Shown: positions 1 to 60,558 of the stretch, piece by piece | Layout: every line of letters begins with the position of its first letter | Numbering within the stretch: the stretch's first letter is position 1 | Source of the DNA: a virus | Lineage: Duplodnaviria; Caudoviricetes | DNA length: 60,558 nt | Strand: one strand, 5' to 3' | IMG/VR virus record: IMGVR_UViG_3300025808_000004 | Coordinates: 1-60,558 of that record | Position numbers and translations under genes: made by a program | The notes under the pieces: generated by a model | Database searches by the model: none | The model's input: the letters and a program-made list of their open reading frames with translations, nothing else | Told to the model about the DNA's origin: nothing

Positions 1-613
1 TCGCAGCTACCGTCAAGCCGGTGTTCCACACTGAACCGTCGGCGCTGACCTTGACGCTGAAATCATCGTTCCCCGCCAACCCCATCTCGGCCCGCCCCGA
101 CCAGCCCGACTGGAACAGCAGGCTGGCAGTATCGCCAGGGGTTGCCTTGTTCAACTTCAGCTGGACGTTGTTGCCAGTATTGGTGAATAGCACTGCCTCA
201 GAGGCCACCGCTAATTTATTAGTAATGTCCGCAGTGGTATTTACCCCAAGTAAAGAAAGATTTTGTATGGCTACAAGGGAACTACCAAAAGTGCCCCAGG
301 TTGTGTCATAGACATAAATGTCCTTTTCGTCCTCAACCCAACAGAACCAGCCGTTGATTGGGGTCATAAAAATCCAACCACTGCCATCATAAGCTGTGAC
401 TTGACTGGATTTCCCGGTCCAGGAGCCTGTGGCCGCAGGACCAACAATATACCGATCACCTAGCACTGGACTTACAGGCGGGGAAGTGAGGTCTTTGTCA
501 ATTACTGATAGTTGGACAACGATGTCCAAGCTAAAAAGAGCCTCGTTCACTGTAACATGCTTCTGAGACTGGCTAGCGGTAAGTTCGGGCAGTTTCAAGT
601 GAGTCGTGGTCAT
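1..613 (-). CDS. DUF2793-domain tail fibre / receptor-binding protein, N-terminal part (runs off the left edge)
   Basis: Not in the ORF track because there is no stop inside the window. Its ATG (613-611) overlaps the megatron TGA. Manual translation gives MTTTHLKLPELTASQSQKHVTVNEALFSLD...GDRYIVGPAATGSWTG...GWSGRAEMGLAGNDDFSVKVSADG, the DUF2793 pattern seen next to GTA-like tail genes. Confidence 0.85.
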   Translation of the reverse strand, partial: MTTTHLKLPELTASQSQKHVTVNEALFSLDIVVQLSVIDKDLTSPPVSPVLGDRYIVGPAATGSWTGKSSQVTAYDGSGWIFMTPINGWFCWVEDEKDIYVYDTTWGTFGSSLVAIQNLSLLGVNTTADITNKLAVASEAVLFTNTGNNVQLKLNKATPGDTASLLFQSGWSGRAEMGLAGNDDFSVKVSADGSVWNTGLTVAA

Positions 614-3600
614 CTTGTTATGGTCTCCTCAGCAGCAATACCGCGCCCTACAGAAGTGCTCATTTGATAAACCCTAAATTTGAGGGCCGTTGTCTGGGCG
701 CTCCCAAAGTCAGTGACTTGCATGGCGTTGGTGTAAGTATACACCGGCACCGACAAACCTGTAACCTCGCGAACGACTGTTAAGCCGTTCAAAATTTCCA
801 ACTCGTATTCTTCGACTTCTTCATTGAGGGGCACGTTTGCTATTTCCCACGGATCGCCCTCAAATCGGGTTCGACGAACCCAATTAAGGGCAATGTCGTT
901 GTTCACGTCCAAGTTCCACTTAGCTTTCAAGTGAACTGGCGCATAGGGCTTTTTGGCCATCGCTTCTGGAGTGAATACAATTTCCAGATAGGCGTTGTCG
1001 TCGTCAATGGACTTGTAAGCACTGCCAAAGCGGGCCTTTTGCTGAATGCCCCGATCGCCCGGGGTAAGCGGAAAATATGGCGCCGAAGACGGGTTGATGG
1101 AAAATTGGTTCTCCAAAAACACGAAGGCGTTCCCGCTTGAAAAGCCATCCTCTTGCATAACCCATTCAGTGCCAAGCTGGCCACGAATAAGCTTTGAAAG
1201 GGTATAAGTACCATCAGGGTTAAGCGTCGCCGTGGCATACTGGAACAGCTCCCAATGCCCAGCGTCGTTCTGCATGGCGCACACATTCGAGCCGCCAAGC
1301 ACTTGAACCTCGGTTGCACTTGGCATAGTGCCTCCGAGCAGACGAACGGTAATAACCGAGCTACGTAGCCAGCACCCGGTTCGGTCCGTACCCACCGGAT
1401 TGACGATGCGCCCGATGGTGTTCTCGAGGTTAAGGCTACGAGCCAGAACCCAGTCTTCCGGTCCACCACCGCCCTGGTCATGAAAAACCGAAACCGTTCC
1501 AGGCCATGGCCGAGAGAAGGCCGCAAGCCTCGGCGACCAGTGAGACGGCTCATTGCCCGAGTAGAGTGGAATATCCAACACAACAAGCTCAGGGAAGCCA
1601 GGCACCCGTGAAATATACCTGCTCTTATTGTTCACAGGATAGACAGGCAGATTGTAGAGGCTGAGGTCAAACGTTTGGAATTGAACCTCACGGAACTCGC
1701 CCGTGTCAATACTTGTGACACGGCCCTGACCAATTCGGGCGCCCACAGGGAAGGTGATGCCGTCGCCCGGGTCGAGCTTGAACAGAGACAAGGGCAGATT
1801 GACTGCCCCGCTTTCACGAGCAACCCAGGCTTGGTGCAGGATACTATCAGCCAGTCCGCGCACATAGTCAGGAGCCAGCGAGACCGGAAGTCGAATACTG
1901 GAGACTTCCATGTTTGTGGTTTGATGACGCTTTGCATCAAGCGAGGAGACGGAATAGTCGTTCTCTGCGTCCATGAAGTCCACAGTCACAGACTTGGGCA
2001 GTTCACTATTCTGCATGCGGGTGATGGAAAAGCCCACTAGGTCTTTCTCAGAGGACACAAAGCTGTCTCTGCTAAGGGGCACAAGCACCGTAGTCGATTT
2101 TAAGGCAAACTTGATCTTCCCTTCGCTCTCGAAGGCATCGAACTGGAACGCTGTCATAAGCGATCCAATTATGTCCCTAATGGCTGTGATATTGTCCACA
2201 AAGTAGCCCTTGACAAGGCCTTGCGTTCCGTTCAAGCGCGTTGTATCGTAGTCAGTTACACCAACCTCTTTGCACAGGTTCTCGATCAACCGGGGCAAGG
2301 CCGGATAGGCAATGCGACCTGTCATCCAATGACCATATCGCCACAGATCGCCATCAGACCAGACATCAGACCGCGAGGGATAATCAGGGAAAGGACGGGA
2401 GTCCCAGCACCAGATGAACATATCTGCAATATTGATCATGCCCACTGGGGAGTTGTCCCGCCAGTATTGCAGCATCGCCTCAGCATAGACGCGAGAGATG
2501 TATTCGTCTTGCTGGCCTGTAGAATAATATGGAAAGAGGCTCTCAGATGACTTGGGGTCATAGAAGACGTTGGGTTGGTTTGTGCCTTTGTCGACGCAGG
2601 GGCACCCAAATTCAGTAAACCAGATGGGCTTGCTCCCAGGAACCCAAGAAGTTGGGCCACCGCTCTCTGTTCCGCCGGGGCGGTTGATATGCTGATTTTG
2701 CCACCAACTACGGAAGTCCTTCGGCCTGAAAACCCAAGGCTTCGCGTGCATGCCATCTGTGATTGGGGTGCGGATTTGACTGTCACGATCGTTTGAACTG
2801 GCATAAAACCAGTCAAAGCCTTCACCACCTTCGATATTGGACTTGAGGTAGTCGATATTGTGCGGGCTGACAATCCCGTTGTCCGCGTCATAGTCAAGGT
2901 GCATGGAGCCATCGCGCCAGTCAGAGAGCGGCAGGTAGTTGTCCACACCAATGAAGTCGATGTTGACATCACTCCACAGAGGGTCAAGATGGAAATAAAC
3001 GTCACTAGATCCGTCTGTTGGTCGATGTGAGTTGTACTCGGACCAGTCTGCGGCATAAGATACAAGAGTGCTGCCACCCAGGATTGTGCTCACAGAGGCC
3101 GCAAGGGTCTTCAAGTGCGCCACAGCTGGATAGGTATTGGCATTAGACCTGATGGTGGTCATATTCACCATCTCGGAGCCAATCAGGAAAGCGTCAACCC
3201 CGCCCGCATCAGCACAGAGCTGGGCATAGTGCTCAATATACCGGTTGAACCCCCAAGTCCTCGTGAAGAAGGTATTGACCTGAGTGGCTGCGGTAGCAGT
3301 CTTGTCCGCTGATCCAACATAACCTGCCGCCGGGCTACAGGTGATCCGGCCGCGCCAGGGGAGGATAGGCTGACCGGCCGTGGCGGCGTTGTCGCTATAC
3401 GGGTTCGGGAGCGTGTTGCCCTCTTCAACGTGCATGAAGATGAAGGGGTAAAACAGGACCCGGTAGCCCTGAGCCTTCAGCCAAATAATGGCTTCCACTA
3501 CCACGTCGTCTGACGGAGTGCCGCCGTAGATTGGACCGCCCTGGTTATCGCGGCCCACCTCGGGAATATCAGCGTCGGAGCGGACAAGACCGTTGACATT

Positions 3601-4665
3601 CCACTCACGTGGAGTAACAACACCATCCCGGTCCTTGTATTCAACCATAGGCTTGATCTGGCATTCGCCAATACGGAGGTCATCCCCGAACCAGCCAACG
3701 ACCAGAGCAATTGACCCAAGATAGGGTTGGAGAGCCCCGAGTTGGCGCAAAGACTTGATGAAATCAGGCTCACCACTCTGGTTGTGCATGTTCATGAACT
3801 TGGAGTCAATGCTATTGTCACTCCGCGATGGCAGACTGAGAATATTCCCAAGCTGGTTTGTAAAGTTACTGCCTGGGAAGAAGTTGCCCGACACACTTCC
3901 GGTGGCATTCTGCAAAGTATAAATTTCAGTCCCATATACGAACTCGCCCGAGCCAGGGATAAGGCAGAAAGCACGAGCGATATTGGAGATGTCGTCCGGA
4001 TCGTCCGTCTTGATGGGAGCGATAAGCTCAGCAGTAATTTGTGGAATGCGGTTGCTGAACGAAGACAACTCCATGTTCTCAAAGACCATATAGCAGACGC
4101 CCCGGAAAGCCGGAGTTTTTGCAGGCCCTTCAATTGACTGGATAACAGAGTCGGGAGACTGGGTCTCAGTGCCTTGATAGAATGTGGACAAAAGGGTTGT
4201 AAGGTCAACCTCTTTGCCGTCCATCCAAAGACGACCAAGCTGATGGCGTGAGCCGCCCTCGCCAAAAGCAACAGCAAAAGAGCAGGTGTAGGTATAGGTG
4301 GTGTTTTCGACCTTTTGGCCACCACCACCACCCTTGCCTCCAACTGTTTCGCTTTCTGTCGTCTTGGTCTCTTTGAAACGGGCAGACCAAATGACATTGC
4401 CACCAACGCGCATGATCCCGTAAAGTCGCCCGATATGGGTGCCCTCACTGGATTGCATCACTGTCATTTCTTGAAGCCGCGGGCCCTCGTTTCGGATCGC
4501 CGGGGCAAGTGACGCGATGATAAGGCTGTCAACGTAAGAGCCAAGAACCGTACCAATTGTGCCACCGATTGAGGCAGCAGTAAGCGTGGCACTAAGGAGC
4601 GTAATGCCCCCGCCAATACCTGCACCAATTGCAGAGCCAATAAGCCCAAAGGCAAGAGCAGCCAT
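610..4665 (-). CDS. GTA-like baseplate/central tail-tip protein (megatron, RcGTA g15-like; TIM-barrel and Phage-tail_3 domains)
   Basis: 1351 aa with motifs YGGTPSD, GVDAFLIGSEM, SYAADWSEY, IGVDNYLPLSDWRDG, KPIWFTEFGCP, DKGTNQPNVF; follows DUF2163 and NlpC/P60. Confidence 0.93.
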   Translation of the reverse strand: MAALAFGLIGSAIGAGIGGGITLLSATLTAASIGGTIGTVLGSYVDSLIIASLAPAIRNEGPRLQEMTVMQSSEGTHIGRLYGIMRVGGNVIWSARFKETKTTESETVGGKGGGGGQKVENTTYTYTCSFAVAFGEGGSRHQLGRLWMDGKEVDLTTLLSTFYQGTETQSPDSVIQSIEGPAKTPAFRGVCYMVFENMELSSFSNRIPQITAELIAPIKTDDPDDISNIARAFCLIPGSGEFVYGTEIYTLQNATGSVSGNFFPGSNFTNQLGNILSLPSRSDNSIDSKFMNMHNQSGEPDFIKSLRQLGALQPYLGSIALVVGWFGDDLRIGECQIKPMVEYKDRDGVVTPREWNVNGLVRSDADIPEVGRDNQGGPIYGGTPSDDVVVEAIIWLKAQGYRVLFYPFIFMHVEEGNTLPNPYSDNAATAGQPILPWRGRITCSPAAGYVGSADKTATAATQVNTFFTRTWGFNRYIEHYAQLCADAGGVDAFLIGSEMVNMTTIRSNANTYPAVAHLKTLAASVSTILGGSTLVSYAADWSEYNSHRPTDGSSDVYFHLDPLWSDVNIDFIGVDNYLPLSDWRDGSMHLDYDADNGIVSPHNIDYLKSNIEGGEGFDWFYASSNDRDSQIRTPITDGMHAKPWVFRPKDFRSWWQNQHINRPGGTESGGPTSWVPGSKPIWFTEFGCPCVDKGTNQPNVFYDPKSSESLFPYYSTGQQDEYISRVYAEAMLQYWRDNSPVGMINIADMFIWCWDSRPFPDYPSRSDVWSDGDLWRYGHWMTGRIAYPALPRLIENLCKEVGVTDYDTTRLNGTQGLVKGYFVDNITAIRDIIGSLMTAFQFDAFESEGKIKFALKSTTVLVPLSRDSFVSSEKDLVGFSITRMQNSELPKSVTVDFMDAENDYSVSSLDAKRHQTTNMEVSSIRLPVSLAPDYVRGLADSILHQAWVARESGAVNLPLSLFKLDPGDGITFPVGARIGQGRVTSIDTGEFREVQFQTFDLSLYNLPVYPVNNKSRYISRVPGFPELVVLDIPLYSGNEPSHWSPRLAAFSRPWPGTVSVFHDQGGGGPEDWVLARSLNLENTIGRIVNPVGTDRTGCWLRSSVITVRLLGGTMPSATEVQVLGGSNVCAMQNDAGHWELFQYATATLNPDGTYTLSKLIRGQLGTEWVMQEDGFSSGNAFVFLENQFSINPSSAPYFPLTPGDRGIQQKARFGSAYKSIDDDNAYLEIVFTPEAMAKKPYAPVHLKAKWNLDVNNDIALNWVRRTRFEGDPWEIANVPLNEEVEEYELEILNGLTVVREVTGLSVPVYTYTNAMQVTDFGSAQTTALKFRVYQMSTSVGRGIAAEETITR

Positions 4666-4667
4666 TC

Positions 4668-5099
4668 TTAGTCCTCAACCCCTGGGAACCGGAAGGCTGC
4701 AACAACCTTGCTTTCCCATCTTTCGCCCAGCGCCACTTCGTATACCTCACGACCACTGTGCGAGTGCACCATTTCCGTCATAGTGGTCATAATCCCGCAA
4801 TGCTGAGCAATACCTTTGGGATGGATCCTGAAACCCAGGACAATACCTGGACCTCTGGTATTAGCCGGCACTTCAGTCAGATATTGGCGGGCTGCATTAA
4901 GCAGCGTTTCTTCGCCTTTATTCCGAGCGGACCAGCGTGGGGTATAGTGCGGAACTTCAGGCACGGTCCCATGGATTTCGATCCAGAGGCCACGAATGAG
5001 TCCAATGCAATCCACACCTCTACCTTTGACCGCCGCCATGTTATGATACGGCGTTCCGATCCAAGAGCGAGCCAGTGTTACGAGTTCCGAGCTGTGCAT
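4668..5099 (-). CDS. NlpC/P60 cell-wall peptidase (RcGTA g14-like)
   Basis: ARSWIGTPYH...GVDCIGLIRG (catalytic Cys), HCGI, HSHS. Confidence 0.92.
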   Translation of the reverse strand: MHSSELVTLARSWIGTPYHNMAAVKGRGVDCIGLIRGLWIEIHGTVPEVPHYTPRWSARNKGEETLLNAARQYLTEVPANTRGPGIVLGFRIHPKGIAQHCGIMTTMTEMVHSHSGREVYEVALGERWESKVVAAFRFPGVED

Positions 5100-5108
5100 T
5101 GGGTATCC

Positions 5109-6005
5109 TTAGCTGAATAACGAGCCCCCGTCGAGATTGTCGTCGCCTTGTTTGGGGTAGAACAGCAGCATGTCAGGGCCGGGAATAAGGTTGAAACCAC
5201 GGAAATTGGCGATATTGCTAAACTTGGCGTCACAGGTAGTAGCATCCTGTTTGCAACCGGCAGTGATGGTAAAGGTGTCACCCGTTTCCACTCCAAAGGG
5301 CATTGCTTGCCAAAGCTCGATGGACACCGTTCCATTGGTAATGTTATGGAGTTTAACCTCCATGGACTGCCCAGCATTGGCCCCGGTCAGCCAATTCAAT
5401 GCTCCGGCAGTAAACCAGTCGTCCGAAAAGCCCGCCAGGCCTGTTGCGGTGAACGTTCGGCTGCTAGACGCAAGGTCAACGGTGCCCGAACCGGTGTAGG
5501 CAATGTCAGAAAGGTTAATGCCACAGCGAGCATCGCCCACCACGGCGTTACAGTAGCGCTGATACTTGCGTCCAGTCTTTTGCTGAAGGGCATTTGACAG
5601 CCCGCGAAGCTCTGCTTGGAACATAATACCTGAACGCTTTACCTCGCCAAGGAAGCCCCGGCTGACGATATGACGCTGAGAGACATCAGACCAGTTTACC
5701 CAGTACACTTCGATCTTAGCATTGTCGTAGTGGCCCGCTGCCAGATCATCCTCGTTGATGGTATCAGAGCTTAGAGCCCCTTCCACCTCTAGGTTGTCAA
5801 CGGCAAGACCCGTGCTGGACGCGAATTGTGTAGCTGTAAAGCCCGAAGAGGCTTCATAGGTCACGGTGTCAAAGGTCAGCGGGTTGTCATGATCGGTGAA
5901 GCCCTGCACCAGGCCGTCATTCCGAGTGACTTTCCAGCAATAGCACATTTTGGTGGCGCGACCGTCAAGGTGCGTCTGCAAACCAACAGAAAGACTCTTA
6001 ACCAT
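5109..6005 (-). CDS. DUF2163 baseplate hub protein (RcGTA g13-like)
   Basis: CWKVTRNDG..GFTDHD; C-terminal GCKQDATTCDAKFSNIANFRGF (BR0599-type). Confidence 0.92.
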   Translation of the reverse strand: MVKSLSVGLQTHLDGRATKMCYCWKVTRNDGLVQGFTDHDNPLTFDTVTYEASSGFTATQFASSTGLAVDNLEVEGALSSDTINEDDLAAGHYDNAKIEVYWVNWSDVSQRHIVSRGFLGEVKRSGIMFQAELRGLSNALQQKTGRKYQRYCNAVVGDARCGINLSDIAYTGSGTVDLASSSRTFTATGLAGFSDDWFTAGALNWLTGANAGQSMEVKLHNITNGTVSIELWQAMPFGVETGDTFTITAGCKQDATTCDAKFSNIANFRGFNLIPGPDMLLFYPKQGDDNLDGGSLFS

Positions 6006-6658
6006 CAGTCTAGCACTCCCAGTGTGGTTTTCACCTCAATTACGTTCACTTGCGGAGCAGAACCAGCGTTGAACTGTTCCACTGAAATGTCCATGACGTC
6101 ATTGGCAAAGCGGACTGGAACGTCAAACTCAAACCCTGCTTTGACGACATGGCCGTTTAACGGAGCGGTGACAAGGGTGATGATCCCGGTAATCAGATCC
6201 AACGAATAGTTTGCTCCAGAGATGAGGACTCCGTTCACTTCGACCAAGACAGTCCCACTGACCGGCTTCGTAATGACACGGGTGTAGGTTGCCGGGCCTG
6301 AAGTGTAGGCCTTCTTCAGTTGAAACTTCTTGCTGGTGCCATTACCAGTCCCGATAGTTTGGTCGTTGCTGGCCACGACTTGCATCGGAGGGCAGGACTT
6401 GTAGTCGGTCCAGTCTTTCCACCGAAAGCCATAAAGACGTCCAAGCCGCGCTTCAAAGAAGGCGAGGACATCATGCATGTCGTTGATATTGCGGATACCT
6501 AAGCCAGCGTCGTACTCTCGACGGCTGTCTGCCCACACAGAGTTCCGCTCTTCGTAGCCCGAGCGGAGTGTGACAATATCAGTGCGACGACGAGGACCCC
6601 CGGAGGAGCCCTTGCTGATCGACGTTGGAAACCTTACCTCATGAAAGTCCACCATCAA
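6005..6658 (-). CDS. DUF2460 distal tail protein (RcGTA g12-like, TIGR02217)
   Basis: FHEVRFP..IS.GSSGGP.RRTDIVTL.SGYEERN..W; AGFEFDVPVRF. Confidence 0.93.
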   Translation of the reverse strand: MMVDFHEVRFPTSISKGSSGGPRRRTDIVTLRSGYEERNSVWADSRREYDAGLGIRNINDMHDVLAFFEARLGRLYGFRWKDWTDYKSCPPMQVVASNDQTIGTGNGTSKKFQLKKAYTSGPATYTRVITKPVSGTVLVEVNGVLISGANYSLDLITGIITLVTAPLNGHVVKAGFEFDVPVRFANDVMDISVEQFNAGSAPQVNVIEVKTTLGVLD

Positions 6659-9600
6659 CTGTTCCTTTGACCACGGCCCAGCATGCGCTGTGCACGAGCG
6701 GCGATTTGGGCCTCAGACCGACGGAACCCGTCAACATCAGGAGTGCTGATGTAGAAGTTGATATTGGGTGGCACTCTGTCCGCTGACTGGCCAGCCGGAG
6801 TGACTTGAACTCGTTCCCCACGGGAAGCCCTGAAAGCTACTACGTTCTTGTCCACGCCACCGGCGCCACCAACCATAAAGTCAGTACCTTCATTATGACC
6901 TGGCAAAGCTGCGGTGGGAACCCCTGTTAGACTCCCAAGGATACCTCCAAAGAAGTTTTTCAGCGGAGTAATAACCATCATCTGAATGGCAATCTGAGCC
7001 AAGTCAGCAATGACAGATTTGGCAAACTCACTGAAGTTGAAGGTCCCGGTCTGCACGAAGTTGTTGAGGGCAGTCTCCAGGTTGTCAAAGACTGCATCGC
7101 CAACGTCGCTAATGAGCTGGACTTTCTTCTCAAGCTCCGTCAGAGCTGCAACGCGTTCGCGGATAAGGGCAATATCTTGCTGTGCCAGAACCGCACCTTC
7201 TTGGCGTGCCCGTTGGAGCACATCATAGAGGACACGTTCTTGGTCCAGCGCCCCGTTGTTGAGCACCAGGTTGTTATAGCGGGCATCCAGTTCTTGGTTG
7301 ATGGTCTCCAAGACACTAAGGTATTCCTTGGATTGGCCAGTGCGATCGGTCGCGTTTATGATGCTAGTATCTGCGCCCATGCCTGGCCGGAAGTTCGAGT
7401 TTGCAGTAGTAGCAGCACCACCCATAGTCGAAATGGTTGTATTCAGCGTCGGCACACCATACTCGGCGAGTGCGGCAAGCATAGCACTATAAGTAGCATC
7501 GTCAAGGCCACCGGCCGAACCAGACGTTGACATGAAGGCTGTAGACCCACCTTCATTCGGATTGTAGACTGCGTTGACAAGCTGGGGCTGGCCACTGTTG
7601 CCCTTAGGCAAAGTAACAGAATTGGAACGCCCACGAATAAGCTCAATGGCCATGGCCCCACGGACCAGTTCGTCCGCAAACCCTCGTGCCCCAGTTTCTA
7701 GGGGTGTAAAATTGATCTTTTCAAGTGTAGCCCCAGTATCCCCTGCAGCGTCTGCACTGCCCTCCATCGGAGTGCGGAACCGTTCGGCCTCAGTGGTAAG
7801 TTCCTGCAAGCGCTTAGCATTTGCGCCGAGAGCCTCAAGTATAAGAGCTTCCTCCCCCTGGGCCCTATCAAGGGCGCGCAAGAGGTCTGCAGTTTCAGAG
7901 ACCCAGCTAGTCCCGGAGAGGAATGCACCTGCTTCGCGAGCCCTTTCAAGGGCGTCAGCCAAGGCAATTACGTCCGCGGTGCTAGTAAAATTGCTTGGGT
8001 CATAATTTGCCAAAGGCTCCAAAAGGTTTTCAAACCCACCGATACCCTCTGCGACGCTCTTAAGCTGATCTACTGCTTGGGTCATCCACAAATAGGCTTG
8101 CTCAGTTGCTTGTTTAGACCCATCGGCATTTTCAAGGCTATCCATAGCCAAGTTGAGGTCGTCTATAGCTTTGGTGACTTCAGGTCCTGCGCCACGCAAA
8201 CGGTCAAATTCGGACACAAAAGCGGCAATTGTGCCAGTGCCGTCTTCTACACCTTTTAGCAGATTATAGAGGTTTTCCAAATCAGCATTGCCATAGCCAA
8301 TTGTACCAGAATTGAAACCTGGACCGGCAAGTTCGCTAATGGCGGCACGAATATTATTCATATCAAAGGGGTTCCAGCTGTCGCCGGAAAGGTTATCTTC
8401 AATTGTTTTCATTTCGGTTTGCATAGCATGCAGAGCATCCTGCAGTTTAGCACGAGACTGACGAAGCATAGCTCCAGTAGACAGATTAATAGAACCCCCA
8501 AGCTCTTCCTGTTCTTGTATGGAGATCTGAACCCATTCATTGTAGTTTTGGATGGCAGTCACACTATCGTCCATTGCCGTGTTCAGACGCTCAATCTGGT
8601 CGGCGGCACTATCCATGTTCTGGTAGACCCAGAACGCGGCACCAGCCAACAAAGCGAGACCCCCGACAATAGGCCCGCCAAGGAAGCCCATTGCCCCACG
8701 AAGCAGAGCCATGGCTGTGGCAAGAGCGCCTGTGCTGATGGCCATGCGGGCCACAAGTCCAATTTTGCCAACGGTAAAGGCAGTGGCCCAAGCAATGCCA
8801 AGGCTGAACAGAATATCTGCAATAGGTGCGATATTGTCAGCAATAATCAAAAGGGACCCCGAGAATATTTTAGCAATAGCCCGGGCCTCTTCAGACTGGC
8901 TCATATACTCCGTCATTTTGTTGCGGAGGACAGTAAATGCTTGACTGATAGTGGGGGTAGTTTTGCTGAACATGTCTGCGATCTCAGGATACTGAGACAG
9001 GATGGCCTCAAAGAACTCCTTGGATGAAATTTCGCCATTGATAACCATGCGCCGCAGACGAGCAACCGAACCGCCAGTCCTGTCGATACCACGCGCTGCT
9101 GCCAAGGCAATAGGATAGGCGCCTTCAAGAATGGAGTTGAATTCTTCAGCTCGCACAACATCAGTGCCGATGGCTTGTGAGAGCTGGATCAGAGCCCCCC
9201 GAGCGGTATTAACGCTGGAGCCCTGAACTGCTAAGCCCATACCAACAGCTTCTACAAAACGGAAGGCGTCTTGTTGACTGATACCCAGTTCATCAGAAGC
9301 CATCATAGCTTTCTGGTAAAGCTGGGCCATTTCTTCGATGGGCGTCCGTGTCCGACGAGCAATGGCAAACAGTTCCCGAACACCCGCTTCAGCTTCGCCC
9401 ACACTGTCGCTGACAATCATCACCCGGTTAGAAACCACTGTGGCGCTGTCTGCCAAGTGCATAAGTTGCTGGCCGATCATGATGGAACCAAAGGCACCCA
9501 CATACCGGTTGAGGAGCATGAGCGGTGTATGGGCACCTTTGGCCGCATTACCTACTTGGTTGACGCCACGGCCCAACCGTTCGGTGTTGCGTGCTGCTAG

Positions 9601-10113
9601 TTCTGCATCCTGAGCAAGCCTGCTAGTCTCAGGGAGTGTCACGACTTTGGGAATATATGGAGCGACTCCAGCAGTTCCATTGAGAGCTCCAGCAGTGTTA
9701 ACTTGAGCACTCTGCAGGGTACGGATACGCTGGAGCTTACGGATAATGTCCCCAAGGGTCTCTTCAGCCTGCCGGAACTCAGTTATGGCAGCCCAGTCGG
9801 TAGTACCAGCCATGGAGGCTTTAATTGTCCGCAGGTTGCCAGAAAGTATAAGAATAGCGGAGTTGGCATCTTGGATCGAAATCTTCATCCAGTTCTTCAG
9901 CGTACGTGAACCAGCAAGGGAGTCCCGAACACCATTGATCTGCTGAAGCAGAGTGTTTAGTTGCTGGGTGGGTGTGATCCGAGAAATGGCTGCCTTAAGG
10001 GCATTAAACCTACCGTCTGCCGTTTCGGCTGCCGTGGCCAAGCTCTCAATGTTTCGCTTTACAGTGCGAGTGCCTCGCTCAGTAATGACAATATCAATCC
10101 GTTCGGTAGCCAT
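6655..10113 (-). CDS. tail tape measure protein
   Basis: 1152 aa, helical and Ala-rich; tape-measure motif ALIQLSQAIG..VVRAEEFNSILE; lies upstream of Dit. Confidence 0.92.
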   Translation of the reverse strand: MATERIDIVITERGTRTVKRNIESLATAAETADGRFNALKAAISRITPTQQLNTLLQQINGVRDSLAGSRTLKNWMKISIQDANSAILILSGNLRTIKASMAGTTDWAAITEFRQAEETLGDIIRKLQRIRTLQSAQVNTAGALNGTAGVAPYIPKVVTLPETSRLAQDAELAARNTERLGRGVNQVGNAAKGAHTPLMLLNRYVGAFGSIMIGQQLMHLADSATVVSNRVMIVSDSVGEAEAGVRELFAIARRTRTPIEEMAQLYQKAMMASDELGISQQDAFRFVEAVGMGLAVQGSSVNTARGALIQLSQAIGTDVVRAEEFNSILEGAYPIALAAARGIDRTGGSVARLRRMVINGEISSKEFFEAILSQYPEIADMFSKTTPTISQAFTVLRNKMTEYMSQSEEARAIAKIFSGSLLIIADNIAPIADILFSLGIAWATAFTVGKIGLVARMAISTGALATAMALLRGAMGFLGGPIVGGLALLAGAAFWVYQNMDSAADQIERLNTAMDDSVTAIQNYNEWVQISIQEQEELGGSINLSTGAMLRQSRAKLQDALHAMQTEMKTIEDNLSGDSWNPFDMNNIRAAISELAGPGFNSGTIGYGNADLENLYNLLKGVEDGTGTIAAFVSEFDRLRGAGPEVTKAIDDLNLAMDSLENADGSKQATEQAYLWMTQAVDQLKSVAEGIGGFENLLEPLANYDPSNFTSTADVIALADALERAREAGAFLSGTSWVSETADLLRALDRAQGEEALILEALGANAKRLQELTTEAERFRTPMEGSADAAGDTGATLEKINFTPLETGARGFADELVRGAMAIELIRGRSNSVTLPKGNSGQPQLVNAVYNPNEGGSTAFMSTSGSAGGLDDATYSAMLAALAEYGVPTLNTTISTMGGAATTANSNFRPGMGADTSIINATDRTGQSKEYLSVLETINQELDARYNNLVLNNGALDQERVLYDVLQRARQEGAVLAQQDIALIRERVAALTELEKKVQLISDVGDAVFDNLETALNNFVQTGTFNFSEFAKSVIADLAQIAIQMMVITPLKNFFGGILGSLTGVPTAALPGHNEGTDFMVGGAGGVDKNVVAFRASRGERVQVTPAGQSADRVPPNINFYISTPDVDGFRRSEAQIAARAQRMLGRGQRNS

Positions 10114-10688
10114 CAGTTATGACCTCCGTATCGAATGTCTTGGTTGAAGCCGTATTTGAATGGTGTCACAGCAGGACGTCCATGAGGGGTTGTCCCGACG
10201 TCTGTGAAAATCTTGTTCTGGTGAGCAGCAAAGCGGGCTACTTCTATAGCCCGCTTCACAAACCCAGCGCGTTGTTGCCGAGAATGGCCACGATCGAGGG
10301 GATCAATCCAGGCAACAGGGTTGAAGACATGAAACGTCACCCCACCAGCCGCTTCCATAAGGCCTGCTTCAAAAAAGTTATCAAGTTGAAAGATCGTAGG
10401 TGCCCGATTGATTTTTGCAAAGGCCACGGCCATAGCAGCCGCAGCATTGCGGGTCTCAGAAATACCAAGATGGTGCCCAGGTGCATAGGCTGGGCGTTGG
10501 GATACTCTGGCTGGCTGAGCACTTTCAACTTGCCAGTTAGAACGTGCCACCCCTTCGTCAACGGGAGTGGCACGGATCAACTCACTGACAAGCACTTTGG
10601 TCGCTTTGCGAGGAGTGGCATCGCCCCATTGGCCCACCTGGTAGGCGCGAACATAAAGCAGCCTCCCCAGATCGCCAAGATCAGCCAT
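10113..10688 (-). CDS. neck/tail-completion protein (HK97 gp10-like)
   Basis: TPVDEGVARSNWQV and LDRGHSRQQRAGFV motifs. Confidence 0.65.
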   Translation of the reverse strand: MADLGDLGRLLYVRAYQVGQWGDATPRKATKVLVSELIRATPVDEGVARSNWQVESAQPARVSQRPAYAPGHHLGISETRNAAAAMAVAFAKINRAPTIFQLDNFFEAGLMEAAGGVTFHVFNPVAWIDPLDRGHSRQQRAGFVKRAIEVARFAAHQNKIFTDVGTTPHGRPAVTPFKYGFNQDIRYGGHN

Positions 10689-11022
10689 TTTTCACTCCCC
10701 GTTCCGTTTCTGCCTTCTTTCGTCTGAACTCCAGAAGGGCATGGTCCAAGTTTTTGACGTGATAGGTTACATCATCTGCCAGTTCTCCGTAAATGTTCTC
10801 ATCCTGGCAGTAGGCTCGGATCGCTGAACCCGGTATATAGCCATCTGTCCGTTCAGAGCACAACTCCTGAAAGATTTTGTAGAAGAAACCCAAGCCAAGG
10901 GGTATTTCAGGAGCATTCGCGATGGGGTCAGGTAGCGGTTGGTTCGACCTCATTGCGATTTTGATAATCTGCTCTTCGACTGGTCCCTGTTCTAACTGGT
11001 AGATCAGGAACTGCTGTAGTCG
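10681..11022 (-). CDS. tail assembly chaperone C-terminal extension (lambda T-like), read through a -1 frameshift
   Basis: The frame is open from the GGGAAAC site (KRLQQFLIYQLEQGPVEEQIIKIA) into ORF 10681..10953 (MRSNQPLPDPIANAPE...). Confidence 0.8.
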   Translation of the reverse strand, partial: RLQQFLIYQLEQGPVEEQIIKIAMRSNQPLPDPIANAPEIPLGLGFFYKIFQELCSERTDGYIPGSAIRAYCQDENIYGELADDVTYHVKNLDHALLEFRRKKAETERGVKNG

Positions 11023-11504
11023 TTTCCCTCCTCTTCCCGGCGGGTTTGGAGGAACAACGCTTCCTTGCCAGACTGGACCCGCAGGTCATGATAGAGGTTT
11101 TGGATTTCGTTGTGCTGAAGGACCTGCAGCACATTCTCCCAGCTGAAAGCCAGGAGGTCGCCGGTGTCAGGGTCTTCCAAGCCCGGCTTCCAGTCCTTGC
11201 CGTCAGCGTCAGGGAGCCCGTCGGCATCGACCAGAACTTCCCAATTCAGAACGATCGTCTTCGCCATCGCTTCCTTCATGATCTTTTCCGAGATTTTGCC
11301 GTCAAGGGTCTCGAGTTGGATGGCACGGCGGTATGGCTTCGTCAGACTCTCCAGAATGCGCTCATAGGCCTTGTTGGAACCGCCAGCACGGGCGATAGTC
11401 ACACGGAACGAGCCATAATCGAGGATCACGCCTTCCTGTTCAGCACTGATGTCAGATCGGAAGGAACCATAGCCACCCTTCCGCTGTTTCTTTGTCACTT
11501 TCAT
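11004..11504 (-). CDS. tail assembly chaperone (lambda G-like)
   Basis: EQEGVILDYG..RVTIARAGGSNKAY; lies between the major tail and tape measure genes and ends with a slippery site. Confidence 0.85.
   Translation of the reverse strand: MKVTKKQRKGGYGSFRSDISAEQEGVILDYGSFRVTIARAGGSNKAYERILESLTKPYRRAIQLETLDGKISEKIMKEAMAKTIVLNWEVLVDADGLPDADGKDWKPGLEDPDTGDLLAFSWENVLQVLQHNEIQNLYHDLRVQSGKEALFLQTRREEEGNDYSSS
11022..11028 (-). promoter_or_regulatory. -1 programmed ribosomal frameshift site G GGA AAC
   Basis: Canonical X XXY YYZ heptamer in frame near the end of the chaperone gene; the -1 frame joins the downstream ORF. Confidence 0.85.
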
Positions 11505-11584
11505 CTTATGCTCCTCAGCATTTGCGTTTACTGCTATTCCCGGATTGCCGTCGCTTTATAGCTAGTGCTTGGCATTGGAGGTTC

Positions 11585-13099
11585 TTAGGCCTCTGCTGCA
11601 TCCGGAAGGTAGTCATAGAAGCTCATGACGATGGTGTGAGCCAAATTGGAGTTCACGTCCTCGCCATCAGCGGCCATCAAGCCCAGCGGAATGGTCACCG
11701 CCTGGTTCAGTTCCACGTTCAGTTTGCCATCGTCAAGGGACAGCAGTGGCAGATCGAAGGACAACCCGGCGTTGTCCTTGACCACACAGATGTCAATAGT
11801 GACGTCTGAGTTATCACGCAGGGCCTGGAGCGCTGACATGTTCTGGAAGTAGGCAGTAATGTTTCCGCCGACTTCAAGGGTGCCTGCAGTTGCTTCAAAG
11901 GCACCGAGGGTCCCGACGGCCTTGTTCATGGTGATGTTGTTGTTGATGGTCAGCCGTGCCTCCGTCACATAGGCAAACATGGCATCTACATATTCGTTTG
12001 TGCTGGAGCAAAGCCCCATACGAATACGCGTCACGTGGGTCGAGGTATTGAATGCCTTGGCCGGGCCCAGCGACGGCCGGGTGCCGACTTTGACGCCAGT
12101 TGTGCCATCATGGGTCTCGTAGTCTGTGCCCATGAAAGACATGTCCACCATAATCTTGTCCGCGGTATCGATCGCCATTGTCATTTCACTGGGGACAGCC
12201 CCGATAATGTATTCTGCCTGCACTTCAGCCGGCAGAGCATCGTCTGGAGCACCCAAGGTCCGTTCCAACTGGTAAGTCGTGCGGGTGATTGCAGCGCCTT
12301 CCTGGTTCTTCAGGGTACGACCGAAGAAGATTTGGATCGTCTTGCCAGACCCGAGGTCTGTAACCATCACCCCGGACGCCTTGTCCAGCGTGACCGAATT
12401 GGCTCCGTCAGTACTCCGGACTCGGCACCAGCCGTTGTTCGTGGTGGTATTGAAGGTCATCGGAGCAGAGTCACCACCGATATAAACCAGCTCGCCATCC
12501 ACCAAACCGAGTTGGGTCAAGTCCTTGGTGGTGGTTTTGATGACTGGCAGCGTGCCAGCAGCGTTGATTTCACAGTCACCAGTCGCAAACTGATGGCCCA
12601 CACGAACGACTTTGGCGCCTGCCGGGGGTGAGGCCTCAATGGTCAGGCCAGCTGCAGAAATGGTGGTGCCAGTTACGGCGGTCACCAACTTGAGGCCGTT
12701 GTTGCCCGTGATTGCAAAGCCCGAAGCAAAGATCAGGTCATTGACCAGGAAGTCCGAGGCACTGGGAACCGTATAGAGGAGGCCCGAGACTGCCGAGGGG
12801 ACCTGACGACCTTTTTCTTCGAACTGGTCAAAGATGAAACCTTGGAACAAGTCCTGGATATTCGTCTGGGTCAGGTCGATGTTGAACCCGCCGGCGCTGT
12901 CCAGGTCAGTCAGCACGCCCTTGTAACGGGAACGCTTGCTGTTGATCGGAGCACGCGCCACCTTCGTGAAGCTGCCACCGAAGTCGCTGTAACTGTTCGG
13001 GTCAAGTGGATACCAGACAGTGCCTGCAACGCCAATGGAACTTTCAACGCAGTAACGGAGTCCCGTCACATTGCTGTCGATCTTGCTGACTTGTGCCAT
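11585..13099 (-). CDS. major tail tube protein
   Basis: 504 aa, beta-rich; KIDSNVTGLRY, YSDFGG, R.PIN..R...KG..TDLD resemble YuA/M6-like tail tubes; position in the tail module. Confidence 0.82.
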   Translation of the reverse strand: MAQVSKIDSNVTGLRYCVESSIGVAGTVWYPLDPNSYSDFGGSFTKVARAPINSKRSRYKGVLTDLDSAGGFNIDLTQTNIQDLFQGFIFDQFEEKGRQVPSAVSGLLYTVPSASDFLVNDLIFASGFAITGNNGLKLVTAVTGTTISAAGLTIEASPPAGAKVVRVGHQFATGDCEINAAGTLPVIKTTTKDLTQLGLVDGELVYIGGDSAPMTFNTTTNNGWCRVRSTDGANSVTLDKASGVMVTDLGSGKTIQIFFGRTLKNQEGAAITRTTYQLERTLGAPDDALPAEVQAEYIIGAVPSEMTMAIDTADKIMVDMSFMGTDYETHDGTTGVKVGTRPSLGPAKAFNTSTHVTRIRMGLCSSTNEYVDAMFAYVTEARLTINNNITMNKAVGTLGAFEATAGTLEVGGNITAYFQNMSALQALRDNSDVTIDICVVKDNAGLSFDLPLLSLDDGKLNVELNQAVTIPLGLMAADGEDVNSNLAHTIVMSFYDYLPDAAEA

Positions 13100-13110
13100 G
13101 GATGGCCCCC

Positions 13111-13539
13111 TTATCTGATTTGGTCATACTCAAAATCCGCACAAACGCTCGTAACGCGGAAGGACCCGGATTTGCCGTCCTCCACTGCACGGACATTCCT
13201 GAAGATGACCCCACCAGTTGTGGTCACCCCTTCAAGGGCGTCATGCACGATTGTAGCAAGTTCGTCAGCCAGCGTAAACCCGTCTCCTTCAGGGGTGTGC
13301 ACCAGCACTTCGAGATACCCATAGCGGCGAAACGTCCGATTGCCAATGGGGCCCATTGTTGCTTGGCCTCCAGTGACATGGTAGACGCCCACAGTAGCAT
13401 AGGGTGTTTTAGTTTTCGGCCGGGATTTGCTGTCATCGTCTTCCCAAATCACAGTAAACCCTGCCGAGTAACCAATAAGGGCGGCGTTCACTATGTCAAG
13501 CATATCATCCCGTGCTTGTGCTCGTGTAAGGTTAGACAT
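13111..13539 (-). CDS. tail terminator protein
   Basis: 142 aa just before the tail tube gene; FRRYG.LEVLVHTP.G.G motif. Confidence 0.7.
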   Translation of the reverse strand: MSNLTRAQARDDMLDIVNAALIGYSAGFTVIWEDDDSKSRPKTKTPYATVGVYHVTGGQATMGPIGNRTFRRYGYLEVLVHTPEGDGFTLADELATIVHDALEGVTTTGGVIFRNVRAVEDGKSGSFRVTSVCADFEYDQIR

Positions 13540-13542
13540 GAG

Positions 13543-13932
13543 TCACCTCGCCACGTATAGAATATAGATAACGCGGGTATTGCCGGGTTCCACAATTTCC
13601 ACGTTCTCAATGCTCCAGACATGCCCAGACGTGTCTGTCAAGTCGGTGGCAGTAGTAAGGTCAACGGTGGAAAACTGCAGAGTTCCAGCGGTGTTAATCT
13701 CAGCAATAATGAAACGGGAGTGGCTCAGACGCCAAGTAGCGTCTTTGTCTTCCTCTTCCTTGTAGTCATACTGGACTGCCAATACCGTCACCGGAGTGGT
13801 ACCAGTCGAGCCACGCCATGGCTTTGCTGTGTCCCGCTGCGGAGTGGCAGTACGGGCGGTGACCACCATTGAAGCGCCATGCTTAGCGATCAGACGACTA
13901 GCAGTTTTCTGAAGACGGGCAGAAAGGCTCAA
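13543..13932 (-). CDS. head closure / stopper protein
   Basis: A.RLIAKHG...KPW...W.I..VE.VEPG...IY.L pattern; position after the adaptor. Confidence 0.6.
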   Translation of the reverse strand: MSLSARLQKTASRLIAKHGASMVVTARTATPQRDTAKPWRGSTGTTPVTVLAVQYDYKEEEDKDATWRLSHSRFIIAEINTAGTLQFSTVDLTTATDLTDTSGHVWSIENVEIVEPGNTRVIYILYVAR

Positions 13933-14504
13933 CGACTTACCCCCTTCGTACTCTTGATGAACGGACTGACAAGGAAGTCTGCCTCGGGATACTGGACAAC
14001 CCTGTCAGCATCGACCAGGAATGAACCTGAGCCCACTCGGGAAGCATGAACTCCGCCTGTCGAGTAGTAGGTCTCTTCGTATATGGGGCCAACTTTTTCG
14101 ACCTTGCGGTTGATGCGGCCGAATGGAACGGGCGCACCATCGGCGATCGGATAAACCGTTTCAGGGATCAGCGGACTGACAAGTGCTTGAACGGCATATT
14201 CTGCACAGGCCAGGGCAATCTGGACTGGCACTTGGTCAACCAGTTCGGTGCCAAGTTTGTCATAGACATACCGACGGGGCCACCCAAGGGCTTGGGCAGA
14301 CGAGGAAATCAAACCCTTCCACTTCATACCGAACCTTTTCTCCATATACCGGGTTGCCTTGACAATGGCAATCTCTTTGGTAGGAGTGGCTACCGAGGTC
14401 CAAGTCGTGTTGGCCGAGGCTGTGAAATAGATGTCGGCGTCTGCCACAGAGATGTAGGCGTCCGCTGCAACCAGGCCAGTACCATCTTCGACTGTGAGGG
14501 CCAT
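13929..14504 (-). CDS. head-tail adaptor (DnaT-like domain family)
   Basis: MALTVEDGTG..ADAYISVADAD.Y, QAL.WPR, EKVGPI. Confidence 0.75.
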   Translation of the reverse strand: MALTVEDGTGLVAADAYISVADADIYFTASANTTWTSVATPTKEIAIVKATRYMEKRFGMKWKGLISSSAQALGWPRRYVYDKLGTELVDQVPVQIALACAEYAVQALVSPLIPETVYPIADGAPVPFGRINRKVEKVGPIYEETYYSTGGVHASRVGSGSFLVDADRVVQYPEADFLVSPFIKSTKGVSR

Positions 14505-14615
14505 CGATCAATCCTCTTCAGCTTCCTGAGCGGCTAAACACCCCAAATGCCGCTGCTGTGCGTGATAAAGGACTGCAGAGCTTTTCAGAGATGCAGTCCT
14601 AGTTGCCATGGTCTG

Positions 14616-15299
14616 TTACCCCTGGTTGCTGAATAAATCTGGCGTGCGATGGCCCTGGTTGGCACGGCGAGCTTTCAGGGCCATGTCGATCGGCGAAGAC
14701 GCCTGGCTCAGCGTCACCCCACGGGCAGCAGCTCGCTTCTCATGTTCGCTGTGCTGAAACTGCTGAATGGCAACTGCGGCGCTCAGGGGCGGGAAAGCCT
14801 GGTTCTTGGCGTTGACGGCATTGGCCAAGTCCTGCTCGGCTTCAGCCAGCATCAGCTTGCCCTTTTCCAGGCCACGCTGAATGGCGCTCACGCGATCCTG
14901 CGCTTCCTGGACTGCCTCGTCCATCTCAGCCTCTTCGTCACCCGGGCCTTCTGCGAGAGGATCGAAGTCATCATCAGGCCCGCTGGCACCTGCCGTGGCC
15001 TCGTCGGTCTCTTCCTGGTCGCCAAGGAACAGCGGATCAGTATCCAAATCGAATGCGTTGTCAGCGTCCATGCCCGTGGGGCCCGCCGTTTCTTCATCGT
15101 GGGCTTCGTCGACCAGAGACTGTGCATGTCCCCGATTGAAGTCAGGAGCGGCATTGGTCACCTGTTTGCGGGTCACGCTCGCCCCAAGCAGGTTTTCGAC
15201 AGCGTCCAGACGAGGCAGACCATCAGTGGTCCAATGGTCATCGTTTGCCGGGGAGAGGCCCATTACGGCCTCTAGAATTTCTTCATTCGTCTTTGCCAT
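14616..15299 (-). CDS. conserved acidic virion-module protein
   Basis: N-terminal L.P.NDDHWT.DGLPRLDAVE..LG..VTRKQV domain, acidic linker, coiled coil; upstream GAGGAG RBS. Confidence 0.6.
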   Translation of the reverse strand: MAKTNEEILEAVMGLSPANDDHWTTDGLPRLDAVENLLGASVTRKQVTNAAPDFNRGHAQSLVDEAHDEETAGPTGMDADNAFDLDTDPLFLGDQEETDEATAGASGPDDDFDPLAEGPGDEEAEMDEAVQEAQDRVSAIQRGLEKGKLMLAEAEQDLANAVNAKNQAFPPLSAAVAIQQFQHSEHEKRAAARGVTLSQASSPIDMALKARRANQGHRTPDLFSNQG

Positions 15300-15353
15300 T
15301 CAATTGCTCCTCAGGGTTAGGTAGGGCCCGCCTAAGCGAGCCCTGTAGGTAGG

Positions 15354-15869
15354 TCAGTCGTCGCCAAGGACGATGAATACGAGATCCACAGTGCCAGTCA
15401 CAGTCACCACGACACTCTGTGCATTGGTCACCGTGTCCGCGTTGAGGGTGACATTGAGGTTCACCTCCAGCGACCCGTCGGTGTTGTTGAGGATAGCCTG
15501 CGCAGCGTTCATTGCCCGCACGTTGGCAATGATCTCATTGGTGGCAGCCGGAATGGCAGTCGAGGCAATCAGGTCCACCTCGGTGCCGTTCAGGGTAACA
15601 TCTGCCGTGGCCGAGGTGCCAATGGCATAGGTCCCCTGGAAGTTGTCAGCAAGGTTCACAGACGTCGGACCCGTGAACGTCAGGTTGGAAACACCACCCA
15701 GATAGAGCAGGTTGCCCTCAGGCAGAAGGTCGATGATCGCCGTGGCAAAAACTGCTACGCCAGTCGAGCCAGTAAACGTCAGGGCCTCACTCAGCGCAAG
15801 CTTGATGTGGACCACGTCTTTCGTCGCTTTGGGGCCCCGCGACAGGGAACGTTGCAGACCTTTGGTCAT
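15354..15869 (-). CDS. virion structural protein (probable capsid decoration)
   Basis: Beta-rich 171 aa directly downstream of the capsid gene; AAGGA RBS. Confidence 0.6.
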   Translation of the reverse strand: MTKGLQRSLSRGPKATKDVVHIKLALSEALTFTGSTGVAVFATAIIDLLPEGNLLYLGGVSNLTFTGPTSVNLADNFQGTYAIGTSATADVTLNGTEVDLIASTAIPAATNEIIANVRAMNAAQAILNNTDGSLEVNLNVTLNADTVTNAQSVVVTVTGTVDLVFIVLGDD

Positions 15870-15894
15870 AGCCTTATCCTTTCAGAAGCTTGTT

Positions 15895-15922
15895 GTGAAA
15901 AGGGGCAGCTTAGGCTGCCCCT
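15895..15922 (-). terminator. rho-independent terminator after the major capsid gene
   Basis: Minus strand AGGGGCAGCCTAAGCTGCCCCT followed by TTT. Confidence 0.7.
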
Positions 15923-15930
15923 CAGTTCGA

Positions 15931-16980
15931 TCAGCTTTCGCGAGTGATGAGCCGCGCGACTTTGATCTGCTTCCGTTCGGTGAAGACCCGCTGCCAGGAG
16001 GTCGCGGCTGCCAAGTTGTTGGTCGTCGCCGCGTTAGTCGGGCCACCTGAAGGGGACGTGCCGACATAGGCGTGGCCGACCGGATGGAGGCACCACTGGA
16101 CCCGGTCATACATGATTTCCTGGCCACCGCCGTCGCCGGCCGAGGGCAGGCGATCGGTTTCAAAGGGCGTCTCCGGCGTGCCGACGCCATAGCGCACCGC
16201 ACCACCGCCGAACAACCAGGTGTGGTAGATGCCTGCAGCGGTCTGGGCAGCGCCCGTGCCGGCCGGGTTGGGCAGCCCATCATCCACGATCACACGACGG
16301 CCAAGGAACGTGGGGATATTGACCACACCATTGGCATCGGGGATGAAGTCAATCAGGTTGTTCTTCTGCGCACGGGCATAGACAATCGAGTGCATGAAGC
16401 ACATGCCCAGTGCCTCTGCGCTGTCGCCCATGGTCACGGCGGTGTCGATGAACGCCTCGGCCGAGAAGTCGGTCACACTAGCTGAGTAGGCACCACCCGA
16501 GATGTCATTGGTCAGGTCGTTCTGCACGTGCTCTGTGCCCGTCGGGGCAGCAGCGTTGTCCGCGAAGACGCCCTGCATGGTGGCGATGAACATCGCTTGC
16601 AGGCGCCGCGTCCAGTAGTAGCCCACACGATTGCCGATGGCAGTCATGGGCTTGGAACCAGCAAGGTCGGCCGCGAGGTCCATGGCACTCCAGGACTGGT
16701 TGCGGTTCAGGCGGACAGAGATTTCCGTCAGGGTACTGATTTTCTTGGGCACCGAGAAGCTGGCGTCGTTGTCCGTCGAGGTGTTTTCCTCGTCGTTGTC
16801 CAGGTCTTTCCACGATGGCGTGTTGAAGGTCAAACCGCCGCCATTCAGCAAGGCATCGATGGACTCGTCCCTCGCCACGACGCCTGACTGGATCAGCGCG
16901 GACTTCTGCTCGGTGACAAGCTGCTTGTAGGGGGTGTAAATTTCAGGGACAACCACGTCCGCGATTTTGGTGACAGCCAT
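15931..16980 (-). CDS. major capsid protein
   Basis: 349 aa; TKIADVVVPEIY, SALIQSG, F..P.WKDL, WSAMDLA..LAGS.PM.AI, MHSIVY; AAGGAG RBS; strong codon bias. Confidence 0.9.
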   Translation of the reverse strand: MAVTKIADVVVPEIYTPYKQLVTEQKSALIQSGVVARDESIDALLNGGGLTFNTPSWKDLDNDEENTSTDNDASFSVPKKISTLTEISVRLNRNQSWSAMDLAADLAGSKPMTAIGNRVGYYWTRRLQAMFIATMQGVFADNAAAPTGTEHVQNDLTNDISGGAYSASVTDFSAEAFIDTAVTMGDSAEALGMCFMHSIVYARAQKNNLIDFIPDANGVVNIPTFLGRRVIVDDGLPNPAGTGAAQTAAGIYHTWLFGGGAVRYGVGTPETPFETDRLPSAGDGGGQEIMYDRVQWCLHPVGHAYVGTSPSGGPTNAATTNNLAAATSWQRVFTERKQIKVARLITRES

Positions 16981-17026
16981 GGGAAAGCTCCTTTTGATGG
17001 CTCTGATCTGATGGAGGGTATCTGAC

Positions 17027-17121
17027 CTGAGCCAAGCACCATGGCTAGCTCGGCAGGACGAAGCTTTTAGGGCCCATGCCCAGCCTGCTTAAATAGAAGC
17101 ACACGAGCCATGCCCGTGTGC
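17027..17121 (-). promoter_or_regulatory. structured capsid mRNA leader with three AUG(G)-loop hairpins
   Basis: GCACACGGGC-AUG-GCUCGUGUGC; GGGC-AUGG-GCCC; GAGCUAGC-CAUGGU-GCUUGGCUC. Confidence 0.55.
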
Positions 17122-17168
17122 CCTTGGATTTTGAATATGACGCGGGTTACCGGTGCCGTAAGCCAGCG

Positions 17169-18005
17169 TTAGCCGGTTGCCGTCGGTGCAGTGGCCCCAA
17201 TGCGCGAGCCCGCGGCCTTAGCCATCCGCTCGGCTTTTGCCCGGTCAATCCGGACCATCGCGCCCTGAGCGTCAATGTCCCAGGTCTTGGCACCCCAAGG
17301 GTTTGTCCCCAAACCACTGACGCCGTCCTTGCCGCCGCCAGCACCACCACCCTGAGAAGCAGGCCACCAGTGGGGTTTCTTTTCTTTCATGTCTGCCAGC
17401 CACACATCTGGTGTAGTGCCATCCTGCAGTCCACGGGCCCCAGGCTTGGCAACGATTTCGCCATCCTCGGCGATTTCGAACAGGTGCGTGGCCATGAAAA
17501 TCACGTCATCCATCGCTGTCGACACGACCTTTTCATTGGTGGCCAGATCACGGAGACAGCTTTCGATGGTGCCGCGGTTGATCGTGCCTTTCAATTCGCC
17601 GTTGGCCGCTTCCAGTTCCTGGTTGCGCGACCTAAGCTGGTCACGCTCACGCTCGATGGGACGAAGTTGCCGGTTGACACGGGTTTCCACCAGTTCTTCC
17701 AGCTTCTTGTCATCGACCTTGCCGCCCTCACCAGCGGCAATACGGGCGCGCAAGTCTTCCAGTTCGTCGAGGTCCAGGAGCATCTGGTCAATATCCACAT
17801 CATCGCCGCCCAGCTTCGCCAGCCGATCTTTGGTCTTCTTATGGTCATCCCGCTCTTTGCGCAATGACGCCTGGAGTTTGGTGACATCATCCGAGGTCTT
17901 CATACCTTTGATGCCAATCAGGTGCCATTTGCCGTCTTTCTCGGTGTAGAGGCTTTCGAACCCGGATGGGATTTCATCAGCAGAATTGTAGATCAGTTCA
18001 AGCAT
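17169..18005 (-). CDS. capsid scaffolding protein
   Basis: Start moved to ATG 18005 (GAGGAG RBS); LY.EKDGK, coiled coil, KPHWWP.SQGGGAGG, NPW motifs; lies upstream of the capsid gene. Confidence 0.82.
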   Translation of the reverse strand: MLELIYNSADEIPSGFESLYTEKDGKWHLIGIKGMKTSDDVTKLQASLRKERDDHKKTKDRLAKLGGDDVDIDQMLLDLDELEDLRARIAAGEGGKVDDKKLEELVETRVNRQLRPIERERDQLRSRNQELEAANGELKGTINRGTIESCLRDLATNEKVVSTAMDDVIFMATHLFEIAEDGEIVAKPGARGLQDGTTPDVWLADMKEKKPHWWPASQGGGAGGGKDGVSGLGTNPWGAKTWDIDAQGAMVRIDRAKAERMAKAAGSRIGATAPTATG

Positions 18006-18021
18006 AGTAAGCTCCTCAATT

Positions 18022-18048
18022 AAGCGCCATGCGCTTTGCCCCATGGGC
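18022..18048 (-). promoter_or_regulatory. two AUG-loop hairpins directly upstream of the scaffold RBS
   Basis: GCCC-AUG-GGGC and AAGCGC-AUG-GCGCUU. Confidence 0.55.
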
Positions 18049-18051
18049 GGT

Positions 18052-19065
18052 TCACTGGAATGGGACATCCATTCTAGCTGCTTCGAAGATGTGGCGCTCA
18101 CGCATTGCCATTTGCTTCAAATCCAATCCTCGCCAGGCGGGTTCGCGGAACCCTTCCACTGCGAGTGTCCCCGCCCGGAACGCAGCTCCTTGGCGGGGCC
18201 CCAAAACCTCGTCCTGATCCCGAGCGGAAAGTCGATTGAGCCATTCTCGGTAACTTGGAAGGAATGGGGTCCGCTTGCCGACCAGTGGAACACGGGTTGA
18301 TCGACAATACCAGTGGAGAGGAGGTCTGGGTCCCTGCCCAGCCTCAAAAGTCCTCCCATGAAGGCCAGTACAGAGCTTTGTTGTTCTGGAGTCAAGGATG
18401 GCGACGTAAATCTCCCGGCCTGTGAGAGCATTTTCTGTGTCGATCTGCACCCGTGCCAAGTCAGCAAAGACGTCCGTGGCTGTTCTCACCAGGGTGTCAA
18501 GCTCGCGGCGAGTAGCCTCAACGGCTCCTCCGATGCCACCTAGAGCGCTTTGGCCCAAAAGCCGAGCACGTAAGGCAGCCTCGTTCTCACCGAGACGCAC
18601 ACCAAAGTTCAGGCCCAGCTTAAGGCGCTGCATATCATTGTTGAAAAGGCGCTCCTGCCACTGATCCATAGTATTGCCCATGACACTGGGAGTGCCCGAC
18701 ACGATTGTCGAGGGCTGAACCATTTGGCCCATTGCCCGCAGCATGGCAGTATAGAATTGGGCCTCGTAAGCTTGGGCCTGACCCAGGTTAGCAGACAACC
18801 TGTTAAAGGCCATCACGAACCCCTCGTTTCGCACTACGCGCATGCGCTGAACTTGGGTTTGGATGAAAGCTGCCCCACGAGTATCATCCAGGCGTAAACC
18901 CCCAACGGAAGTAATATAAGCTGCCACTGCTGCGGCAATGGCACCCACCTCCGCTTCCGTTTCATCGAGCTCCCGTTGGGCTTGCACCTGGTAAGGAATA
19001 GACAGTTGCATCAGGCGAACCTGGTGCATAACCATCCAATCCAATAGAGTGTCGAATGTCTCCAT
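18052..19065 (-). CDS. minor head morphogenesis protein (SPP1 gp7 / Mu gpF-like)
   Basis: YVAILDSRTTKLC.GLHG...RPPLHWYCRST; QDEVLG. Confidence 0.85.
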   Translation of the reverse strand: METFDTLLDWMVMHQVRLMQLSIPYQVQAQRELDETEAEVGAIAAAVAAYITSVGGLRLDDTRGAAFIQTQVQRMRVVRNEGFVMAFNRLSANLGQAQAYEAQFYTAMLRAMGQMVQPSTIVSGTPSVMGNTMDQWQERLFNNDMQRLKLGLNFGVRLGENEAALRARLLGQSALGGIGGAVEATRRELDTLVRTATDVFADLARVQIDTENALTGREIYVAILDSRTTKLCTGLHGRTFEAGQGPRPPLHWYCRSTRVPLVGKRTPFLPSYREWLNRLSARDQDEVLGPRQGAAFRAGTLAVEGFREPAWRGLDLKQMAMRERHIFEAARMDVPFQ

Positions 19066-20636
19066 CAGTTGTCAGTCTCTTTGGTCGGCCCAGGGGTGCT
19101 GCGTTTGGTTTTTTGGCGCGGGTCTTCCGGATTTCCGCGCCCATTGTCCAGGTTGTTCCCGTTTCCCGGGTCTGGCTTTGTTGGATCGAGCACAGTCCCC
19201 ATAGTGAGGGCCCGCTCGCCTTCGATTTCGGCCATTTCCTCTTCGAAGGTTTTGTGGGTAAGGTCTTTCTTGCGGAAGTGGTCATGGATCGACCTGAGCG
19301 ACAGCGGAGCACCCATTGCCTTCGACTGCATGAACTCCAACACGTCCTGACCAGAGAACATGTCATCGGTGAAATCAAGGTTGGGTTCGACAACTACCTG
19401 TTTAGGGTCTTCGCCGATCCATTCAGCGATTTGACGCAGAGCGCGCTGAAGCCCCTCGCCGCTCACGAGTGCAAGGGTACGGAGCGTTGTGGTCCGGGCA
19501 GACACACGGATGCGGAGAGCATCGCCAGACTGTCGGGAACTGTCACCGAAGTCCAGAAGACGAGCACCACGTTCTGCAGCCTGTTCTTTGTCAGCTTTGA
19601 GGCTCTCACGCTGCTCAGCGAGACCATCAGCAGAAACGCCAATAAACTTGGCGTCTCCCCCGAGGGGAACTTCAATCCGGGCGCCAGAACCCACACGAGT
19701 ACTTGTGCCATCTTCATCATCGTCGATCACTGCTCCAATAATCACGAGAGTGTCTTGGCCCTGCATGAACAGGGTTTGCCGGTAGTCGGCTTCCCCACGA
19801 TAAATCGCCAGGGTCAGGTTGGACAGACCAATCAGAACGGGTGGCTCTGGAGCACTTTCCAAATCGCCTGCGTTGATGAACGTGAATGGAATGTAAGGCA
19901 GACCATTGCCGGCAATTTGGGGCTGGACTGCCATGGCATTTGCCAGCAGTCCGTCTCTCCCGCGAACTGATGCTACCCAAAAGTGGTCACCGACGGGACT
20001 GATTTCCCGGTCGGAACTGAGCAGGGTGACCAGGTCACTGTTTGGCGCCAACAGCACCCGATACTTCTCCTGCTCTTCCCAGGTAAAGTTGACCCGCTCG
20101 TGCTCAGTCTCGTCCAGTACTAGGAAGTCAAGGTCAGACTTGTTGTCCTCGCGTTTGCCTGTGTCCCAGTTGATGATATTCTTCGCCACGTAGGTAGCAA
20201 TGTAAGGAAGGGCTGTCGGGCCTTCTCCAGAATGAACATCGACCAAGAGACCAAAACGTGAATGACGGAGCTGATGGAAATGGATTTGCCGGAGCAAGGT
20301 GTTCAGTGAGTGACCCTCGGCCGTAATCCGTTCTCGCAGTGGCTCCATGCGCGCCGGCAGTTTGATCTGGGCAGGCTTACGGTTCATGAGGTCCACCATT
20401 GTGGTAACGGCATCCTTCACGAAGTCGTGATAAACCGCACGGGTCCTGTAGGCCTGATAGGCTTGATAACCAGGCTGCTTGTCCGTTTGCATACCATCTG
20501 CAACCATACCTGCTGTCGGAGGCAAGTAGGCCACTCCAGCGTTTTTGACGACACGTTCGCCATCATAGGTGTCACTCATCTGCTGCCAATCCTCGACATA
20601 CAGCTCGTAGAGCGGGTGCTTTTCACTGACTGACAT
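19065..20636 (-). CDS. portal protein (DUF4055 type)
   Basis: HPLY...W..M.D.YDGE..VK.AG..YLP, Y.AYRTRAVY, IINW, IPF.FIN; follows TerL. Confidence 0.88.
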   Translation of the reverse strand: MSVSEKHPLYELYVEDWQQMSDTYDGERVVKNAGVAYLPPTAGMVADGMQTDKQPGYQAYQAYRTRAVYHDFVKDAVTTMVDLMNRKPAQIKLPARMEPLRERITAEGHSLNTLLRQIHFHQLRHSRFGLLVDVHSGEGPTALPYIATYVAKNIINWDTGKREDNKSDLDFLVLDETEHERVNFTWEEQEKYRVLLAPNSDLVTLLSSDREISPVGDHFWVASVRGRDGLLANAMAVQPQIAGNGLPYIPFTFINAGDLESAPEPPVLIGLSNLTLAIYRGEADYRQTLFMQGQDTLVIIGAVIDDDEDGTSTRVGSGARIEVPLGGDAKFIGVSADGLAEQRESLKADKEQAAERGARLLDFGDSSRQSGDALRIRVSARTTTLRTLALVSGEGLQRALRQIAEWIGEDPKQVVVEPNLDFTDDMFSGQDVLEFMQSKAMGAPLSLRSIHDHFRKKDLTHKTFEEEMAEIEGERALTMGTVLDPTKPDPGNGNNLDNGRGNPEDPRQKTKRSTPGPTKETDN

Positions 20637-20647
20637 CGCTTGAACCT

Positions 20648-22291
20648 CTAGTAATGGCCGGTAGTGCGCCCGGACTTGATGTTACGCTTCTTGAACCGGA
20701 CACGATACCTGCATTCGTCACCAATGTGATCCTCGGCATCGGAGTCCACATCATCCATGTTGTTTTCGTCACGGGGAAGTGTCGGAACAGTTCGGACGAA
20801 TTGGTCACAGGTTTTGAAGACAAACAGGCCCGGGCGTTCACGCAGCCCCTCTTCTGGCGGCGTCCGCTTCTCGGGCGGAACAGCTGCCTTCATCATGGTG
20901 CGCATCTGCTCCCAGCCTTGCTTCCGTGACCCTGGGCTCTTGTCCGAATACTCCCAGGTAATACCTGGATAGAGCTGGTTGTTTATACGAACTGGCATGC
21001 CCATGTCCGTGGCTTTGGACTTGGCATTCGGGTCGTCCTTCTTTCTGCCTTGCTCATCGTCGAAGATGGCATTGTCTGCTGGTCCCGGACGAATACGACA
21101 CCAGCGACGGTTATGGGCTCGACGCCATCCCATCTCCAGTTCATATTCAACAATCCCCCGGGCGATCTCTGTTGCCAGCAACCTGGCACCCTCGTTAGGT
21201 TTACCAGTCCAGCCATACCATTCAGCAATGCGGAACAAATCCCCATGCACTGTCGATCGGCGATGGCCGAAGGCGTCTGTATAGTCAGAGCCATCACTCT
21301 CGGCCCACCACCCAACGGAGAACGGAGCACTCGAACCCCAGTCAAAACTGCGGTCAATCCGCCAACTTTCAGGGATTTTGAATGGCTCTGTGAGGATATA
21401 ATCCTTGCCCATATACCAGATGTCATCGAACATGCCACCAGCAACGATGTCCCACGACCCGTCAAGCCATGCAGCAAGTTCCGCAGGGTTTCGAGCAGCA
21501 GTGCGGATATTCCTCTTGTAGTCAGGGTCAGCGGTTAGCAGGACCTTATTCTCATCCAGATAACCATGAATGGCAACACGTGGGAGTTCAAGTTCCCCGG
21601 CCTCATCCTTGCTGTCCGTGATGATCTTGCCAATGATACGGCTCTTATGCACGGGCAATTGATAACGCATCTTCACCCAGTTATGTCCGACGCCATAAGG
21701 GTTGGTCGTCGCCCGCACTTTGCGAGGCATGCCAACTTTCGTAGAGCGGAGGCAGGAGAACATGGATTTGAAGCACTTGTCGTCGGGCCAAGTGGTAAGT
21801 TCTTCCCAGCCGATGAACGGATAGGCATGGCCATGATACTTGTAATAATCAGAGGGCTTTGCAAATTGACGAAAGTAAAGCTTCTCGCCAGTGGGCCATT
21901 CCCAGAAAGACTTGGTCTCGTTATATCTAGCCCCAGGCCAGATACGAGGAACCCATTTGCGGGATTTCTCGATCACGTCCTGCAGATCAGGATAGCTTTT
22001 GCGGAAGATGATGCCACGCCACTCCACGCCCCAGCCCTTGCCAACATCTTGACAGAAATCCATAATGAGAGCATCAGTCTTCCCCGGGCCGCGTGTTCCT
22101 TCGTAGAGACACTCAATAATAGGACAGCTAAGGAACGCCTCTTGAGACCCGGGCTGTGGTGCCCATACAACCTTCTCGGCACGGCCATTGGGCTTGATGA
22201 CATAAGCCACCAAACCATCGTCAGTCTTGCGCCACTCAATACGAGAGGCACCGAGTTTTATCTCATCTGAGCCACCAAATGAAACGCTCAT
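20648..22291 (-). CDS. terL: terminase large subunit
   Basis: WAPQPGSQ, Walker A YEGTRGPGKT, Walker B IGWEEL, TTNPYGVGH, nuclease SFDWG and EDHIGD; start placed at ATG 22291. Confidence 0.93.
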   Translation of the reverse strand: MSVSFGGSDEIKLGASRIEWRKTDDGLVAYVIKPNGRAEKVVWAPQPGSQEAFLSCPIIECLYEGTRGPGKTDALIMDFCQDVGKGWGVEWRGIIFRKSYPDLQDVIEKSRKWVPRIWPGARYNETKSFWEWPTGEKLYFRQFAKPSDYYKYHGHAYPFIGWEELTTWPDDKCFKSMFSCLRSTKVGMPRKVRATTNPYGVGHNWVKMRYQLPVHKSRIIGKIITDSKDEAGELELPRVAIHGYLDENKVLLTADPDYKRNIRTAARNPAELAAWLDGSWDIVAGGMFDDIWYMGKDYILTEPFKIPESWRIDRSFDWGSSAPFSVGWWAESDGSDYTDAFGHRRSTVHGDLFRIAEWYGWTGKPNEGARLLATEIARGIVEYELEMGWRRAHNRRWCRIRPGPADNAIFDDEQGRKKDDPNAKSKATDMGMPVRINNQLYPGITWEYSDKSPGSRKQGWEQMRTMMKAAVPPEKRTPPEEGLRERPGLFVFKTCDQFVRTVPTLPRDENNMDDVDSDAEDHIGDECRYRVRFKKRNIKSGRTTGHY

Positions 22292-22293
22292 CC

Positions 22294-22494
22294 TTACTGA
22301 GCCTCTCTGGGGCTTGGCTTGTGATCCAGGATATACCCAGTGTGGCATCCTGCAGTGCCGACAAACACTATCAGGGCAGCACTTGCCTCTTCAGGCGTAT
22401 CATACCAGCCGATGCACTTCTCGCCGGACTGCAGGACTATGTAGCCCCGTACTTCATAGCGACTGATAATAGGAGTTGCGGAAGATGTCAGCAT
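22294..22494 (-). CDS. hypothetical protein
   Basis: Fills the gap between its neighbours with tight spacing on the packaging-operon strand. Confidence 0.5.
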   Translation of the reverse strand: MLTSSATPIISRYEVRGYIVLQSGEKCIGWYDTPEEASAALIVFVGTAGCHTGYILDHKPSPREAQ

Positions 22495-22497
22495 GGG

Positions 22498-23025
22498 TCA
22501 CCCCTGATCCAGGAGGCGACGTTGGAGTAGAAGTACACCGGCAATCAGACCGGGTTCCCATTGCCCCACTGGGTAGGTGATGCTGAGGCGGTCGTCGTCT
22601 GTTTCTGCCGCCACGACCAGAGCACGAATTTTGCCCTGCTCTGCCAGCGTGATGAATGGAGCAAACTCGCCCAGAGCGTATTCCCGCAGTTCTTTCTGCG
22701 TGGACCCGCCGGCATTCGGCTTAGGCCTATAGCTTTCGAGAATAACCAGGCTGCTGTCTTTAAGCTCGGTGCGCACCGTTCGTGCTTCGGTCTGCTGTAT
22801 CGATCCAGGGGACTGTTGAAGCGCCTGAGCTTCGAGCATTTTGGTCAGCACGTCAAGATCTTCTTGCTGGATTTGGACCATGGCATGATTGTCCTTGCCA
22901 ATGCCAACAATGGCTTCGAGAGGGCGTGGAGTGCGAGACACAGGTGCCTGCTGCAGCCTTGCGCCCCTCAGGAGGACCGCAAGAGCTTGTTCAGGGGTAA
23001 TATCAGGCAAGGGGGTCAAAGCCAA
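22498..23025 (-). CDS. hypothetical protein
   Basis: Overlaps the end of terS; GGAGGA RBS before TTG starts. Confidence 0.6.
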   Translation of the reverse strand: MALTPLPDITPEQALAVLLRGARLQQAPVSRTPRPLEAIVGIGKDNHAMVQIQQEDLDVLTKMLEAQALQQSPGSIQQTEARTVRTELKDSSLVILESYRPKPNAGGSTQKELREYALGEFAPFITLAEQGKIRALVVAAETDDDRLSITYPVGQWEPGLIAGVLLLQRRLLDQG

Positions 23026-24019
23026 GGTCCTCCAGCTCTTCAGGGGTCAAGTCGTTCACGCCGCGCATGCTATACTCCCTGCCATTCGGCCCGGATTGCA
23101 TCAGCTGGGGATGAGACAACGGCCGGCGGTTCGCGCCCTTGCCCTGCTCCTTGTTCTCCATCTGCCACTTCAGCAGGTCAGCGGTCTTGCGCTCCAGCTC
23201 GGGGTCCTGGGCCTCAGCCTTCTCGCGAATTTTCCGTTCCATGATGGCCCGAACTGAGGAACTGCCGGTGCGCTTTTCCAGCCCGCTGACCGGGTCAACC
23301 TCATTCGGAGGCATCTCTGAGGGATACACGGGTGTGCCCTCGAGTGTCTTCCCATCGGCATTGTCCCGGAACCGTGCGGCCCAGTCGTCAGCGCTGAGGT
23401 TAGCTTGGTCGCTCTGGGGAATGGCTAGCACACCACCAGTGACGTGCGCCTCGATCCGCATATTCTCGCGGAACTTCTCGGGCCGGCGGGCCTTCAGCAG
23501 AACCTCCAGCAGGCGATCACTGTAGCGCCGGACAGTGAGCGGGATGGGCCGGTTGTTCTCATCCAGCTCAAGTTCGCCAGTTTTAGCATCGCGCACGAAG
23601 GCCTGAATGCCCTTATGAACGATCGGCTCCTCATATCCAGCCACAGCACGCCGTTGTGCTTCCTGCTCCAGATAATCATTGCCAATCTCCAATGCCGCAT
23701 CCCAAGCTTCATGGAACTCTGCGACCAAGAGAACCCCGTCATCATCAAGGCCACCCATGTCAATGGTGTATCCAGGATACCCGTCCTCACTACGGCGCTT
23801 CCAGTAATACATGAGCCAAGGCGTGACACCACAGCGACGGGCGGTCTCGGAGACATTGGCGCAATCTGCAAATTCTGCTATCACCTGTTCCAGCAGAGCC
23901 TTGGACCGTTTCTGGTTGTGTTTGGACTGGTCCGAGTTCTTGGGATAAGCAGGGCGGTGCATTGCCATTTTGGGGCGCCTGTGGTTTTGGATTGGTTTTA
24001 AGCCATTTAGCCTTATCAT
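23003..24019 (-). CDS. terS: terminase small subunit with long C-terminal extension
   Basis: N-terminal HTH (NVSETARRCGVTP..MYYWKRR), EA.RRAV.G.EEP, YSDRLL..LLKARRPEKFRE; ends FDPLA; start uncertain. Confidence 0.8.
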   Translation of the reverse strand: MIRLNGLKPIQNHRRPKMAMHRPAYPKNSDQSKHNQKRSKALLEQVIAEFADCANVSETARRCGVTPWLMYYWKRRSEDGYPGYTIDMGGLDDDGVLLVAEFHEAWDAALEIGNDYLEQEAQRRAVAGYEEPIVHKGIQAFVRDAKTGELELDENNRPIPLTVRRYSDRLLEVLLKARRPEKFRENMRIEAHVTGGVLAIPQSDQANLSADDWAARFRDNADGKTLEGTPVYPSEMPPNEVDPVSGLEKRTGSSSVRAIMERKIREKAEAQDPELERKTADLLKWQMENKEQGKGANRRPLSHPQLMQSGPNGREYSMRGVNDLTPEELEDLGFDPLA

Positions 24020-24173
24020 GTTGTAGGCGTATACCAGCGTTGGCTGTTAAGAGGTTCGCCTTATTGCAAGAGTAGAACCGAATTTTTGGTCCCATGACTT
24101 TTTTCCAATATTTTTGGAGACTCTCCATATGTAAACCCTGCTGGGTTTCAATCCTGTCCTAATCCCAAATTGC

Positions 24174-24357
24174 CAAATTATTCATCGTTGTGGAGGCCCG
24201 TTCTCGGGTTTTCAAATTATTCATCGTTGTGCAAGAACAGGCTTGGGAGGAGGGTCCCGTTCTCGGGTTTTCAAATTATTCATCGTTGTGCAAGAACAGG
24301 CTTGGGGGGCCCCGTTCTTGGGTTTTCAAATTATTCATCGTTGTGCAAGAACAGGCC
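24174..24357. repeat. direct-repeat array at the late/early divergence (candidate packaging/terminus site)
   Basis: CAAATTATTCATCGTTGTG at 24174, 24213, 24272 and 24327; three ~50-bp units CCCGTTCTYGGGTTTTCAAATTATTCATCGTTGTGCAAGAACAGGC. Confidence 0.9.
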
Positions 24358-24421
24358 TGGGGGCCCTATATACAGTGCCTAGGGGCCCCCTATCCCCACT
24401 ATATATATGAGAAAAATTCGT

Positions 24422-24450
24422 TTTACATTTCAATAATGACAGGTCATAAT
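24422..24450 (+). promoter_or_regulatory. sigma70-type early promoter
   Basis: TTTACA-17-CATAAT with an AT-rich upstream region. Confidence 0.75.
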
Positions 24451-24536
24451 AAATAATAAGAAAGGAGGACCAATATACTCTTAGGCTCTTAAAATAGAAA
24501 CGCTCCACTCTGGGGCCCAATGGAGAACTACCCAAA

Positions 24537-24731
24537 ATGACTCGCCTCTATACAGTGTCCAATCTGGACGCCAGCCTGAACATGCCTATTGTCATTGACA
24601 CTGAGACAGGCCTTCAAAAAGGTGCCATTCTGTCAGTCTTCACAAATGGCGACTTTGAGGTTCTGTTTTCTGACAGTGACACCATCGCCCTGTTCAACAT
24701 TTTTGATCCTATGGTCAAAGTGTTCATCTGA
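24537..24731 (+). CDS. first early protein, hypothetical
   Basis: GGAG RBS; first ORF after the early promoter. Confidence 0.7.
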   Translation: MTRLYTVSNLDASLNMPIVIDTETGLQKGAILSVFTNGDFEVLFSDSDTIALFNIFDPMVKVFI

Positions 24732-24765
24732 CACCACCCAAGTGTGACAAATACAACGCACACAT

Positions 24766-24789
24766 ACCTTTGAGGATGGCCTCAAAGGT
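24766..24789 (+). other. perfect intergenic hairpin in the early mRNA (possible RNase III or stability element)
   Basis: ACCTTTGAGG-ATGG-CCTCAAAGGT; a similar 12-bp hairpin lies at ~25084-25112. Confidence 0.5.
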
Positions 24790-24808
24790 CAACCAATGGA
24801 GCTATACC

Positions 24809-25075
24809 ATGTCCACTGCTTTCAAGAACTGCACCCAAGTGGTGAAGAGCCTTCTCATTGAAGGCACTCTGTCCTATAAGGCTATTGCCAATCAGGCCAG
24901 AGTCCACTTCCCATTGGCCAAAACGACAGACAAGTCTGTCGCCTCAATCGCCAGAGATATGAGAAAGGCTGGCCTTCTTGGCAAGAGAGTTCTGGCCACT
25001 CAGCCTCTTGAAGAAGAACAGCTCAGCATGTTCCCTATCTTTGAAGCCCCTGAGTTTCAGCTGGCCCTGATCTGA
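24809..25075 (+). CDS. early wHTH-like protein with a beta-clamp-type motif (QLSMF)
   Basis: Start at ATG 24809 (GGAG); FPLAKTT motif shared with 27108 and 46706; EEEQLSMF near the C-terminus. Confidence 0.7.
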   Translation: MSTAFKNCTQVVKSLLIEGTLSYKAIANQARVHFPLAKTTDKSVASIARDMRKAGLLGKRVLATQPLEEEQLSMFPIFEAPEFQLALI

Positions 25076-25151
25076 AGAGAGTTTGTCTAGGCACTTGTAG
25101 AGTGCCTAGACATCCTACAAGTGTCCAGTCATGACCTGATGGAGAAAACCC

Positions 25152-25463
25152 ATGTCCTACTTTTGCTACGCTCCCTACAATGGCCTTAAGACCCAGCGAG
25201 GTTCAAGGCCCATCACAAACGAGAAATGCCTGCAGTTCTACAAAGAACACACCTTCAATACCCTGCTCCTGCGTAGGATCAAAAACCTCTACACCCATGA
25301 CTACTCCAAGTCTCACTCCATTGAGGTAGAGATCGCCACAGGGGAACACAAATGTGAATACTGGTACAAACGCATGGATTTCCCAGGCACCCTTGTGGCT
25401 AAAGAAGTCGCCCAAATCAAACGGGCCATCGACGCCCTCGACCTGACACCCTTCAAGGAGTAA
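25152..25463 (+). CDS. hypothetical early protein
   Basis: GGAG RBS; operon spacing. Confidence 0.7.
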   Translation: MSYFCYAPYNGLKTQRGSRPITNEKCLQFYKEHTFNTLLLRRIKNLYTHDYSKSHSIEVEIATGEHKCEYWYKRMDFPGTLVAKEVAQIKRAIDALDLTPFKE

Positions 25464-25468
25464 CGCTG

Positions 25469-25690
25469 ATGAACACCTGCTACATTCTGACCATCACAGA
25501 TACTGCCAATTTTGACCGGGTTGAGCATCATTCGGTTTGGGATACCTACGCCCACGCGCACGTGCGCGCGATCCTTATTACCTCTCGTCTGGTCCTCCGG
25601 GACTCTGGTTACGGGTTGGGTAACACCTTTGATATTGACATCTGTCAGATGCCCATCAACACGGCGTCCAATATGGGGGAGCAACGCTGA
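25469..25690 (+). CDS. hypothetical early protein
   Basis: AAGGAG RBS; stop overlaps the next start. Confidence 0.6.
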   Translation: MNTCYILTITDTANFDRVEHHSVWDTYAHAHVRAILITSRLVLRDSGYGLGNTFDIDICQMPINTASNMGEQR

Positions 25691-25995
25691 TGCCCAGACT
25701 GGCCCCCATAAATATTGCCAGCCAGTTCCCTGATTACCCCATCAGTGCCTTGCCTGCATTGTGGGACTGGGAAGACGTGAGCTGGCACAATGACGTTTGC
25801 CCTTCTTTCCGCAAGGGTAATCTGCTAGTCTGGATTGACTGGCCTGATCCGAGGGAACGTGAGGATTTTGACGGGCGGAGGTTCATTCTGTGCAGGCTTG
25901 ATGCTGATGGGTGCCTGCCTATGAACGACGCTACCATACTGGAGACGGACAACTGGGAGGAAGTGCTGGTTTTCTCATCCGGGTGCCAGCGTTAG
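25690..25995 (+). CDS. hypothetical phage protein (W.D.SWHND.CPSF motif)
   Basis: GGGGAG RBS; Trp-rich motif resembling other phage early proteins. Confidence 0.65.
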   Translation: MPRLAPINIASQFPDYPISALPALWDWEDVSWHNDVCPSFRKGNLLVWIDWPDPREREDFDGRRFILCRLDADGCLPMNDATILETDNWEEVLVFSSGCQR

Positions 25996-26017
25996 TGCCA
26001 GCGTTAGTGCCAGCGTT
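25983..26017. repeat. 12-bp tandem repeat x3
   Basis: (GTGCCAGCGTTA)x2 plus GTGCCAGCGTT, spanning a stop codon. Confidence 0.85.
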
Positions 26018-26183
26018 GCCAGTCCAATAGCGTAATAGTTGGACTGGGACCCTCAATACTGGCGGCGCATTTTGGGCCCATAACACTATCTATGTGTCCA
26101 ACGATCACAACAGAGGATCTTCTCAATGGGTGCCTCGACCAGAGACATCCATTCGGGCAATCCTGCCCCTAACGGAGACTACC

Positions 26184-26366
26184 ATGTCCAAAATCATCTA
26201 TGCCCTGATCGTCATTGCCTCGCAAGGTGGTCAGCCTGAATACGAGAAGGTCTATTCGACCGAAGCGGGTTGTGAGCGTGGTGCCACGACCCAGACCACT
26301 GAAAAGAGTGCGACCGCAGCTTGGTGTGTCGCCCTGACGATCGACCTCACCCAGCCGGAGAACTGA
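26184..26366 (+). CDS. small protein with a hydrophobic N-terminus and two Cys
   Basis: GGAG RBS before ATG 26184; MSKIIYALIVIA...GCE...WCV. Confidence 0.6.
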   Translation: MSKIIYALIVIASQGGQPEYEKVYSTEAGCERGATTQTTEKSATAAWCVALTIDLTQPEN

Positions 26367-26370
26367 GACC

Positions 26371-26661
26371 ATGACACACAAAGACCCTATCCGTGGCATC
26401 CTGCTGGATGAGCTCGAAACTGTCACCCAAGCGATCGTCCAAGGCGAAAACCTGGACCACTGGCTTGAGCGCCTGCGCGACGTGAACCACGCCTTGCAGT
26501 CCCTCGAGAACACCCTCTACATGACAGATCAGGAACGGGCAACACTTCGCCTGCTCCTCGAGTTACACGAAGGTGCCTACGACAGCGAGGAAAAAGATGC
26601 ACCCTTTGATCTGCAGGCGCATGGAACCCTGCTGGCGAAGGTTCGGACGGCCCGGGCTTAA
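26371..26661 (+). CDS. hypothetical protein
   Basis: GGAG RBS; helical sequence. Confidence 0.6.
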   Translation: MTHKDPIRGILLDELETVTQAIVQGENLDHWLERLRDVNHALQSLENTLYMTDQERATLRLLLELHEGAYDSEEKDAPFDLQAHGTLLAKVRTARA

Positions 26662-26738
26662 TTGACCGGTTCGGAGGGTGTCTTGAGTCTTCATGGCTTT
26701 AGCCCTAAACAAATCTTCAAACACCCTCCAAAAAACAC

Positions 26739-26767
26739 TTTACAAGCGCTGTTTAACAGTCTATTCT
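26739..26767 (+). promoter_or_regulatory. sigma70-type promoter
   Basis: TTTACA-17-TATTCT. Confidence 0.7.
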
Positions 26768-26792
26768 ATGATTGTGAGACAGTGTAACTGCT

Positions 26793-26815
26793 CACTAAAC
26801 ACTAAACACTAAACA
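26793..26815. repeat. 7-bp tandem repeat x3 in a 5' leader
   Basis: (CACTAAA)x3 CA. Confidence 0.75.
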
Positions 26816-26836
26816 TCAACCCTAAGGACCATACCC

Positions 26837-27022
26837 ATGACAACTGACAAAACCTGCATGGTCGTTCTTGACCAAAACTCCAATATCAGGTTCTTCTGCC
26901 CTGAAGCCATGGCACGTGCCATTGCCACACAGCCCAACACCGAAATCACCCAAGACGACAACTTCGGCCTGGTGGTTGTGGCCAACCACAAAGCTGGCGT
27001 GCTGGTCGACCTCCACATCTGA
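26837..27022 (+). CDS. hypothetical protein
   Basis: AAGGA RBS downstream of the promoter. Confidence 0.6.
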   Translation: MTTDKTCMVVLDQNSNIRFFCPEAMARAIATQPNTEITQDDNFGLVVVANHKAGVLVDLHI

Positions 27023-27107
27023 CGCGAAACAAGCCCCCCGGGGCTTGTCTGCAGGTATCGCGCAAGTCCTGCACTGATGAGCAAGCGCCCAACCTAGGAG
27101 AACTTCC

Positions 27108-27605
27108 ATGTCCACTCTGAATGAGATGACCATCAAGGAACTGATCACCAAATACAACGAGTTGGTGCCTGACGCTGCTGCCCACATCATGAAGTGGCAT
27201 GGCCGCAAGGATCTGCTGATCGAGAAGGTCGCCGGCATGATCCAGGCGACCAGGGGCACGCTGACCATCAAGTCGGTCTCTGATGCCCTGCTGACGACCA
27301 TCGACTACATTGACGAGGCTGGCAAGCCGATCGGGTTCACCTACGACTATGTGCTGGCGAAGGTGCTTGAGACCTTCCCCGACGCCAACACCACGGTCAA
27401 GTGCTTGCGCTGGTATAACACCAAGCTGAACAGCGACCCGAACGTGAAGATGCCGGTGCGCCCGCGGAAACGCACGGTTGAGGTCGAGGTTGACCAACTG
27501 GATCAAGCGCATATCATCGATGCCAAGCCGACGGCTGTGGACGACGATCACCCGACGTCTGACATGAAGGATGTGCCCGAAGCGGTTGCTGATCCGCTTC
27601 TGTGA
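27108..27605 (+). CDS. wHTH-like DNA-binding protein (FPDANTT family), ends DPLL
   Basis: AGGAG RBS; FPDANTTVKCLRWYNTKL. Confidence 0.75.
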   Translation: MSTLNEMTIKELITKYNELVPDAAAHIMKWHGRKDLLIEKVAGMIQATRGTLTIKSVSDALLTTIDYIDEAGKPIGFTYDYVLAKVLETFPDANTTVKCLRWYNTKLNSDPNVKMPVRPRKRTVEVEVDQLDQAHIIDAKPTAVDDDHPTSDMKDVPEAVADPLL

Positions 27606-27683
27606 GTCTGCTTGGCTGAAAAACCCAGCATAGCCCCAGGGTAATTCCTGGGGCGCCCCAGGGCACCACAAAGGAGAACGGCT

Positions 27684-28070
27684 ATGCCCTATTACAACAC
27701 TTTCTATCAGGGTCTTGATGACCTCTGCAAGGCACTATCCAACACTCCAAACCCTGACCCGAAGGGCACCCTTGGCCGATGCCTTAGACTCTACTTTCGC
27801 TCGCAGGAAGCTGCGAAGAAATTCGGGTTCATTGGCGTAGGTTGCATTACCTTCGCTGAGGCGCGTCTGGTCGAGTTTCAACGCCGAGCACTTGGCTTGA
27901 AGCATCGGATCGGTGACCGAGTGACAGTCCGACAATTTTGGGGCATCTATGAAGCCGAGATTGTGGGCTATGGTTCTGAGCACAACGGAGCAAAAGCCAT
28001 TCCGGTCTATGACCTGAAAACCCCAACGGGCGACCTGCGCTGGGCCTACAAGGATCAGATCGATGCATGA
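27684..28070 (+). CDS. hypothetical protein (SH3-like C-terminus)
   Basis: AAGGAG RBS; IGDRVTV...AEIVG...VYDL...RWAY.DQI. Confidence 0.65.
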   Translation: MPYYNTFYQGLDDLCKALSNTPNPDPKGTLGRCLRLYFRSQEAAKKFGFIGVGCITFAEARLVEFQRRALGLKHRIGDRVTVRQFWGIYEAEIVGYGSEHNGAKAIPVYDLKTPTGDLRWAYKDQIDA

Positions 28071-28226
28071 CTCCTATACCAAGTATGCGTGTGGGATCAT
28101 CACTAACACAGGGCCTTCTTGGTCCTGTGTACCTACGCCCTGGTCCCGGTTCACGGACCTGTGCGTCCTCGTAGCCAGCTACTTACTGCTGGCCCTCAAG
28201 CTTTATCTCATCTGGAGGACTCTAAC

Positions 28227-28460
28227 ATGATGACTGGACTTATGCCAATCCCGCCCAAAACCCTCGCTCAGCTGGCTGAGCGAGCCAAAAAGCTTGATGG
28301 CTGTGTGCACTTGGAAAACAGCCAAATCTACGAATTTCCAATCAGCACCAACATAGTGGCCGTGGTCATCAACCCCGGCAGTCCATCCGGACATCAAGGC
28401 AAGGACGTTCGTCGCAATGCTGAGCTTCGCCAAATCCTAGCTGAAGGAACCCAAAAATGA
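28227..28460 (+). CDS. hypothetical protein
   Basis: GGAGG RBS before ATG 28227; ATGA overlap with the next gene. Confidence 0.55.
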   Translation: MMTGLMPIPPKTLAQLAERAKKLDGCVHLENSQIYEFPISTNIVAVVINPGSPSGHQGKDVRRNAELRQILAEGTQK

Positions 28461-28780
28461 CCCTTTCTGAACTGATCGAATACCTGTCCATGCTGGCTGA
28501 AGACCATGATCACGACGAAGTTGAAGTGATGCTGGCCAATCAGCCCCATTGGCCCTTCGAACTCTCCATTGGCCAGCCCGTGCTGCACGACCCACTCAGG
28601 GAGTGGGAAGAAGAGTATGGCACTGAACCACCCGCTGATTACCCCGAGGAGGACAAAGCGACATGGCTGGCCGACCGGGCTATCGCTGAAATGAAACCCA
28701 AGACCATCTTCATCCCTGAAGGTGAACACCAGGAATACCTGCGCGATGGCGTGGCAAGGCTTTTGGACTGGAGACGGTGA
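28457..28780 (+). CDS. conserved hypothetical acidic phage protein
   Basis: MT..ELIE.L...EV.LA.QP.WPFE.SI...EG...YL pattern. Confidence 0.7.
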   Translation: MTLSELIEYLSMLAEDHDHDEVEVMLANQPHWPFELSIGQPVLHDPLREWEEEYGTEPPADYPEEDKATWLADRAIAEMKPKTIFIPEGEHQEYLRDGVARLLDWRR

Positions 28781-28967
28781 TAACCATACGGTTCAACCTG
28801 CCTATGATGATCCGCGTCTACCGGTGGTGCCGTAAATGCCATTCACCGCGCATACAGGCCATTAAACTGGCTTGGGGCTTCCAAAACTGGGGCTGAGCCT
28901 TCTCTTTGCTTTCCAGTCAGGTTCTAACCCGGTAGACGTTCACTAGAAGCGCTGAATAGACTACTAG

Positions 28968-28996
28968 TTCGCATTGCTTACACAATGCGATATTCT
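28968..28996 (+). promoter_or_regulatory. promoter with an overlapping inverted repeat
   Basis: TTCGCA-17-TATTCT; TCGCATTG-N6-CAATGCGA. Confidence 0.55.
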
Positions 28997-29049
28997 ATTC
29001 ATATCAACTATATGGAATACAATTCCATATATACCTAGGAGATGATCAG

Positions 29050-29511
29050 ATGATCTATCTACCCCATGTGTGGGTATATGCAGGCGCAACCTGCGAAGAC
29101 GTGTATGCCCAACTTGATGGGAAGATTGACGATAACGTCAACTTGGAATGCATGTCCTTGCCCCAGCTTGCCTTCGTGGCCCCGGCCTATTCTAACGATC
29201 TGGTCCAAAAGCTGGCCATGGACATGTGGCTCGAAATTCAGGGCGACTACGAAAAGTCCTTCGAGCGGGGCATATCATTCCATGAGCTGACTGCAACCAT
29301 GTCTGCTCAAGTGCTTGAGACCTCTTGTCCTGGACAATGCTCCAATGGGTACAGCGGCGAGATGCCTGTGCTGGAAGTTACAACCTGGCGCTACTACCTC
29401 ATGCACTCAATTGAACCGCTGATGCAAGTGGTTGTCCAGAAACGCCCTCTTTGGCATCCAAGCTTATCAGACGCGTCTGGTATGTTTTCGGTTGTGCCGC
29501 CTGAGACATAG
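29050..29511 (+). CDS. hypothetical protein
   Basis: AGGAG RBS after the promoter. Confidence 0.6.
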   Translation: MIYLPHVWVYAGATCEDVYAQLDGKIDDNVNLECMSLPQLAFVAPAYSNDLVQKLAMDMWLEIQGDYEKSFERGISFHELTATMSAQVLETSCPGQCSNGYSGEMPVLEVTTWRYYLMHSIEPLMQVVVQKRPLWHPSLSDASGMFSVVPPET

Positions 29512-29780
29512 TAACCGAGCCCTGCCGAAGCCACGTCGACCGAGTGTGTGGCCCTGGGGAGATATAGAAACTGTCTTACGTAGCTTCAACCGTGTATGTT
29601 CGGAGTAACACATGGCCAAAATCATGACCTTGCTTATAGTTGGGTTCTTTATCCTATTGATTGTCAATGGGGCCCGACTGACATTCTTTCCAGCCACTGC
29701 ATGCGGCCTAGCCCGAAAGAACCAAATAATACCTCTATCGCAATCCGTGATAGAGTTTCACCGTGAACAGCGAGAACGCA

Positions 29781-30062
29781 ATGCCATGCAAACCCAGTCG
29801 GAATAAACGGTTCATCGATCAAGCGCGATCCGCTTACATGGGCAATCCCAAATGGATTGCTCGTTATATGGATCGGTATGACGAAGAGCATGTGGTGATT
29901 AAAATGGTCACCCATCGTGGTCAAGTCTACCATCTTGACTGGATCGGCGCTGAGCGTGCCAAGCATCCGGATGAATTTGGACCGGATGCACCGTTCCCCA
30001 ACCTCAATTGGTCTTACATAGCCGACCTGGCTGTGTATGTGCCTGATACCAAGGAGACCTGA
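29781..30062 (+). CDS. hypothetical protein
   Basis: ORF abutting the DUF2786 gene. Confidence 0.5.
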   Translation: MPCKPSRNKRFIDQARSAYMGNPKWIARYMDRYDEEHVVIKMVTHRGQVYHLDWIGAERAKHPDEFGPDAPFPNLNWSYIADLAVYVPDTKET

Positions 30063-30063
30063 C

Positions 30064-30789
30064 ATGACCCGGAATGAAGACGACCTGAAGCGGGTTATCG
30101 CCGCTCTGCTGGAAACCGAAGGGCGTTCTGAAGACGAAGTGCGCACCTTCCAGGCGAAAGCTGCCAAGTTGATGCACAAGCTCGGCCTTACCCACGAGGA
30201 CATCTTCGCGGAGAAACCTGACATGCACACAGCGGAAATGCAGATCACCCGCTTTGACTGGATCGTAGCCCAATACATCGGCTTTGGCATCTCACGCCTG
30301 ACCGGAACGCAGGAGTGGTATACGATCCTGCCTACGCCAACGGGAAAGCGCTCCGATCGGAAGATGTTCCACTTCGCGGGTTACCGGAGCGACGTCGACC
30401 AGGCAATCTGGCTCTTCAAGCACCTGATCGAAGCCTCTCAGAACGGGGCCCGGGGTATTTCGGTGACATCGGAACGGAACTCCTATCTGGTCGGGTTTGC
30501 CGCAACTGTCTATCGGCGCCTGATGGAACTGGCTACTGCTCTCGAAGGGGTGCAGAAAGCTTGTGAACCCGGGGGTTCGCATGGCAACGACAACGCCCTG
30601 ATGCTCGCCAAGAAGGAAGACACCGTGAATGCCTTCATCCAAAAGATCGTCCCCGGTCTCCGTGACGGACAAGGCAAAGGCACTACGGTGAAGGATTTCA
30701 ATGCGATGATCACGGGTCAGCGCGACGGGAAGTCGGTATCCTTGGGCCGTGGCGTGGCGCAAGGTGTGAAGGCTCTCACCTCTCACTGA
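30064..30789 (+). CDS. DUF2786-like protein
   Basis: AAGGAG RBS; N-terminal IAALL...EDE..TF.AKAAKLM.K.GL, F.GY.SDV..A, SYL.GFA..V..RL. Confidence 0.7.
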   Translation: MTRNEDDLKRVIAALLETEGRSEDEVRTFQAKAAKLMHKLGLTHEDIFAEKPDMHTAEMQITRFDWIVAQYIGFGISRLTGTQEWYTILPTPTGKRSDRKMFHFAGYRSDVDQAIWLFKHLIEASQNGARGISVTSERNSYLVGFAATVYRRLMELATALEGVQKACEPGGSHGNDNALMLAKKEDTVNAFIQKIVPGLRDGQGKGTTVKDFNAMITGQRDGKSVSLGRGVAQGVKALTSH

Positions 30790-31550
30790 GTTCACCAGAC
30801 CCACGGGTTCGGTGTAAACGGGCGACTTGGGAATAACGACCAAGGAATACAGTCCCAAGCCTGGGTCGCCCACTTACAGCACATCAACTATTAGCGGCGT
30901 AGTCAAAATCGTCGCACAGTCAACCGGGTAGTCGAACAAAAAGCGTTTGTTTTCAGTATATTAGAGAGTGTTTTGACTATTGACTACGACTTTTAATGAA
31001 AAATAATACAAGACCTATACAAATACATAAACTAAAACATTTAATGTATATGTTTTTAATTCGTTTGTATATTCGTGTAGAGTCTGAAATAACTTTTACG
31101 AATACGTCGCAGTCAAAGTCGTTTTGGCTAAAAAAGGTCCCAATTGCACTTTGATAACAAGCACTTACAAATTCGACTACGACCGACAGCCGCCGACAGC
31201 CTAGTGGCTCAGAGGAAACCCAACCCTCCCTAAAACGCCTATCCCGTGTCTCCCCTCAGTGCCCTATTCTGCTCAGTGTCAATAAGCCTACAGTTTGTCA
31301 CCGCTAAGACGCGCAACAGGGGCGGGAGCCAGAACATCGAGGGGCTCTGCCTATAGTGCCACAATCCATCTAGCCGTCTGACTGCCTACCCGCTCACCTG
31401 CTCACCTGCTCACCTGCTCACCTGCTCACCTGCTCACCTGCTCACCTGCTCACCTGCTCACCTGCTCAGCCGGCCTATAATCCGTCCGTCTCTCAGGTCC
31501 CAAACAATTATTTTGGTCGGCATACACATGGACATACTAACGAATACCGG
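30790..31550. other. candidate replication origin (largest non-coding region)
   Basis: AT-rich core at ~30950-31140 flanked by inverted GTAGTC/GACTAC-type repeats, followed by an 8-bp tandem array. Confidence 0.55.
31392..31468. repeat. 8-bp tandem repeat (GCTCACCT)x9 plus a partial copy
   Basis: Directly visible perfect array. Confidence 0.95.
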
Positions 31551-31612
31551 CTTACAAGCACATACATACACTGCAAAATAACTCATAGTCACAAGCGAAG
31601 GAACCAACAACC

Positions 31613-32017
31613 ATGCTTCTTAACAAACCACAGATCGGGGCCTCTTTCAGGCCCGAGTCCAAGGCCACGACGCCACACCTCCAAGCGATCAGGGTCGCAT
31701 TGACCTCGGCTCCAGGGGAGCCCGGGCAGTGGACTCTCGTTTGGTATATACGCCCAAAGACTGACCGGCCCGGTGCCAAAGGATCCGGGCACCGGCAATA
31801 CGGCGGACGGAAATGGTATTCCGACCAAGACGATGCCATCGAGCAGGTTCAGGTTCTCATTGCCTCCAGGGCTGCTTTGAAGGGTTGTGTCTTGGAGGTC
31901 GAAGACGAAGGTTATTATGACGAGAACAATGACTGGGTTGTTCCGGTCCGTCAACTGGCTCAACAGGACGACGCTCAACAGACCAGTCAGTTGCAAAACG
32001 GTGATCCACTGGAATAA
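31613..32017 (+). CDS. hypothetical protein, ends DPLE
   Basis: AAGGA RBS; 134 aa. Confidence 0.6.
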   Translation: MLLNKPQIGASFRPESKATTPHLQAIRVALTSAPGEPGQWTLVWYIRPKTDRPGAKGSGHRQYGGRKWYSDQDDAIEQVQVLIASRAALKGCVLEVEDEGYYDENNDWVVPVRQLAQQDDAQQTSQLQNGDPLE

Positions 32018-32032
32018 GTAACAATCCACTGG

Positions 32033-32061
32033 TTTACACTTCCTCTTTAACAGTGTATTCT
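32033..32061 (+). promoter_or_regulatory. sigma70-type promoter
   Basis: TTTACA-17-TATTCT; spacer shares TTTAACAGT with the 26739 promoter. Confidence 0.7.
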
Positions 32062-32089
32062 ATCTACAGTAACCACGGAGAAACGCGCC

Positions 32090-32458
32090 ATGTTCACCAC
32101 CGACCTGACCACGCCCTTCACAACGGCAGAACTGCAAGCCCTCCAATCACTCCTGCAAAACGAAACCACATGGGACCGGGACGCTGATACTGGCGGGTTC
32201 AACGCCTACTACAGCGCCACAAATCCTGAGCGGGTGCTCATACCGATCCACGAGGAAGAGGAGTGGAAGCTGCTCAACTCAGCCATGCTCCGCATTGACA
32301 TCGAGCTGGAGCGGCGGCAACAACAGCGGCAGGAGAGGTTTGACTACTTGTCCTCTGCAGCACCAGAAGCGCCAGAAGTGCCACTTGATGTTCGGTCACA
32401 GCAAAGCGAGATTGACCATCAGGTCGATTTCCAATACCACCGGATCGGAAGAGATTGA
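32090..32458 (+). CDS. hypothetical protein
   Basis: GGAG RBS after the promoter. Confidence 0.6.
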   Translation: MFTTDLTTPFTTAELQALQSLLQNETTWDRDADTGGFNAYYSATNPERVLIPIHEEEEWKLLNSAMLRIDIELERRQQQRQERFDYLSSAAPEAPEVPLDVRSQQSEIDHQVDFQYHRIGRD

Positions 32459-32667
32459 TATGCAAGTGCCTGTTGTTTTCATGGATAGCCAGAACGACTT
32501 CAAGCTTCGGATGCAAAGCCTCTGAAAAGAAGAGGCCCTGGGCTTATTCCCGCAAAGCGGTCATATACCACAGGGCCTCAGAACCAGGGCCTCAGAACCA
32601 GGGAAACAACAATGGGTTTGCGGACTCACGGGGCCCGGGTATTTTCTTACAGGACAAGTCCTGTATG

Positions 32668-35049
32668 TCAAGCTAACGGATCGGCGTCTCGTTTTAGCAG
32701 GTCTCCAACGGTCTCAGCCTGACCTACCTTAGCTTTCTGTGTCTTCTTCATAGAACCACGGTTCTGTGGACCTCGGTGCCGATCAGGTAAGTGCACAACC
32801 GCTGCCGATGTGTCGTTTACAGCATCGGCCACATGATCCTCCTCAAAGTCTGACCCGAGAGCAGCCTCTTCAGCGGCAACCATAGCCGCGGCACTCATCT
32901 CACGGTTATAGATCAAGGCTCGGAACTTGGGCTCACGAACCTCTTCACGTGCCCTTAGAGCTTGAAGCGCAGCAAGCCCGTTCTTGTAGTCCTTCTCAGG
33001 TCCGCCTAGGGCCCATAGAACCACCCTACCTTTATTGGTATGGCACTGGTTCTTGGTATTATAGGCTGGAACTGAGTTGTTCAGGAACTTGCGAGCATGC
33101 CCTCTCATATTTCGTGTCTGCAGTTTCTCCGGCAGGGCATCAACCAAGTCTTGCTCAGAGACATAATGGCCATGGAACGGAGGCAACTGGCTCATATAGA
33201 GATGCATCCACTTTGCGTCATGGTCAGTCCGTGATGCCTCCCTCATCTCGTTCTTCGAGTCACTGGTCGGTGCTCGGCCTTTACCGTTGAACCTCCCAAT
33301 GTCTCGTTCCAGCAGCCAGGCCCAGATTGCGGCATCCCCGCCTTCCTTCTCAGCCCAGTTGAATAGTCTCTGGTAATAGGCCTCGCCTTTAGGGAAAGCA
33401 TCTGAGATGATAATCATATACCGTCGGTCATCGTCCTCAACAGGCAAGGCGTCGTCATGGTTGGTGAAAGCCACAATCACAGCATTGTTGGTGATCTTTT
33501 GAGCGGGCTGATATTTTTCATTGATCTCAATTAACGGGTCTGTAATCATTGGCTTGAGGTGGTTCATCAAGTCAACACGACCCTTTGCCATAAGCTCCTC
33601 AATCACGACTAGTTTGACATTTCGTGCCCAACCGTTGAACTGCGATTGGACAGAGGCGTTCATCGGTCGACCGGTATTGTGTGGCCCAAAAATGCGCTCC
33701 AAGACCTGGCCAATGAATGATTTACCCGTACCTTGCTTGCCTTTAATGACCATAGCGAAGTTGGGCTTTTGTGCCGGGTTCTGAACACACCATGCTATAT
33801 AGTCAAGCACAAGCTTGCGCTCGTGCTTGCTCTCGAACATATATTCCATGTGCTCTTCAAAGATCGTTACGTCACCTTTTACAGGCTTCAGGTCACTGGG
33901 CCGCCAAGTATTGTAAATGTCTCCACAGAACTCAGGCTGCTCAGGCAGGAAATCCATTTTGTCGAACTTCCGCATGGATCGCTTTGCCGCGAAGATTTCA
34001 GTGGAGATACTTCCGTTCTTCTCCAGCATGTAGTTGAACATGCTATCGAAGGACTTGGTATCAAACATCATCCCGTCGCGGCGCCGATGGAACATCTTCG
34101 CCTGGGCAATCCATACCCATTCGTCCATGATACCAGAGTAGCGCGCCTCTTGTTCACCTTGGATGGAGGCTGGGCCATATTCCCCAGCGTCATCTGGCAT
34201 ATCAGGGTCACCAAAGTCGTGCTCAGGGGTATCACCACCAGGTGGCACCACCGAGGCATAATTGAAGGCGTTCTCAACTAGTTTGGCAAGTTCCTCTGTC
34301 GACCAAGGTGGCTGGCATCGGTCATTCCAATGCTCGAGCATCAGCTCATGGGTTTTCTCCTGAGAGATGCCCCGCTCACGAAGCACACAAGCCAGATTGA
34401 AGGTGAGGCGGTTACCACCGCTCCCTTCAATGGCTATTTTCGCGTCATGCTTGAGGTGTAAAACAGCCCATTTGATGTATTGCGGCTGGTCCTGGTCGAC
34501 GACCGCCGCCTGTTGGTGCTCACGATCTTCACGGCGACCTGTAAGATGGCCAAGCCACTCAGGAAGTTTCGCAACAGGGATTTGGCTGCTTTCTTCCCAG
34601 CTATACTTGCCTACATCTGTTTGAGACCCAGGCGCCAAAACATATCCGCCAGCACCGCCAGTAGCACGAGTATCAATGCCCGGCCCAATTTGCTCGACAG
34701 TAGTTCGGGCTTGACCCACAAAATACAAATGGCGCCCACCAGAAGGTGTGACAGCAGAAAGGGTAGCGGGAAGTTGGCCATAGTCAAGCTCCAATGCGTC
34801 GAGTATGGCTTGGCCATTCTTGCCCTTCTTTATGTCCACATCGACGACACAAAGACCAGACGGCCTGCATGCCAGCCCAATATTATCTTCAGGCCAGGCT
34901 TTCCACCACCCCTTGATAACCTTTTCGTCAGTGGTGGCAGCTGTGCCCCACTTTACCCTTGGTTTGTTCGTGGTTCCCTTAGAGATAGGAAATACATGCC
35001 AGCCACGGCTAGCATAAGACAAAGCGAGGGAAACCTTGGATTGACCCAT
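32668..35049 (-). CDS. bifunctional primase-polymerase / SF3 (DUF5906-type) helicase
   Basis: Prim-Pol motifs GWHVFP, NIGLAC, VVDVD, TPSGGRHLYF, GYVLAPGS; PriCT-like WNDRC.PPW; Walker A GKQGTGKS, EEL, DDRRY; ends DPLA. Confidence 0.9.
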   Translation of the reverse strand: MGQSKVSLALSYASRGWHVFPISKGTTNKPRVKWGTAATTDEKVIKGWWKAWPEDNIGLACRPSGLCVVDVDIKKGKNGQAILDALELDYGQLPATLSAVTPSGGRHLYFVGQARTTVEQIGPGIDTRATGGAGGYVLAPGSQTDVGKYSWEESSQIPVAKLPEWLGHLTGRREDREHQQAAVVDQDQPQYIKWAVLHLKHDAKIAIEGSGGNRLTFNLACVLRERGISQEKTHELMLEHWNDRCQPPWSTEELAKLVENAFNYASVVPPGGDTPEHDFGDPDMPDDAGEYGPASIQGEQEARYSGIMDEWVWIAQAKMFHRRRDGMMFDTKSFDSMFNYMLEKNGSISTEIFAAKRSMRKFDKMDFLPEQPEFCGDIYNTWRPSDLKPVKGDVTIFEEHMEYMFESKHERKLVLDYIAWCVQNPAQKPNFAMVIKGKQGTGKSFIGQVLERIFGPHNTGRPMNASVQSQFNGWARNVKLVVIEELMAKGRVDLMNHLKPMITDPLIEINEKYQPAQKITNNAVIVAFTNHDDALPVEDDDRRYMIIISDAFPKGEAYYQRLFNWAEKEGGDAAIWAWLLERDIGRFNGKGRAPTSDSKNEMREASRTDHDAKWMHLYMSQLPPFHGHYVSEQDLVDALPEKLQTRNMRGHARKFLNNSVPAYNTKNQCHTNKGRVVLWALGGPEKDYKNGLAALQALRAREEVREPKFRALIYNREMSAAAMVAAEEAALGSDFEEDHVADAVNDTSAAVVHLPDRHRGPQNRGSMKKTQKAKVGQAETVGDLLKRDADPLA

Positions 35050-35281
35050 TGTTTTCTTCCATGATCCGCTTGACCAGAATACTACAAGGAAATTTTGCAG
35101 GAAACCATTTTAATTCAAGGACTTATCAATGCCGGCCCTCGTCACCCCAAATACAACACACGTGCGCTCGTAAGGAGCAATGGCACCCCGGGGCTACTTT
35201 GGTGGTTTCTTCTACGTCTTAAGCAGTCTACAGTCAATAACGTGATGAGATGAATGTCAGCAACCATGAGGAGCCTAAGTT

Positions 35282-35860
35282 ATGACGAAAACTATTGACG
35301 AGCAGCTGGAGCGGCTCGCCTCAGCCCAGGAGCGAACAGCAACGACGCTTGAGGGCATTCTTGAAGCGGTTGTGAACTTCAAGTTCGAACAAATCGGGAG
35401 CATCGCCATTGCTGGCGTTCAATTGCCGGGGAGCGCCAATGCCGAAGCCGACAACGGACTTGCCACCGAAGAAGCCACGGTCGAAGAAGCACAGGTTGAG
35501 ATCGTCGAAGAAGCAGAAACTGAAGAACAGCAACCTGAGTCCGAACCCGAGCCCGAACCCGAGTCCGATGTGGAAGATGAACTGAGCGGCGAGGCGGAAG
35601 CTGAAGCAAGTGATGCACCTGACGATGAAGGGGACCCCCTCGGTGATGGTGACGCGGCTGTCGATGAGCCAGTCCTTCCTATCAAGCTTACCAACGACAC
35701 ACTCCGGGGGTTCGCACGGGACTTGATGGAAAAGGAGGGCAAAGCTGCTGTGTTCGAAGTGCTGGCGGAAGTTGGCAAGGGCTACAAGGCTGTGGGCGAA
35801 GTGCCGAAGGACGACTTGAAGGAAGCCCATCTGAAGATGGCAGCACGCCTGAAGGGCTGA
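35282..35860 (+). CDS. acidic replication-module protein (type usually found with DUF2800/DUF2815)
   Basis: GAGGAG RBS; helical N-terminus, very acidic linker, C-terminal LT...LR......GK.AV..VL...G...V.EVP domain. Confidence 0.65.
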   Translation: MTKTIDEQLERLASAQERTATTLEGILEAVVNFKFEQIGSIAIAGVQLPGSANAEADNGLATEEATVEEAQVEIVEEAETEEQQPESEPEPEPESDVEDELSGEAEAEASDAPDDEGDPLGDGDAAVDEPVLPIKLTNDTLRGFARDLMEKEGKAAVFEVLAEVGKGYKAVGEVPKDDLKEAHLKMAARLKG

Positions 35861-35883
35861 CCGATCGGCGCCGGCTGGCTGAA

Positions 35884-36120
35884 TTGAAGGCACGGGCCCA
35901 TATATCCTTCGACCGGCTTTGGAAAGAGGAGCTCATGACACGGAGTGAAGCCTATCATTGGCTTTCCCATGTCATGGGTGTTCCTGAAGAACAAACGCAC
36001 ATGACTGTCATGATGTCTAAAGGGCAGTTGAACAAAGTAATTGCCATCTGTGATGGTCTCATGGGAAGAACCGAGGTGGATGATGACTTTGTGTCGCCTC
36101 CGCCAGAGATACCGAGGTAA
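35884..36120 (+). CDS. DUF3268-like C-terminal domain protein (zinc finger absent)
   Basis: RAH.SFD.LWK....RSEAY.WL..VMG....H pattern; start uncertain. Confidence 0.5.
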   Translation: MKARAHISFDRLWKEELMTRSEAYHWLSHVMGVPEEQTHMTVMMSKGQLNKVIAICDGLMGRTEVDDDFVSPPPEIPR

Positions 36121-36381
36121 CCTATGTTTTGGCTTTTCTTTCTCCTATTCCGGTGGCCACGACCTCCTCCCTGTGTGCTGACCGGGACGCCTGCCAGGGC
36201 CATGATGCCCTCTGTACCCTGGCAGGTATTGACGTGGGCTAACCCAACGCCGTTGCTGGTACCGCTGCGATGTCTGGCCGCAGTATGGGCCATGGTGAAG
36301 CCCACACCAATTTGTTATAGGCCGGGAGGCGTTGCCCACGTAGTCTCTCGGCCACTTGGTCACTTTCATACAGGAGCCTTC

Positions 36382-36621
36382 ATGCAACGAGTTCAAGTTG
36401 ATACTGCCACCATTGACCAGGATCAAGCTGCTATACTCGTGGTCCATCATCTGGCAATGGCCGCAGCCCTATTTCAAGCTCTGCCTGAGGGCAACGAAGC
36501 CGAAACCATGAGCGCTGCTCTTGATGCCCAGTTTCAAGGGTTCGAGCTGGAGCGTCGTGCTGCGGCTTGTTTCGTGGCTTCCATTGTGGACAGCTATGAA
36601 AAGCTCAAAGACGAGGACTGA
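36382..36621 (+). CDS. hypothetical protein
   Basis: AGGAG RBS before ATG 36382. Confidence 0.6.
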   Translation: MQRVQVDTATIDQDQAAILVVHHLAMAAALFQALPEGNEAETMSAALDAQFQGFELERRAAACFVASIVDSYEKLKDED

Positions 36622-36624
36622 CTC

Positions 36625-36882
36625 GTGGTCGACCAGAAGTTTCCTTTCACAGTCTCCTATGGGCTGAGTTGTATTTTCCGCGTTCGGTGCATCAATATTG
36701 GCACCTACCACGTGGAGCAGAAAATTACCCAGGGCACTGAAACTGAACCACCTAAATGGCAGTGCCTTGCCATCAGTCAGCATTTTGATCCCAGCGAAGC
36801 TTTGGGGGTTATGCACGAAGCTCAAATGGTGTATGCTGTTGAGGTGCGAGCCAAACGCGACATGATGAGAAGGATGGCGTAA
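36625..36882 (+). CDS. hypothetical protein
   Basis: GAGGA RBS; stop overlaps the next start. Confidence 0.5.
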   Translation: MVDQKFPFTVSYGLSCIFRVRCINIGTYHVEQKITQGTETEPPKWQCLAISQHFDPSEALGVMHEAQMVYAVEVRAKRDMMRRMA

Positions 36883-37208
36883 TGCAAGATCATTTCAATG
36901 GCCTGACCCCCGCGGAAGCAGAACGCCTTGCTATGCTCGCAGAAGAAGCTGCCAAAGTCGTTCAGGTCGTGGGTAAAATCCTGCGGCACGGCTATTCCGG
37001 CTATCATCCTGATCGGCCGCACATCTCCAACCGCGGGCTTTTGATGAATGAACTGGCAGACCTGAAAGCGGTCCAGTTCCTGATGGAAGGCTCCGGCGAT
37101 ATTTTCTGTATGAGCGACAAAATCGAACACGCCCTGGCCGAACACGCCCTGGTGCGGAAGCTCACCTACACCCATCACCAAGGAGACTGCAATGTCAAAG
37201 TCCTATAA
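36882..37208 (+). CDS. MazG-like nucleotide pyrophosphohydrolase
   Basis: ERLAMLAEEAA.VVQ.VGKILRHG...NELADL (EE..E..D metal motif). Confidence 0.65.
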   Translation: MQDHFNGLTPAEAERLAMLAEEAAKVVQVVGKILRHGYSGYHPDRPHISNRGLLMNELADLKAVQFLMEGSGDIFCMSDKIEHALAEHALVRKLTYTHHQGDCNVKVL

Positions 37209-37677
37209 GCCCGTCGAGTGCAAGGCAGGCTTGGCGTCATGTATCTCAGACGCCTATGCTGAAATCGCGTCACTGGCCGAAGAGATGTCAGAAGCCTATG
37301 ACAACATGATCGGCGGGGGTATGACCGACGGACACCCCAAGGTTGCACTGGTTTCTGAAGCCAAGGACACACTGGAGGGCAAGGACGAGCCTGAGGTGCC
37401 AGACGTCCTTGACGGGATCGGGGTAATTTGGTCCGAACAAATTCCAAAGGATAAGCGCCACAAGATCGCACGGTGGGCACGTCTGGCCAATGCCTGTGCC
37501 GCTCTCGGCGCCGCTGCTGAAGCAGTACGTGTGGTATCTTCCGACAACGGCATGGAAGGACCTGACGCTGCCAGCTATGTCGAGCAGTTTGAAGAAGCCC
37601 AAGAAGAACTTGCTGGCACTCTCGAAGAGGTCGTTGGCGAAGTTGAGGGTGTCGAGTTTCCGACAATGTTCGGGTGA
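37192..37677 (+). CDS. hypothetical acidic helical protein
   Basis: AAGGAG RBS; ends VEFPTMFG. Confidence 0.7.
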   Translation: MSKSYKPVECKAGLASCISDAYAEIASLAEEMSEAYDNMIGGGMTDGHPKVALVSEAKDTLEGKDEPEVPDVLDGIGVIWSEQIPKDKRHKIARWARLANACAALGAAAEAVRVVSSDNGMEGPDAASYVEQFEEAQEELAGTLEEVVGEVEGVEFPTMFG

Positions 37678-37681
37678 CACC

Positions 37682-38560
37682 ATGACATTTAAGCCCCTGC
37701 TCGCCTATACCGTGAAAGATGCAGAAATTCTCCATTACCCAGTGCTTGTGTCACCGAAACTGGATGGCATTCGTTGTGTGATCTACAACGACCAACCAGT
37801 CTCCCGGACACTTAAGTCCATACCCAACCAGTTCATCCAGGCCAAGCTGGGGTTCTATCCACCTTTCGACGGGGAACTTATGGTCGGCGATCCGCTGGAC
37901 CCTGCTGCATTCAACAAGTCCACGTCTGGGATTATGTCTCATGACGGTGAGCCAGCATTCACGTATTGGGTCTTTGACTGGATTGACCCGTCTCATACCA
38001 ATTGGCCCTTTGAAAAACGCCTTCGAATGGCTGAGAGTGTAATAAAAACCAATAAATGGCCCTGGGTCAGACTAGTCCCGCACACCCAAGCGGACAACGC
38101 AGAAGAACTCCTTCGCCTTGAAGCCTACTATGTCGGGCTCGGCTACGAGGGGGTTATGGTTCGCGCACCATGGGGAACCTACAAATATGGGCGTTCCACC
38201 GAAAGCCAAGGGCTCCTCGGTAAAGTAAAGCGGTTTGAAGACACTGAGGGCGAAATCGTTGGGTTTGAGGAACTCATGCACAACGAGAACGAGGCAGCCA
38301 TCAACAACCTGGGTTACCAGGAGCGGTCGACAGCACAAGCAGGCCAAGTTCCTGGCAATACACTTGGAGCACTACGGGTCAGCCATCCAGACTTTGAAGA
38401 GACATTCGGGATTGGTACGGGCTTTACGGCGGATGAAAGGTTTACACTGTGGCAAATTCGCGACACACTGACCGGACAGAACGTAAAGTTCAAACACCAG
38501 CCGGCGGGTGCAAAAGACAGGCCACGGTTCCCAAGCTATCTGGGCCTTCGAAAGGATTGA
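37682..38560 (+). CDS. ATP-dependent DNA ligase
   Basis: SPKLDGIR (motif I), FDGEL, VFD, YEGVMVR, YKYGRS, KVKRF, GTGF, PRFP; start at ATG 37682. Confidence 0.93.
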   Translation: MTFKPLLAYTVKDAEILHYPVLVSPKLDGIRCVIYNDQPVSRTLKSIPNQFIQAKLGFYPPFDGELMVGDPLDPAAFNKSTSGIMSHDGEPAFTYWVFDWIDPSHTNWPFEKRLRMAESVIKTNKWPWVRLVPHTQADNAEELLRLEAYYVGLGYEGVMVRAPWGTYKYGRSTESQGLLGKVKRFEDTEGEIVGFEELMHNENEAAINNLGYQERSTAQAGQVPGNTLGALRVSHPDFEETFGIGTGFTADERFTLWQIRDTLTGQNVKFKHQPAGAKDRPRFPSYLGLRKD

Positions 38561-38562
38561 AT

Positions 38563-38823
38563 ATGGATGCCTTCTTCCACTTGAAACCAATAGGGTTGTC
38601 TGAGACAGTCTACTCGGAGGCTATCTCCAACATGAAAGAAGCACGGAAAAAGCGCGACGGGCGATGGCTTGCCGAGCTTTATGTGGAGGCATTCATTCTC
38701 CTGGAAGATGCAGGCCTTATCAATCGCGACAAAACGCTCAACATTGAGTGGTATGAAGAACTCCTCTGGCATGCCCACCTGGACGCCCAGATCGACATTC
38801 CTGTGACAGAGAGAAACCGATGA
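38563..38823 (+). CDS. hypothetical protein
   Basis: AAGGA RBS; operon spacing. Confidence 0.55.
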   Translation: MDAFFHLKPIGLSETVYSEAISNMKEARKKRDGRWLAELYVEAFILLEDAGLINRDKTLNIEWYEELLWHAHLDAQIDIPVTERNR

Positions 38824-39161
38824 ACATTCTTCCCTCAAGCCCGATCAGCCAATACATCACAGCCATTGAGCTGGACGGCAAGCCTGTCAAAGCTACGTTT
38901 GTCGACATGGAGACCAGTCGCATTCAATACTGGAATGCTGGCCAACAGGTCGAAGCCACCGGCCAAATACGTATTCTGTTGGAAAGTAAAGCTAAAGCAG
39001 CTTCACTTGATCCAGTTCGGGCTAATGAATTGGATAAATTACTTGAGCAAATCAAACAGAAAATGGCAAACATGGAAACAGACCGTATGATCACAGCCTA
39101 TGCGGAATGCAAAAAATGGCTCGGCCTTTTTGCATCAGCCGAAACTATGGATCGGGAATGA
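38820..39161 (+). CDS. hypothetical protein
   Basis: ATGA overlap with the upstream gene. Confidence 0.6.
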   Translation: MNILPSSPISQYITAIELDGKPVKATFVDMETSRIQYWNAGQQVEATGQIRILLESKAKAASLDPVRANELDKLLEQIKQKMANMETDRMITAYAECKKWLGLFASAETMDRE

Positions 39162-39162
39162 C

Positions 39163-40524
39163 ATGGCCCAGCACGCTAGACTTTCTGCTTCTGGCTCAAA
39201 GCAATGGATGAACTGTCCTGGTTCCGTTGCTACAGAAGCACGCAACCCAAATCCGCGCAGCTCATCTGTCTTCGCAATGGAAGGCACGGCCGCACACTTG
39301 CTTTGTGAACTCTATGCCAGCGAGGGCCTTGCACCTGAGGAGTTCCTTGGCGAGACCATTTATATTTGGCAGGATGATGCCTATTTGGAACGCCATCTGG
39401 CACAGGCGGTGGCTGAAAAGGGCGTTACTCTAGCTGATGTCCCGGTCGCCATGGAATTCCTGGTAGATCAAGACATGGTGGACGCCATTGAATACTTTGT
39501 CGCGGCCGTGGAGACAACGCGTTCCCGGCTTGACCCAAAAGGGCGTGAAGAGTATTCCGAGAAATGGCTTGATCTGACATGGCTTCACCCTCTGCTCGGC
39601 GGCACGGGTGACTATATCAGCGTGGAGGCATTCGGCTGGGCTGAGTTGATCGATTATAAGCATGGCCGGGGCGTTCTGGTAGAAGTTCGCGACAACAGCC
39701 AGCTCAAGCTCTATGGCATCGGGGTTCTAAACATGTTCCCTGACTGCGAGGGCGTTCGTATGACGATCGTCCAACCCCGCAAGGAGCACGAAGACGGGCC
39801 AATCCGCTCCATCGAATATACCCGTGAAGAGTTGATGGATTTTGCCGAGGAGGTTCGTGTCGCTGCAGAAGCTACCCAGCTTCAGAACGCTACCCTCTGT
39901 GCCGGTGAATGGTGCACCTTCTGTGGCGCTAAAGCCTATGTGGATGAGAATGGCGACTTCTATGAGTGCCCGGCTCTTATCAAAGCCATGCAAGAGGAAG
40001 CCCAGATGGACTTTGCTGGCGTGCCTCCGGAGATCGGCATCCCCATTCCGACCACAAACGCCGGACTTGCCCGTGCATCTAAATGGCTCGGGGTCTTCGA
40101 CAACTATGTGAAGGCCGTGGAAGGGGCTGTCCAGCGCGAACTGCTTGCCGGTCGTCCTGTCGAAGGCTATAAGCTTGTCCGCAAGAAAGCTAACAGAGCG
40201 TTTGGGGCCTTTATCGAGGAAGTCGATGAGCTAACGGGCACTGACGACAACCACTGGATGGCCATGTCTGAGGACGACGTGATCGCCATCGTGGAAAGCG
40301 AGCTTGGCGAGGAGTATGTGGCCAAGTGCTATCAACCCCCGAAACTCAGGTCTCCAGCACAGTTCGAAAAGCTGGGTCGTGAGTTTAAGAAACTGACAGG
40401 CGAGATTGCCTATAAGCCAGAGGGCGGTTTGACAGTTACGAATGAGGCAGACACGCGACCGGCCGTCGAAGTCACACAGGCTGGCGGTTCAGACTTCCCT
40501 GATGACCTTTCGAACGGAAATTGA
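39163..40524 (+). CDS. DUF2800 PD-(D/E)XK (Cas4-like) exonuclease
   Basis: HARLSAS...W.NCPGS, A.EGTAAH, GTGD, IDYKHGRG, QLKLY, IVQPR, WC.FC. Confidence 0.9.
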   Translation: MAQHARLSASGSKQWMNCPGSVATEARNPNPRSSSVFAMEGTAAHLLCELYASEGLAPEEFLGETIYIWQDDAYLERHLAQAVAEKGVTLADVPVAMEFLVDQDMVDAIEYFVAAVETTRSRLDPKGREEYSEKWLDLTWLHPLLGGTGDYISVEAFGWAELIDYKHGRGVLVEVRDNSQLKLYGIGVLNMFPDCEGVRMTIVQPRKEHEDGPIRSIEYTREELMDFAEEVRVAAEATQLQNATLCAGEWCTFCGAKAYVDENGDFYECPALIKAMQEEAQMDFAGVPPEIGIPIPTTNAGLARASKWLGVFDNYVKAVEGAVQRELLAGRPVEGYKLVRKKANRAFGAFIEEVDELTGTDDNHWMAMSEDDVIAIVESELGEEYVAKCYQPPKLRSPAQFEKLGREFKKLTGEIAYKPEGGLTVTNEADTRPAVEVTQAGGSDFPDDLSNGN

Positions 40525-40526
40525 GC

Positions 40527-40847
40527 ATGGCAAGCAATCGTATTGTATTGTTCATAGGTAACAACTCGTTCTATCTTTCGGGCTACGTGAACAGCAAATC
40601 CTATATCCGGGGCTATGTCGAAAATGGAGACTATAACCTCTACATTGTTAAGCAGGAACTGGCTTGCTGGATCGCCTATCATGCAACTGCAAAGAACCAG
40701 TGCACCGAAAGCCATCAGATAGGTCTCCCGTTTGACGGTGCCTCTGTGACCCACGTGGTGATCCCGGAAACGATGAGGGCGGACCACAACACCATCATCA
40801 ACTGGGCCCGTAGCCAAAAACGGAAGAAAACATGGCTAACCAGATAA
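40527..40847 (+). CDS. hypothetical protein
   Basis: Operon spacing. Confidence 0.55.
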   Translation: MASNRIVLFIGNNSFYLSGYVNSKSYIRGYVENGDYNLYIVKQELACWIAYHATAKNQCTESHQIGLPFDGASVTHVVIPETMRADHNTIINWARSQKRKKTWLTR

Positions 40848-41026
40848 CCCCAGCAATGCTGCTCCAGCTAGCCAAGACCGTTCAGGCGGAAATGGAGAAA
40901 GTGTGCCCGGACCAACCGCCTCTTGTAATGCGAGCGGTCACTCTGTTGGTCGGTGAGTCCTATCTTCAAGCAGCAGCAGTCGAGAAGACTATCAATGACT
41001 TTTATAGGCGCCCTCCAACTAAATAA
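40832..41026 (+). CDS. hypothetical protein
   Basis: Short overlap with the upstream gene. Confidence 0.5.
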   Translation: MANQITPAMLLQLAKTVQAEMEKVCPDQPPLVMRAVTLLVGESYLQAAAVEKTINDFYRRPPTK

Positions 41027-41072
41027 GTGTTTCCCCGTTGAAAACAATTAGAATATATTTATTAAATCCCAT

Positions 41073-41215
41073 GGCACTTCGATCCATGAAAGTCCGAAGG
41101 TAATCTTCAGCGCAGGACTGGTGAAATAGGTCGGGATCAACGGCGGTAGCTCTGAAGCCACAGGAGTCCGCCAACTACATAAGCCATCCCAATGTGGGAT
41201 TTCAGTGTCAAGGAG
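41073..41215 (+). ncRNA. structured 5' leader of the SSB gene
   Basis: Nested stems GGCACT/AGTGTC, GATCC/GGATC, AGTCC/GGACT, GAAG/CTTC, GGCGG/CCGCC and ATCCCA/TGGGAT, ending at the AGGAG RBS. Confidence 0.5.
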
Positions 41216-41221
41216 ACAACG

Positions 41222-41803
41222 ATGGCTGAACGTTTGAAATGTGTCACACCTCCGTTCCGTGTGAGTTTCCCGGCAATTTTCGAGGCTTCGTCCTATCAGG
41301 GCGGCACCTCGAAGTATTCCGTGGTCATGCTCTTCTACCCGGCGAAGTTCACGGACGCCGACAAGAAGGCCTGGAAGACCATGCAGGTCATTGCCGACGC
41401 AGCTTCCAAGGACAAGTTCAAGAAGCTGATCAAGGATCTGCCTGCAAACTTCAAGAAGCCCATCCGGGACGGCGTCGAGAAGGAGCACCTGGACGGCTAT
41501 GGCGATGGCTGCATGTTCGCCACCGCTTCCTCGAAGCAACGGCCGGGCCTCGTCGATCGCAACAAGCAGCCCATCCTGACCGAGGAAGAGTTCTACCCTG
41601 GCTGCTGGGCTCGCGCGACCGTCACCGCCTATCCCTATGACAACGTAGGTAAGGGCGTGGCATTCGGTCTGCACAACCTCCAGAAGCTCGGCGACGACGA
41701 GAACTTCACCGGCCGGATGGCTGCTGAGGACGACTTCGGTGATGACGCCGACGACGTGTGGAGCGGTTCTGACATCGCCCCCGAAGACGATCCGACGGCG
41801 TAA
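41222..41803 (+). CDS. single-stranded DNA-binding protein (DUF2815, T7 gp2.5-like)
   Basis: RVSFP.IFE, KYSV, PIRDG, FYPGCWARA, KGVAFGLHNLQK; acidic tail ending DDPTA. Confidence 0.9.
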   Translation: MAERLKCVTPPFRVSFPAIFEASSYQGGTSKYSVVMLFYPAKFTDADKKAWKTMQVIADAASKDKFKKLIKDLPANFKKPIRDGVEKEHLDGYGDGCMFATASSKQRPGLVDRNKQPILTEEEFYPGCWARATVTAYPYDNVGKGVAFGLHNLQKLGDDENFTGRMAAEDDFGDDADDVWSGSDIAPEDDPTA

Positions 41804-41840
41804 TCCAACGGGTCCAGTTCCGGTTGCCCCCGGAGCGGCT

Positions 41841-41870
41841 AAGCCAGTGGTTAACTCCACTGGCTTTTTC
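41841..41870 (+). terminator. rho-independent terminator after the SSB gene
   Basis: AAGCCAGTGG-TTAACT-CCACTGGCTT-TTTC. Confidence 0.8.
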
Positions 41871-41950
41871 TATTGCTTTGTCGGTTTAATCTTTGCAGTG
41901 CATAGTGCATTCTAATCATATCAACCACGTCGACTATGGAGAATGAGGAT

Positions 41951-42427
41951 ATGACCGACTTGAATGCTACCATTCTTGCCCTACAGATTGATCAAGGAGT
42001 CCGCTTTGTGGAAGTAGAGTTCTTCCGCGATACCACTGGGGATGAGCGCTGTGGCCCTGCTGGCTGGTCTGGGAAAACCTCCTACATCTACAAAGTCGAG
42101 CCTGCAATTTTTGCAGGGCTGAAAATCGGGTCCTTGGTCGTCGCCCAAGCTCGGAGTCATTTGCAAGTTGTCCGTGTAGTGGCAATGGACGTGAACGTCG
42201 ATTTTGGAAACCTGAACTTCATCAAGCTCTTGCGCTGGGTTGTTGCAGACATTACTTCCAGTATCGAGCGGGTGTCGTTACTGGTTGCCGCCGAAGTGAA
42301 TGCCAAGAAGCAGATCACCAATGCTCGTCTCCGCAAGGAAAGTCAAGACTTGCTGGCAGCGGCAAACCTCACGGGCGAAAGTATTCTTTTGCTTCCGCCC
42401 AAAGTGGCTGCCGAGCACAAGGACTGA
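41951..42427 (+). CDS. hypothetical phage protein
   Basis: GAGGA RBS; Y.YKV...LKIG.LVV...VV.V pattern; upstream TTTAAT-17-CATTCT. Confidence 0.65.
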   Translation: MTDLNATILALQIDQGVRFVEVEFFRDTTGDERCGPAGWSGKTSYIYKVEPAIFAGLKIGSLVVAQARSHLQVVRVVAMDVNVDFGNLNFIKLLRWVVADITSSIERVSLLVAAEVNAKKQITNARLRKESQDLLAAANLTGESILLLPPKVAAEHKD

Positions 42428-42474
42428 TGCAAAGTTGGTATACACGGGGCCAAAGCTCCGTGTATACTGTCTAA

Positions 42475-42664
42475 GTGTTTTGAGATGATCCGTTGGCCCA
42501 GCTGCCATTAGCTCAGGTCGATTAATAACCGGGAAGAGCCGTCTTAGTGGTAAGACGCATAAGCTCCTGCCGACGGATCATCTCAGAGCACGTGTGTGTC
42601 CGTGGAGGTCCTGCGTGCTCGGAAGGCCCGGTGTGGTATTGGACGTGGCGCACCGGGTCTTTTT
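42475..42664 (+). ncRNA. candidate structured RNA / attenuator upstream of the DNA polymerase gene
   Basis: 23-bp basal stem 42475-42497/42569-42591 with G-U pairs; internal hairpins with complementary loops; terminator at 42624-42664; upstream TATACA-18-TATACT. Confidence 0.65.
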
Positions 42665-42681
42665 ATTCTGCCGGGGGCCCC

Positions 42682-44943
42682 ATGATAGTAGGTGATTTTG
42701 AGACACGCTCTGCTTGTGATCTGAAGAAAGCAGGCGCATGGGCATATTCGACACATCCCACAACGGAAGTCATGTGTTTCTGCTGGAACTTCCAAGAAGA
42801 CCCTATTGAGCAGGTCTATGAGTGGCAAGCTGGGTTCCCGCATCTCGGCATTGACCAGTCACCATTTCCCCAAGAGCTGGCAGACCGCATTGCTGCCGGA
42901 GAAATTCTTGAAGCCCACAATGCTTTCTTTGAATATTGTATTTGGAACCACGTCTGGTGCAAAATGCTTCCGGGCCTGCCAGAGCTATCACTTAATCAGA
43001 TCCGATGCTCTGCAGCTAAAGCGGCGACATTTGCCTTGCCTCGTGCTCTTGACAAAGCCATTGCGGCATTAGGCCTTCCTCAAAAGAAGGATATGGAGGG
43101 CTCGGCTAATATGCTGAAGCTTGCCAAGCCCCGCAAGCTGACTGCAGACGAAAAGCGACATTTCGAAGCACAGGGTGTTGACCCTGGGACTGTGATACTC
43201 TTCCTGGAAAACCGGGAGATGATACTTCGCAACACTAAGTATTGTGCTCAGGACGTCCGGGCTGAACGTGGGCTATCCTCTGTTCTACGAGAATTGCCAC
43301 CCCGTGAGCTTGAGTTTTGGCAGATGGACCTTCGCATGAATGCCCGGGGCATTACGTGCGACATGGCCTTGGTGCATATAGCAATCAAGCTTGCCGAAGA
43401 GGACACAGACCACCAGAATGCCGAGTTGAAAGAACTTACGGACGGCATGGTCGAGAAAGCCTCTGGCCGTATGAAGTTCAAACAGTGGATGCATGACAAT
43501 GGTGTCAAAATCCCGAATACCCAGGGGGCAGTCATTGACATCCTTCTAGGACATGACCCTGGAGATGAAGAAGCCACAGCCGAGCTTAGGGCTGAACTTC
43601 GTGGTCTTGCCGAAACCATTACACCAAAAACACGGCGCGCCCTTGAAATTGTGCGGGACGTCAACCGATCGTCCGTCGCCAAATACAAGCAGATGATTAT
43701 CCAAGTTTCTGAAGGCAATCGCCTCAGGGACATGATGCTCTATTGCGGAGCTGCACGAACTGGCCGTTGGTCAGGCAAGGGTGTCCAGCCACACAACTTC
43801 ATCCGTGGGTATTCAGAGATTATGCAGGAGGTCTGCCAAGACATCCTTAAAGCTGATCCCGAAAGACTGCGCCTGCTCTACAACGGGTCTGTCCTCGAGG
43901 TGCTATCCAAAGCTACTCGTGGGGCTATGGTTGCGGCATACGGCAAAAAGCTGATGGTAGCTGACTTCGCGGCCATTGAAGCTCGGGTGCTTCTGTGGCT
44001 TGCGCTAGCTATGTCTGCCCTTGACATCTTCTATCGCGGCGAGGACATTTACTTGGACATGGCTTCTGCCATTTTCAAGTATCCATGCACCAATAAGGAC
44101 GACTTCCCATTCGAGCGTAAAGTTGGCAAGGCTGCAATTCTCGGTCTCGGCTATCAGATGGGCTGGGAGAAGTTTGAAGATGAGTGCCGCAATAAGAACG
44201 GGATCACCGACCAAGAACCTGAGTTTTTCAAAGACGTTGTTCGGGTCTATCGTGAAGAACGCTTTCCAGAAATAAAGTCCTTCTGGTATGACTTTGAGGT
44301 AGCTGCCATTAAAGCCGTAAGGCAGTATGACCCAAAAACCATGTCTAAGGGGCCGCGTATTGAATGCCGTCGCCTAGCTTGGTTTATGTGGGGTCAGTTC
44401 CTCCATATGGAATTGCCATCCGGTCGGTTACTCGCCTATTTTAGGCCGCTAATCAAGGTAAGGAAAACTTATCGGTTTCCGGCGCTTAACGAGCGAGGGC
44501 ATGAATGCACTGCAATGGCCACTGGCGGAGCAGACCTAACAGAGACTCAAGCCCGTAGGCTTGCAATAGCCAGGGCAAAAATTGCCAACAAAAAACTCAT
44601 ACCGAATGGCAAGGTTCAGCTATTTAAGAGTGAAGTCCTCACCTTCATGCATGAAAACTCCGTCACTCGTCAGTGGGAACGGAAAGAGACATACGGCGGA
44701 GAGCTGGTTGAAAACGCCACACAAGCAACAGCGCGTGACTTGATGGCCGAGGCGATGTTGCGGGTTGACAACCATCCAGACTATGATTTATTGTTGTCTG
44801 TGCACGATGAAGAGATTGCCGAATGTGACGAGGGCAAAGGCAATCTCGAAGAGTTTGAGGCTCTTATGGAAGAACTACCTAGCTGGGCTGAAGGCTGTCC
44901 AGTTAACGCTGAAGGCTGGGAAGGTTATAGATACAGGAAGTAG
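42682..44943 (+). CDS. family A DNA polymerase with 3'-5' exonuclease
   Basis: DFETRS, AHNAFFE, YCAQDV, TGRWSG, motif A DFAAIEARVL, motif B RKVGKAAILGLGY, ENATQA, motif C VHDE; start at ATG 42682. Confidence 0.95.
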   Translation: MIVGDFETRSACDLKKAGAWAYSTHPTTEVMCFCWNFQEDPIEQVYEWQAGFPHLGIDQSPFPQELADRIAAGEILEAHNAFFEYCIWNHVWCKMLPGLPELSLNQIRCSAAKAATFALPRALDKAIAALGLPQKKDMEGSANMLKLAKPRKLTADEKRHFEAQGVDPGTVILFLENREMILRNTKYCAQDVRAERGLSSVLRELPPRELEFWQMDLRMNARGITCDMALVHIAIKLAEEDTDHQNAELKELTDGMVEKASGRMKFKQWMHDNGVKIPNTQGAVIDILLGHDPGDEEATAELRAELRGLAETITPKTRRALEIVRDVNRSSVAKYKQMIIQVSEGNRLRDMMLYCGAARTGRWSGKGVQPHNFIRGYSEIMQEVCQDILKADPERLRLLYNGSVLEVLSKATRGAMVAAYGKKLMVADFAAIEARVLLWLALAMSALDIFYRGEDIYLDMASAIFKYPCTNKDDFPFERKVGKAAILGLGYQMGWEKFEDECRNKNGITDQEPEFFKDVVRVYREERFPEIKSFWYDFEVAAIKAVRQYDPKTMSKGPRIECRRLAWFMWGQFLHMELPSGRLLAYFRPLIKVRKTYRFPALNERGHECTAMATGGADLTETQARRLAIARAKIANKKLIPNGKVQLFKSEVLTFMHENSVTRQWERKETYGGELVENATQATARDLMAEAMLRVDNHPDYDLLLSVHDEEIAECDEGKGNLEEFEALMEELPSWAEGCPVNAEGWEGYRYRK

Positions 44944-44998
44944 GGTATACTTTCTAGCTATAGAAGTGCAAAACTGGCCACATGGATTATACGATAGC

Positions 44999-46504
44999 AT
45001 GACCGTAAACTACCTCAAATCCTCTATAGCCCATTGGCCGGAAGTTGATCCGTCAAAGCCTCGCTGGACTCACCAGCTCGAGGAATTGGAGGAGTATGGT
45101 CTTGACAAAGCTCGTGGGCTATTGTGGGGAATGCGGACCGGCAAGAGCAGGATCATTGTCGACAGTGCCAATGCTCTTCGAGATGGCGGCAAAATCCGTG
45201 GCGGGCTTATCTTTGCCCCTAATGGCGTTCACCTCAACTGGGTGCTGAAGCAAATCCCATTTTATTCGTGGCCTGGCATGTCTTGGAGCGCACAGCACTG
45301 GAGTTCTGACTTTGCGCGGGAACATCCGAGTTCTTGGTCGGAGAGGTTCTGTGCTCTGCTCAAGTCAAATGCAGACATGCGCTGGTTTACTGTCAATTCG
45401 GAAAGTCTCATTATGCCAGCAGTCAAGAAAGCCATCAACCAGTTCCTTGACTCTGTCAATGGTGAAGTGATAGCCATTGCTGATGAGAGTGTGGACTTTC
45501 GCACTCCGGGCTCAAAGCGCACCAACGTTGCTAGAGCCTATTTCAAGCGCCTGCCATTCCGCCGTATTCTTGATGGCACTGCGCTAATGAACAGCCCCCT
45601 GCACGCGTTCAGTCAATTTGAACTGTTGGAACCTGGGGCTTTGGGTTTCCGTAAATATGAGGATTTTAAGCAATACCACTCTGTGTGGCGGAGCGTGAGG
45701 AACAAAGCGGGGCGCTATTATCCAAAGTTGGACCACTACACAAATCTGGAGACCCTTCGTGAAAACATCGGAGATTATGCCAGTGTAGTTCTTCGTGAGG
45801 ACTGTGACATGCCCGACCTTCTGCCGATTGAGGTGGTGGTGGAGATGTCCGAGCTTCAAAAGAGGGCATACCTTACCCTCATTGAGAAAAACCTGCTTGA
45901 GTTTGAGAACGGAGCTGAAATTGATGCCATTGAAGGTGGCAAGCGGGCAATAAAGTTCCATCAAATTGTATCAGGCTTTGCCATCGATGACTTTGGGGAC
46001 ATTCAGTCTATAGATGATGATCCACCTATCCTACAAGAGCTCAGGAGGCAGGTAGTTGACACCCCCAAATATATCGTCTGGTGCCGCTTTAGAGAGGATA
46101 TTCGCCGCGTTTCCAACGCTCTCCGGGCCATGGGCCACAAGATTGTGGAATACCATGGAGGAGTGCCACAAGGCTTGCGGGCTGGATACGTCGACCAGTT
46201 CAATAATGATGACGCTACAGTTGGCCTTGTCGGGCAGCCACAAGCTGGTGGCCGAGGACTTGAATTGCCCTGTGACGCTATCATCTGGTATTCAAGCACT
46301 TATGACGCTATTATCCGCAACCAAGCAAACGAGCGTGGAACCATCATGGGCGGCCGATCCGTTTCCATCATCACACTCGCTACGCCGGGCACTGTTCACG
46401 ACGACATTATCGCTTCCGCAGAGCAGAAAGTCTGCATTGGTGACTGGGTGGCCGGTTCTGGTTTACGTGATAGCTTAATGCGCTGGAAAAGTAACTTATC
46501 ATGA
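44999..46504 (+). CDS. SNF2-like SF2 DNA helicase
   Basis: GMRTGKS, IADES, ILDGT, QAGGRGLEL, QANER; start probably ATG 44999. Confidence 0.85.
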   Translation: MTVNYLKSSIAHWPEVDPSKPRWTHQLEELEEYGLDKARGLLWGMRTGKSRIIVDSANALRDGGKIRGGLIFAPNGVHLNWVLKQIPFYSWPGMSWSAQHWSSDFAREHPSSWSERFCALLKSNADMRWFTVNSESLIMPAVKKAINQFLDSVNGEVIAIADESVDFRTPGSKRTNVARAYFKRLPFRRILDGTALMNSPLHAFSQFELLEPGALGFRKYEDFKQYHSVWRSVRNKAGRYYPKLDHYTNLETLRENIGDYASVVLREDCDMPDLLPIEVVVEMSELQKRAYLTLIEKNLLEFENGAEIDAIEGGKRAIKFHQIVSGFAIDDFGDIQSIDDDPPILQELRRQVVDTPKYIVWCRFREDIRRVSNALRAMGHKIVEYHGGVPQGLRAGYVDQFNNDDATVGLVGQPQAGGRGLELPCDAIIWYSSTYDAIIRNQANERGTIMGGRSVSIITLATPGTVHDDIIASAEQKVCIGDWVAGSGLRDSLMRWKSNLS

Positions 46505-46614
46505 CTGCTCGTCGAAAGTTACTTAAAAGAATACCATATAACCTAAGCGCTAGTACAAGGGGATTTGCATAAATTCTACTTGATGAGTGTTGGCTAAATA
46601 AGCTCTTTTGCTGG

Positions 46615-46643
46615 CTTACAAGCACTGAGCAGATAGCTATTCT
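46615..46643 (+). promoter_or_regulatory. sigma70-type promoter
   Basis: CTTACA-17-TATTCT. Confidence 0.6.
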
Positions 46644-46705
46644 CAATATTGTTCACTGAGACTGAAGACTACGACTGAAACCAGACCGAACATGAGGAGC
46701 TTACT

Positions 46706-47167
46706 ATGAAATCGATCCTGTCCCCGATTGTGGACATCCTGCCACTGATTAATTTTGCTGCCCCCGATACCACTTCTGGTGCCGCCGCTGGTGGGAAACC
46801 GACGGCAAAGCCGACCGATGCACCGGCAGCCATTGCCAAGCCTGCTGGAGCCAAGCCTGCCGAAAAGGCTGAACCGAAGCGTGGCATCGGCACTGCGGCA
46901 ATGGAAGCAATCTTGAACTCGGCCACCAACGAGGAGGCTCTGGCGGCCGTCCGCAAGGAGTTCCCGGACGCCAACACCACGAAGGCGTCGATCAACTGGT
47001 ATCGGAACAAGTTGCGCAAGGATGGCACGATCAGTACCGGCGGCATCTACAAGGGCAAGCCCGTTCCGAACGCGCGCGAGATGGCCAAGGACGCCAAGCC
47101 GGCCGAGGCACCCAAGGCGAAGGACACCAAACCCACCGCAGCTGCTGGCGATGATCCGACCGCCTGA
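46706..47167 (+). CDS. AKP-rich (histone-like) wHTH DNA-binding protein (FPDANTT family), ends DDPTA
   Basis: GAGGAG RBS; EFPDANTTKASINWYRNKLRKDG flanked by Ala/Lys/Pro repeats. Confidence 0.75.
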   Translation: MKSILSPIVDILPLINFAAPDTTSGAAAGGKPTAKPTDAPAAIAKPAGAKPAEKAEPKRGIGTAAMEAILNSATNEEALAAVRKEFPDANTTKASINWYRNKLRKDGTISTGGIYKGKPVPNAREMAKDAKPAEAPKAKDTKPTAAAGDDPTA

Positions 47168-47190
47168 GGCCTGACTCACTCACAGTGCAA

Positions 47191-47225
47191 AAAGGGCCCG
47201 GGCTTCAATGCCCGGGCTTTTCTTT
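47191..47225 (+). terminator. rho-independent terminator
   Basis: GCCCGGGC-TTCAAT-GCCCGGGC followed by a T-tract. Confidence 0.8.
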
Positions 47226-47310
47226 ATAGGGCTGCATTCTATAAACTTAGTGGTTTCATTTCCAATTATAACATAGTATTCTAAATACAACAGAGTAAGT
47301 GGAGAATACC

Positions 47311-48363
47311 ATGTCTGCAGGAATTGAGATGAATGGCGTCTTCTATCAGAACGTCTACTATATGCCAATGGCCCACGGCATTGGTGCAGACAGCCAAGGT
47401 CGTTATGAAATCAAAGACCCACCAAACTGCGGTTGGTCTCGGGCTTTGGTCATTTGGCCTGACGATGATGACGAGCCTGTTACTGGATCGCGTCGCAGGA
47501 AGAAAACCGCCAAGCGGGTGACCCTGTTCTGTCCGTATACCCTGGAGGCCTATCAGATCACCCCAGCAGCCCGTGAAGTGGCCCATCAAACAGCCTATCC
47601 ATTGACTGAGACTCTCATCTGCGAGCTGGAAAACATCATCAGCCGGAACTGGAAAATATATGCTGGCTTTGGGCACCAGAAAGCCTATGATGTTGCAGCA
47701 CTAGTTCTAACGAAGCTCGGGAAAGCCGTTCCCAACTACATGTCACCGGCATTGGAAAATCTCGAGTATACCGAGGACAATGTGCCCAATCGCCATGGTA
47801 AGCCGGTTGGAGAGGCCCTGCTCCGACCAATCAACCGGGACTCCAAGCGCGGACAGGTTGCGGCCTTCTTCCTGGAAAGCAACAGTGGGTCAATTCGCGA
47901 AGCAATGGCCAAGTTTGATATGTCCCGCTCGGGTGTGCTGACCCACCTCCACGGCCTCAACAAGGATCATGGCTTGGGCTATGTCCTTCAGGGCGACGTG
48001 GCCACCATCATGCTTCCGCCGGAGTGCACGGACCCTCTGGCCGACGAGACGGTTGTCCAAGTTCATACCCAAGCAGTCTCTGCCCAACGAGCAGGCAAAA
48101 CTTGCAAGCCCACTGTCACTGCTTTGCCTGCCAAAGGCAAGCGGCGCGAAGTGGCTCTGCTAATGCTCGAGGAAACAGCCATTGTAGACGTGGCCGAGAA
48201 GGTTGGCTGTTCAGTCAACTCTGTCAGGTCACACCTCCATGACCTGCATACAAAACACGGGTTCGGTTACGGGTTGTCTCCGGACAAGGCACGTGGTAAG
48301 CTGCTCGTGCCGGCTGGATGGACTGCCGACTATGATCCTGAAGACCTTGACCCGCTAGCCTGA
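47311..48363 (+). CDS. protein with two tandem C-terminal wHTH domains, ends DPLA
   Basis: Repeats KRGQVA...SRSGVLTHLHGLNKDHGLGY and KRREVA...SVNSVRSHLHDLHTKHGFGY; GGAG RBS. Confidence 0.7.
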   Translation: MSAGIEMNGVFYQNVYYMPMAHGIGADSQGRYEIKDPPNCGWSRALVIWPDDDDEPVTGSRRRKKTAKRVTLFCPYTLEAYQITPAAREVAHQTAYPLTETLICELENIISRNWKIYAGFGHQKAYDVAALVLTKLGKAVPNYMSPALENLEYTEDNVPNRHGKPVGEALLRPINRDSKRGQVAAFFLESNSGSIREAMAKFDMSRSGVLTHLHGLNKDHGLGYVLQGDVATIMLPPECTDPLADETVVQVHTQAVSAQRAGKTCKPTVTALPAKGKRREVALLMLEETAIVDVAEKVGCSVNSVRSHLHDLHTKHGFGYGLSPDKARGKLLVPAGWTADYDPEDLDPLA

Positions 48364-48372
48364 GGAGCGCAC

Positions 48373-49467
48373 ATGGAATTGTCCAAAGTATCATCGTGGA
48401 TGGAGAGGTATCTTGCTCTCGTCCACCGCTTCAACGCCGACATTATCGGCCTGCCAATTCCCGAGACGCCGACCCGTCTTGGTGAGACCCGCAAAAAATG
48501 GGCGCTCGATGCGCTCAACGAAGAAGTGGGCGAGTTCTTTGCTGCCAAGACTCTCGAAGACGAGGTGGATGCTCTGGTCGATTTGTCCTACTTTGCACTC
48601 GGTCGTCTGATCGAGATGGGTGTGGTTCCCGGTGCCGTCTTCGACGAAGTCCATGAAGCCAACATGCGCAAGCGCCGGGGCGAGCTGTCCAAGCGGCCGA
48701 ACAGTCTTGGCTTCGATGCCATGAAACCCAAGGGATGGACCGGCCCTGATCTGCTTCCCTACCTCGGTCTGGATCGCTCTGACGTTCGTGCGATGTATGA
48801 CGTGAAGTTAGCCGAGCGTGAGCTTGCCGAAGCTGCACAGACGCTCGACGCCGAGCCAGGGGAAGCTGGAAAGCCGAAGTTTCTGATACTCGGCCACGCC
48901 CGGCACGGCAAGGATACCGTGGCGGAAATCCTCCGCGATTGCTACGGCTTCACCTTCACCTCGTCCTCGTTGTTCTGTGCGGAGAAGGTGATTTGGGAAG
49001 CAGTGCACAATCATGGAGATGCACTCGATCGTCACGAGAAAGCAGGCCAACCGGGCATGTCCACGCTGACACTCCACGAAGAGCTTGAGATGATGAAAGG
49101 CCGCGGATACTCGAGTTACACGGAATGCTTCGCTGACCGGGCCAACTTCCGTGCGGCCTGGTTCTCCCTGATCGCTGCCTACTGCTATCCTGACAAAGAA
49201 CAACTAGCCCGTGAAATCTATGCAGAGAATGACATCTATGTTGGCATCCGCAACACCCGTGAACTGAATGCAGTTCTCAACTCGGGGCTGGCAGACGTGT
49301 CCATCTGGGTTGATGCAAAGGAACGCATTGGCCCCGAGCCGCTGAGTTCCTGCACCGTTGAGCCGTGGATGGCTATGTTCACCATCGACAACAACGGGAC
49401 AGCTGAAGACCTTCATCGGAACGTCCACCAGCTGATGTCTACCCTTGGTATTGAAAGGATTGCGTGA
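48373..49467 (+). CDS. fusion of a MazG/PRA-PH-like NTP pyrophosphatase and a dNMP kinase-like P-loop domain
   Basis: N-terminal EEVGEF...EVDALVDL.YF..G...FDEVHEANM.K...KPKGW; C-terminal ILGHARHGKDT, GIRN..E, IDNNGT. Confidence 0.8.
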   Translation: MELSKVSSWMERYLALVHRFNADIIGLPIPETPTRLGETRKKWALDALNEEVGEFFAAKTLEDEVDALVDLSYFALGRLIEMGVVPGAVFDEVHEANMRKRRGELSKRPNSLGFDAMKPKGWTGPDLLPYLGLDRSDVRAMYDVKLAERELAEAAQTLDAEPGEAGKPKFLILGHARHGKDTVAEILRDCYGFTFTSSSLFCAEKVIWEAVHNHGDALDRHEKAGQPGMSTLTLHEELEMMKGRGYSSYTECFADRANFRAAWFSLIAAYCYPDKEQLAREIYAENDIYVGIRNTRELNAVLNSGLADVSIWVDAKERIGPEPLSSCTVEPWMAMFTIDNNGTAEDLHRNVHQLMSTLGIERIA

Positions 49468-50411
49468 TGCAAGCTATGTCATTCCACGAAGTCTACCGAG
49501 GCTTGCTGTTGGAGCTTATGAACCACGGTGTGACCGAGGTGAACGAGCGCACCCACACCAAGATCAGGATGCTCCAAGGCGGCCATTCGTTCAAACTGGA
49601 TTTGTCTGATGGACGTTTGCCTGTTGCGGGTAATCGGCGCTATTACCCACACATTGCAGCAGCGGAAACAGTTTGGCAATTCATGGGCACAAAAGACCCG
49701 GCGTTCATCGTCGGCAAGGCACCTAAGCTCTGGTCGAAGTTCGTGGAGACTGAGACCGTCAAAGAAGATCGGGGCAACGGGCCACACAACGTGGAGCGGA
49801 AGGTTCTCAAGACTGCCTATGGCTGGCGGTGGCGTCATGAGTTCGGGCGCGATCAGCTTGAGCTGGCAATCCACGAACTGAAGACCAATCCGACCAACAG
49901 ACAGTTGTTCATCTCGGCATGGGACCCACGATCTGATGGCCTTGGCGGGGTTCAGCCGAAGAATATTCCCTGCCCCGTCGGGTTTACACTTTCGCGGTTT
50001 ATGAACGACCTGCACATGAACGTCTTCATCCGTTCCAGTGATGTGTTCATCGGCCTGCCCTACGATGTGATGAGCTATGCCCTGACCGCTGATGCGGTTG
50101 CTGCCACCATAGGCCTCCGGCCGAGGACCTTGCACTTCACGCTAGCGCACGCTCACCTCTATGAGCCACACTGGACAATGACTGAAGCCTGTCTTACTGG
50201 CACCAAGCCTGTTTATGCTGGCAAAGCCCGTGACGGGGTAGATGTCAGTAAAGCCTCAACTATCTGGGCGGACAACGTGCAGCTGAACCTCCCGGGCTGG
50301 GATATTCAGGCCATCCTCGACAATCCCGATGGCTATGTCGCCATCGTGAGAACCCTGGCAGGCCGCACGAGCCAGAACGCCTGGGACCCAATGCCCGACG
50401 TAATCGAATGA
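49464..50411 (+). CDS. thymidylate synthase family enzyme, predicted dCMP-specific (methylase/hydroxymethylase)
   Basis: AYG.RWR..FG.DQL, catalytic PC (Cys 49971), RSSDVFIGLPYD with Asp (50064-50066) where ThyA has Asn177, HLY. Confidence 0.85.
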   Translation: MMQAMSFHEVYRGLLLELMNHGVTEVNERTHTKIRMLQGGHSFKLDLSDGRLPVAGNRRYYPHIAAAETVWQFMGTKDPAFIVGKAPKLWSKFVETETVKEDRGNGPHNVERKVLKTAYGWRWRHEFGRDQLELAIHELKTNPTNRQLFISAWDPRSDGLGGVQPKNIPCPVGFTLSRFMNDLHMNVFIRSSDVFIGLPYDVMSYALTADAVAATIGLRPRTLHFTLAHAHLYEPHWTMTEACLTGTKPVYAGKARDGVDVSKASTIWADNVQLNLPGWDIQAILDNPDGYVAIVRTLAGRTSQNAWDPMPDVIE

Positions 50412-50605
50412 CAGTGCTGACGGCAGACACCCATGCTGGCCGCACAGAGCAGCAGGACAAGCTCTGGGCGCAAGGCACTCCCGTTCATAACCATGTGGAC
50501 GGTGAGTGCTGCCTCGACTTTTCGTGCTGCGAACCTGACTTGTTTCAGAAGGATGAAAGCAAGCGGTGGGCCTACTATTATGAAGAGCACGGAAGACTGG
50601 ATTAA
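50408..50605 (+). CDS. small Cys-rich hypothetical protein
   Basis: W..G.PVHN....ECC.DFSCC.P; overlaps both neighbours. Confidence 0.6.
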   Translation: MTVLTADTHAGRTEQQDKLWAQGTPVHNHVDGECCLDFSCCEPDLFQKDESKRWAYYYEEHGRLD

Positions 50606-51180
50606 TGACTTGGATACACCCGACAACCCGTCGTGGCGCATCCACTCGAACTCAGGCGGAGTGTGACTGCCCCACTCCGCCTGTATGCTCAAGGGAGGAG
50701 TATAAAGCGGTGGAAGATCAGACTTCATTCATGTCTAAATGGGATTTGCGCTTTATGGGCTTGGCGGCTCAAGCGCGGTCCTGGACAAAAGGCCTTGGCA
50801 ACGGGGTGATCGACCGAGGTGTCGGGGCGTGCGTCGTCTCGCCTGACAAGAGCCAGTTCTCGCTTGGCTTTGCGGGTTTCCCGAAAGGGATCAAAGATAC
50901 GCCCGAGCGGCTAGCAAACCCTGAATTCCGCGCCTATCACACAGTGCATGCGGAACTGAATGCTATCCTCAACGCGAGGACGTCCTTGATCGGCTGGACT
51001 CTCTACTCGACAGAATGCCCTTGTGCCGAGTGCTCCAATGCAATCGTGCAAGCTGGCATTGTTCGCGTGGTTTCCACCCCGCCGCGCCATTCCTCGAATT
51101 GGCGCCAGTCACAGCTCGAGGGCGCTGACACGCTGCGCGAGGCTGGGATTATCATCAATCGCATGGAGCATTTCCTATGA
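50605..51180 (+). CDS. dCMP deaminase
   Basis: WD.RFM.LA, VGAC, HAELNAILNA, PCAEC...I.QAGI. Confidence 0.9.
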   Translation: MTWIHPTTRRGASTRTQAECDCPTPPVCSREEYKAVEDQTSFMSKWDLRFMGLAAQARSWTKGLGNGVIDRGVGACVVSPDKSQFSLGFAGFPKGIKDTPERLANPEFRAYHTVHAELNAILNARTSLIGWTLYSTECPCAECSNAIVQAGIVRVVSTPPRHSSNWRQSQLEGADTLREAGIIINRMEHFL

Positions 51181-51377
51181 GCCATGATATTAGAGTGGCT
51201 TTCGTGCACGCCCAGTACGTGTGCGGGATAGCTGAAATGGAAGCCATGAAAGCAGCCAATCATGCCCGTGAAAAACAAGATCATTCCCACGCCTATGGCG
51301 AAGACGCCTTCGGGTCTTTGGAAAGTCAATTCATGATCGGGCATAACGCCGTTATCAAATATCTGCGGGACAGGTGA
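51177..51377 (+). CDS. hypothetical protein
   Basis: AEMEAMKAAN..RE......AYGED.F pattern; GGAG RBS. Confidence 0.6.
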   Translation: MSHDIRVAFVHAQYVCGIAEMEAMKAANHAREKQDHSHAYGEDAFGSLESQFMIGHNAVIKYLRDR

Positions 51378-51378
51378 C

Positions 51379-51891
51379 ATGAACCTCATAATGGCGATCA
51401 GCCACAATGGCTATGTAGCGCGCTCTGCAAATGACGACATGTCCTGGACCGGGCCTGTCGACAAAGCGGTGTTCAAACTGCTGACAAGCACGCACCCGGT
51501 TCTTGCCGTTTCGGCTAAGACCTTGGAATATATGCCCAAATCGCTCCCCGGACGTGGCAAGCTCTATGCTTTGTCGACCGACCCACGCAAGGGAGTGAGC
51601 TTGGAAGACATGACCCGCTTCGCTCCAGACGCGTGGTTGCTGGGCGGGCAAGAGATTGCCCTTTATGCATTAAAGAATGGCTTTGTGGCAAAAGCCTATC
51701 TGTGCATTGCTGCAGATACAGACGTGGAGCCTGGGCCTGAGGCCATTCAGGATCGCTTGCGGCCCTACTTCGAAGGCCGGCGCTATGTCAAAGGACGTGG
51801 TTCCTGGTGGGATCAAACCCTGCGAGTGAAGATCGACAGTCTTCTGGTCGAAGTTTGGGAACGCGGGAGTGCCATACATGAGCTGGACTAA
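51379..51891 (+). CDS. dihydrofolate reductase-like protein
   Basis: LIMAISHNGYVA....MSW...DK.VFK.LT, KT...MP..LPGR, LLGG.EI. Confidence 0.8.
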   Translation: MNLIMAISHNGYVARSANDDMSWTGPVDKAVFKLLTSTHPVLAVSAKTLEYMPKSLPGRGKLYALSTDPRKGVSLEDMTRFAPDAWLLGGQEIALYALKNGFVAKAYLCIAADTDVEPGPEAIQDRLRPYFEGRRYVKGRGSWWDQTLRVKIDSLLVEVWERGSAIHELD

Positions 51892-52357
51892 AATAGGCGA
51901 AGCTTGGGCTTTCTTTGAAAAGGCTTTGGCCAGTAATACCAAAGAATGTATTCTCTGGCCGTTTTCACTTCAGCCTACTGGTTATGCTCGTATGAAACGG
52001 CATGGAAAATCCATGTTTGTGCACAGGGCTATTTGTATTGCAGTGCACGGGCCTTGTCCGGAAAATCATGAGACTGCTCACTCTTGTGGAGTTAGGGCGT
52101 GTATAAACCCTAAGCACGTTTCTTGGAAAACAAAACTTAAAAATGCTCAAGATAAGAAGAGGCACGGCACTGATAACTCAGGTCAACGGAATGGACGAGC
52201 CAAGCTTACTTGGGAAATTGTTTCACAAATACGTGCTGCTAGAGGAAAAGAACGCCAAATTGATTTAGCCCACAAATTTGGAGTTAGTATAGGAGTGGTA
52301 TGTAAAATCCAACTTAATCAAATTTGGAAAGAACCCAGTCGTGACGAAAACAGCTGA
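51869..52357 (+). CDS. HNH homing endonuclease
   Basis: CILWP, VHR..C...HG, HSCG...CINPKH..W.T...N..D; C-terminal AKLT HTH; more AT-rich than its neighbours. Confidence 0.85.
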   Translation: MPYMSWTKIGEAWAFFEKALASNTKECILWPFSLQPTGYARMKRHGKSMFVHRAICIAVHGPCPENHETAHSCGVRACINPKHVSWKTKLKNAQDKKRHGTDNSGQRNGRAKLTWEIVSQIRAARGKERQIDLAHKFGVSIGVVCKIQLNQIWKEPSRDENS

Positions 52358-52802
52358 GTCCAATCTGTGGAACTCAATGCGGACAGCCCTGAAAATTTTC
52401 AGAGCTGACCTGCATTACACCCGCATTGAAAACTCCGTATCCGACGGGTTCCCGGACGTGGAAATGCAACTGCTGGTTGATGGAATATCCTATCATGCCA
52501 CAACAGAATTAAAGACAGCACACCGACCAGTACACTCCGAGACTCCGGTTTCTGTCAAGATCAGACCTGGGCAGATACCGTGGCTGAAGAAACGCTGGAA
52601 CGTCAGGGGTTCCGCCTGGCTGCTTCTTCAAGTAGGATCGGGTCATGAACTTGCACGTTATCTGATCCCCGGAAACTTAGCTGGAGAAGTAAGCGAAGGC
52701 CGAACTGAGAAGTGGCTGCTAGATCATTCGGTTTGCAAGCCAAAAGACCCACTTGGTCATATCGCTAGAATAGCATGCACTTGGAGGAGCCATGAAGCCT
52801 GA
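52341..52802 (+). CDS. VRR-NUC / Holliday-junction-resolvase-like PD-(D/E)XK nuclease
   Basis: ES.LW, RIENSV..GFPD, ELK, IRP.Q..W. Confidence 0.75.
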   Translation: MTKTAESNLWNSMRTALKIFRADLHYTRIENSVSDGFPDVEMQLLVDGISYHATTELKTAHRPVHSETPVSVKIRPGQIPWLKKRWNVRGSAWLLLQVGSGHELARYLIPGNLAGEVSEGRTEKWLLDHSVCKPKDPLGHIARIACTWRSHEA

Positions 52803-53130
52803 GCGCAATATAATACCTGGGCTTGGCAGATTTAGCCAATATACCATCGCCCTCTTAAGGCTAGTATATTTGGCTCCTGGCCTAAATCAGAGGGCTTATG
52901 CCCATAAAGCGTTGATGCTCCCGCTTATTGATGCTGAGTTGTTGGTATACAGTTCTAAAAGGACTGGCCAGACCAAGCTCACTCCTAAGGGCCACGCTTT
53001 TCTGCGCCAACACAAGCTAGACCACTTTGGCTTCGAGAAAAGGCACACCGAACAATACCCAACTCAGATGGCCAACAATGCCGCGCTGATGGAAGCAATG
53101 TCTAAGTTCACTGGGCATTATGAGTCATGA
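52792..53130 (+). CDS. hypothetical protein (wHTH-like, LT.KG motif)
   Basis: GGAGG RBS; LIDAELL...KLTPKG. Confidence 0.55.
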   Translation: MKPERNIIPGLGRFSQYTIALLRLVYLAPGLNQRAYAHKALMLPLIDAELLVYSSKRTGQTKLTPKGHAFLRQHKLDHFGFEKRHTEQYPTQMANNAALMEAMSKFTGHYES

Positions 53131-53456
53131 AGATCATAGCCACAATAGCTGGAGCAACTTTCCGTGAGGAAGGAACTGAAATCGTCACTAGCCTGAAACC
53201 AGGCCAACGGTATCGTCTTGAGCGCGAGCCCTCCAATCCACATGACTTGAATGCTGTTCAAATTTGGGTTGACAACTACGTCTATGGGCGACGCGATCCG
53301 AAATCTTATCATCTTGGTTATGTTCCGCGCAAGTGGTCCGGGACTGTCTCGGCGGCACTTGCCAACAACCGCATCCACGTGTGGGCCAAAAAGCCAGACG
53401 CACACTGGGGAACTATATTGATATTGTGGGTTGACATTTCATTTGATCCGCTGTAG
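53127..53456 (+). CDS. HIRAN domain protein, ends FDPL
   Basis: IAG..FR, L.PG....LEREP.NPHD.NAV, LGYVPR. Confidence 0.85.
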   Translation: MKIIATIAGATFREEGTEIVTSLKPGQRYRLEREPSNPHDLNAVQIWVDNYVYGRRDPKSYHLGYVPRKWSGTVSAALANNRIHVWAKKPDAHWGTILILWVDISFDPL

Positions 53457-53459
53457 AGT
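53431..53459 (+). promoter_or_regulatory. sigma70-type promoter
   Basis: TTGACA-17-TAGAGT. Confidence 0.6.
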
Positions 53460-53487
53460 AAATTATATACAGTAGAAAGGAACGTCC

Positions 53488-53949
53488 ATGTATATCTGCT
53501 GCTGCGTCCCCTCGGAACACAACCCCAATGGCATTCACACCATCTTCGAAGTCACTGGTCCAGTCCTTGACCTCTATTTGGCTTCTGTGGCCGCTCCAGG
53601 CAGCCAAGCCAGCACCGACGCTTCGCTGATGACCCTGATGAACGGCGCTGAAGTGCAAAGCCGCCACAGTGACGGCGTTGTCTGGTTCCGTGTCCACACC
53701 CCGATGTGCTACACGCCCAAACCCACTGAGTGCCAAATTACCAAGGCCCGTCTCGGCAACGTCATGTATGATGGCAAAACCCGTCATGGCCCGTGGGCCA
53801 TTATGTGTGAAGCAGCCTGGGAATTGTATGGCTGCGGCAAACTGGGCACTAGCTTCGGGCAGAAGTACCTGCGGAACGAAGCCGGGGAGTTCTATATCTC
53901 CGAGGGTATGTCGTCGCGTCCGTGCCCCTATCGGGTGAGCGCAGCATGA
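53488..53949 (+). CDS. hypothetical phage protein (YDGKT..GPWA.MC...G.G.GQKY motif)
   Basis: AAGGA RBS; recognisable C-terminal motif. Confidence 0.65.
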   Translation: MYICCCVPSEHNPNGIHTIFEVTGPVLDLYLASVAAPGSQASTDASLMTLMNGAEVQSRHSDGVVWFRVHTPMCYTPKPTECQITKARLGNVMYDGKTRHGPWAIMCEAAWELYGCGKLGTSFGQKYLRNEAGEFYISEGMSSRPCPYRVSAA

Positions 53950-54260
53950 GCCTTCAGTTCTATGCCCTCAAAGCCGACAACGGCTGGTATATTCCCCACC
54001 CCCTCGGTCGCAATGGCCGAGGGGGCACGCACGTCGAGTTGGTAGACCCAACCTCGGGTATCGCTCCGCGCCTGTTCAACAACGAGAGCTCTGCTAAAGT
54101 GGCACTGCGCTGGTGGCTTGGTGGGGCGGTGAGTGTCAATCGCTTGGTGTCAGGTGGATTTGATGACGAGTGGAACGATGAAACGTGGCATACAGAGATG
54201 AAGCCTGAGCGGTATCATCACAATGTTCAAGTCGTTTCTGTGAGGATTGAAGGCCTATGA
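53946..54260 (+). CDS. hypothetical protein
   Basis: ATGA overlaps; PRLF....AK.AL.WW..G. Confidence 0.6.
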   Translation: MSLQFYALKADNGWYIPHPLGRNGRGGTHVELVDPTSGIAPRLFNNESSAKVALRWWLGGAVSVNRLVSGGFDDEWNDETWHTEMKPERYHHNVQVVSVRIEGL

Positions 54261-54637
54261 CCCGCATCAACTGTGTTCCTGTCGGGCAGCTTACTCGTCA
54301 ACACCTGGTGGCTGAGTATCGTGAGCTTCCGCGCATCTTTGGTATGGTTCGCGGCCTGATTGAGCGCGGCATTACCAGCCCAAAGCGTGCCGATATTCCG
54401 GTGAGCTATCGCATGGGCACCGGGCACATGAAGTTTTTCACTGACAAACTTGGCTGGCTTGTGCAGCGGCAGAAAATGCTCATACTAGAAATGCAGCGCC
54501 GGGGTTACGCTCCGCAGCGCACCGATCCCGAAAGTCTCCTCGACGGCATCCCGGAGGCATTCCACGGTTCTTGGTCGCCGACCGATAAAGACCTTGAAAT
54601 CTCGTGGGCCCGTATTCAAGAGCGCCTCAATGGCTAA
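54257..54637 (+). CDS. denV: pyrimidine-dimer DNA glycosylase (T4 endonuclease V family)
   Basis: MTRINCVPV..L..QHLVAEYRELPRIF, Y.MGTGHMKFF.DKL..L..R...L..EM..RG. Confidence 0.93.
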   Translation: MTRINCVPVGQLTRQHLVAEYRELPRIFGMVRGLIERGITSPKRADIPVSYRMGTGHMKFFTDKLGWLVQRQKMLILEMQRRGYAPQRTDPESLLDGIPEAFHGSWSPTDKDLEISWARIQERLNG

Positions 54638-54797
54638 ATGGGCCGCTGTGCAGCGCTATGCTAAGGGCTGTGGATACGTTAGTTGCTACGGCTTAGAAAG
54701 CCGTGAAGCAGCAATTGCTTGGCTCCAAAAAAGCTGGAGCTGGGACCGCTGTTTCTATTTGTCACCGTCTTGGGAAATACGGGAACTTAAGAACTAG
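54630..54797 (+). CDS. hypothetical protein
   Basis: Fills the gap between denV and the next gene. Confidence 0.45.
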   Translation: MAKWAAVQRYAKGCGYVSCYGLESREAAIAWLQKSWSWDRCFYLSPSWEIRELKN

Positions 54798-55118
54798 ATG
54801 GCCAATCAAGCTAGCCCTAAATACATCAAGGAGTCCCAAGCAAGGGCTATAACCTACAAAGTTCTTTGCGGGATTGTGAAGCTGTATGGCGAGGCCACCG
54901 TTCCCGAAATACGGGCCAAATATAAATCGATTTCTAAAACTTGGAATTTGCCTTATGACTGGATAACTCACGAAAGTGCTATTGCATATCTCAATCAGGG
55001 CGTGCAGAATGGATTGCTAAGATATGAGCGCCGCAAAAAGGGTGTGGTGACTAATCGACGCATCCATGGTATGGCCGATGGTGCCGGTTACTATATCTGG
55101 ATTGGTAGCGATGAATAG
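54798..55118 (+). CDS. basic hypothetical protein (wHTH-like)
   Basis: Adjacent to the upstream stop; Lys/Arg-rich. Confidence 0.55.
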   Translation: MANQASPKYIKESQARAITYKVLCGIVKLYGEATVPEIRAKYKSISKTWNLPYDWITHESAIAYLNQGVQNGLLRYERRKKGVVTNRRIHGMADGAGYYIWIGSDE

Positions 55119-55121
55119 AGG

Positions 55122-55150
55122 TTGACAGTTATAGCTGTTTCCGCTATATT
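55122..55150 (+). promoter_or_regulatory. sigma70-type promoter
   Basis: TTGACA-17-TATATT. Confidence 0.75.
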
Positions 55151-55178
55151 ATTTATACAGTCACAGAAAGGAAGTAAC

Positions 55179-55574
55179 ATGTCCAACAACCCCCTGAAAA
55201 CGCGGTGTATCTCCACCGACCCGGAAGCCGTCGAACTCGGTTGGAAGCTGAAGCGGATTAATGAAACACACGGGATGCGTCAGCACGCTTTGATGGAAGA
55301 ATATCTGAGCAAGTCGGAAGCACTGACCAAGACGTCTCAGGTGGAACAGTCCGCTGTCTTCAACGAGCTAGCCAACAAAGTTGGCTTGAGCGCTGAAGAC
55401 TATGGTGATGGCGAAGACTGGGCGCTGAATATTGAGCACATAGCTGAGGGCGAAGTCGCTATGGTCCACAAAAGCTACTGGTCCCATGAAGACAACTGCC
55501 AGTGCTCGGTCTGTCAGCTCCGCCGTTCTTTGACAGGTGCACGTGACCTGGAAAAAGCACCTTGGGTGCATTGA
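55179..55574 (+). CDS. hypothetical protein with a C-terminal CxCxxC
   Basis: AAGGA RBS before ATG 55179; HEDNCQCSVC. Confidence 0.65.
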   Translation: MSNNPLKTRCISTDPEAVELGWKLKRINETHGMRQHALMEEYLSKSEALTKTSQVEQSAVFNELANKVGLSAEDYGDGEDWALNIEHIAEGEVAMVHKSYWSHEDNCQCSVCQLRRSLTGARDLEKAPWVH

Positions 55575-55762
55575 TGGGTCACCGAACTGATGAAACCTTC
55601 CACTTGGATCGCGCCTCTGCAGATGCAGCCCAAATGGTTAGAGGAACCCTAGGGTATAGCGAAGTTTATCCCCTTGGAGTGTTTCCTTGTAAAGTCAAAC
55701 ATCCTGAGACCAGCAAGGTCGTTGATGGTTGGAGGTCTGTGACGGAGACATACTACGGGTAA
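55574..55762 (+). CDS. hypothetical protein
   Basis: TGATG coupling; followed by the hairpin AACCGGCAG/CTGCCGGTT-TTC. Confidence 0.55.
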   Translation: MGHRTDETFHLDRASADAAQMVRGTLGYSEVYPLGVFPCKVKHPETSKVVDGWRSVTETYYG

Positions 55763-55839
55763 CCGGCAGATAGCACTGCCGGTTTTCTCATTTAACGATA
55801 TGCGCTATAGGTAGCACCTCAGCGTCAACGGGGAACCCC

Positions 55840-58140
55840 ATGAAACATCCACGAATTGCAACCCAAATTTGGGACAAGAAGTATCGCCTAAAAGAGGCAG
55901 ATGGCACTCCCCTCGATGAGACTATCCAGGATACCTGGTTCCGTATCGCTCGAGCACTGGCACTGCCTGAAAAAACTGGCGCAGGCCAGTACACCCAAGA
56001 ATTCTACAATGCCCTTGAGGACTACAAGTTCCTCACTGCTGGCCGCATCACCGCGGGCGCTGGGACCAGCCGTTCAGTCACTCTCTTCAACTGCTATGTC
56101 ATGGGCACCATTCCTGACAGCATGGATGGCATTTTCTCCATGCTACATGAAGCTGCTTTGACCATGCAGCAAGGCGGCGGGATCGGCTATGACTTCTCCA
56201 CAATCCGCCCGAAAGGTGCCGAGGTGAAGGGCGTTGCCGCCGATGCCTCCGGTCCGCTGAGCTTCATGGACGTATGGGACGCCATGTGCCGGACAGTCAT
56301 GAGCGCTGGTGAACGTCGCGGTGCCATGATGGCGACCATGCGTTGTGACCACCCCGACATCGAGGACTTCATCACCGCCAAGAAGGACGCTGCCCGTCTT
56401 CGCATGTTCAACCTGTCCGTCCTCGTGACCGACGACTTCATGGAAGCTGTTCGTCAGGGCAGCAGCTGGGACCTGAAGTTCACCAACCGGCACAGCATCA
56501 CCACGGTCTTCAAGACTGTCCAAGCGCGTGAGTTGTGGAACAAGATCATCCGCACCACCTACGACGTGGCCGAGCCAGGCGTGATCTTCATCGATCGCAT
56601 CAACAAGCTGAATAATCTGGGGTATTGCGAGACCATCGCCTCGACAAACCCCTGTGGTGAACAGCCATTACCGCCCTACGGCGCCTGTCTACTGGGTTCC
56701 ATCAACATGGCCCGTCTGGTATCAATGCCCTTCACGGGAATGGCGGAACTTGACATCGACCAACTGGATCGTTTGGTCGCGACAGCAGTGAGGATGATGG
56801 ACAATGTGGTAGACGTGTCTCTCTTTCCGATCGAACAGCAGGCCATCGAAGCACGTGCCAAGCGTCGGATTGGCCTTGGTGTGACCGGGCTCGCTGACGC
56901 TCTGGCGATGTGCCGTCTCCGCTACGGATCGCCTGAAGCGGTGACTCAAGTCTCAGAGTGGATGGAAGCCATTGCTCTTGCTGCCTATTCTGCGTCGATA
57001 GAACTGGCCAAAGAGAAGGGCCCGTTCCCCATGTTCGACCCCGATGGGTTCCTTCGTGCCGGCTCCTTTGCCGCTGAGCGTCTTCCGCTAGAGATGCAAG
57101 ACGACATTCGTAAGCATGGTATTCGCAACGCTCTGCTAACATCGATTGCTCCCACCGGAACAATCAGCCTCTACGCTGGCAACGTCTCCTCGGGCATCGA
57201 ACCCATCTTCGCCTATGGCTACACTAGAAAGGTCCTTCAGGCTGACGGTAGCAAAGTCGAGGAACAGGTTGTCGACTATGCCGTTGCCCTCTATAAGGAG
57301 CTTTATCCTGGCACAGAGCTTCCTAACTACTTCACGACGGCACAGGAACTCATTCCTGTGGACCACCTCTGCATGCAGGCTGCAGCTCAGCATTGGGTCG
57401 ACAGTTCTATCTCCAAGACAATCAATGTCCCTGTGGACATTTTCTTTGAAGATTTCCGGGAAGTCTATGAAGAAGCCTATCGCTTAGGCTGCAAGGGCTG
57501 CACGACTTACCGGCCCAATGACGTGACCGGATCAGTGCTGGAAGTAACAAAGCCCGACACTCCTGTGATTACCAAGGAGCAGCAGGGTCAGAATACCTCT
57601 ATCTCACACTACCCCAACGGTCGGCCAAAGGTGCTCTCCGGTGAGACCTACAAGCTGAAGTGGCCGAATGAGCCCCACGCATTCTATATCACCTTTACCA
57701 CTCAGGTCGATATGGACAAAGGCACCAAGCGCCCATTCGAGATCTTTATCAACTCCAAAAACGTGGACCACTTCCAGTGGACTGTTGCTCTCACGAGGAT
57801 GATTTCAGCGGTCTTCCGGCGTGGTGGCAATGTGTCCTTTGTGGCCAAGGAACTTCGCGAGGTGTTCGATCCAAAGGGCGGTGCGTTTATGAACGGCAAA
57901 TATGTGCCTTCGTTGCTGGCGGCAATCGGGGACGTAGTGGCTGAGCACATGACAGCAATCGGCTACGGAGACTTCAGACCCAAGTCTGTGACTGTCGTCG
58001 ACCAGTTACCCCCCACTAACTTAGTCTGGGAGTCCGTCCAAGCGCCAAAGCGCTCTTGTCATGATTGCGGGTCCTACAACCTGAAGAGGGAAGCAGGCTG
58101 TGAGGTGTGCAGGGACTGTGGTTCCAGCAGGTGCAGCTGA
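55840..58140 (+). CDS. nrdJ: class II (adenosylcobalamin-dependent) ribonucleotide reductase
   Basis: LFNCYVM, GGGIGYDFS, RRGAMM, HPDIEDF, TNPCGEQPL, IAPTGTIS, SSISKT, KGCTTYR; C-terminal TSCPD domain and Zn ribbon; no nrdB present. Confidence 0.92.
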   Translation: MKHPRIATQIWDKKYRLKEADGTPLDETIQDTWFRIARALALPEKTGAGQYTQEFYNALEDYKFLTAGRITAGAGTSRSVTLFNCYVMGTIPDSMDGIFSMLHEAALTMQQGGGIGYDFSTIRPKGAEVKGVAADASGPLSFMDVWDAMCRTVMSAGERRGAMMATMRCDHPDIEDFITAKKDAARLRMFNLSVLVTDDFMEAVRQGSSWDLKFTNRHSITTVFKTVQARELWNKIIRTTYDVAEPGVIFIDRINKLNNLGYCETIASTNPCGEQPLPPYGACLLGSINMARLVSMPFTGMAELDIDQLDRLVATAVRMMDNVVDVSLFPIEQQAIEARAKRRIGLGVTGLADALAMCRLRYGSPEAVTQVSEWMEAIALAAYSASIELAKEKGPFPMFDPDGFLRAGSFAAERLPLEMQDDIRKHGIRNALLTSIAPTGTISLYAGNVSSGIEPIFAYGYTRKVLQADGSKVEEQVVDYAVALYKELYPGTELPNYFTTAQELIPVDHLCMQAAAQHWVDSSISKTINVPVDIFFEDFREVYEEAYRLGCKGCTTYRPNDVTGSVLEVTKPDTPVITKEQQGQNTSISHYPNGRPKVLSGETYKLKWPNEPHAFYITFTTQVDMDKGTKRPFEIFINSKNVDHFQWTVALTRMISAVFRRGGNVSFVAKELREVFDPKGGAFMNGKYVPSLLAAIGDVVAEHMTAIGYGDFRPKSVTVVDQLPPTNLVWESVQAPKRSCHDCGSYNLKREAGCEVCRDCGSSRCS

Positions 58141-58159
58141 TCGTCGAAGCCGAATAGCA

Positions 58160-58197
58160 CGAAGCCCGAGCGACTTCCAATGTTCCTCGGGCTTCTG
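58160..58197. terminator. hairpin terminator at the convergence of the two genome arms
   Basis: GAAGCCCGAG...CTCGGGCTTC between convergent nrdJ and lysis genes. Confidence 0.6.
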
Positions 58198-58280
58198 TGT
58201 CTGTCTGTGGCAACTTCGGCGAACGTGGCCTATATAGTTGAGTACCGAGTATGTGCCGAATAGCTTGCAGGAGGTTCAGG

Positions 58281-58613
58281 TCACGGCCCACGAGCCATCA
58301 GGGTTTTGAAACCGATAACCAAAAGAGTTGCAATTCCCGAAATTATAAGGGTCATGACGGCAATGGCACTCTTGAATGTTCCGCTTTCCATTGCCTGGCG
58401 CCATTTCCGCAGATGTGAAAGATCGGCCTGAAACTCTTTGTTGGTGAGAAGTATTCGTACCTCGCGCAGTACTAGAAAGTCGTGCTGTACTTCAAAGGGG
58501 CGTGAATAATCAATCCCAAGTTTAATGAGCATTTCCTCGACAATCTTTGAAGCGACTGTTTCTGCAAGTACTTCCATTTGAGCACGAAAAATTTCGTTCG
58601 GGTTATCGGTCAT
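58281..58613 (-). CDS. lysis-module membrane protein (DUF6127-like, putative holin)
   Basis: L.KLGID....EVQ.DF...LR.WR plus one C-terminal TM helix; start at ATG 58613. Confidence 0.55.
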   Translation of the reverse strand: MTDNPNEIFRAQMEVLAETVASKIVEEMLIKLGIDYSRPFEVQHDFLVLREVRILLTNKEFQADLSHLRKWRQAMESGTFKSAIAVMTLIISGIATLLVIGFKTLMARGP

Positions 58614-58727
58614 GAGGTGCCCGTTGTTTTTGTCAGCATAACCCGCATACAACCAGAAGTAGACCAGCAATTATGGTACCAGCGCTTCAAAGCCAGCGAG
58701 CCTGCTGTTACACAGGCTCGCTAGTGG

Positions 58728-58931
58728 TTATTTGGTGCCCCAAACTTTGAACACCCCGCCAGAGATGCCAACGGCCGACAGGAGTGCTGTTGCAGCCCCT
58801 TCGATGCTGACAATCACGTGGATATTGCCGTCCAGGAATTGGTAGTTGAACCAGCCCAAGGCAACCGCCGGAACCGAGCCCAAAATAGTGGACATGATGT
58901 AGACGATCAGGCGGACATAGACGTTGTTCAT
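58728..58931 (-). CDS. small two-TM protein, putative holin
   Basis: Two hydrophobic segments and a basic C-terminus, directly after the endolysin; followed by the hairpin AGCGAGCCTG/CAGGCTCGCT. Confidence 0.6.
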   Translation of the reverse strand: MNNVYVRLIVYIMSTILGSVPAVALGWFNYQFLDGNIHVIVSIEGAATALLSAVGISGGVFKVWGTK

Positions 58932-58946
58932 TAGAAGAACCTTTCT

Positions 58947-59660
58947 TCAGGCTTCGTTGGTCGAAGAGGTTGCGGAGGAAGTCATCGGGGGCAGATTGAT
59001 AGGCTCCCGGTCGTAGGTCATGGGCCAACGGAAGCTTTCCGGTGGACACCGTGACTTGTCGATGGGGGCAACCGAGACCTTGTTGGACTGGTTGCCACCG
59101 AGGGCAAAGTAACGCGTCCTGTCTTGTCCGACCAAGAAGAACACATGGCCGCCCCCGTCCCGTTTGATCGATCCCACAGCCCCATAGGTCGGGGCAGTGG
59201 GAACACCAAAGGTTCGCCAGTTCAAAGCCCAGTAAGGATTGTTCGGAACAGGCTCACCAGGAACGCCAAGGCGGATTGCAGTTTCCACAAAGTCGCCACA
59301 CCAGGGAAGGCGCGCCGGGTCACCCAGAGCATGGTCATCGGAAGCTAGCCAACGCCGAAGAGCCACGTTGTCATAGACCTCATGAAGGTTCATTACCTTC
59401 TTGGCCTCGACAAGCCATGGCAACTCTTTCTCGCCCAAATCAAGGCGAGGTTCATGGAGAAGTCCCCACGTTTGCGGGCCTACCCAGGGCCGCATCTTGA
59501 GGCCCATTGAACGCTTGAACGCCATAATGGTGCTTTCAGTCCGGGGGCCCATAACTCCGTCAAGCGGGCCTGGATCAAACCCGAGGGCTTTGAGGCGCCC
59601 CTGAACAGACCGGACTTCCGCCCGAGTCATTGTAGAGTTGTTAGTTGTGGTAAGTGGCAT
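58947..59660 (-). CDS. endolysin: PG_binding_1 plus TIGR02594-type (NlpC/CHAP-like) peptidase
   Basis: VQ.RL.ALGFDPGPLDG..GP.T; PWCGDFV, ALNW..FG, GGGHV.F, LGGNQSN.V. Confidence 0.88.
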   Translation of the reverse strand: MPLTTTNNSTMTRAEVRSVQGRLKALGFDPGPLDGVMGPRTESTIMAFKRSMGLKMRPWVGPQTWGLLHEPRLDLGEKELPWLVEAKKVMNLHEVYDNVALRRWLASDDHALGDPARLPWCGDFVETAIRLGVPGEPVPNNPYWALNWRTFGVPTAPTYGAVGSIKRDGGGHVFFLVGQDRTRYFALGGNQSNKVSVAPIDKSRCPPESFRWPMTYDREPINLPPMTSSATSSTNEA

Positions 59661-59716
59661 ACAATTCTCCTTAGCTTAAGGCCAATCTGTGCAGGTTCAT
59701 CTGTCATCATTGCCCC

Positions 59717-60001
59717 TCATTTGATCTGCCTGTAGTTGTCTAGCACAATCCAGGCATAGAGCACACACCCGGCCCCAAGCAGGGCCGGTGCATATTTGCC
59801 ACCAAGATAGTAGATCACCACCGCAGCAACACCCATAGCGAAGACCTTGACCAGCATCAGCCCGGCAACAACACCAAGCTGCTGCATGATCCACACCACC
59901 ACAGAGTTGTTTTCATGCCCGCCTTGCCGCAGGACCCTCATGGTAGTCCAGTAGTCTGCGATCTGCAAGACGATCAAAATGCCGAGTAGAATTTCTGTCA
60001 T
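59717..60001 (-). CDS. DUF5658-like membrane protein
   Basis: LQIAD.WTT..VL..GG.E.N.V; three hydrophobic segments; GAGGAG RBS. Confidence 0.65.
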   Translation of the reverse strand: MTEILLGILIVLQIADYWTTMRVLRQGGHENNSVVVWIMQQLGVVAGLMLVKVFAMGVAAVVIYYLGGKYAPALLGAGCVLYAWIVLDNYRQIK

Positions 60002-60013
60002 GGCGTCATCTCC

Positions 60014-60558
60014 TCATACCATGGTTGACCATCTGCCGACGGCGTGCAGATGAACCACGTCGGCACGGCGGGCGTCAGTCTTGTCGCGGGCGCTGAAAGT
60101 GACAGCGGTTATAGTGGGGGCTGCATCGAAGCATAGAGTTGACAGCACCGTGGCAACGGCGTTTCCCGTCACCACTGGCCCTTCGATGAATGCAGCCGGA
60201 AAGGTCCATGTCACCGCCGCGCCCGAGGCCGCGTTCATGGTCCGTCGGCATTCCATCAAACCGCTGGCAAACTTGGTGTAACGCCCATTGGCATTGCTGC
60301 CGCTTTCGATCACCGCCCCGGTCGGCACCCCGGCGCTCTGACTGACAACGCCCAGCATGGTTTTCTGGGAATGGACCATATACCATGGGGACCATGCCCC
60401 TGCGACATAGGACCGAATCCACATGCGCCCGTCGTCAGTCGTCCATATCTGCCCGGCCCGAACCCCGCCTGGATACATGCTCACGCTCAGATAGCCATAG
60501 GCGTAGGGCTTGGTGCCGGTGCTATCGTTTCCGGCAAAATAATGACCCGTCGGCAGGG
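60014..60558 (-). CDS. tail fibre C-terminal part (knob-like domain plus gp53-like C-terminus); open to the right edge
   Basis: The frame is open upstream of 60484 (LPTGHYFAGNDSTGTKPYAYGYLSV); WSPW, GVPTGAVIESGSNANGRYTKFASG..EC, WTFPAAF, AVGRW. Confidence 0.8.
   Translation of the reverse strand, partial: LPTGHYFAGNDSTGTKPYAYGYLSVSMYPGGVRAGQIWTTDDGRMWIRSYVAGAWSPWYMVHSQKTMLGVVSQSAGVPTGAVIESGSNANGRYTKFASGLMECRRTMNAASGAAVTWTFPAAFIEGPVVTGNAVATVLSTLCFDAAPTITAVTFSARDKTDARRADVVHLHAVGRWSTMV

Follow-up and report, generated by a model that had tools for sequence, protein, structure and literature searches.

A conserved C-terminal D-P-[L/T]-x tag on unrelated proteins of a Roseobacter phage RDJL3-like genome: a probable docking motif for a common partner

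Sliding clamps are hubs that read short motifs: bacterial proteins carry beta-clamp binding motifs with a QL[SD]LF-type consensus, and in T4 the C-terminal tails of gp43, gp33 and gp55 are read by gp45. A closer precedent is phage T7, in which gp2.5 and gp4 each have an acidic tail that binds basic patches of gp5 (PMC12593628, PMC12339929, PMC10359462). The tips of these two tails (gp2.5 ends ..DEDGDF and gp4 ends ..SNDTDF) have DF in common.

The window analysed here is a whole marine phage record of 60.6 kb (60,558 nucleotides), syntenic in gene order with Roseobacter phage RDJL3. Its genes supply the phage with a polymerase, a primase-helicase, an SSB, a ligase and a helicase. Genes were called with a codon-usage ORF caller and curated by RDJL3 synteny, removing four small shadow ORFs (38835-38966, 41019-41174, 46031-46243 and 52265-52363, all on the minus strand) and putting in five ORFs (18052-19065 on the minus strand; 37490-38560, 44765-46504, 51869-52357 and 52341-52802 on the plus strand), which gave 78 proteins with 18,357 residues. 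The features discussed below are collected in Table 1, in which several proteins are named by gene coordinate.

Table 1. Tag copies, a possible second tail motif and candidate readers in the window
Feature	Position	Strand	Context
Internal DPLA	14952..14963	-	acidic disordered linker, head-module protein 14616-15299
TerS DPLA tip	23006..23017	-	gene 23003-24019, ..LGFDPLA
27108 protein DPLL tip	27591..27602	+	gene 27108-27605, 165 aa, ..AVADPLL
31613 protein DPLE tip	32003..32014	+	gene 31613-32017, 134 aa, ..NGDPLE
Primase-helicase DPLA tip	32671..32682	-	prim-pol/DUF5906 (D5-like), gene 32668-35049, ..RDADPLA
Internal DPLG	35633..35644	+	acidic linker, protein 35282-35860, adjoins primase gene
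DFPDDL	40492..40509	+	DUF2800/PD-(D/E)XK (Cas4-like) exonuclease 39100-40524, four residues before end
SSB DPTA tip	41789..41800	+	gp2.5-like, gene 41192-41803, ..EDDPTA
Family-A DNA polymerase	42679..44943	+	Pfam DNA_pol_A; candidate reader
SF2 helicase	44993..46504	+	Helicase_C, phrog_62; second candidate reader
46706 protein DPTA tip	47153..47164	+	gene 46706-47167, 153 aa, ..GDDPTA
Internal DPLA	48031..48042	+	47299 protein, after first HTH repeat
47299 protein DPLA tip	48349..48360	+	double helix-turn-helix, gene 47299/47311-48363, 354 aa, ..DLDPLA
HIRAN DPL tip	53445..53453	+	gene 53127-53456, ..SFDPL

A sequence-only reading of this DNA had proposed that eight proteins end in a shared tag. 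All eight endings are present at the genes it had named, the codons it had quoted are correct, and D-P does stand at positions -4/-3 in seven carriers, so that seven of the 78 proteins end DP[LT]x and the eighth, HIRAN, ends D-P-L; five of the eight tips finish -LA or -TA. The internal DP[LT] rate (12 in 17,811 positions) leads one to expect 0.053 such endings (binomial P = 1.6e-13), and when C-termini were randomised, as had been suggested, no trial gave more than two, whether in 20,000 random cuts or in 20,000 trials that shuffled the final 20 residues. The figure of about 90 proteins behind the earlier expectation of well under one ending was somewhat high; the carriers are mostly unrelated, as had been said, except that the 27108 and 46706 proteins have a small domain in common. 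Neither correction changes the enrichment result. The carrier genes lie, also as described, on both strands and in different temporal modules. Among ORFs of 33 aa or more that are not genes, 567 in all, none has a DP[LT]x ending, so the tag is not a DNA-level repeat.

Conservation was counted over a clade set consisting of the window, RDJL3 and five further genomes (G001-G005). All orthologues detected in the six related genomes keep the tag, with divergent linkers and synonymously changed codons. Column conservation averages 1.00, 1.00, 0.95 and 0.91 for positions -4 through -1 versus 0.50-0.78 for -20 to -6, synonymous variation occurs at all four motif codons (GAC/GAT, CCN, CTN/TTA and GCN), and the last residue may also be L, E, G, T or R. 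The tag is real, and purifying selection acts on it as protein sequence; the residues stay constant while the codons differ between genes and orthologues, in agreement with the original argument against a DNA repeat.

The carriers differ in how widely the tag is kept. The 46706 protein, modelled as a small helical domain (residues 61-129, helices with pLDDT 85-90) flanked by low-complexity linkers, is tagged in 7/7 clade orthologues, and the ending DP[LTM]x recurs in 96 of 102 homologues; an alignment of 47 family sequences, in which linker lengths vary, shows no change at D150 or P151. The linker before the tip of the 46706 protein is lysine-rich rather than acidic, and simple electrostatic docking on a basic patch therefore does not account for this carrier. 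The SSB (Pfam Enc34_ssDNA-bd, 1.4e-42; phrog_112) is tagged in all seven clade genomes (six DPTA, one DPLG), and its modelled tail has pLDDT < 50 at residues 171-179 and 188-198. Primase-helicase orthologues (Prim-Pol, 5.7e-41; DUF5906, 2e-22) end [AG]DPLA in 6/6 clade cases and DADPLE in one additional related locus, and the 47299 protein (phrog_11422, 5.8e-68, with an HTH_28 match under Pfam's cut-off) ends LDPLA in 7/7. In the terminase small subunit (phrog_4044, E 8e-29), the tip closes a C-terminal extension of ~110 aa and reads DPL[AR] in 5/5 clade orthologues and 34 of 41 database homologues, these 34 being every homologue with at least 57% identity; the tag is absent in all six other lineages where a TerS homologue was found. 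Orthologues of the 27108 protein end ADPL[ALT] in 5/5 clade cases behind divergent linkers, and homologues elsewhere have a basic ..[RQ]PRA.. tail in seven of the eight lineages having one, AMA1 ending otherwise. The HIRAN protein (Pfam HIRAN, 1.9e-12) keeps its tag in 7/7 clade genomes (six DPL, one DPF), one residue out of register with L as the last residue and directly after a beta-strand without a linker; the HIRAN proteins of four other lineages lack it. The 31613 protein is the weakest carrier, with a single homologue found (G003, 13878-14363, 42% identity, ending EIDPLE). As judged from these homologues, the tags of TerS, HIRAN, the 27108 protein and the 47299 C-terminus are specific to the RDJL3-like clade, a restriction that had previously been missed.

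The motif also occurs within proteins. Both internal copies noticed earlier were confirmed: the 14616 protein contains DDDFDPLA, and the 35282 protein contains EGDPLG. Orthologues of the former protein have [DEGF]DPLA[ET]GP in 5/5 cases within an indel-rich acidic linker, where the window alone has a second copy (DPLF, 15027-15038), and orthologues of the latter have DPLG[DN]G in 6/6 with variable surrounding linker. A third internal copy, C[TD]DP[LM]x[DA], is found in 7/7 orthologues of the 47299 protein, and a one-repeat homologue in RcSimone-Hastad ends near that point, in ..TDPFAAGQ. A different sequence, DFPDDL, is present in 6/6 clade orthologues of the exonuclease and at extreme C-termini in RDJL Phi 1 (primase EFPDDL, gp39 DFPDDL), and is possibly a second tail motif.

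A pattern missed in the sequence-only reading emerged from tip comparisons between phage lineages, including six comparison phages of which 35-41 kb each were examined: the tips of the SSB and of the 46706-family protein change in step. The pairs include DDPTA/DDPTA, TDPLA/ADPLA, EDPLD/NDPLD, DADFFK/GQDFLK, EASFLD/GQGFLD and GGDFE/GDQFE. Over 10 lineages, 25 of 40 last-four residues are identical, and none of 20,000 permuted pairings reaches the observed BLOSUM sum (identities, P = 0.00025), in a test that ignores shared descent and includes several closely related lineages; with eight lineages the values are P = 0.0004 (BLOSUM) and 0.00135 (identities). The primase-helicase tip appears to match within a phage in the same way but more weakly, at P ~0.02-0.03 against the SSB and without significance against the 46706 protein (0.23 / 0.34). 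Tedan is an exception (SSB DDIAF versus ADPLED), and the Xp12 tips match loosely (SFLD versus GIFE). The unrelated Brevundimonas phage Leszy has its own [FW]DIL-type tips on seven proteins, among them its SSB, its primase, a GapR-like protein and the Cas4-like exonuclease. A common tip also links two proteins of the marine loci L016-L019, namely the SSB (..DDL) and an SNF2 helicase (..EDL/DDL), and hence carrier and reader roles may differ between phage groups.

These data suggest, with somewhat better than even confidence on our part, that D-P-[L/T/M]-[A/x] is a short linear motif for docking, the form taken in the RDJL3 clade by the T7-type tails that connect replication proteins to a common partner. 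As a rule the motif occupies the final four positions of a disordered tail, and it sits on variable linkers of unrelated folds. Of the functions first envisaged for it, docking fits this apparent behaviour of a motif common to unrelated proteins, whereas the degron alternative has been weakened. Because the tag is conserved and changes in step, like the T7 tails, it probably plugs all carriers into one common partner. All carriers would then bind one reader pocket that drifted together with the tags; the SSB, the 46706 protein and the primase-helicase would represent an older tagged core, from which the tag may have spread in the RDJL3-like clade to TerS, HIRAN, the 27108 protein and the 47299 HTH protein. 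One hub would thereby gather replication, fork-repair, DNA-binding and packaging-initiation proteins.

By analogy with T7, a tentative guess for the reader is the family-A DNA polymerase of the phage, which association also makes our best guess: it is present in all 10 other lineages, lies near the SSB gene (beside or near the gp2.5-like gene in 10/11 distant loci) and is never tagged, its tip being ..Y[RK]K in 7/7 clade genomes and 10/10 other lineages (nine RY[RK]K; AMA1 MYRK). The SF2 helicase, untagged in this group, may be considered a second candidate; an acidic or hydrophobic tip is absent in the nine lineages where the gene was called.

The reader could instead be a replisome, repair or chaperone component of the Rhodobacterales host, a hub hijacked by the phage proteins, which we consider doubtful. 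Sampled phages of alphaproteobacterial hosts mostly have the DPL core (the RDJL3 clade, RDJL Phi 1, RcSimone-Hastad and the Tedan 46706 homologue), F-L-[DEK] or DFE tips occur in phages whose hosts are beta- or gammaproteobacteria, and no peptide-binding domain was recognised among 50 window proteins scanned against Pfam. However, phage phylogeny and host grouping coincide, so this host pattern does not discriminate. Although RDJL3 and RDJL Phi 1 share one host strain, their last residues differ (A versus D), and the phage has replication proteins of its own. Nor is the host SSB tip mimicked: when 41 genomes from the class of G006, taken as Alphaproteobacteria, were sampled, 29 of the 30 SSB loci obtained end [DE][IV]PF and not DP[LT]A, which weakens a reading of the tag as mimicry of that tip.

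We regard as improbable a model in which the SSB itself is the reader, its tip docking, like the gp2.5 tail, in the cleft where the gp2.5-like OB fold binds ssDNA, and in which other proteins copy that tip to bind free SSB or displace SSB from DNA. Such a model would explain the joint change of the tips. The Enc34 SSB paper also reports that C-termini lie in the concave sheet of neighbouring molecules, with 842 square angstroms buried (PMC5686142), and cites work in which the T7 gp2.5 tail competes with ssDNA for one surface (PMC5686142, PMC10359462). Against it, DNA mimicry predicts acidic composition and not an invariant D-P, the linker of the 46706 protein is basic, and most of the final 30 residues in the SSB model fall under pLDDT 50 and show no confidently docked tip, a weak observation from a 15-row alignment.

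A degron or stability code at the C-terminus, read by a host or phage protease of ClpXP, Lon or Tsp type to time turnover, had been suggested as well, and such a code is unlikely; we give it very little credence. The ssrA tag ends -LAA, which the -LA and -TA tips loosely resemble, and the carriers come from different temporal modules. Conserved internal copies in three proteins, for which a C-terminal degron role is impossible, and equivalent tips ending in D, E or K in sister lineages nevertheless weaken this proposal. The invariant residues are D and P rather than the terminal ones, a final L, E, G, T or R is tolerated, as is the DPL of HIRAN, no protease beyond a scaffold-type head protein family was recognised in the part of the 78 proteins scanned, and degrading a stoichiometric SSB would seem counter-productive. 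Lastly, chance or a DNA-level feature (repeat, terminator or stop-codon context), for which no support was found, is refuted by the enrichment counts, the codon variation and the presence of carriers on both strands, and has virtually no probability left.

Returning to docking on a common partner, the tag resembles sliding-clamp systems in that many unrelated proteins have one short, often C-terminal motif that would compete for a single hub pocket, but it bears no resemblance to the QL[SD]LF type, and the window proteins scanned included no recognisable clamp. Like the bacterial SSB tip (DDDIPF-type), it is a conserved tip on the disordered tail of an SSB, with a role, here a probable one, in protein-protein contacts; there, one carrier has many readers, whereas here many carriers presumably have one. 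The sequences differ as well, since the SSBs of the class of G006 have the [DE][IV]PF tip in 29 of 30 loci. The T7 gp2.5 precedent has proved apt: as in T7, the SSB is of the gp2.5 type, the tips of SSB and primase-helicase are alike (both DF in T7; DDPTA and DADPLA here), an untagged family-A polymerase is encoded nearby, and the tails are on disordered linkers. Unlike T7, the tip has no aromatic residue at its end and can have T, which is not hydrophobic, at -2, one carrier (46706) has a basic linker, and the primase-helicase is prim-pol/D5-like rather than a DnaG-DnaB fusion. The T7 tails bind gp5; here the polymerase is a candidate reader. Seven or eight carriers, plus internal copies, stand against two in T7, and the T7 tail pattern would thus be widened in this phage to TerS, HIRAN and helix-turn-helix proteins.

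The eight tagged endings, the codons quoted for them and the two internal copies that the sequence-only reading had listed were all found as described. The tag, a C-terminal D-P-[LT]-x, was sought in a gene set of 78 window proteins, called from codon usage and then curated on the basis of synteny, with four small shadow ORFs removed and five ORFs added. DP[LT]x ends seven of the 78, and the HIRAN protein ends DPL. The 12 internal occurrences of DP[LT] in 17,811 positions predict 0.053 such endings (binomial P = 1.6e-13). In the comparison with shuffled C-termini that the reading had proposed, neither 20,000 random-cut trials nor 20,000 tail shuffles ever gave more than two endings, and DP[LT]x ends none of the 567 non-gene ORFs in the window. 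The endings are thus genuinely enriched, and the signal lies in the proteins rather than in the DNA.

The 60,558-base window makes up a complete virus record, in synteny with Roseobacter phage RDJL3 (OK283305). Its annotated replication genes encode a prim-pol/DUF5906 primase-helicase, a gp2.5-like SSB, a family-A polymerase, an SF2 helicase, an ATP-dependent ligase, a DUF2800/PD-(D/E)XK (Cas4-like) exonuclease and the HIRAN protein. For both polymerase and helicase, the longest ORF opens at a GTG/TTG codon situated well before the likely ATG start, and the last 179 bases of the polymerase gene fall within the long helicase ORF. In a scan of genome contigs, the sole match to the GTA-like tail protein of the window (56% identity) lay on a 52,759-base MAG contig titled Aestuariivirga sp., which probably comes from a related phage or prophage and was binned into the MAG.

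Positions of features in the window and in two related phages (proteins named by number carry their gene start coordinate in the window)
Feature	Genome	Position	Strand
Structural and packaging module, GTA-like tail genes to TerL and TerS	Window	610-24019	(-)
Early, replication and nucleotide-metabolism module	Window		(+)
Head-module protein 14616	Window	14616-15299	
Cas4-like exonuclease	Window	39100-40524	
DFPDDL, four residues before the exonuclease end	Window	40492-40509	
SSB proximal tail motif (residues 171-182)	Window	41702-41737	
Upstream part of longest polymerase ORF	Window	42547-42678	
Likely polymerase ATG	Window	42679	
Upstream part of longest helicase ORF	Window	44765-44992	
Likely helicase ATG	Window	about 44993	
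Hydrophobic N-terminal segment of 46706 protein	Window	46706-46790	
gp39	RDJL Phi 1	23706-24041	
Primase	RDJL Phi 1	27725-30172	
Region without detectable homology to 31613 protein	RDJL3	5435-5878	

Conservation was assessed against RDJL3 and five related viral contigs, three of them 93-99% complete (G002-G004) and two partial (G001 and G005). All detected clade orthologues of seven carriers keep the tag: 5/5 for the small terminase TerS, 5/5 for the 27108 protein, 6/6 for the primase, and 7/7 each for the SSB (one as DPLG), the 46706 protein (one as DPMA), the 47299 protein and HIRAN (one as DPF). The 31613 protein has a single detectable homologue, which likewise ends DPLE. Right-aligned tails reach a mean column conservation of 1.00, 1.00, 0.95 and 0.91 from position -4 to -1, compared with 0.50-0.78 from -20 to -6, and synonymous variation between orthologues occurs at all four motif codons. 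Chance or a DNA repeat is ruled out by the binomial probability, the untagged non-gene ORFs and these synonymous codon changes. Of 102 homologues of the 46706 protein in a large protein database, DP[LTM]x ends 96; an alignment of 47 sequences keeps D150 and P151 throughout, with flanking low-complexity linkers of differing length. For TerS, 34 of 41 homologues end DPL[AR], comprising all 34 at at least 57% identity, and the seven distant homologues have neither the tag nor a C-terminal extension.

The comparison within the clade also places the motif away from the free C-terminus, with internal copies in three proteins. The sequence [DEGF]DPLA[ET]GP is present in 5/5 orthologues of the head-module protein 14616, within an indel-rich acidic linker, and DPLG[DN]G in 6/6 orthologues of the 35282 protein. 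The 47299 protein is built from two helix-turn-helix repeats, and after each of them 7/7 orthologues have DP[LM]x. Multivalent scaffolding is a speculative reading of the internal tags that two acidic linkers carry.

The 46706 and 47299 proteins each have homologues in 75 phage records with an identical breakdown by organism, among them Xiamenvirus, Mesyanzhinovviridae, Pamexvirus and Steinhofvirus; for the gp2.5-like SSB, 572 records matched. Ten further phages were compared: RDJL Phi 1, PaMx28 and AMA1 as complete records, six as 35-41-kb regions and Brevundimonas phage Leszy as a 40.5-kb region. Leszy lacks a 46706 homologue and was left out of the table of tips.

C-terminal tips of three proteins in the RDJL3 clade and in nine phages with a 46706 homologue
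Lineage	SSB	46706 family	Primase
RDJL3 clade	DDPTA	DDPTA	DADPLA
RcSimone-Hastad	TDPLA	ADPLA	FDPLA
RDJL Phi 1	EDPLD	NDPLD	EFPDDL
Tedan	DDIAF	ADPLED	QWTVE
V45iii	DADFFK	GQDFLK	KDAFD
Donnerlittchen	EASFLD	GQGFLD	RDAFD
PaMx28	EASFLD	GQGFLD	KDAFD
PaMx74	DASFLD	GQDFLE	KDALD
Xp12	GGSFLD	DKGIFE	KDALD
AMA1	GGDFE	GDQFE	KWLNP

Over the last four residues, the SSB and the 46706 protein of the same genome share 25 of 40 identities across the ten lineages. None of 20,000 permuted pairings reached the observed BLOSUM sum, and P = 0.00025 for identities, values that overstate independence since the permutation ignores shared descent. With two close relatives removed (eight lineages), P = 0.0004 for BLOSUM and 0.00135 for identities, shared descent again being ignored. 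By the same permutation, and under the same limit, SSB and primase tips match more weakly (15/40, P about 0.02-0.03), and the match between 46706 and primase tips is not significant in the ten lineages. Tedan is a clear exception to the SSB/46706 matching. Even so, in each lineage one tip is common to two unrelated proteins, with about five tips in all, and such a pattern calls for several coordinated changes. This matching of tips between lineages is the main new result.

TerS, the 27108 homologue and HIRAN carry no tag in the other lineages where homologues were found, so the spread of the tag to these three proteins and to the 47299 C-terminus is confined to the RDJL3-like clade. In seven lineages outside that clade, 27108 homologues bear a basic tail of the type ...[RQ]PRA[KT].../...PR[AT]KK..., which is also present on the two-repeat 47299 homologues of V45iii, Donnerlittchen, Xp12, PaMx28 and PaMx74; in the RDJL3 clade, both proteins have switched to DPL tips.

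Leszy shares with the window only a primase, exonuclease, SSB, polymerase, helicase, ribonucleotide reductase, tail protein and one small protein of unknown function. Its primase ends ...DEWDIL, its exonuclease ...DAFDIL, its SSB ...DEFQL and its GapR-like DNA-binding protein ...TAFDIL; three small proteins, ending ...DPFAIL, ...DDEFDI and ...DPDDLF, bring the tipped proteins to seven. Judged from these sequences, Leszy carries an independent multi-protein set of tail tips in a distantly related phage. Likewise, in four marine viral loci (L016-L019) the SSB (...SDDL/...TDDL) shares its tip with an SNF2 helicase two genes upstream (...KEDL/...GDDL).

Other tail motifs also occur. In 6/6 clade genomes the Cas4-like exonuclease carries, four residues before its C-terminus, DFPDDL, a possible second tail word; in RDJL Phi 1 this word forms the extreme C-terminus of gp39 and, as EFPDDL, of the primase; exonucleases of other lineages likewise have a D-F motif within an acidic tail. 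Upstream of its variable tip the SSB carries a proximal motif, R-x-x-A-[EA]-[DE]-D-F, whose F182 is invariant in 15 aligned gp2.5-like SSBs, and the SSB tail thus seems to combine one universal and one lineage-specific motif.

The predicted structure of the 46706 protein is a small helical domain (pLDDT 85-90) that is uninformative on docking. Foldseek returned no match to the PDB at E <= 0.001, and a profile search of PDB sequences gave nothing at E <= 1; the top Foldseek matches, all weak, are to winged-helix/HTH regulators and do no more than hint at DNA binding. A hydrophobic, signal-peptide-like segment at the N-terminus (MKSILSPIVDILPLINFAAP...) is conserved in the close clade and absent from short distant homologues. 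A secreted or membrane location would be hard to reconcile with a tip shared with SSB.

The sequence-only reading had offered docking, targeting or proteolysis as meanings of the tag. Conservation and lineage-matched tips make a shared docking code likely, with a partner protein, the reader, whose pocket would bind the tags. Since the window encodes a T7-kind SSB and polymerase, DP[LT]A may be read as the word by which the RDJL3 clade docks its proteins on a single common reader. Elimination and association point to the family-A polymerase as the likeliest candidate reader: it occurs in all ten comparison lineages, is never tagged, and ends in conserved basic residues, ...Y[RK]K (RY[RK]K in nine of ten lineages, MYRK in AMA1). 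Among 11 distant loci of marine viruses, its gene adjoins or lies near that of the SSB in 10. The same number of these loci hold a triad of DUF2800/Cas4-like exonuclease, gp2.5-like SSB and family-A polymerase ending ...RYRK or a close variant; in the exception, L019, the contig end cuts the locus. Co-folding SSB residues 166-203 with the polymerase (754 aa; alignment of 79 rows), run without controls, gave a score of 0.00 that weighs neither way on binding.

The tags may instead be read by the SF2 helicase or by the SSB's own cleft; a full SSB monomer model (mean pLDDT 65, tail mostly <50) has no confidently docked tip and is uninformative on self-docking. A Pfam scan of 20 further early and late proteins found no TPR/PDZ-type peptide-binding domain. 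The reader may also be a host protein: DPL-type tips occur in phages of alphaproteobacterial hosts and F-L-[DEK] tips in phages of beta- and gammaproteobacterial hosts, but the phage phylogeny splits likewise and the pattern does not discriminate. The proteolysis meaning is unlikely. An ssrA-like degron has a nonpolar extreme C-terminus of LAA type and acts only at a free C-terminus, whereas here internal copies are conserved, D-P rather than the terminal residues is invariant, sister lineages end in D, E or K, and the endings include LL, LE, LG, LT, LR, LD and a bare L. The tag is also not a mimic of the SSB tip of the host: among 30 SSB loci retrieved from 41 sampled genomes of the class of genome G006, the MAG that holds the contig matched above, taken as a proxy for host-type tails, 29 end [DE][IV]PF and one locus could not be parsed.

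A broader arrangement can be sketched, to which we assign a low probability: a phage-encoded hub-and-tag wiring whose word is reset in each lineage. One pocket would gather SSB and primase-helicase, the fork-repair HIRAN protein, the small terminase and proteins for DNA binding and regulation; the internally tagged linkers of the 14616 and 35282 proteins would act as multivalent scaffolds; and a single factory would physically bring together replication, repair and the initiation of packaging. The partners of most phage proteins are not known, and a tip of 3-5 residues, shared within a genome and co-changing between lineages, would let replisome and packaging contacts be predicted from sequence alone. 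If such wiring exists, tail-tip sharing would be a general, sequence-readable rule for predicting phage protein interaction networks, a rule at which the [FW]DIL tips of Leszy and the sets ending ..DDL already hint. The tags also offer experimental handles (peptide baits, tail swaps and dominant-negative tails) in a cultivable marine pair, RDJL3 and Roseobacter denitrificans.

Full-text searches of the non-subscription literature, supplements excluded, found no account of this tag set or of co-changing tips, and the available portion of the Mesyanzhinovviridae comparative paper (PMC11946847) has none either. Among known systems, the bacterial SSB-Ct tip D-[DE]-[IV]-P-F belongs to PF00436 SSBs, whereas the phage SSB is a PF10991 protein with the tip DDPTA. 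Clamp-type hubs resemble the putative system in topology, many carriers serving one pocket. The clamp-binding or PIP-like consensus is Q-x-x-[LI]-x-x-[FL] or of QL[SD]LF type; the tips hold no such Q or aromatic pattern, and no clamp family matched the window proteins scanned. The closest parallel is phage T7. The window SSB has the gp2.5/Enc34 fold (PF10991, E 1.4e-42; phrog_112, E 2.5e-48) and a disordered, acidic tail, ...AAEDDFGDDADDVWSGSDIAPEDDPTA, with pLDDT <50 at residues 171-179 and 188-198. T7 gp2.5 ends ...DEDGDF and gp4 ...SNDTDF, alone among the 20 T7 proteins examined, and SSB and primase-helicase tips are alike in T7 (GDF and TDF), in the window (DDPTA and DADPLA) and in RcSimone-Hastad (TDPLA and FDPLA). 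According to the available excerpts of PMC12593628, PMC12339929 and PMC10359462, the acidic gp4 and gp2.5 tails attach to basic patches on gp5, the family-A polymerase, and tail loss lowers processivity and SSB displacement; the excerpted Enc34 SSB paper (PMC5686142) agrees on T7-type SSBs. Judging by the title of a paper cited in PMC12339929, suppressors of T7 gp2.5 lacking its terminal Phe map to gene 5. Unlike T7, where a terminal Phe anchor is a defining feature, the window tips have no terminal aromatic residue and end in A, L or E, and their sole hydrophobic position is the L at -2, replaced by T in the SSB and 46706 protein. The carriers are also more numerous and of other kinds (TerS, HIRAN and HTH-type proteins), and internal copies occur. 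Tips shared in this way suggest that the two-protein arrangement of T7 is a minor instance of a broader principle of wiring, which in the RDJL3-like clade would extend to the small terminase and the HIRAN fork-binding protein.

Follow-up and report, generated by a model that had tools for sequence, protein, structure and literature searches.

A conserved structured RNA of an uncatalogued family precedes the DNA polymerase operon in relatives of Roseobacter phage RDJL3 and recurs in proviruses and in the permuted tmRNA genes of two Rhodobacter phages

The window (i.e., the whole 60,558-nt stretch of DNA that was analyzed) is a complete 60.5-kb viral record from a relative of Roseobacter phage RDJL3; its polymerase gene exhibits 72.8% DNA identity to that of RDJL3 across 74% of the 3-kb query. 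Genes for an exonuclease and an Enc34-type single-stranded DNA-binding protein lie 5' of the stretch studied here, which is followed by a family-A DNA polymerase gene (product matching Pfam DNA_pol_A; E = 1.1e-13) and then by a helicase gene. Comparisons of the neighboring open reading frames (ORFs) with PHROGs and Pfam were mostly uninformative, both in the window and in the proviral loci described below. The element occurs as a single copy in the 60.5-kb genome, and no ORF of the window spans it. The 24 sequencing runs that match 42300-43300 are all DNA contigs, and none is from RNA.

The ATG at 42682 shares its frame with a longer ORF (42547..44943), which the initial annotation had named as a possible translated form of the polymerase. 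Three observations leave this longer form unsupported: homology to other polymerases begins at residue 1 or 2 of the protein read from ATG 42682, the RDJL3 coding sequence (CDS) is annotated from the equivalent ATG, and relatives differ in length within the element by numbers that three does not divide. On these comparisons, we take ATG 42682 to be the true polymerase start. The features of the locus are as follows.

42437-42684, plus strand: the studied stretch, between a 163-aa ORF (stop at 42427) and the family-A DNA polymerase gene
42437..42469, plus strand: P0, a predicted 14-bp hairpin with a sigma-70-like promoter (palindrome at 42439-42468; consensus match)
42439-42444, plus strand: -35-like TATACA, with an 18-nt spacer to the -10-like element
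42463-42468, plus strand: -10-like TATACT, inside the P0 palindrome
42475..42591, plus strand: core RNA domain, 117 nt (consensus fold, covariance model matches, covariation)
42475-42497 / 42569-42591, plus strand: P1, 23-bp closing stem (consensus fold)
42500-42503 / 42562-42565, plus strand: P2, 4-bp helix of AGCY with RGCU (consensus fold)
42505-42508, plus strand: junction CCAU, single-stranded in the consensus fold
42511-42514 / 42536-42539, plus strand: P3, GCYC with GRGC (consensus fold)
42516-42519, plus strand: conserved motif GGUC within P3
42531-42536, plus strand: conserved motif GGGAAG within P3
No position in the window, plus strand: P4, an optional hairpin inside P3 that is present only in the fold of some relatives
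42540-42546 / 42551-42557, plus strand: P5 hairpin, with the loop GUGG in the window (consensus fold)
42586-42592 (GAGCACG) / 42614-42620 (CGUGCUC), plus strand: P6, alternative helix (complementarity kept)
42625..42664, plus strand: predicted intrinsic terminator, a hairpin (42625-42659) followed by U5
42625-42636 / 42649-42659, plus strand: terminator stem of 11 to 12 bp (covariation)
42641-42648, plus strand: conserved terminator loop motif KGACRUGG of the RDJL3-like group
42660-42664, plus strand: terminator U tract (U5), 17 nt before ATG 42682
42665..42684, plus strand: G-rich Shine-Dalgarno (SD)-like tract and polymerase start codon (ATG, 42682-42684)

Searches guided by the polymerase, run on contigs from viruses, metagenomes, and genomes, recovered 10 further distinct RDJL3-like loci (11 with the window). 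The element lies directly before the polymerase operon in all 11; in the closest relative (L009; 88% polymerase identity), an HNH endonuclease ORF is inserted between the element and the polymerase. Loci whose polymerases are only 34 to 38% identical (L007 and L019) do not carry the element. RNAalifold predicted 50 consensus pairs from 12 RDJL3-like rows, and 29 of these pairs show compensatory changes. Covariation upstream of the polymerase genes of related phages, which the initial annotation had proposed as a check, is therefore present.

The plus-strand fold reaches -129.8 kcal/mol, compared with -88.9 +/- 4.8 kcal/mol for shuffled sequences (z = -8.56; 0 of 200 shuffles as good), while the z value of the minus strand is -4.61. 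All sequence features listed in the initial annotation were found where it placed them, to within one base. The 23-bp stem reported at the outset is present, although it starts one base 5' of the start that was then implied, and the comparison with relatives upholds it as the closing stem P1. Its only non-Watson-Crick pairs in the window are three G-U pairs on the plus strand, which would be A-C on the other strand. The earlier deduction of a plus-strand RNA from these pairs is thus borne out by the pairs and by the difference in z values.

We built two covariance models (CMs), i.e., R1 from the RDJL3-like set and R2 from a mixed set, with which the element of the window scores 97.1 and 97.2 bits, respectively. 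Two polymerase-independent motif scans of the viral collection returned 57 stretches, of which 20 were CM-positive (5 known RDJL3-like stretches and 15 high-G+C stretches) and 37 gave no match. The high-G+C stretches (58 to 72% G+C; R2, 50 to 90 bits) include two that are identical and represent 14 distinct proviral sequences. Together with the 11 RDJL3-like phages and two Rhodobacter phages (see below), they bring the family to 27 distinct members, a count from which divergent members are missing, as the searches were seeded with exact motifs.

In a 25-sequence model alignment, 92.8% of the cells are paired, compared with 71.0% in column shuffles and 34 to 44% when the partners are slid; 29 of the 39 pairs show double changes, and none of 500 shuffles reached any of the measures, although these figures lean towards structure because the alignment was fitted to the covariance model. 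Compensatory changes and strand-specific G-U pairs, found across polymerases that are only 60 to 88% identical, show that selection acts on the RNA pairing of the domain. The stretch before the polymerase gene thus encodes a conserved, plus-strand, independently folding RNA of an uncatalogued family.

The conserved fold is a three-way junction with the invariant motifs CCAU, GGUC, and GGGAAG.GC. Sixteen columns, mostly junction and loop positions, are invariant in both the RDJL3-like and the high-G+C groups. P1 is only 12 to 13 bp long in the high-G+C group, in which its outer half is not real. Of the two inner hairpins of the first description, CGUCUUA-GUGG-UAAGACG is present (42540-42557) and corresponds to P5. 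The other one (AGCUG-CCAU-UAGCU) can form in the window only; the equivalent bases of the relatives make up P2 (AGCY/RGCU) and P3 (GCYC/GRGC). The kissing loop proposed between the two hairpins is not supported by the comparison. The 4-bp complementarity between CCAU and the P5 loop exists in the window, but it is not conserved, since the other 23 of the 25 sequences offer only 1 to 3 bp (a score of four pairs for L017 came from a faulty extraction of the P5 loop and includes a G-U pair). The P5 loop is itself variable among the aligned members (GGU, UGC, GAUC, GACC, CAAC, and others).

Rfam 15 gave no match over the whole window at the gathering threshold and only noise (E > 4) in a permissive scan of 42300-42800, in agreement with the initial annotation, which could assign the RNA to no named family. 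Rfam likewise found nothing for the element in seven RDJL3-like loci (one unrelated match; E = 0.59) and only tRNAs in the 14 proviral loci, with the same outcome at E <= 5 in 4 of them. A blastn search of isolated phages gave no match for the window element or for one proviral element. The CM likewise matched nowhere in the whole records of four phages with related polymerases (Xanthomonas phage Mallos, Pseudomonas phages ZQG1 and AAT-1, and Variovorax phage V45iii). Genes are tightly packed before the polymerase in three annotated phages among these four. No published description of the element was found in the literature searched. The RNA family is known so far only from viral and proviral records, including those of Roseobacter and Rhodobacter phages.

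At the 5' end of the stretch, the promoter-like TATACA-18-TATACT that had been noted within a 14-bp palindrome is present (42439-42468). This string was found a single time in the window and in none of 100 shuffles. By consensus hexamer match alone the site scores 9/12, a level to be read against the 10 promoter-like sites found in 38000-48000, where 7.5 are expected. The corresponding sites of the relatives score 7 to 9/12, their spacer is 17 to 18 nt long in 10 of the 11 loci, and the -10 element ends a few bases before the first stem. The hairpin is kept in 10 sequences, including those of both RcG Rhodobacter phages, with 14 predicted pairs, 7 of them with compensatory changes, and its G-U pairs fall on the plus strand. 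These G-U pairs argue that the hairpin also forms in RNA read from upstream, and a dual role is therefore probable: P0 is probably also the end hairpin of the upstream operon. The palindrome is lacking in L002 and L011, yet the -35/-10 spacing is kept there. By our reading, a separate upstream terminator-like hairpin is followed in these two loci by a promoter-like site, an arrangement that argues for an independent start of transcription.

At the 3' end, the terminator described roughly 17 nt ahead of the polymerase ATG holds up as a prediction: a G+C-rich hairpin (42625-42659) directly followed by U5 is kept in the relatives with covariation, and 7 of its 11 consensus pairs in the RDJL3-like alignment have a compensatory change in at least one sequence. 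Our simple hairpin scan did not list it, probably because its loop exceeds the 3- to 8-nt limit of that scan. A T-rich tail follows the hairpin in all 11 RDJL3-like loci, although its quality varies (good in the window, L003, L009, and L011; weak in L017, L006, and L004). Because only 11 to 14 nt separate this tail from the ATG in all 11 loci, transcription of the polymerase gene has to pass the terminator hairpin. We also considered a polymerase promoter inside the terminator, with TKGACR in the loop as the -35 and the T-rich tail as the -10 element (7 to 9/12). This candidate was rejected as the main reading; in most cases the -10 candidate has no A in its second position, and no more than 11 to 14 nt lie between the end of the -10 and the ATG.

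The linker between the domain and the terminator is variable in sequence, but its 3' end (GYGCUC) is complementary to the last 6 to 7 nt of P1 in the RDJL3-like group. This is the alternative pairing of GAGCACG with CGUGCUC recognized at the outset, which is present in the window and kept in that group. The 5' strand of P6 takes in the final 6 nt of the 3' strand of P1 and one further nucleotide, so that P6 excludes the outer 6 to 7 bp of P1. In the RDJL3-like group, 93.1% of 72 cells are paired in P6, compared with 18 to 62% when the strands are slid. Covariation is modest: two of the six pairs show double changes, and 10 to 41 of 500 shuffles reach the significant measures. Two sequences (L017 and L005) are misaligned at P6 and pair when aligned by hand.

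Full P1, when forced, is 1 to 11 kcal/mol more stable than forced P6. When P6 was forced, the SD-AUG region was predicted to be unpaired with a higher probability in 5 of the 9 sequences that could be used, with the same probability in 3, and with a lower one in 1 (two further sequences had a mis-assigned P6 partner). P6 does not overlap the terminator stem, as its 3' strand stops 4 nt short of that stem, and there is consequently no classical antiterminator/terminator switch. Of the two options originally offered, i.e., a stand-alone noncoding RNA or a switch/attenuator, both remain the right ones to weigh, but the attenuator cannot take the classical form. The terminator, the P6 linker, and the KGACRUGG loop are found only in the RDJL3-like group.

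We tentatively favor a reading that we regard as credible, if somewhat short of probable: a small promoter-to-terminator RNA unit whose leaky terminator lets through the transcripts that supply polymerase mRNA, either passively or aided in cis by the domain. Under this reading, 42437-42684 would be a small plus-strand transcription unit directly ahead of the polymerase-helicase operon, with a hairpin-embedded sigma-70-like promoter, the 117-nt three-way-junction domain, the P6-capable linker, and the intrinsic terminator in that order. The domain may be an autonomous, stably folded module that is made as a short terminated transcript. The polymerase mRNA would most likely come from terminator read-through, because no convincing separate polymerase promoter was found in the 11 RDJL3-like loci. 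Such read-through could be mere leakage, or the domain could promote it in cis by acting on the elongating RNA polymerase, as do HK022 put RNA and Tn916 canT. In the read-through RNA, the exchange of the P1 base for P6 would tend to expose the ribosome-binding site. The read-through model leaves the conserved terminator loop KGACRUGG unexplained.

The same layout of promoter, RNA, and terminator would also suit a stand-alone, trans-acting or protein-binding small RNA, in which case the domain would be the product and its adjacency to the polymerase gene incidental. The RNA would be released by the promoter and terminator in the RDJL3-like phages, by tRNA-type processing of pre-tmRNA in the RcG phages, and by cleavage after tRNA-Met in the temperate members. 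The 16 columns that are invariant across both subfamilies fit such a product. However, the element sits immediately before the polymerase operon in 11 of 11 RDJL3-like loci that offer no convincing separate promoter, and P6 and the anti-SD-like tracts suggest coupling to the downstream gene. On balance, we consider a stand-alone RNA unlikely.

In the high-G+C proviruses, no terminator follows the domain; an SD sequence and the start of a small ORF, which varies among loci, lie 10 to 25 nt after it in 11 of the 14 loci. This arrangement speaks against the read-through reading that we favor, and it also weighs against a stand-alone RNA. In favor of the latter, a tRNA-Met (CAT) gene is encoded 5 to 161 nt upstream on the same strand in 6 of the 14 loci. 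PHROGs and Pfam returned almost nothing for the ORFs downstream of the proviral domains. In L031, a gene for a CI-like repressor (HTH and Peptidase_S24) is divergent from a cro-like gene, which is followed by an HNH gene, tRNA-Met, the element, and further ORFs; the tRNA-Met gene is inside the prophage, with the integrase further out. The homologous repressor and cro-like genes are also present in L052, where about 380 nt separate the cro-like gene from the element downstream of it, and L044 and L037 have weaker repressor-like matches upstream on the opposite strand. Because of this repressor/cro-like arrangement, we place the domain of the temperate members in a predicted early lytic operon, downstream of the cro-like gene where one is identifiable.

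One frame is open through the element in all 14 high-G+C members, and the internal lengths (24, 51, 54, and 57) are all multiples of three. We rejected a protein-coding reading of these members: the same open frame also crosses the tRNA gene in L031, the RDJL3-like members do not keep multiple-of-three spacing, the window has no ORF through the element, and, by our reading, compensatory changes occur within the high-G+C group too.

Among five isolated phages that share the polymerase type, R2 matched one, Rhodobacter phage RcRudolph (41.2 bits; E = 2e-8). The match falls in an approximately 800-nt noncoding gap between a HIRAN-domain gene and the genes that lead to topoisomerase, polymerase, and helicase. 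Rfam identifies this gap as a permuted alphaproteobacterial tmRNA gene (alpha_tmRNA, 94.8 bits; tmRNA_permuted, 103.6 bits), and ARAGORN reports a permuted tmRNA with the tag ANDNVRMDAQALAA. In the Rfam alignment, the domain is an insertion of about 100 nt between ...CCACCA of the acceptor piece and GGGGGCG of the coding piece. The same arrangement is found in RcSimone-Hastad (94% identity; R2, 41.2 bits). Both phages thus carry a permuted tmRNA gene in which the domain is the intervening sequence; each shows an acceptor piece with a T-arm and CCA, the G3-U70 pair in the acceptor stem, and a tag frame that ends in ...LAA. The RcRudolph record has no tmRNA feature at this gene and lists a hypothetical CDS over it, beneath which the R2 match lies; the present result corrects this annotation.

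According to the account in PMC11915505, the intervening sequence is absent from the mature two-piece tmRNA. A hairpin much like P0 of the window precedes the RcG tmRNA gene, and its 3' arm aligns with the TATA-like stretch with which the Rfam model alpha_tmRNA begins. ARAGORN and Rfam found no tmRNA in the window, which has no tRNA-like domain, CCA, or tag reading frame, and Rfam found no tRNA-like domain or tag in the other RDJL3-like loci. The window therefore holds no tmRNA gene of its own; it is related to part of a permuted one. The intervening sequences of the RcXuper, V10, and Cp1R7A-A1 tmRNA genes are 100 to 130 nt in length with a long closing stem; they score only 12 to 19 bits with R2, and we do not claim them as homologues.

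In the RcG phages, the domain is part of a stretch that pre-tmRNA normally loses, and a cis regulator accounts for this no better than a released stand-alone RNA or a processing signal does. That the domain is flanked by the CCA end on one side and by the acceptor 5' strand of the coding piece on the other is a further point for a stand-alone RNA, as is the precedent of a tRNA gene inside a permuted-tmRNA intervening sequence that is on record in PMC11915505. The location directly after the CCA ends also fits an RNA-processing or stability cassette, in which P1 and the junction would be cut by RNase III, RNase E, or an RNase P-type enzyme, or would be self-cleaving. Such a cassette would separate the flanking RNAs (i.e., the acceptor from the coding piece, the tRNA from the mRNA, or the upstream operon from the polymerase mRNA), and P6 would then serve as a protective 5' hairpin on the cleaved polymerase mRNA. 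Consistent with this idea, a helix of about 23 bp in RcRudolph is made up of the acceptor stem, an ACC/GCU internal loop, and P1, and P1 of the window has this same length. Furthermore, P6 takes its 5' strand from the 3' strand of P1, which would be expected if P6 forms once P1 has been cut.

However, P1 is too short in the high-G+C group (12 to 13 bp) to sit easily with this cassette, no Rfam ribozyme model matched the window or the related loci scanned, and cellular permuted tmRNA genes manage with short loops (Rfam consensus, ~27 nt). Known RNase III sites need fewer invariant unpaired nucleotides than the approximately 16 found here. Thus, we regard a processing cassette as improbable.

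Another view is that the element has no function and is what decay has left of a phage tmRNA gene, or that it works at the level of DNA, e.g., as an origin or as an operator palindrome. A gene neighborhood and promoter hairpin similar to those of the RcG tmRNA gene, together with the lack of a tRNA-like domain or tag in the window, would be expected of a remnant, and the palindromic promoter region of a DNA element. Both versions run against the selection on RNA pairing evident from the compensatory changes and strand-specific G-U pairs among polymerases 60 to 88% identical. The domain, moreover, occurs apart from any tmRNA in 14 proviruses. We judge this view to be very improbable.

The tmRNA genes and proviruses also bear on the proposal that a metabolite-sensing riboswitch gates polymerase expression. 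The variable closing stem P1 around a conserved junction has the look of an aptamer, the 3' strand of P1 joins an alternative helix, and a terminator in one large group and a directly adjacent SD sequence in the other resemble alternative expression platforms. However, the downstream genes (i.e., polymerase, the HNH gene, unrelated small ORFs, and the tmRNA coding piece) have no common pathway, and the alternative helix misses the terminator; we found neither a platform that is mutually exclusive with the aptamer P1 nor downstream genes suited to one ligand.

The element was also absent from genomes of the class of one alphaproteobacterial metagenome-assembled genome (MAG), although neither search was very sensitive: the CM scan of 151 genomes (0 matches) is weak because only about 22 candidates per genome were scored, and the motif scan of 401 genomes, with low sensitivity, gave 2 pattern matches that were both CM-negative. 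The more specific suggestion of the initial annotation, i.e., gating by nucleotides or modified dNTPs, finds no support: in proviruses the domain stands before small ORFs that are unrelated to one another, and in two Rhodobacter phages it is part of a tmRNA precursor. A riboswitch is the weakest explanation when set against a small RNA or a processing cassette, given that nothing unites the downstream genes and that one member is located within the precursor of a stable RNA; we regard it as quite improbable.

The domain is a portable RNA module, found in three genomic settings. It is rather unlikely, though worth stating, that it represents a functional RNA of a new class, i.e., a processive antiterminator that binds RNA polymerase and differs from put in fold, or a self-processing ribozyme. 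If so, phages would have placed it in three transcript settings, i.e., at the head of the replication operon, behind a tRNA-Met gene within an operon, and in the loop that is excised from a permuted tmRNA, and the tmRNA setting would tie stable-RNA maturation to early gene expression. Should the domain instead control terminator read-through, as in the cis-aided form of the reading that we favor, it would provide a new RNA-only route of early-gene control outside the lambdoid phages. The function of the RNA domain is one that we infer.

These results add an uncatalogued structured RNA family, with covariation over 25 aligned sequences, to a phage group in which none was described. They also show that the intervening sequence of a permuted tmRNA gene in a phage, although normally discarded, can consist of a conserved domain with an independent existence elsewhere. 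Cultured test systems are available, i.e., Roseobacter phage RDJL3 on R. denitrificans OCh 114 and RcRudolph and RcSimone-Hastad on R. capsulatus.

Among known systems, the permuted tmRNA intervening sequence (RF01849 and RF04321) is a direct point of comparison, as the domain of RcRudolph and RcSimone-Hastad fills the loop between the CCA of the acceptor piece and the 5' strand of the coding piece. The RcG tmRNA gene, like the element of the window, is located behind a similar promoter hairpin in a similar module that runs from exonuclease to polymerase-helicase. The tRNA-like domain and the tag of the RcG phages are missing from the window and from the other RDJL3-like loci. The intervening sequence of the Rfam consensus is a short, unconserved loop of about 27 nt, whereas the domain described here is a conserved junction of 95 to 160 nt.

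The locus also resembles the RNase III processing hairpins of phages (e.g., the T7 early mRNA sites) and the T4 gp43 translational operator, in that a long intergenic stem precedes a replication gene and a hairpin abuts the SD sequence of the polymerase. Those elements are not known to have a conserved multi-helix junction, whereas the present domain has one. Riboswitch and attenuator leaders are similar in their conserved junction, their variable P1 followed by a terminator and an SD sequence, and the alternative partner of the P1 3' strand. They differ in that the alternative helix here does not compete with the terminator, the downstream genes have no theme, and one member lies in a stable-RNA precursor.

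HK022 put RNA (PMC9378689) and Tn916 canT (PMC11658703) are described in these sources as cis-acting processive antiterminator RNAs of mobile elements. As far as these accounts extend, the likeness is positional only: the RNA comes after an early promoter or cro-like gene and before an intrinsic terminator and replication genes, with one cis-oriented copy per element and no dedicated protein evident nearby. The account in PMC9378689 gives put RNA as about 70 nt in length, with two stem-loops in a V shape. Measured against that description, the present domain, a three-way junction closed by P1, occupies a put-like position but does not adopt a put-like fold; by analogy of position, it possibly acts in put-like cis antitermination.

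The unit of the RDJL3-like phages runs from a promoter-like hairpin through the RNA domain, closed by the long stem P1, to a terminator hairpin, a Shine-Dalgarno (SD) sequence and the polymerase ATG. The loop motif of the terminator hairpin, KGACRUGG, is kept in the window (42641-42648) and as the same loop throughout this group (all 11 loci), while the stem covaries. Three roles were considered for this loop, namely, 4-bp pairing with the invariant CCAU, a -35-like box and a protein-binding site, and no support was obtained for any of them. In the closest relative (L009), an inserted HNH endonuclease ORF (L009 1053-1499) separates the RNA unit from the polymerase gene, and it now occupies the SD and ATG position immediately 3' of the terminator.

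In the high-GC proviral loci, one frame is open across the element (14/14; e.g., L052 4146-4662, minus strand), and the CCAT-to-GGGAAG spacing (24, 51, 54 or 57) is a multiple of three throughout. On our reading, the stop of this frame overlaps the start of the next ORF (ATGA or TAATG) in 11 of the 14 loci. Since the frame open through the element of provirus L031 also traverses a tRNA gene, the open frame is read here as a shadow frame; dual constraint is a less likely reading. In the prophage early operon of L031 (3767-5905), the cro-like gene is followed by an HNH gene and a tRNA-Met (CAT), and only then by the RNA domain; because this tRNA gene lies within the early operon, it is phage internal and not the integration site.

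A subgroup (L053, L035 and L049) carries a copy of the P1 3' strand (GCCGUCCGAA-like) about 20 to 40 nt upstream of P1. This copy could trap the P1 5' strand as a hairpin. Near the SD, GGGCGGC resembles the P1 5' strand, and the two segments together would form a candidate four-segment switch, an arrangement that is not family-wide.

The RNA domain is the intervening sequence of permuted tmRNA genes in two Rhodobacter phages, and three other phages also carry such genes:

L097 2543-2957 (OP009285.1, about 49042-49456), minus strand: permuted tmRNA gene of RcRudolph, tag ANDNVRMDAQALAA
L098 1516-1929 (in MW677525.1), plus strand: permuted tmRNA gene of RcSimone-Hastad, tag ANDNVRMDAQALAA
L099 744-1166: permuted tmRNA of RcXuper, tag ANENFAPMEMRLAA
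L100 741-1167: permuted tmRNA of vB_RpoS-V10, tag ANINNAPMEMAIAA
L101 741-1150: permuted tmRNA of Cp1R7A-A1, tag VAANDNHFEARALAA

No tmRNA feature is annotated in the feature tables of the RcRudolph and RcSimone-Hastad stretches that contain the gene. A hypothetical CDS, RCRUDOLPH_61, overlaps the RcRudolph gene and is probably spurious. The intervening sequences of the other three phages are unusually long (100 to 130 nt) and stem closed; some of their motifs resemble the RNA domain (AGGUC ... GAGAAGAGGC), yet they score weakly against its covariance model.

Three RDJL3-like phages (L001, L006 and L018) contain an additional structured domain of about 100 nt with an 11-bp closing stem (L001 2650-2745 and the equivalent place in the others), for which Rfam returned no match. 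It sits between the promoter hairpin and P1, the same position that is occupied in RcRudolph and RcSimone-Hastad by the tmRNA acceptor piece.

Follow-up and report, generated by a model that had tools for sequence, protein, structure and literature searches.

Genes for a thymidylate synthase (TS) homologue, a MazG-like protein, a zinc deaminase and a dihydrofolate reductase (DHFR) lie together in the caudoviricete record IMGVR_UViG_3300025808_000004, analysed here over its whole length of 60,558 bases (the window). Does this set supply ordinary thymidylate, or does it make a modified cytosine nucleotide for the phage DNA? A preliminary description read the locus as an Xp12-like 5-methylcytosine (5mC) pathway. 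The core of that reading is supported by 43% identity of the TS homologues, a collinear cassette, the active-site signature and the 5-methyldeoxycytidine (5mdC) reported for Xp12; its deaminase substrate, its argument from DHFR and its claim about queuosine genes call for revision.

Gene arrangement

The four genes occupy 48373-51891 on the + strand, where the preliminary description had placed them and where open reading frames and domain matches agree; neighbours abut or overlap by 1-23 nt. The features of the region are:

47299..48363, +, conserved upstream neighbour, 354 aa, putative; phrog_11422, E 5.8e-68; weak HTH-like C-terminal matches
48373..49467, +, MazG/PRA-PH and P-loop kinase fusion, 364 aa; PF01503, E 2.1e-12, residues 23-97
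48400..48777, +, MazG-like all-alpha domain of the fusion, residues about 10-135; Foldseek match to DR2231
48871..49452, +, P-loop kinase-like domain of the fusion, residues about 167-360; fold match and P-loop
49464..50411, +, TS homologue, 315 aa; PF00303 (Thymidylat_synt), E 8.7e-36
49962..49976, +, active-site stretch N167-I-P-C170-P171 of the TS homologue; alignment
50408..50605, +, small ORF, 65 aa, between TS homologue and deaminase
50605..51180, +, cytidylate-family zinc deaminase, frame open from 50605, likely start GTG at 50710; PF00383
51177..51377, +, small ORF, 66 aa, between deaminase and DHFR
51379..51891, +, DHFR homologue, 170 aa; phrog_13578, E 4.1e-34
51869..52357, +, HNH endonuclease, 162 aa, between DHFR and the next conserved gene; PF13392 (HNH_3), E 1.4e-9
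52341..52802, +, conserved downstream neighbour, 153 aa; phrog_2165, E 5.3e-28, labelled 'DNA helicase'

Seven consecutive genes (helicase, 354-aa protein, MazG, TS, deaminase, DHFR and 153-aa protein) have Xp12 homologues that keep this order, and the block is also collinear in PaMx74, RDJL Phi 1 and RDJL3. The 354-aa protein, whose Pfam matches to HTH_28 and Sigma70_r4_2 fall under the family cut-offs, has homologues in the equivalent slot of Xp12, PaMx74, RDJL Phi 1, Tedan, RcRudolph, JWX and RDJL3; 44 of 57 related loci encode one. The 153-aa protein, likewise found in 44 of the 57, is homologous to RDJL Phi 1 gp14 and Xp12 QNN97211 and has no Pfam match; its RcRudolph homologue is annotated 'nuclease', and a GFPD...ELK pattern, read by eye, resembles PD-(D/E)XK, so that it is probably a small nuclease.

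The cassette differs from that of Xp12 in including two small ORFs and the HNH endonuclease. Neither small ORF has a Pfam or PHROG match, and each has a single homologue among the 57 loci, in the corresponding slot (48% identity in L064 for the 65-aa ORF, 55% in L056 for the 66-aa ORF); the 88-aa ORF that RDJL3 has between TS and deaminase gives no BLAST match to the former. The HNH endonuclease, matched by nine PHROG HNH or endonuclease families, occurs at this place in none of the 57 loci and is absent in RDJL3; it is probably a homing endonuclease outside the pathway.

The thymidylate synthase homologue

The listed top 50 PDB fold matches of the TS homologue model (pLDDT 91.5) are all ThyA, with no hydroxymethylase among them, and BLASTP gives E 1e-19 with E. 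coli ThyA and E 1e-4 with T4 gp42. In E. coli numbering, the catalytic set R21, E58, Y94, C146, R166, S167, D169, H207 and Y209 is retained. Scores against the NCBIfam TS equivalog models are 34-88 bits, where the cut-offs are 108-576.

The pyrimidine-selecting residue of ThyA is Asn177. MAFFT aligns the motif RSSDVFIGLPYD with E. coli RSCDVFLGLPFN, placing at this position Asp201, encoded by GAT at 50064-50066, just as the preliminary description had proposed, and HMMER alignments to PDB chains repeat the placement against other ThyA sequences. The equivalent residue is Asp in all 57 related loci; published work reports that the Asn-to-Asp mutation switches ThyA to dCMP. The catalytic cysteine is C170 (E. 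coli C146), with P171 at E. coli H147 and N167 at Cys-3 (E. coli L143). Residues N167, P169, C170 and P171 do not vary across 31 sequences, and at the H147-equivalent position the window enzyme and all 57 clade members have Pro. In the MetaGPA study, N177 and H147 are described as the positions that best separate modified from unmodified contigs.

The C-terminal tail, ending in P-x-P-x-V/L-V/I-x, aligns to the E. coli ThyA tail that closes off the active site for methyl transfer; all 30 relatives examined have it, and T4 dCMP hydroxymethylase is without it. The published hydroxymethylase signature has three features in all, among them Asp/Glu at Cys-3 and Ser/Thr at Tyr-2, and 5-hydroxy-dCMP synthases are described with Asn in place of Asp169. 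By alignment, the window enzyme, with Thr117 at Tyr-2, does not match either signature as published.

The best of 2850 matching phage records are those of roseophages (60-69% identity, 69% for the RDJL phages' enzyme), followed by the Xp12/Pamexvirus/Bosavirus group. Identity to the Xp12 enzyme is 43% (residues 5-315, E 6e-72), and the two share Asp177, Pro147, Asn at Cys-3, Asp169 and the C-terminal tail; they differ at about residues 246-275, where the window protein has an additional insertion of lower confidence, and in the Tyr-2 residue, which is Ser in Xp12. The tree built was a quick version with two outgroup sequences only. By alignment and residue signature, the protein is predicted to be an Xp12-type dCMP methylase (5-methyl-dCMP synthase).

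It is the single PF00303 match in the record. Among 62 further ORFs (28 + 34, at least about 85 aa) scanned with Pfam at E <= 0.001 we found no Thy1, DNA methyltransferase, glycosyltransferase, Tet_JBP, TGT or QueC, and no glycosyl-, carbamoyl- or other transferase; within this reach, the earlier observation that canonical ThyA/ThyX and glycosyltransferases are missing is borne out.

The MazG-kinase fusion

The 364-aa protein has a MazG/PRA-PH-type NTP pyrophosphohydrolase domain at its N-terminus and a P-loop domain resembling dNMP kinases at its C-terminus, joined by a disordered linker (AlphaFold mean pLDDT 84.8, residues 149-165 below 50). The whole protein matches phrog_38514 (E 9.8e-113), and its P-loop alone matches phrog_139, 'dNMP kinase'. 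Among 8000 candidates scored, 369 are relatives of the full-length type at E <= 1e-5. The MazG-like domain, with E50, E51, E54, D66 and D70 invariant in 34 sequences, is 28% identical to the MazG-like dUTPase DR2231 (TMt 0.53-0.62, Foldseek). We infer that it is a dCTP (possibly also dUTP) pyrophosphatase; with a dUTPase as the nearest solved relative, dCTP specificity is a guess, and this counts against the 5mC interpretation.

The kinase-like domain (pLDDT 86-97 per 10-residue block, mostly above 90) has T4 dNMP kinase, gp1, as its top PDB fold match (1DEK, E 1.2e-3), and many of its BFVD matches are labelled 'dNMP kinase'. Its P-loop is GHARHGKDT (nt 48892-48918), and its invariant residues include G174, H178, G179, K180 and D181. 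At the sequence level, phmmer finds no relative in the PDB, hhalign gives a probability of 21% against T4 gp1, and the Pfam DNMK family does not match the fusion protein. On its fold and P-loop it is predicted to be a 5-methyl-dCMP kinase. In Xp12 and PaMx74, the MazG protein carries instead a C-terminal extension of about 100 aa with no P-loop, so that a 5mC genome can do without the fused kinase.

The same kinase-like domain is fused to ThyX in N4-like roseophages, for example in RD-1410W1-01 gp31 (38% identity by tblastn; 34%, rmsd 2.3, by fold; P-loop GYGRHGKDT). There, too, the domain is joined to the maker of a 5-methylpyrimidine dNMP, but the partner is a flavin-dependent ThyX (PF02511, E 1.3e-48) with dTMP as product, not a MazG domain.

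Deaminase and dihydrofolate reductase

The deaminase (PF00383, dCMP_cyt_deam_1, E 6.6e-15, ORF 50605-51180) holds the HAE and PCAEC zinc motifs. Its true start is probably the GTG at 50710 rather than 50605, because homology to the RDJL3 protein begins there, at residue 36, and the GTG is preceded by GGGAGGAG. It is 83% identical to RDJL3 cd, 39% to the PaMx74 and 33% to the Xp12 protein, and its best PDB relative is the PBCV-1 enzyme 7FH4 (E 1.2e-14). The latter is named as the structure nearest to mSCD-B5, a 5mC-selective deaminase and the sole one characterised from such a cassette, for which the preprint reports no detectable monophosphate activity and a model of 5mdCTP deamination to dTTP (bioRxiv 10.1101/2024.12.05.627091). 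The window protein is predicted to be a 5-methyl-dCTP (or 5-methyl-dCMP) deaminase supplying thymidine nucleotides; 5mdCTP, giving dTTP, appears the more likely substrate, given the mSCD-B5 result and the fact that 7FH4 is nearest to both. The 5-methyl-dCMP substrate of the preliminary description is accordingly the less likely one.

The DHFR homologue scores 23.3 bits against PF00186, under the cut-off of 25; all nine PDB sequences found at E <= 0.001 are DHFR (best 5.9e-8), and identity is 65% to the RDJL3 protein and 40% to the Xp12 protein, the latter over its N-terminal two thirds. The gene is present in 44 of the 57 related loci and missing from 13, hence not obligatory for the cassette; it was not found in the Tedan and JWX cassettes. 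T4, a maker of hydroxymethylcytosine, also encodes frd. The argument that DHFR implies methylation is therefore weak when taken alone.

Related phages and cassettes

Xp12, PaMx74 and AXL1 belong to Mesyanzhinovviridae, Bradleyvirinae, and the window TerL is about 54-56% identical to those of other Mesyanzhinovviridae-type phages. Further homologous pairs with Xp12 are the helicase (44%) and the MazG domain (46%); host group and tail module differ, the window phage carrying GTA-like tail genes. The AXL1 genome is reported to be resistant to 26 of 31 restriction enzymes. According to the preprint, 5mC stands for all C in Xp12 DNA, PaMx74 is a further phage with full replacement, the TS homologue of Xp12 led to 5mdC when assayed in vivo in E. 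coli, and so did five of seven Asp-type TS homologues from coastal-seawater virome cassettes (bioRxiv 10.1101/2024.12.05.627091). DNA of mSCD-B5-type contigs resisted C5-sensitive restriction enzymes in the same report (bioRxiv 10.1101/2024.12.05.627091). Compared by description, the mSCD-B5 cassette is similar in that a dCMP-family deaminase adjoins a TS homologue with Asp177 and a PRA-PH domain, and differs in that the accessible part of its description mentions no fused kinase and no DHFR ('dihydrofolate' occurs 0 times).

The closest cultured relative is RDJL3 (TerL 85%, deaminase 83%, helicase 81%, TS 69%, MazG-kinase 68%, DHFR 65%), with these genes in matching order. RDJL Phi 1, Phi 2, RDJL3 and RDJL6 all carry the Asp-type TS homologue, and RDJL Phi 1 and RDJL3 the whole cassette. 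All of these, together with the Ruegeria phage Tedan and the Rhodobacter phages RcRudolph and RcSimone-Hastad, have both the MazG-kinase fusion and an Asp-type TS; Tedan differs in having no DHFR in its cassette. Records of these Roseobacter-type relatives label the genes 'Cof hydrolase', 'thymidylate synthase' or 'ThyX-like thymidylate synthase'. The preliminary description had RDJL-type phages carrying queuosine genes, with the present cassette as a possible swappable alternative; the RDJL phages carry this very cassette, and the queuosine genes, which belong to the R5C/R26L lineage, are described in R5C, R26L and Pan1.

Proposed pathway and its alternatives

The sequence itself establishes which domains are present, their active-site residues, and the homology and collinearity with Xp12; the substrates, the product and the extent to which cytosine is replaced in virion DNA are all inferred. 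The likely explanation, in which we have fairly good confidence, is an Xp12-type pathway giving phage DNA with 5mC in place of cytosine, with dTTP probably arising by deamination of 5mdCTP. The MazG-like domain would hydrolyse dCTP to dCMP, emptying the dCTP pool and feeding the TS homologue, which would use methylene-tetrahydrofolate to methylate dCMP at C5 by the hydride-transfer chemistry of TS, yielding 5-methyl-dCMP and dihydrofolate. Phage DHFR would regenerate tetrahydrofolate; the fused P-loop domain would phosphorylate 5-methyl-dCMP, host NDP kinase completing 5-methyl-dCTP; and the zinc deaminase would convert some 5-methyl-dCTP (or 5-methyl-dCMP) to thymidine nucleotide, so that the phage would need no ordinary thymidylate synthase.

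The T4 pathway comprises gp56 dCTPase, gp42 dCMP hydroxymethylase, gp1 dNMP kinase, cd, frd and td. Its logic is the same: dCTP is removed, dCMP is modified by an Asp177-type enzyme of the TS family, and the product is phosphorylated by a phage dNMP kinase, gp1, whose fold is the closest solved match to the window's kinase-like domain. T4 differs in that gp42 has Asp at Cys-3, lacks the C-terminal tail and releases tetrahydrofolate, in having also a true TS (td) and glucosyltransferases, and in that its genes are scattered and unfused.

That the enzyme hydroxymethylates dCMP, or modifies C5 in some other way, giving 5-hydroxymethylcytosine or a derivative rather than 5mC, is very unlikely. Asp177 is common to T4 gp42, Thr at Tyr-2 is one of the three signature features, the polar Asn at Cys-3, unlike the Leu of ThyA, might admit water, and TS homologues with unexpected products, such as 5-hydroxy-dCMP, are on record; the residues at Tyr-2 and Cys-3 also count against 5mC, though Xp12 itself has Ser at Tyr-2. 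Asp/Glu is missing at Cys-3, however, where the T4 D145N mutant is inactive, the tail is present, Asp169 is not Asn as described for 5-hydroxy-dCMP synthases, the window has no partner transferase among the ORFs scanned, resemblance to gp42 is slight, and Xp12, with the identical signature, is reported to make 5mdC (bioRxiv 10.1101/2024.12.05.627091). The classical combination of dCMP deaminase, TS and DHFR would also suit de novo thymidylate supply, with dCMP deaminated to dUMP, TS making dTMP, DHFR recycling folate and the DNA unmodified. The GenBank names in the RDJL Phi 1, RDJL3, Tedan, Xp12 and AXL1 records say so, all public relatives being thus annotated, and the ThyA fold and most ThyA catalytic residues fit; yet Asp for Asn177 and Pro for His147 throughout the clade, the reported turn of Asn-to-Asp mutants to dCMP, scores far under all NCBIfam TS equivalog cut-offs and the reported 5mdC product of the homologous Xp12 enzyme (bioRxiv 10.1101/2024.12.05.627091) make it highly improbable.

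Partial modification, with an enzyme that methylates both dCMP and dUMP or with dCTP incompletely excluded, and a deaminase that also converts dCMP to dUMP, is unlikely, if less remote. Sequence does not fix the ratio of activities, the MazG domain has a dUTPase as nearest solved relative, and the PBCV-1 deaminase is reported to use dCMP and dCTP (bioRxiv 10.1101/2024.12.05.627091). Against it, the characterised cassette phages Xp12 and PaMx74 are described there with entire replacement of C, and the AXL1 genome withstood most of the restriction enzymes tried. Further points against the 5mC interpretation itself are that five of the seven Asp-type enzymes, and not all, gave 5mdC, that DHFR is dispensable, that the kinase is assigned from fold and P-loop, that Xp12 and PaMx74 have no such kinase domain, and that the quick tree has two outgroup sequences only.

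Replacement of cytosine by 5mC is already known from Xp12; we found no literature report of it for RDJL-type roseophages, and a full-text search found no link to methylcytosine for these, Tedan or the Rhodobacter relatives. With the Xp12 enzyme set present, the genome of this marine Roseobacter-type phage is probably fully methylated, and, as RDJL-type roseophages can be cultured, the predicted 5mC can be tested.

A roseophage cassette related to that of Xp12

Phage Xp12 is the classic case of a phage with 5-methylcytosine (5mC) in place of all cytosine. A cassette closely similar in gene content and order is present in the window, in a phage whose 60,558-base record CheckV rates as complete. 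Its TerL shows 85% identity to the homologue in Roseobacter phage RDJL3 and about 54-56% to those in Mesyanzhinovviridae-type Pseudomonas phages. Its tail module includes GTA-type Pfam families (GTA_TIM, DUF2460, Phage_BR0599 and Rcc01698_C), which bears out the preliminary description of a GTA-tailed roseophage. Between 47.3 and 52.8 kb the plus strand is occupied by consecutive ORFs, abutting or slightly overlapping, in the following order.

47299-48363, plus strand: 354-aa protein of no assigned function
48373-49467, plus strand: 364-aa protein with a MazG/PRA-PH domain (PF01503, E 2.1e-12) and a kinase-like domain
49464-50411, plus strand: 315-aa thymidylate synthase (TS) homologue (PF00303, E 8.7e-36)
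50408-50605, plus strand: 65-aa ORF, no family match
50605-51180, plus strand: cytidylate-family deaminase (PF00383, E 6.6e-15)
51177-51377, plus strand: 66-aa ORF, no family match
51379-51891, plus strand: DHFR homologue
51869-52357, plus strand: HNH endonuclease
52341-52802, plus strand: 153-aa protein

Minus-strand ORFs also occur here; they lie across the homology-supported genes, and nothing independent speaks for them. A megablast search of phage records with the cassette was nearly empty, returning just an 11% stretch in RDJL3, so that protein-level searches were needed. At that level, gene order in the replication block is that of RDJL3, with identities of 81% for the helicase, 74% for the 354-aa protein, 68% for the MazG-kinase, 69% for the TS, 83% for the deaminase, 65% for the DHFR and 79% for the 153-aa protein. 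A tblastn search with the TS homologue finds RDJL Phi 1, Phi 2, RDJL3 and RDJL6 at 68-69% and Tedan at 60%; the next matches, at 40-44% and over the full length, are in Xp12, Bosavirus and Pamexvirus phages.

The Xp12 locus reads helicase, three small or unknown genes (one of them a homologue of the gene for the 354-aa protein), MazG-type 'hydrolase', TS, dCMP deaminase, DHFR and 148-aa protein. These have homologues in the window and their order is kept, giving seven collinear homologous genes, with 43% identity between the two TS proteins over residues 5-315. Orthology to the Xp12 enzyme is understood here as full-length similarity together with shared genomic context. The layout of PaMx74 and RcRudolph is that of Xp12 and the window, whereas Tedan and JWX have the same layout without DHFR. 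According to a 2024 preprint (bioRxiv 10.1101/2024.12.05.627091), the Xp12 TS homologue produced 5mdC when assayed in vivo in E. coli, as did five of seven deaminase-linked Asp177 homologues from a coastal-seawater virome; cytosine is entirely replaced in PaMx74 too, and domains of the TS, dCMP deaminase and PRA-PH families are found together on contigs whose DNA was resistant to C5-sensitive restriction enzymes. We consider it likely that the cassette of the window encodes a 5mC pathway of this kind, and the doubt that is left concerns its product, the completeness of substitution and the specificities of the accessory enzymes.

Active site of the TS homologue

In the TS homologue, RSSDVFIGLPYD aligns with RSCDVFLGLPFN of E. 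coli ThyA, and the codon GAT at 50064-50066 places Asp201 at Asn177; motif and coordinate are exactly those of the preliminary description (positions 177, 147, 169, 143 and 146 follow E. coli ThyA; Asp201, Asn167, Thr117 and Asp193 are residues of the window protein). The predicted structure is confident (pLDDT 91.5, pTM 0.92), and every PDB fold match among the top 50 listed is a ThyA. By alignment, the E. coli catalytic set (R21, E58, Y94, C146, R166, S167, D169, H207 and Y209) is kept, and it is invariant in 31 clade sequences.

An ordinary thymidylate synthase would share this fold and these residues, and the BLASTP match to E. coli ThyA (E 1e-19) is stronger than that to T4 gp42 (E 1e-4). 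Canonical Asn177 and His147 are absent, however, being replaced with Asp and Pro, and 177 and 147 are the two positions that best told modified from unmodified contigs in the MetaGPA analysis. Judged by profile scores, the protein is no ordinary ThyA, because it comes nowhere near any of the NCBIfam equivalog cut-offs for thymidylate synthase: all eight matching models score below their thresholds, the best with 87.8 bits against 325 and TIGR03284 with 80.2 against 108.35.

A hydroxymethylase of the T4 type is another candidate; it would yield tetrahydrofolate, whereas a methylase is predicted to give 5-methyl-dCMP and dihydrofolate. [quoted passage not shown] One of the three, Thr117, is found in the window enzyme, and the Xp12 enzyme has Ser at this place, so that the Ser/Thr feature does not discriminate. 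At Cys-3 the window enzyme has Asn167, and its tail (...PMPDVIE) aligns with that of E. coli, the tail motif being present at the end of all 30 relatives examined. Asn at Asp169, described in a 2026 paper on 5-hydroxycytosine as diagnostic of 5-hydroxy-dCMP synthases of the RB69/DLP3 type, is likewise absent, as the window protein keeps Asp193 at this position. The Xp12 and window enzymes align with identical states at 177, 147, Cys-3 (Asn), the Asp169 position and the tail. The tail, BLASTP, fold and equivalog scores further agree with a predicted methylase.

Survey of the clade

Patterns derived from an alignment of seven clade members were scanned against IMG/VR, giving 57 loci. Asp at 177 and Pro at 147 are found in 57 of these 57 loci, which were themselves chosen by clade-specific patterns. 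Several of the loci are the isolates themselves or near-duplicates (59 of the 65 tree rows are distinct). Neighbours were counted as homologues of window proteins within about 4.5 kb of each locus, some loci being cut by contig ends: the MazG domain has a homologue in 53 of the 57, the deaminase in 52, the DHFR, the 153-aa protein and the 354-aa protein in 44 each, and the kinase domain in 24.

In a quick maximum-likelihood tree of 65 rows (IQ-TREE), E. coli ThyA and T4 gp42 lie outside, on very long branches. The window TS belongs to a supported 10-row set with RDJL Phi 1 and Tedan, nested in a 38-row group (SH-aLRT 97) that has all the alphaproteobacterial-phage isolates of the tree, and Xp12 and PaMx74 are placed in a separate 15-row group (SH-aLRT 98).

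In three IMG/VR loci (L056, L064 and L068), identity to the window is about 60-72% for most of the neighbouring cassette proteins and only 39-43% for the TS, which belongs to a different subclade. Both TS alleles have Asp177 and Pro147. The TS gene seems, from these identities, to have been exchanged between lineages.

Deaminase and DHFR

The deaminase matches PF00383 with 55.3 bits (cut-off 25) and has the zinc motifs HAELNAI and PCAEC (PCxxC). Among solved structures its closest relative is 7FH4, the dCMP/dCTP deaminase of PBCV-1 (E 1.2e-14), which the preprint (bioRxiv 10.1101/2024.12.05.627091) also names as the closest structure to mSCD-B5, its 5mC-selective deaminase. According to the same preprint, mSCD-B5 deaminated 5mdCTP (99%) and had no detectable activity with dCMP or 5mdCMP, and preference for the 5-methylated triphosphate is sporadically distributed in the family. 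PF00303 and Pfam scans found no second TS and no ThyX in the window, which fits a supply of thymidine by deamination of 5mdCTP. The earlier suggestion that the deaminase turns 5m-dCMP into dTMP thus stands in spirit, although, by analogy with mSCD-B5, deamination would probably occur at the triphosphate level.

The open frame of the deaminase runs from ATG 50605, and homology to RDJL3 begins at GTG 50710, with GGGAGGAG upstream; for this reason an N-terminal extension of 42 residues (50605-50731) is doubtful.

The DHFR homologue scores 23.3 bits with PF00186 (cut-off 25), matching at residues 2-70 only. It also matches phrog_13578 (E 4.1e-34), all nine of its PDB matches at E <= 0.001 are DHFRs, the best of them spanning residues 1-147, and it is 40% identical to the Xp12 DHFR. 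Despite the missed Pfam cut-off, these similarities make its assignment clear. The AXL1 paper describes a DHFR that is about 91% identical to that of Xp12 and raises trimethoprim resistance; this orthologue of the window protein has thus been shown to be functional, for AXL1. DHFR had been taken at the outset as a sign of methylation; with a homologue in only 44 of 57 related loci, it is not a strong sign alone.

The MazG-kinase fusion

The AlphaFold model of the 364-aa protein (pLDDT 84.8) has a helical N-terminal domain, a disordered linker at residues 149-165 and a confident C-terminal domain. The former matches PF01503 (PRA-PH) with 47.7 bits against a cut-off of 21.3, and its fold matches DR2231, a MazG-like dUTPase with 28% identity and the nearest solved relative. 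Acidic residues E50, E51, E54, D66 and D70, which we take to be the MazG metal site, are invariant.

The C-terminal domain has an invariant P-loop, GHARHGKDT (G174, H178, G179, K180 and D181). Among solved folds it is closest to the dNMP kinase T4 gp1 (1DEK, E 1.2e-3), followed by several BFVD proteins named 'dNMP kinase', and on the basis of the modeled fold it appears to be dNMP-kinase-like. The window protein has no match to the Pfam family DNMK (PF21448), phmmer of the domain against PDB gave nothing related (one chance match, to a lectin, E 0.093), and hhalign of the family profile with T4 gp1 is weak (probability 21%, E 0.001). PF21448 is matched by one relative, P0095, and weakly by gp31 of Roseobacter phage RD-1410W1-01 (E 0.005). 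With sequence-level support this weak, the name 'kinase' is an assignment by fold.

Such fusions are common, with 369 relatives at E <= 1e-5 in a set of 8000 scored candidates, and among the named phages compared they are confined to alphaproteobacterial ones. In Xp12 and PaMx74 the MazG protein has instead an unrelated extension some 100 aa long, and that of JWX consists of the MazG domain only; BLASTP of the window kinase domain found no homology in JWX gp40. The extension in Xp12 (L003:6216-6989) and PaMx74 (L008:2764-3501) is C-terminal, conserved between the two and without a P-loop. We had considered that these extensions might be diverged kinases and dropped the idea, as BLASTP of the window kinase domain found no homology.

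The kinase-like domain is found in 39 phage records, and in N4-like roseophages it is inside genes annotated 'thymidylate synthase'. In gp31 of RD-1410W1-01 (L077:2995-4521), the single N4-like case examined, it is N-terminal, has the P-loop GYGRHGKDT and is fused to ThyX (Thy1, E 1.3e-48). A short deaminase gene lies just upstream of gp31. The ThyX fusion ties the domain to makers of 5-methylpyrimidine dNMPs and is, by analogy, the best indirect argument that the predicted kinase domain of the window may phosphorylate 5-methyl-dCMP. A phage-induced 5-methyl-dCMP kinase was reportedly described biochemically for Xp12 decades ago; with no window-type kinase domain in Xp12, the Xp12 kinase must be encoded elsewhere.

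Putting these observations together, we tentatively suggest, as a possibility that falls somewhat short of probable, that the whole RDJL-type group of alphaproteobacterial siphophages (cultured RDJL Phi 1, Phi 2, 3 and 6, Tedan, RcRudolph and RcSimone-Hastad, and many marine virome relatives) packages DNA with 5mC fully replacing cytosine. The MazG-kinase fusion would then be bifunctional, taking dCTP from the pool and committing the methylated product to DNA precursors, and its kinase family would be specialised for 5-methylpyrimidine dNMPs (5mdCMP or dTMP), also when fused to ThyX in N4-like roseophages, so that the fusion gene would encode a phage-induced kinase for 5-methyl-dCMP like the one described for Xp12.

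Other features of the region

The longest helicase ORF (44765-46504, plus strand, TTG start) overlaps the preceding 798-aa ORF (42547-44943) by about 180 nt. As the RDJL3 helicase aligns only from residue 79 of this ORF, the true start is probably near 45000. In the gap ahead of the 354-aa gene, at 47196-47217, there is a perfect 8-bp GC hairpin (GCCCGGGC, 6-nt loop, GCCCGGGC), and terminators are annotated at about the same point in the PaMx74 and JWX records; the hairpin may mark the start of the cassette transcription unit. Scans of 44000-56000 gave chance-level counts of promoters (11, against 7.8 +/- 3.0 in shuffled sequence) and terminators (14, against 11.6 +/- 3.9), and an Rfam search of the window gave no match.

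The HNH gene overlaps the DHFR and 153-aa genes by about 20 nt each. No HNH homologue is found in any of the 57 related loci (flanks of up to about 4.5 kb per side), and the slot is empty in the RDJL3 cassette; a homing-endonuclease gene has probably been inserted recently into this operon of nucleotide metabolism. Each of the two small ORFs has one homologue among the 57 loci, in the same slot (48% for the 65-aa ORF, in L064, and 55% for the 66-aa ORF, in L056); the 88-aa ORF between TS and deaminase in RDJL3 has no BLAST match to the 65-aa ORF. The replication half also has a PrimPol-DUF5906 primase (32668-35049, minus strand), and Pfam matches of the ORFs at 32.6-60.5 kb include family A DNA polymerase, ATP-dependent DNA ligase, HIRAN, PD-(D/E)XK, DUF2800, a T4 endoV-like pyrimidine-dimer glycosylase (Pyr_excise) and ribonucleotide reductase with a TSCPD domain.

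Implications for RDJL-type roseophages

The original RDJL Phi 1 paper is said to report that the phage DNA resisted restriction enzymes, which we do not use as evidence. The preliminary view that RDJL phages have queuosine genes where the window has this cassette proved wrong: they carry this same cassette, and queuosine genes are described for R5C, R26L and Pan1. As a principle the pathway is not new, Xp12 and the viromes studied with MetaGPA, coastal seawater included, being earlier cases. Full-text literature searches, which cover few subscription journals, found no paper linking RDJL phages with 5mC and, judged by titles and abstract openings, none that appears to treat DNA modification in roseophages; PMC11946847 has no roseophage-methylcytosine link, and PMC5463345 and PMC13392355 have nothing on DNA modification of RDJL phages.

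In the public records of RDJL Phi 1, RDJL3, Tedan, RcRudolph and Xp12, the genes are named as an ordinary thymidylate pathway. They list the MazG-type protein, which in the roseophages and Rhodobacter phages is fused to the kinase domain, under the names 'Cof hydrolase' or 'HAD hydrolase', and the Asp-type TS homologue as 'thymidylate synthase', or 'ThyX-like' in RcRudolph. These annotations look misleading.

Studies of marine phage-host biology use RDJL-type roseophages as standard models, and the thyA, cd and frd of these phages are currently taken as plain nucleotide-supply or 'auxiliary metabolic' genes. 5mC is not visible in assembled contigs or base-called reads. RDJL3 and RDJL Phi 1 can be cultured with Roseobacter denitrificans OCh114 as host, which makes the prediction cheap to check. 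The fused kinase (a predicted 5-methyl-dCMP kinase) and the small deaminase (predicted to be 5mC-selective) are candidate reagents. What would be new, if true, is that culturable RDJL-type roseophages have 5mC genomes and use a fused MazG-kinase. Fully 5mC genomes would alter how well these phages resist host restriction and how sensitive they are to methyl-dependent (type IV) nucleases. Their DNA would behave differently when digested with restriction enzymes, cloned, methyl-sequenced by bisulfite or enzymatic methods or base-called from nanopore data, and these genes would be counted differently in viromes.
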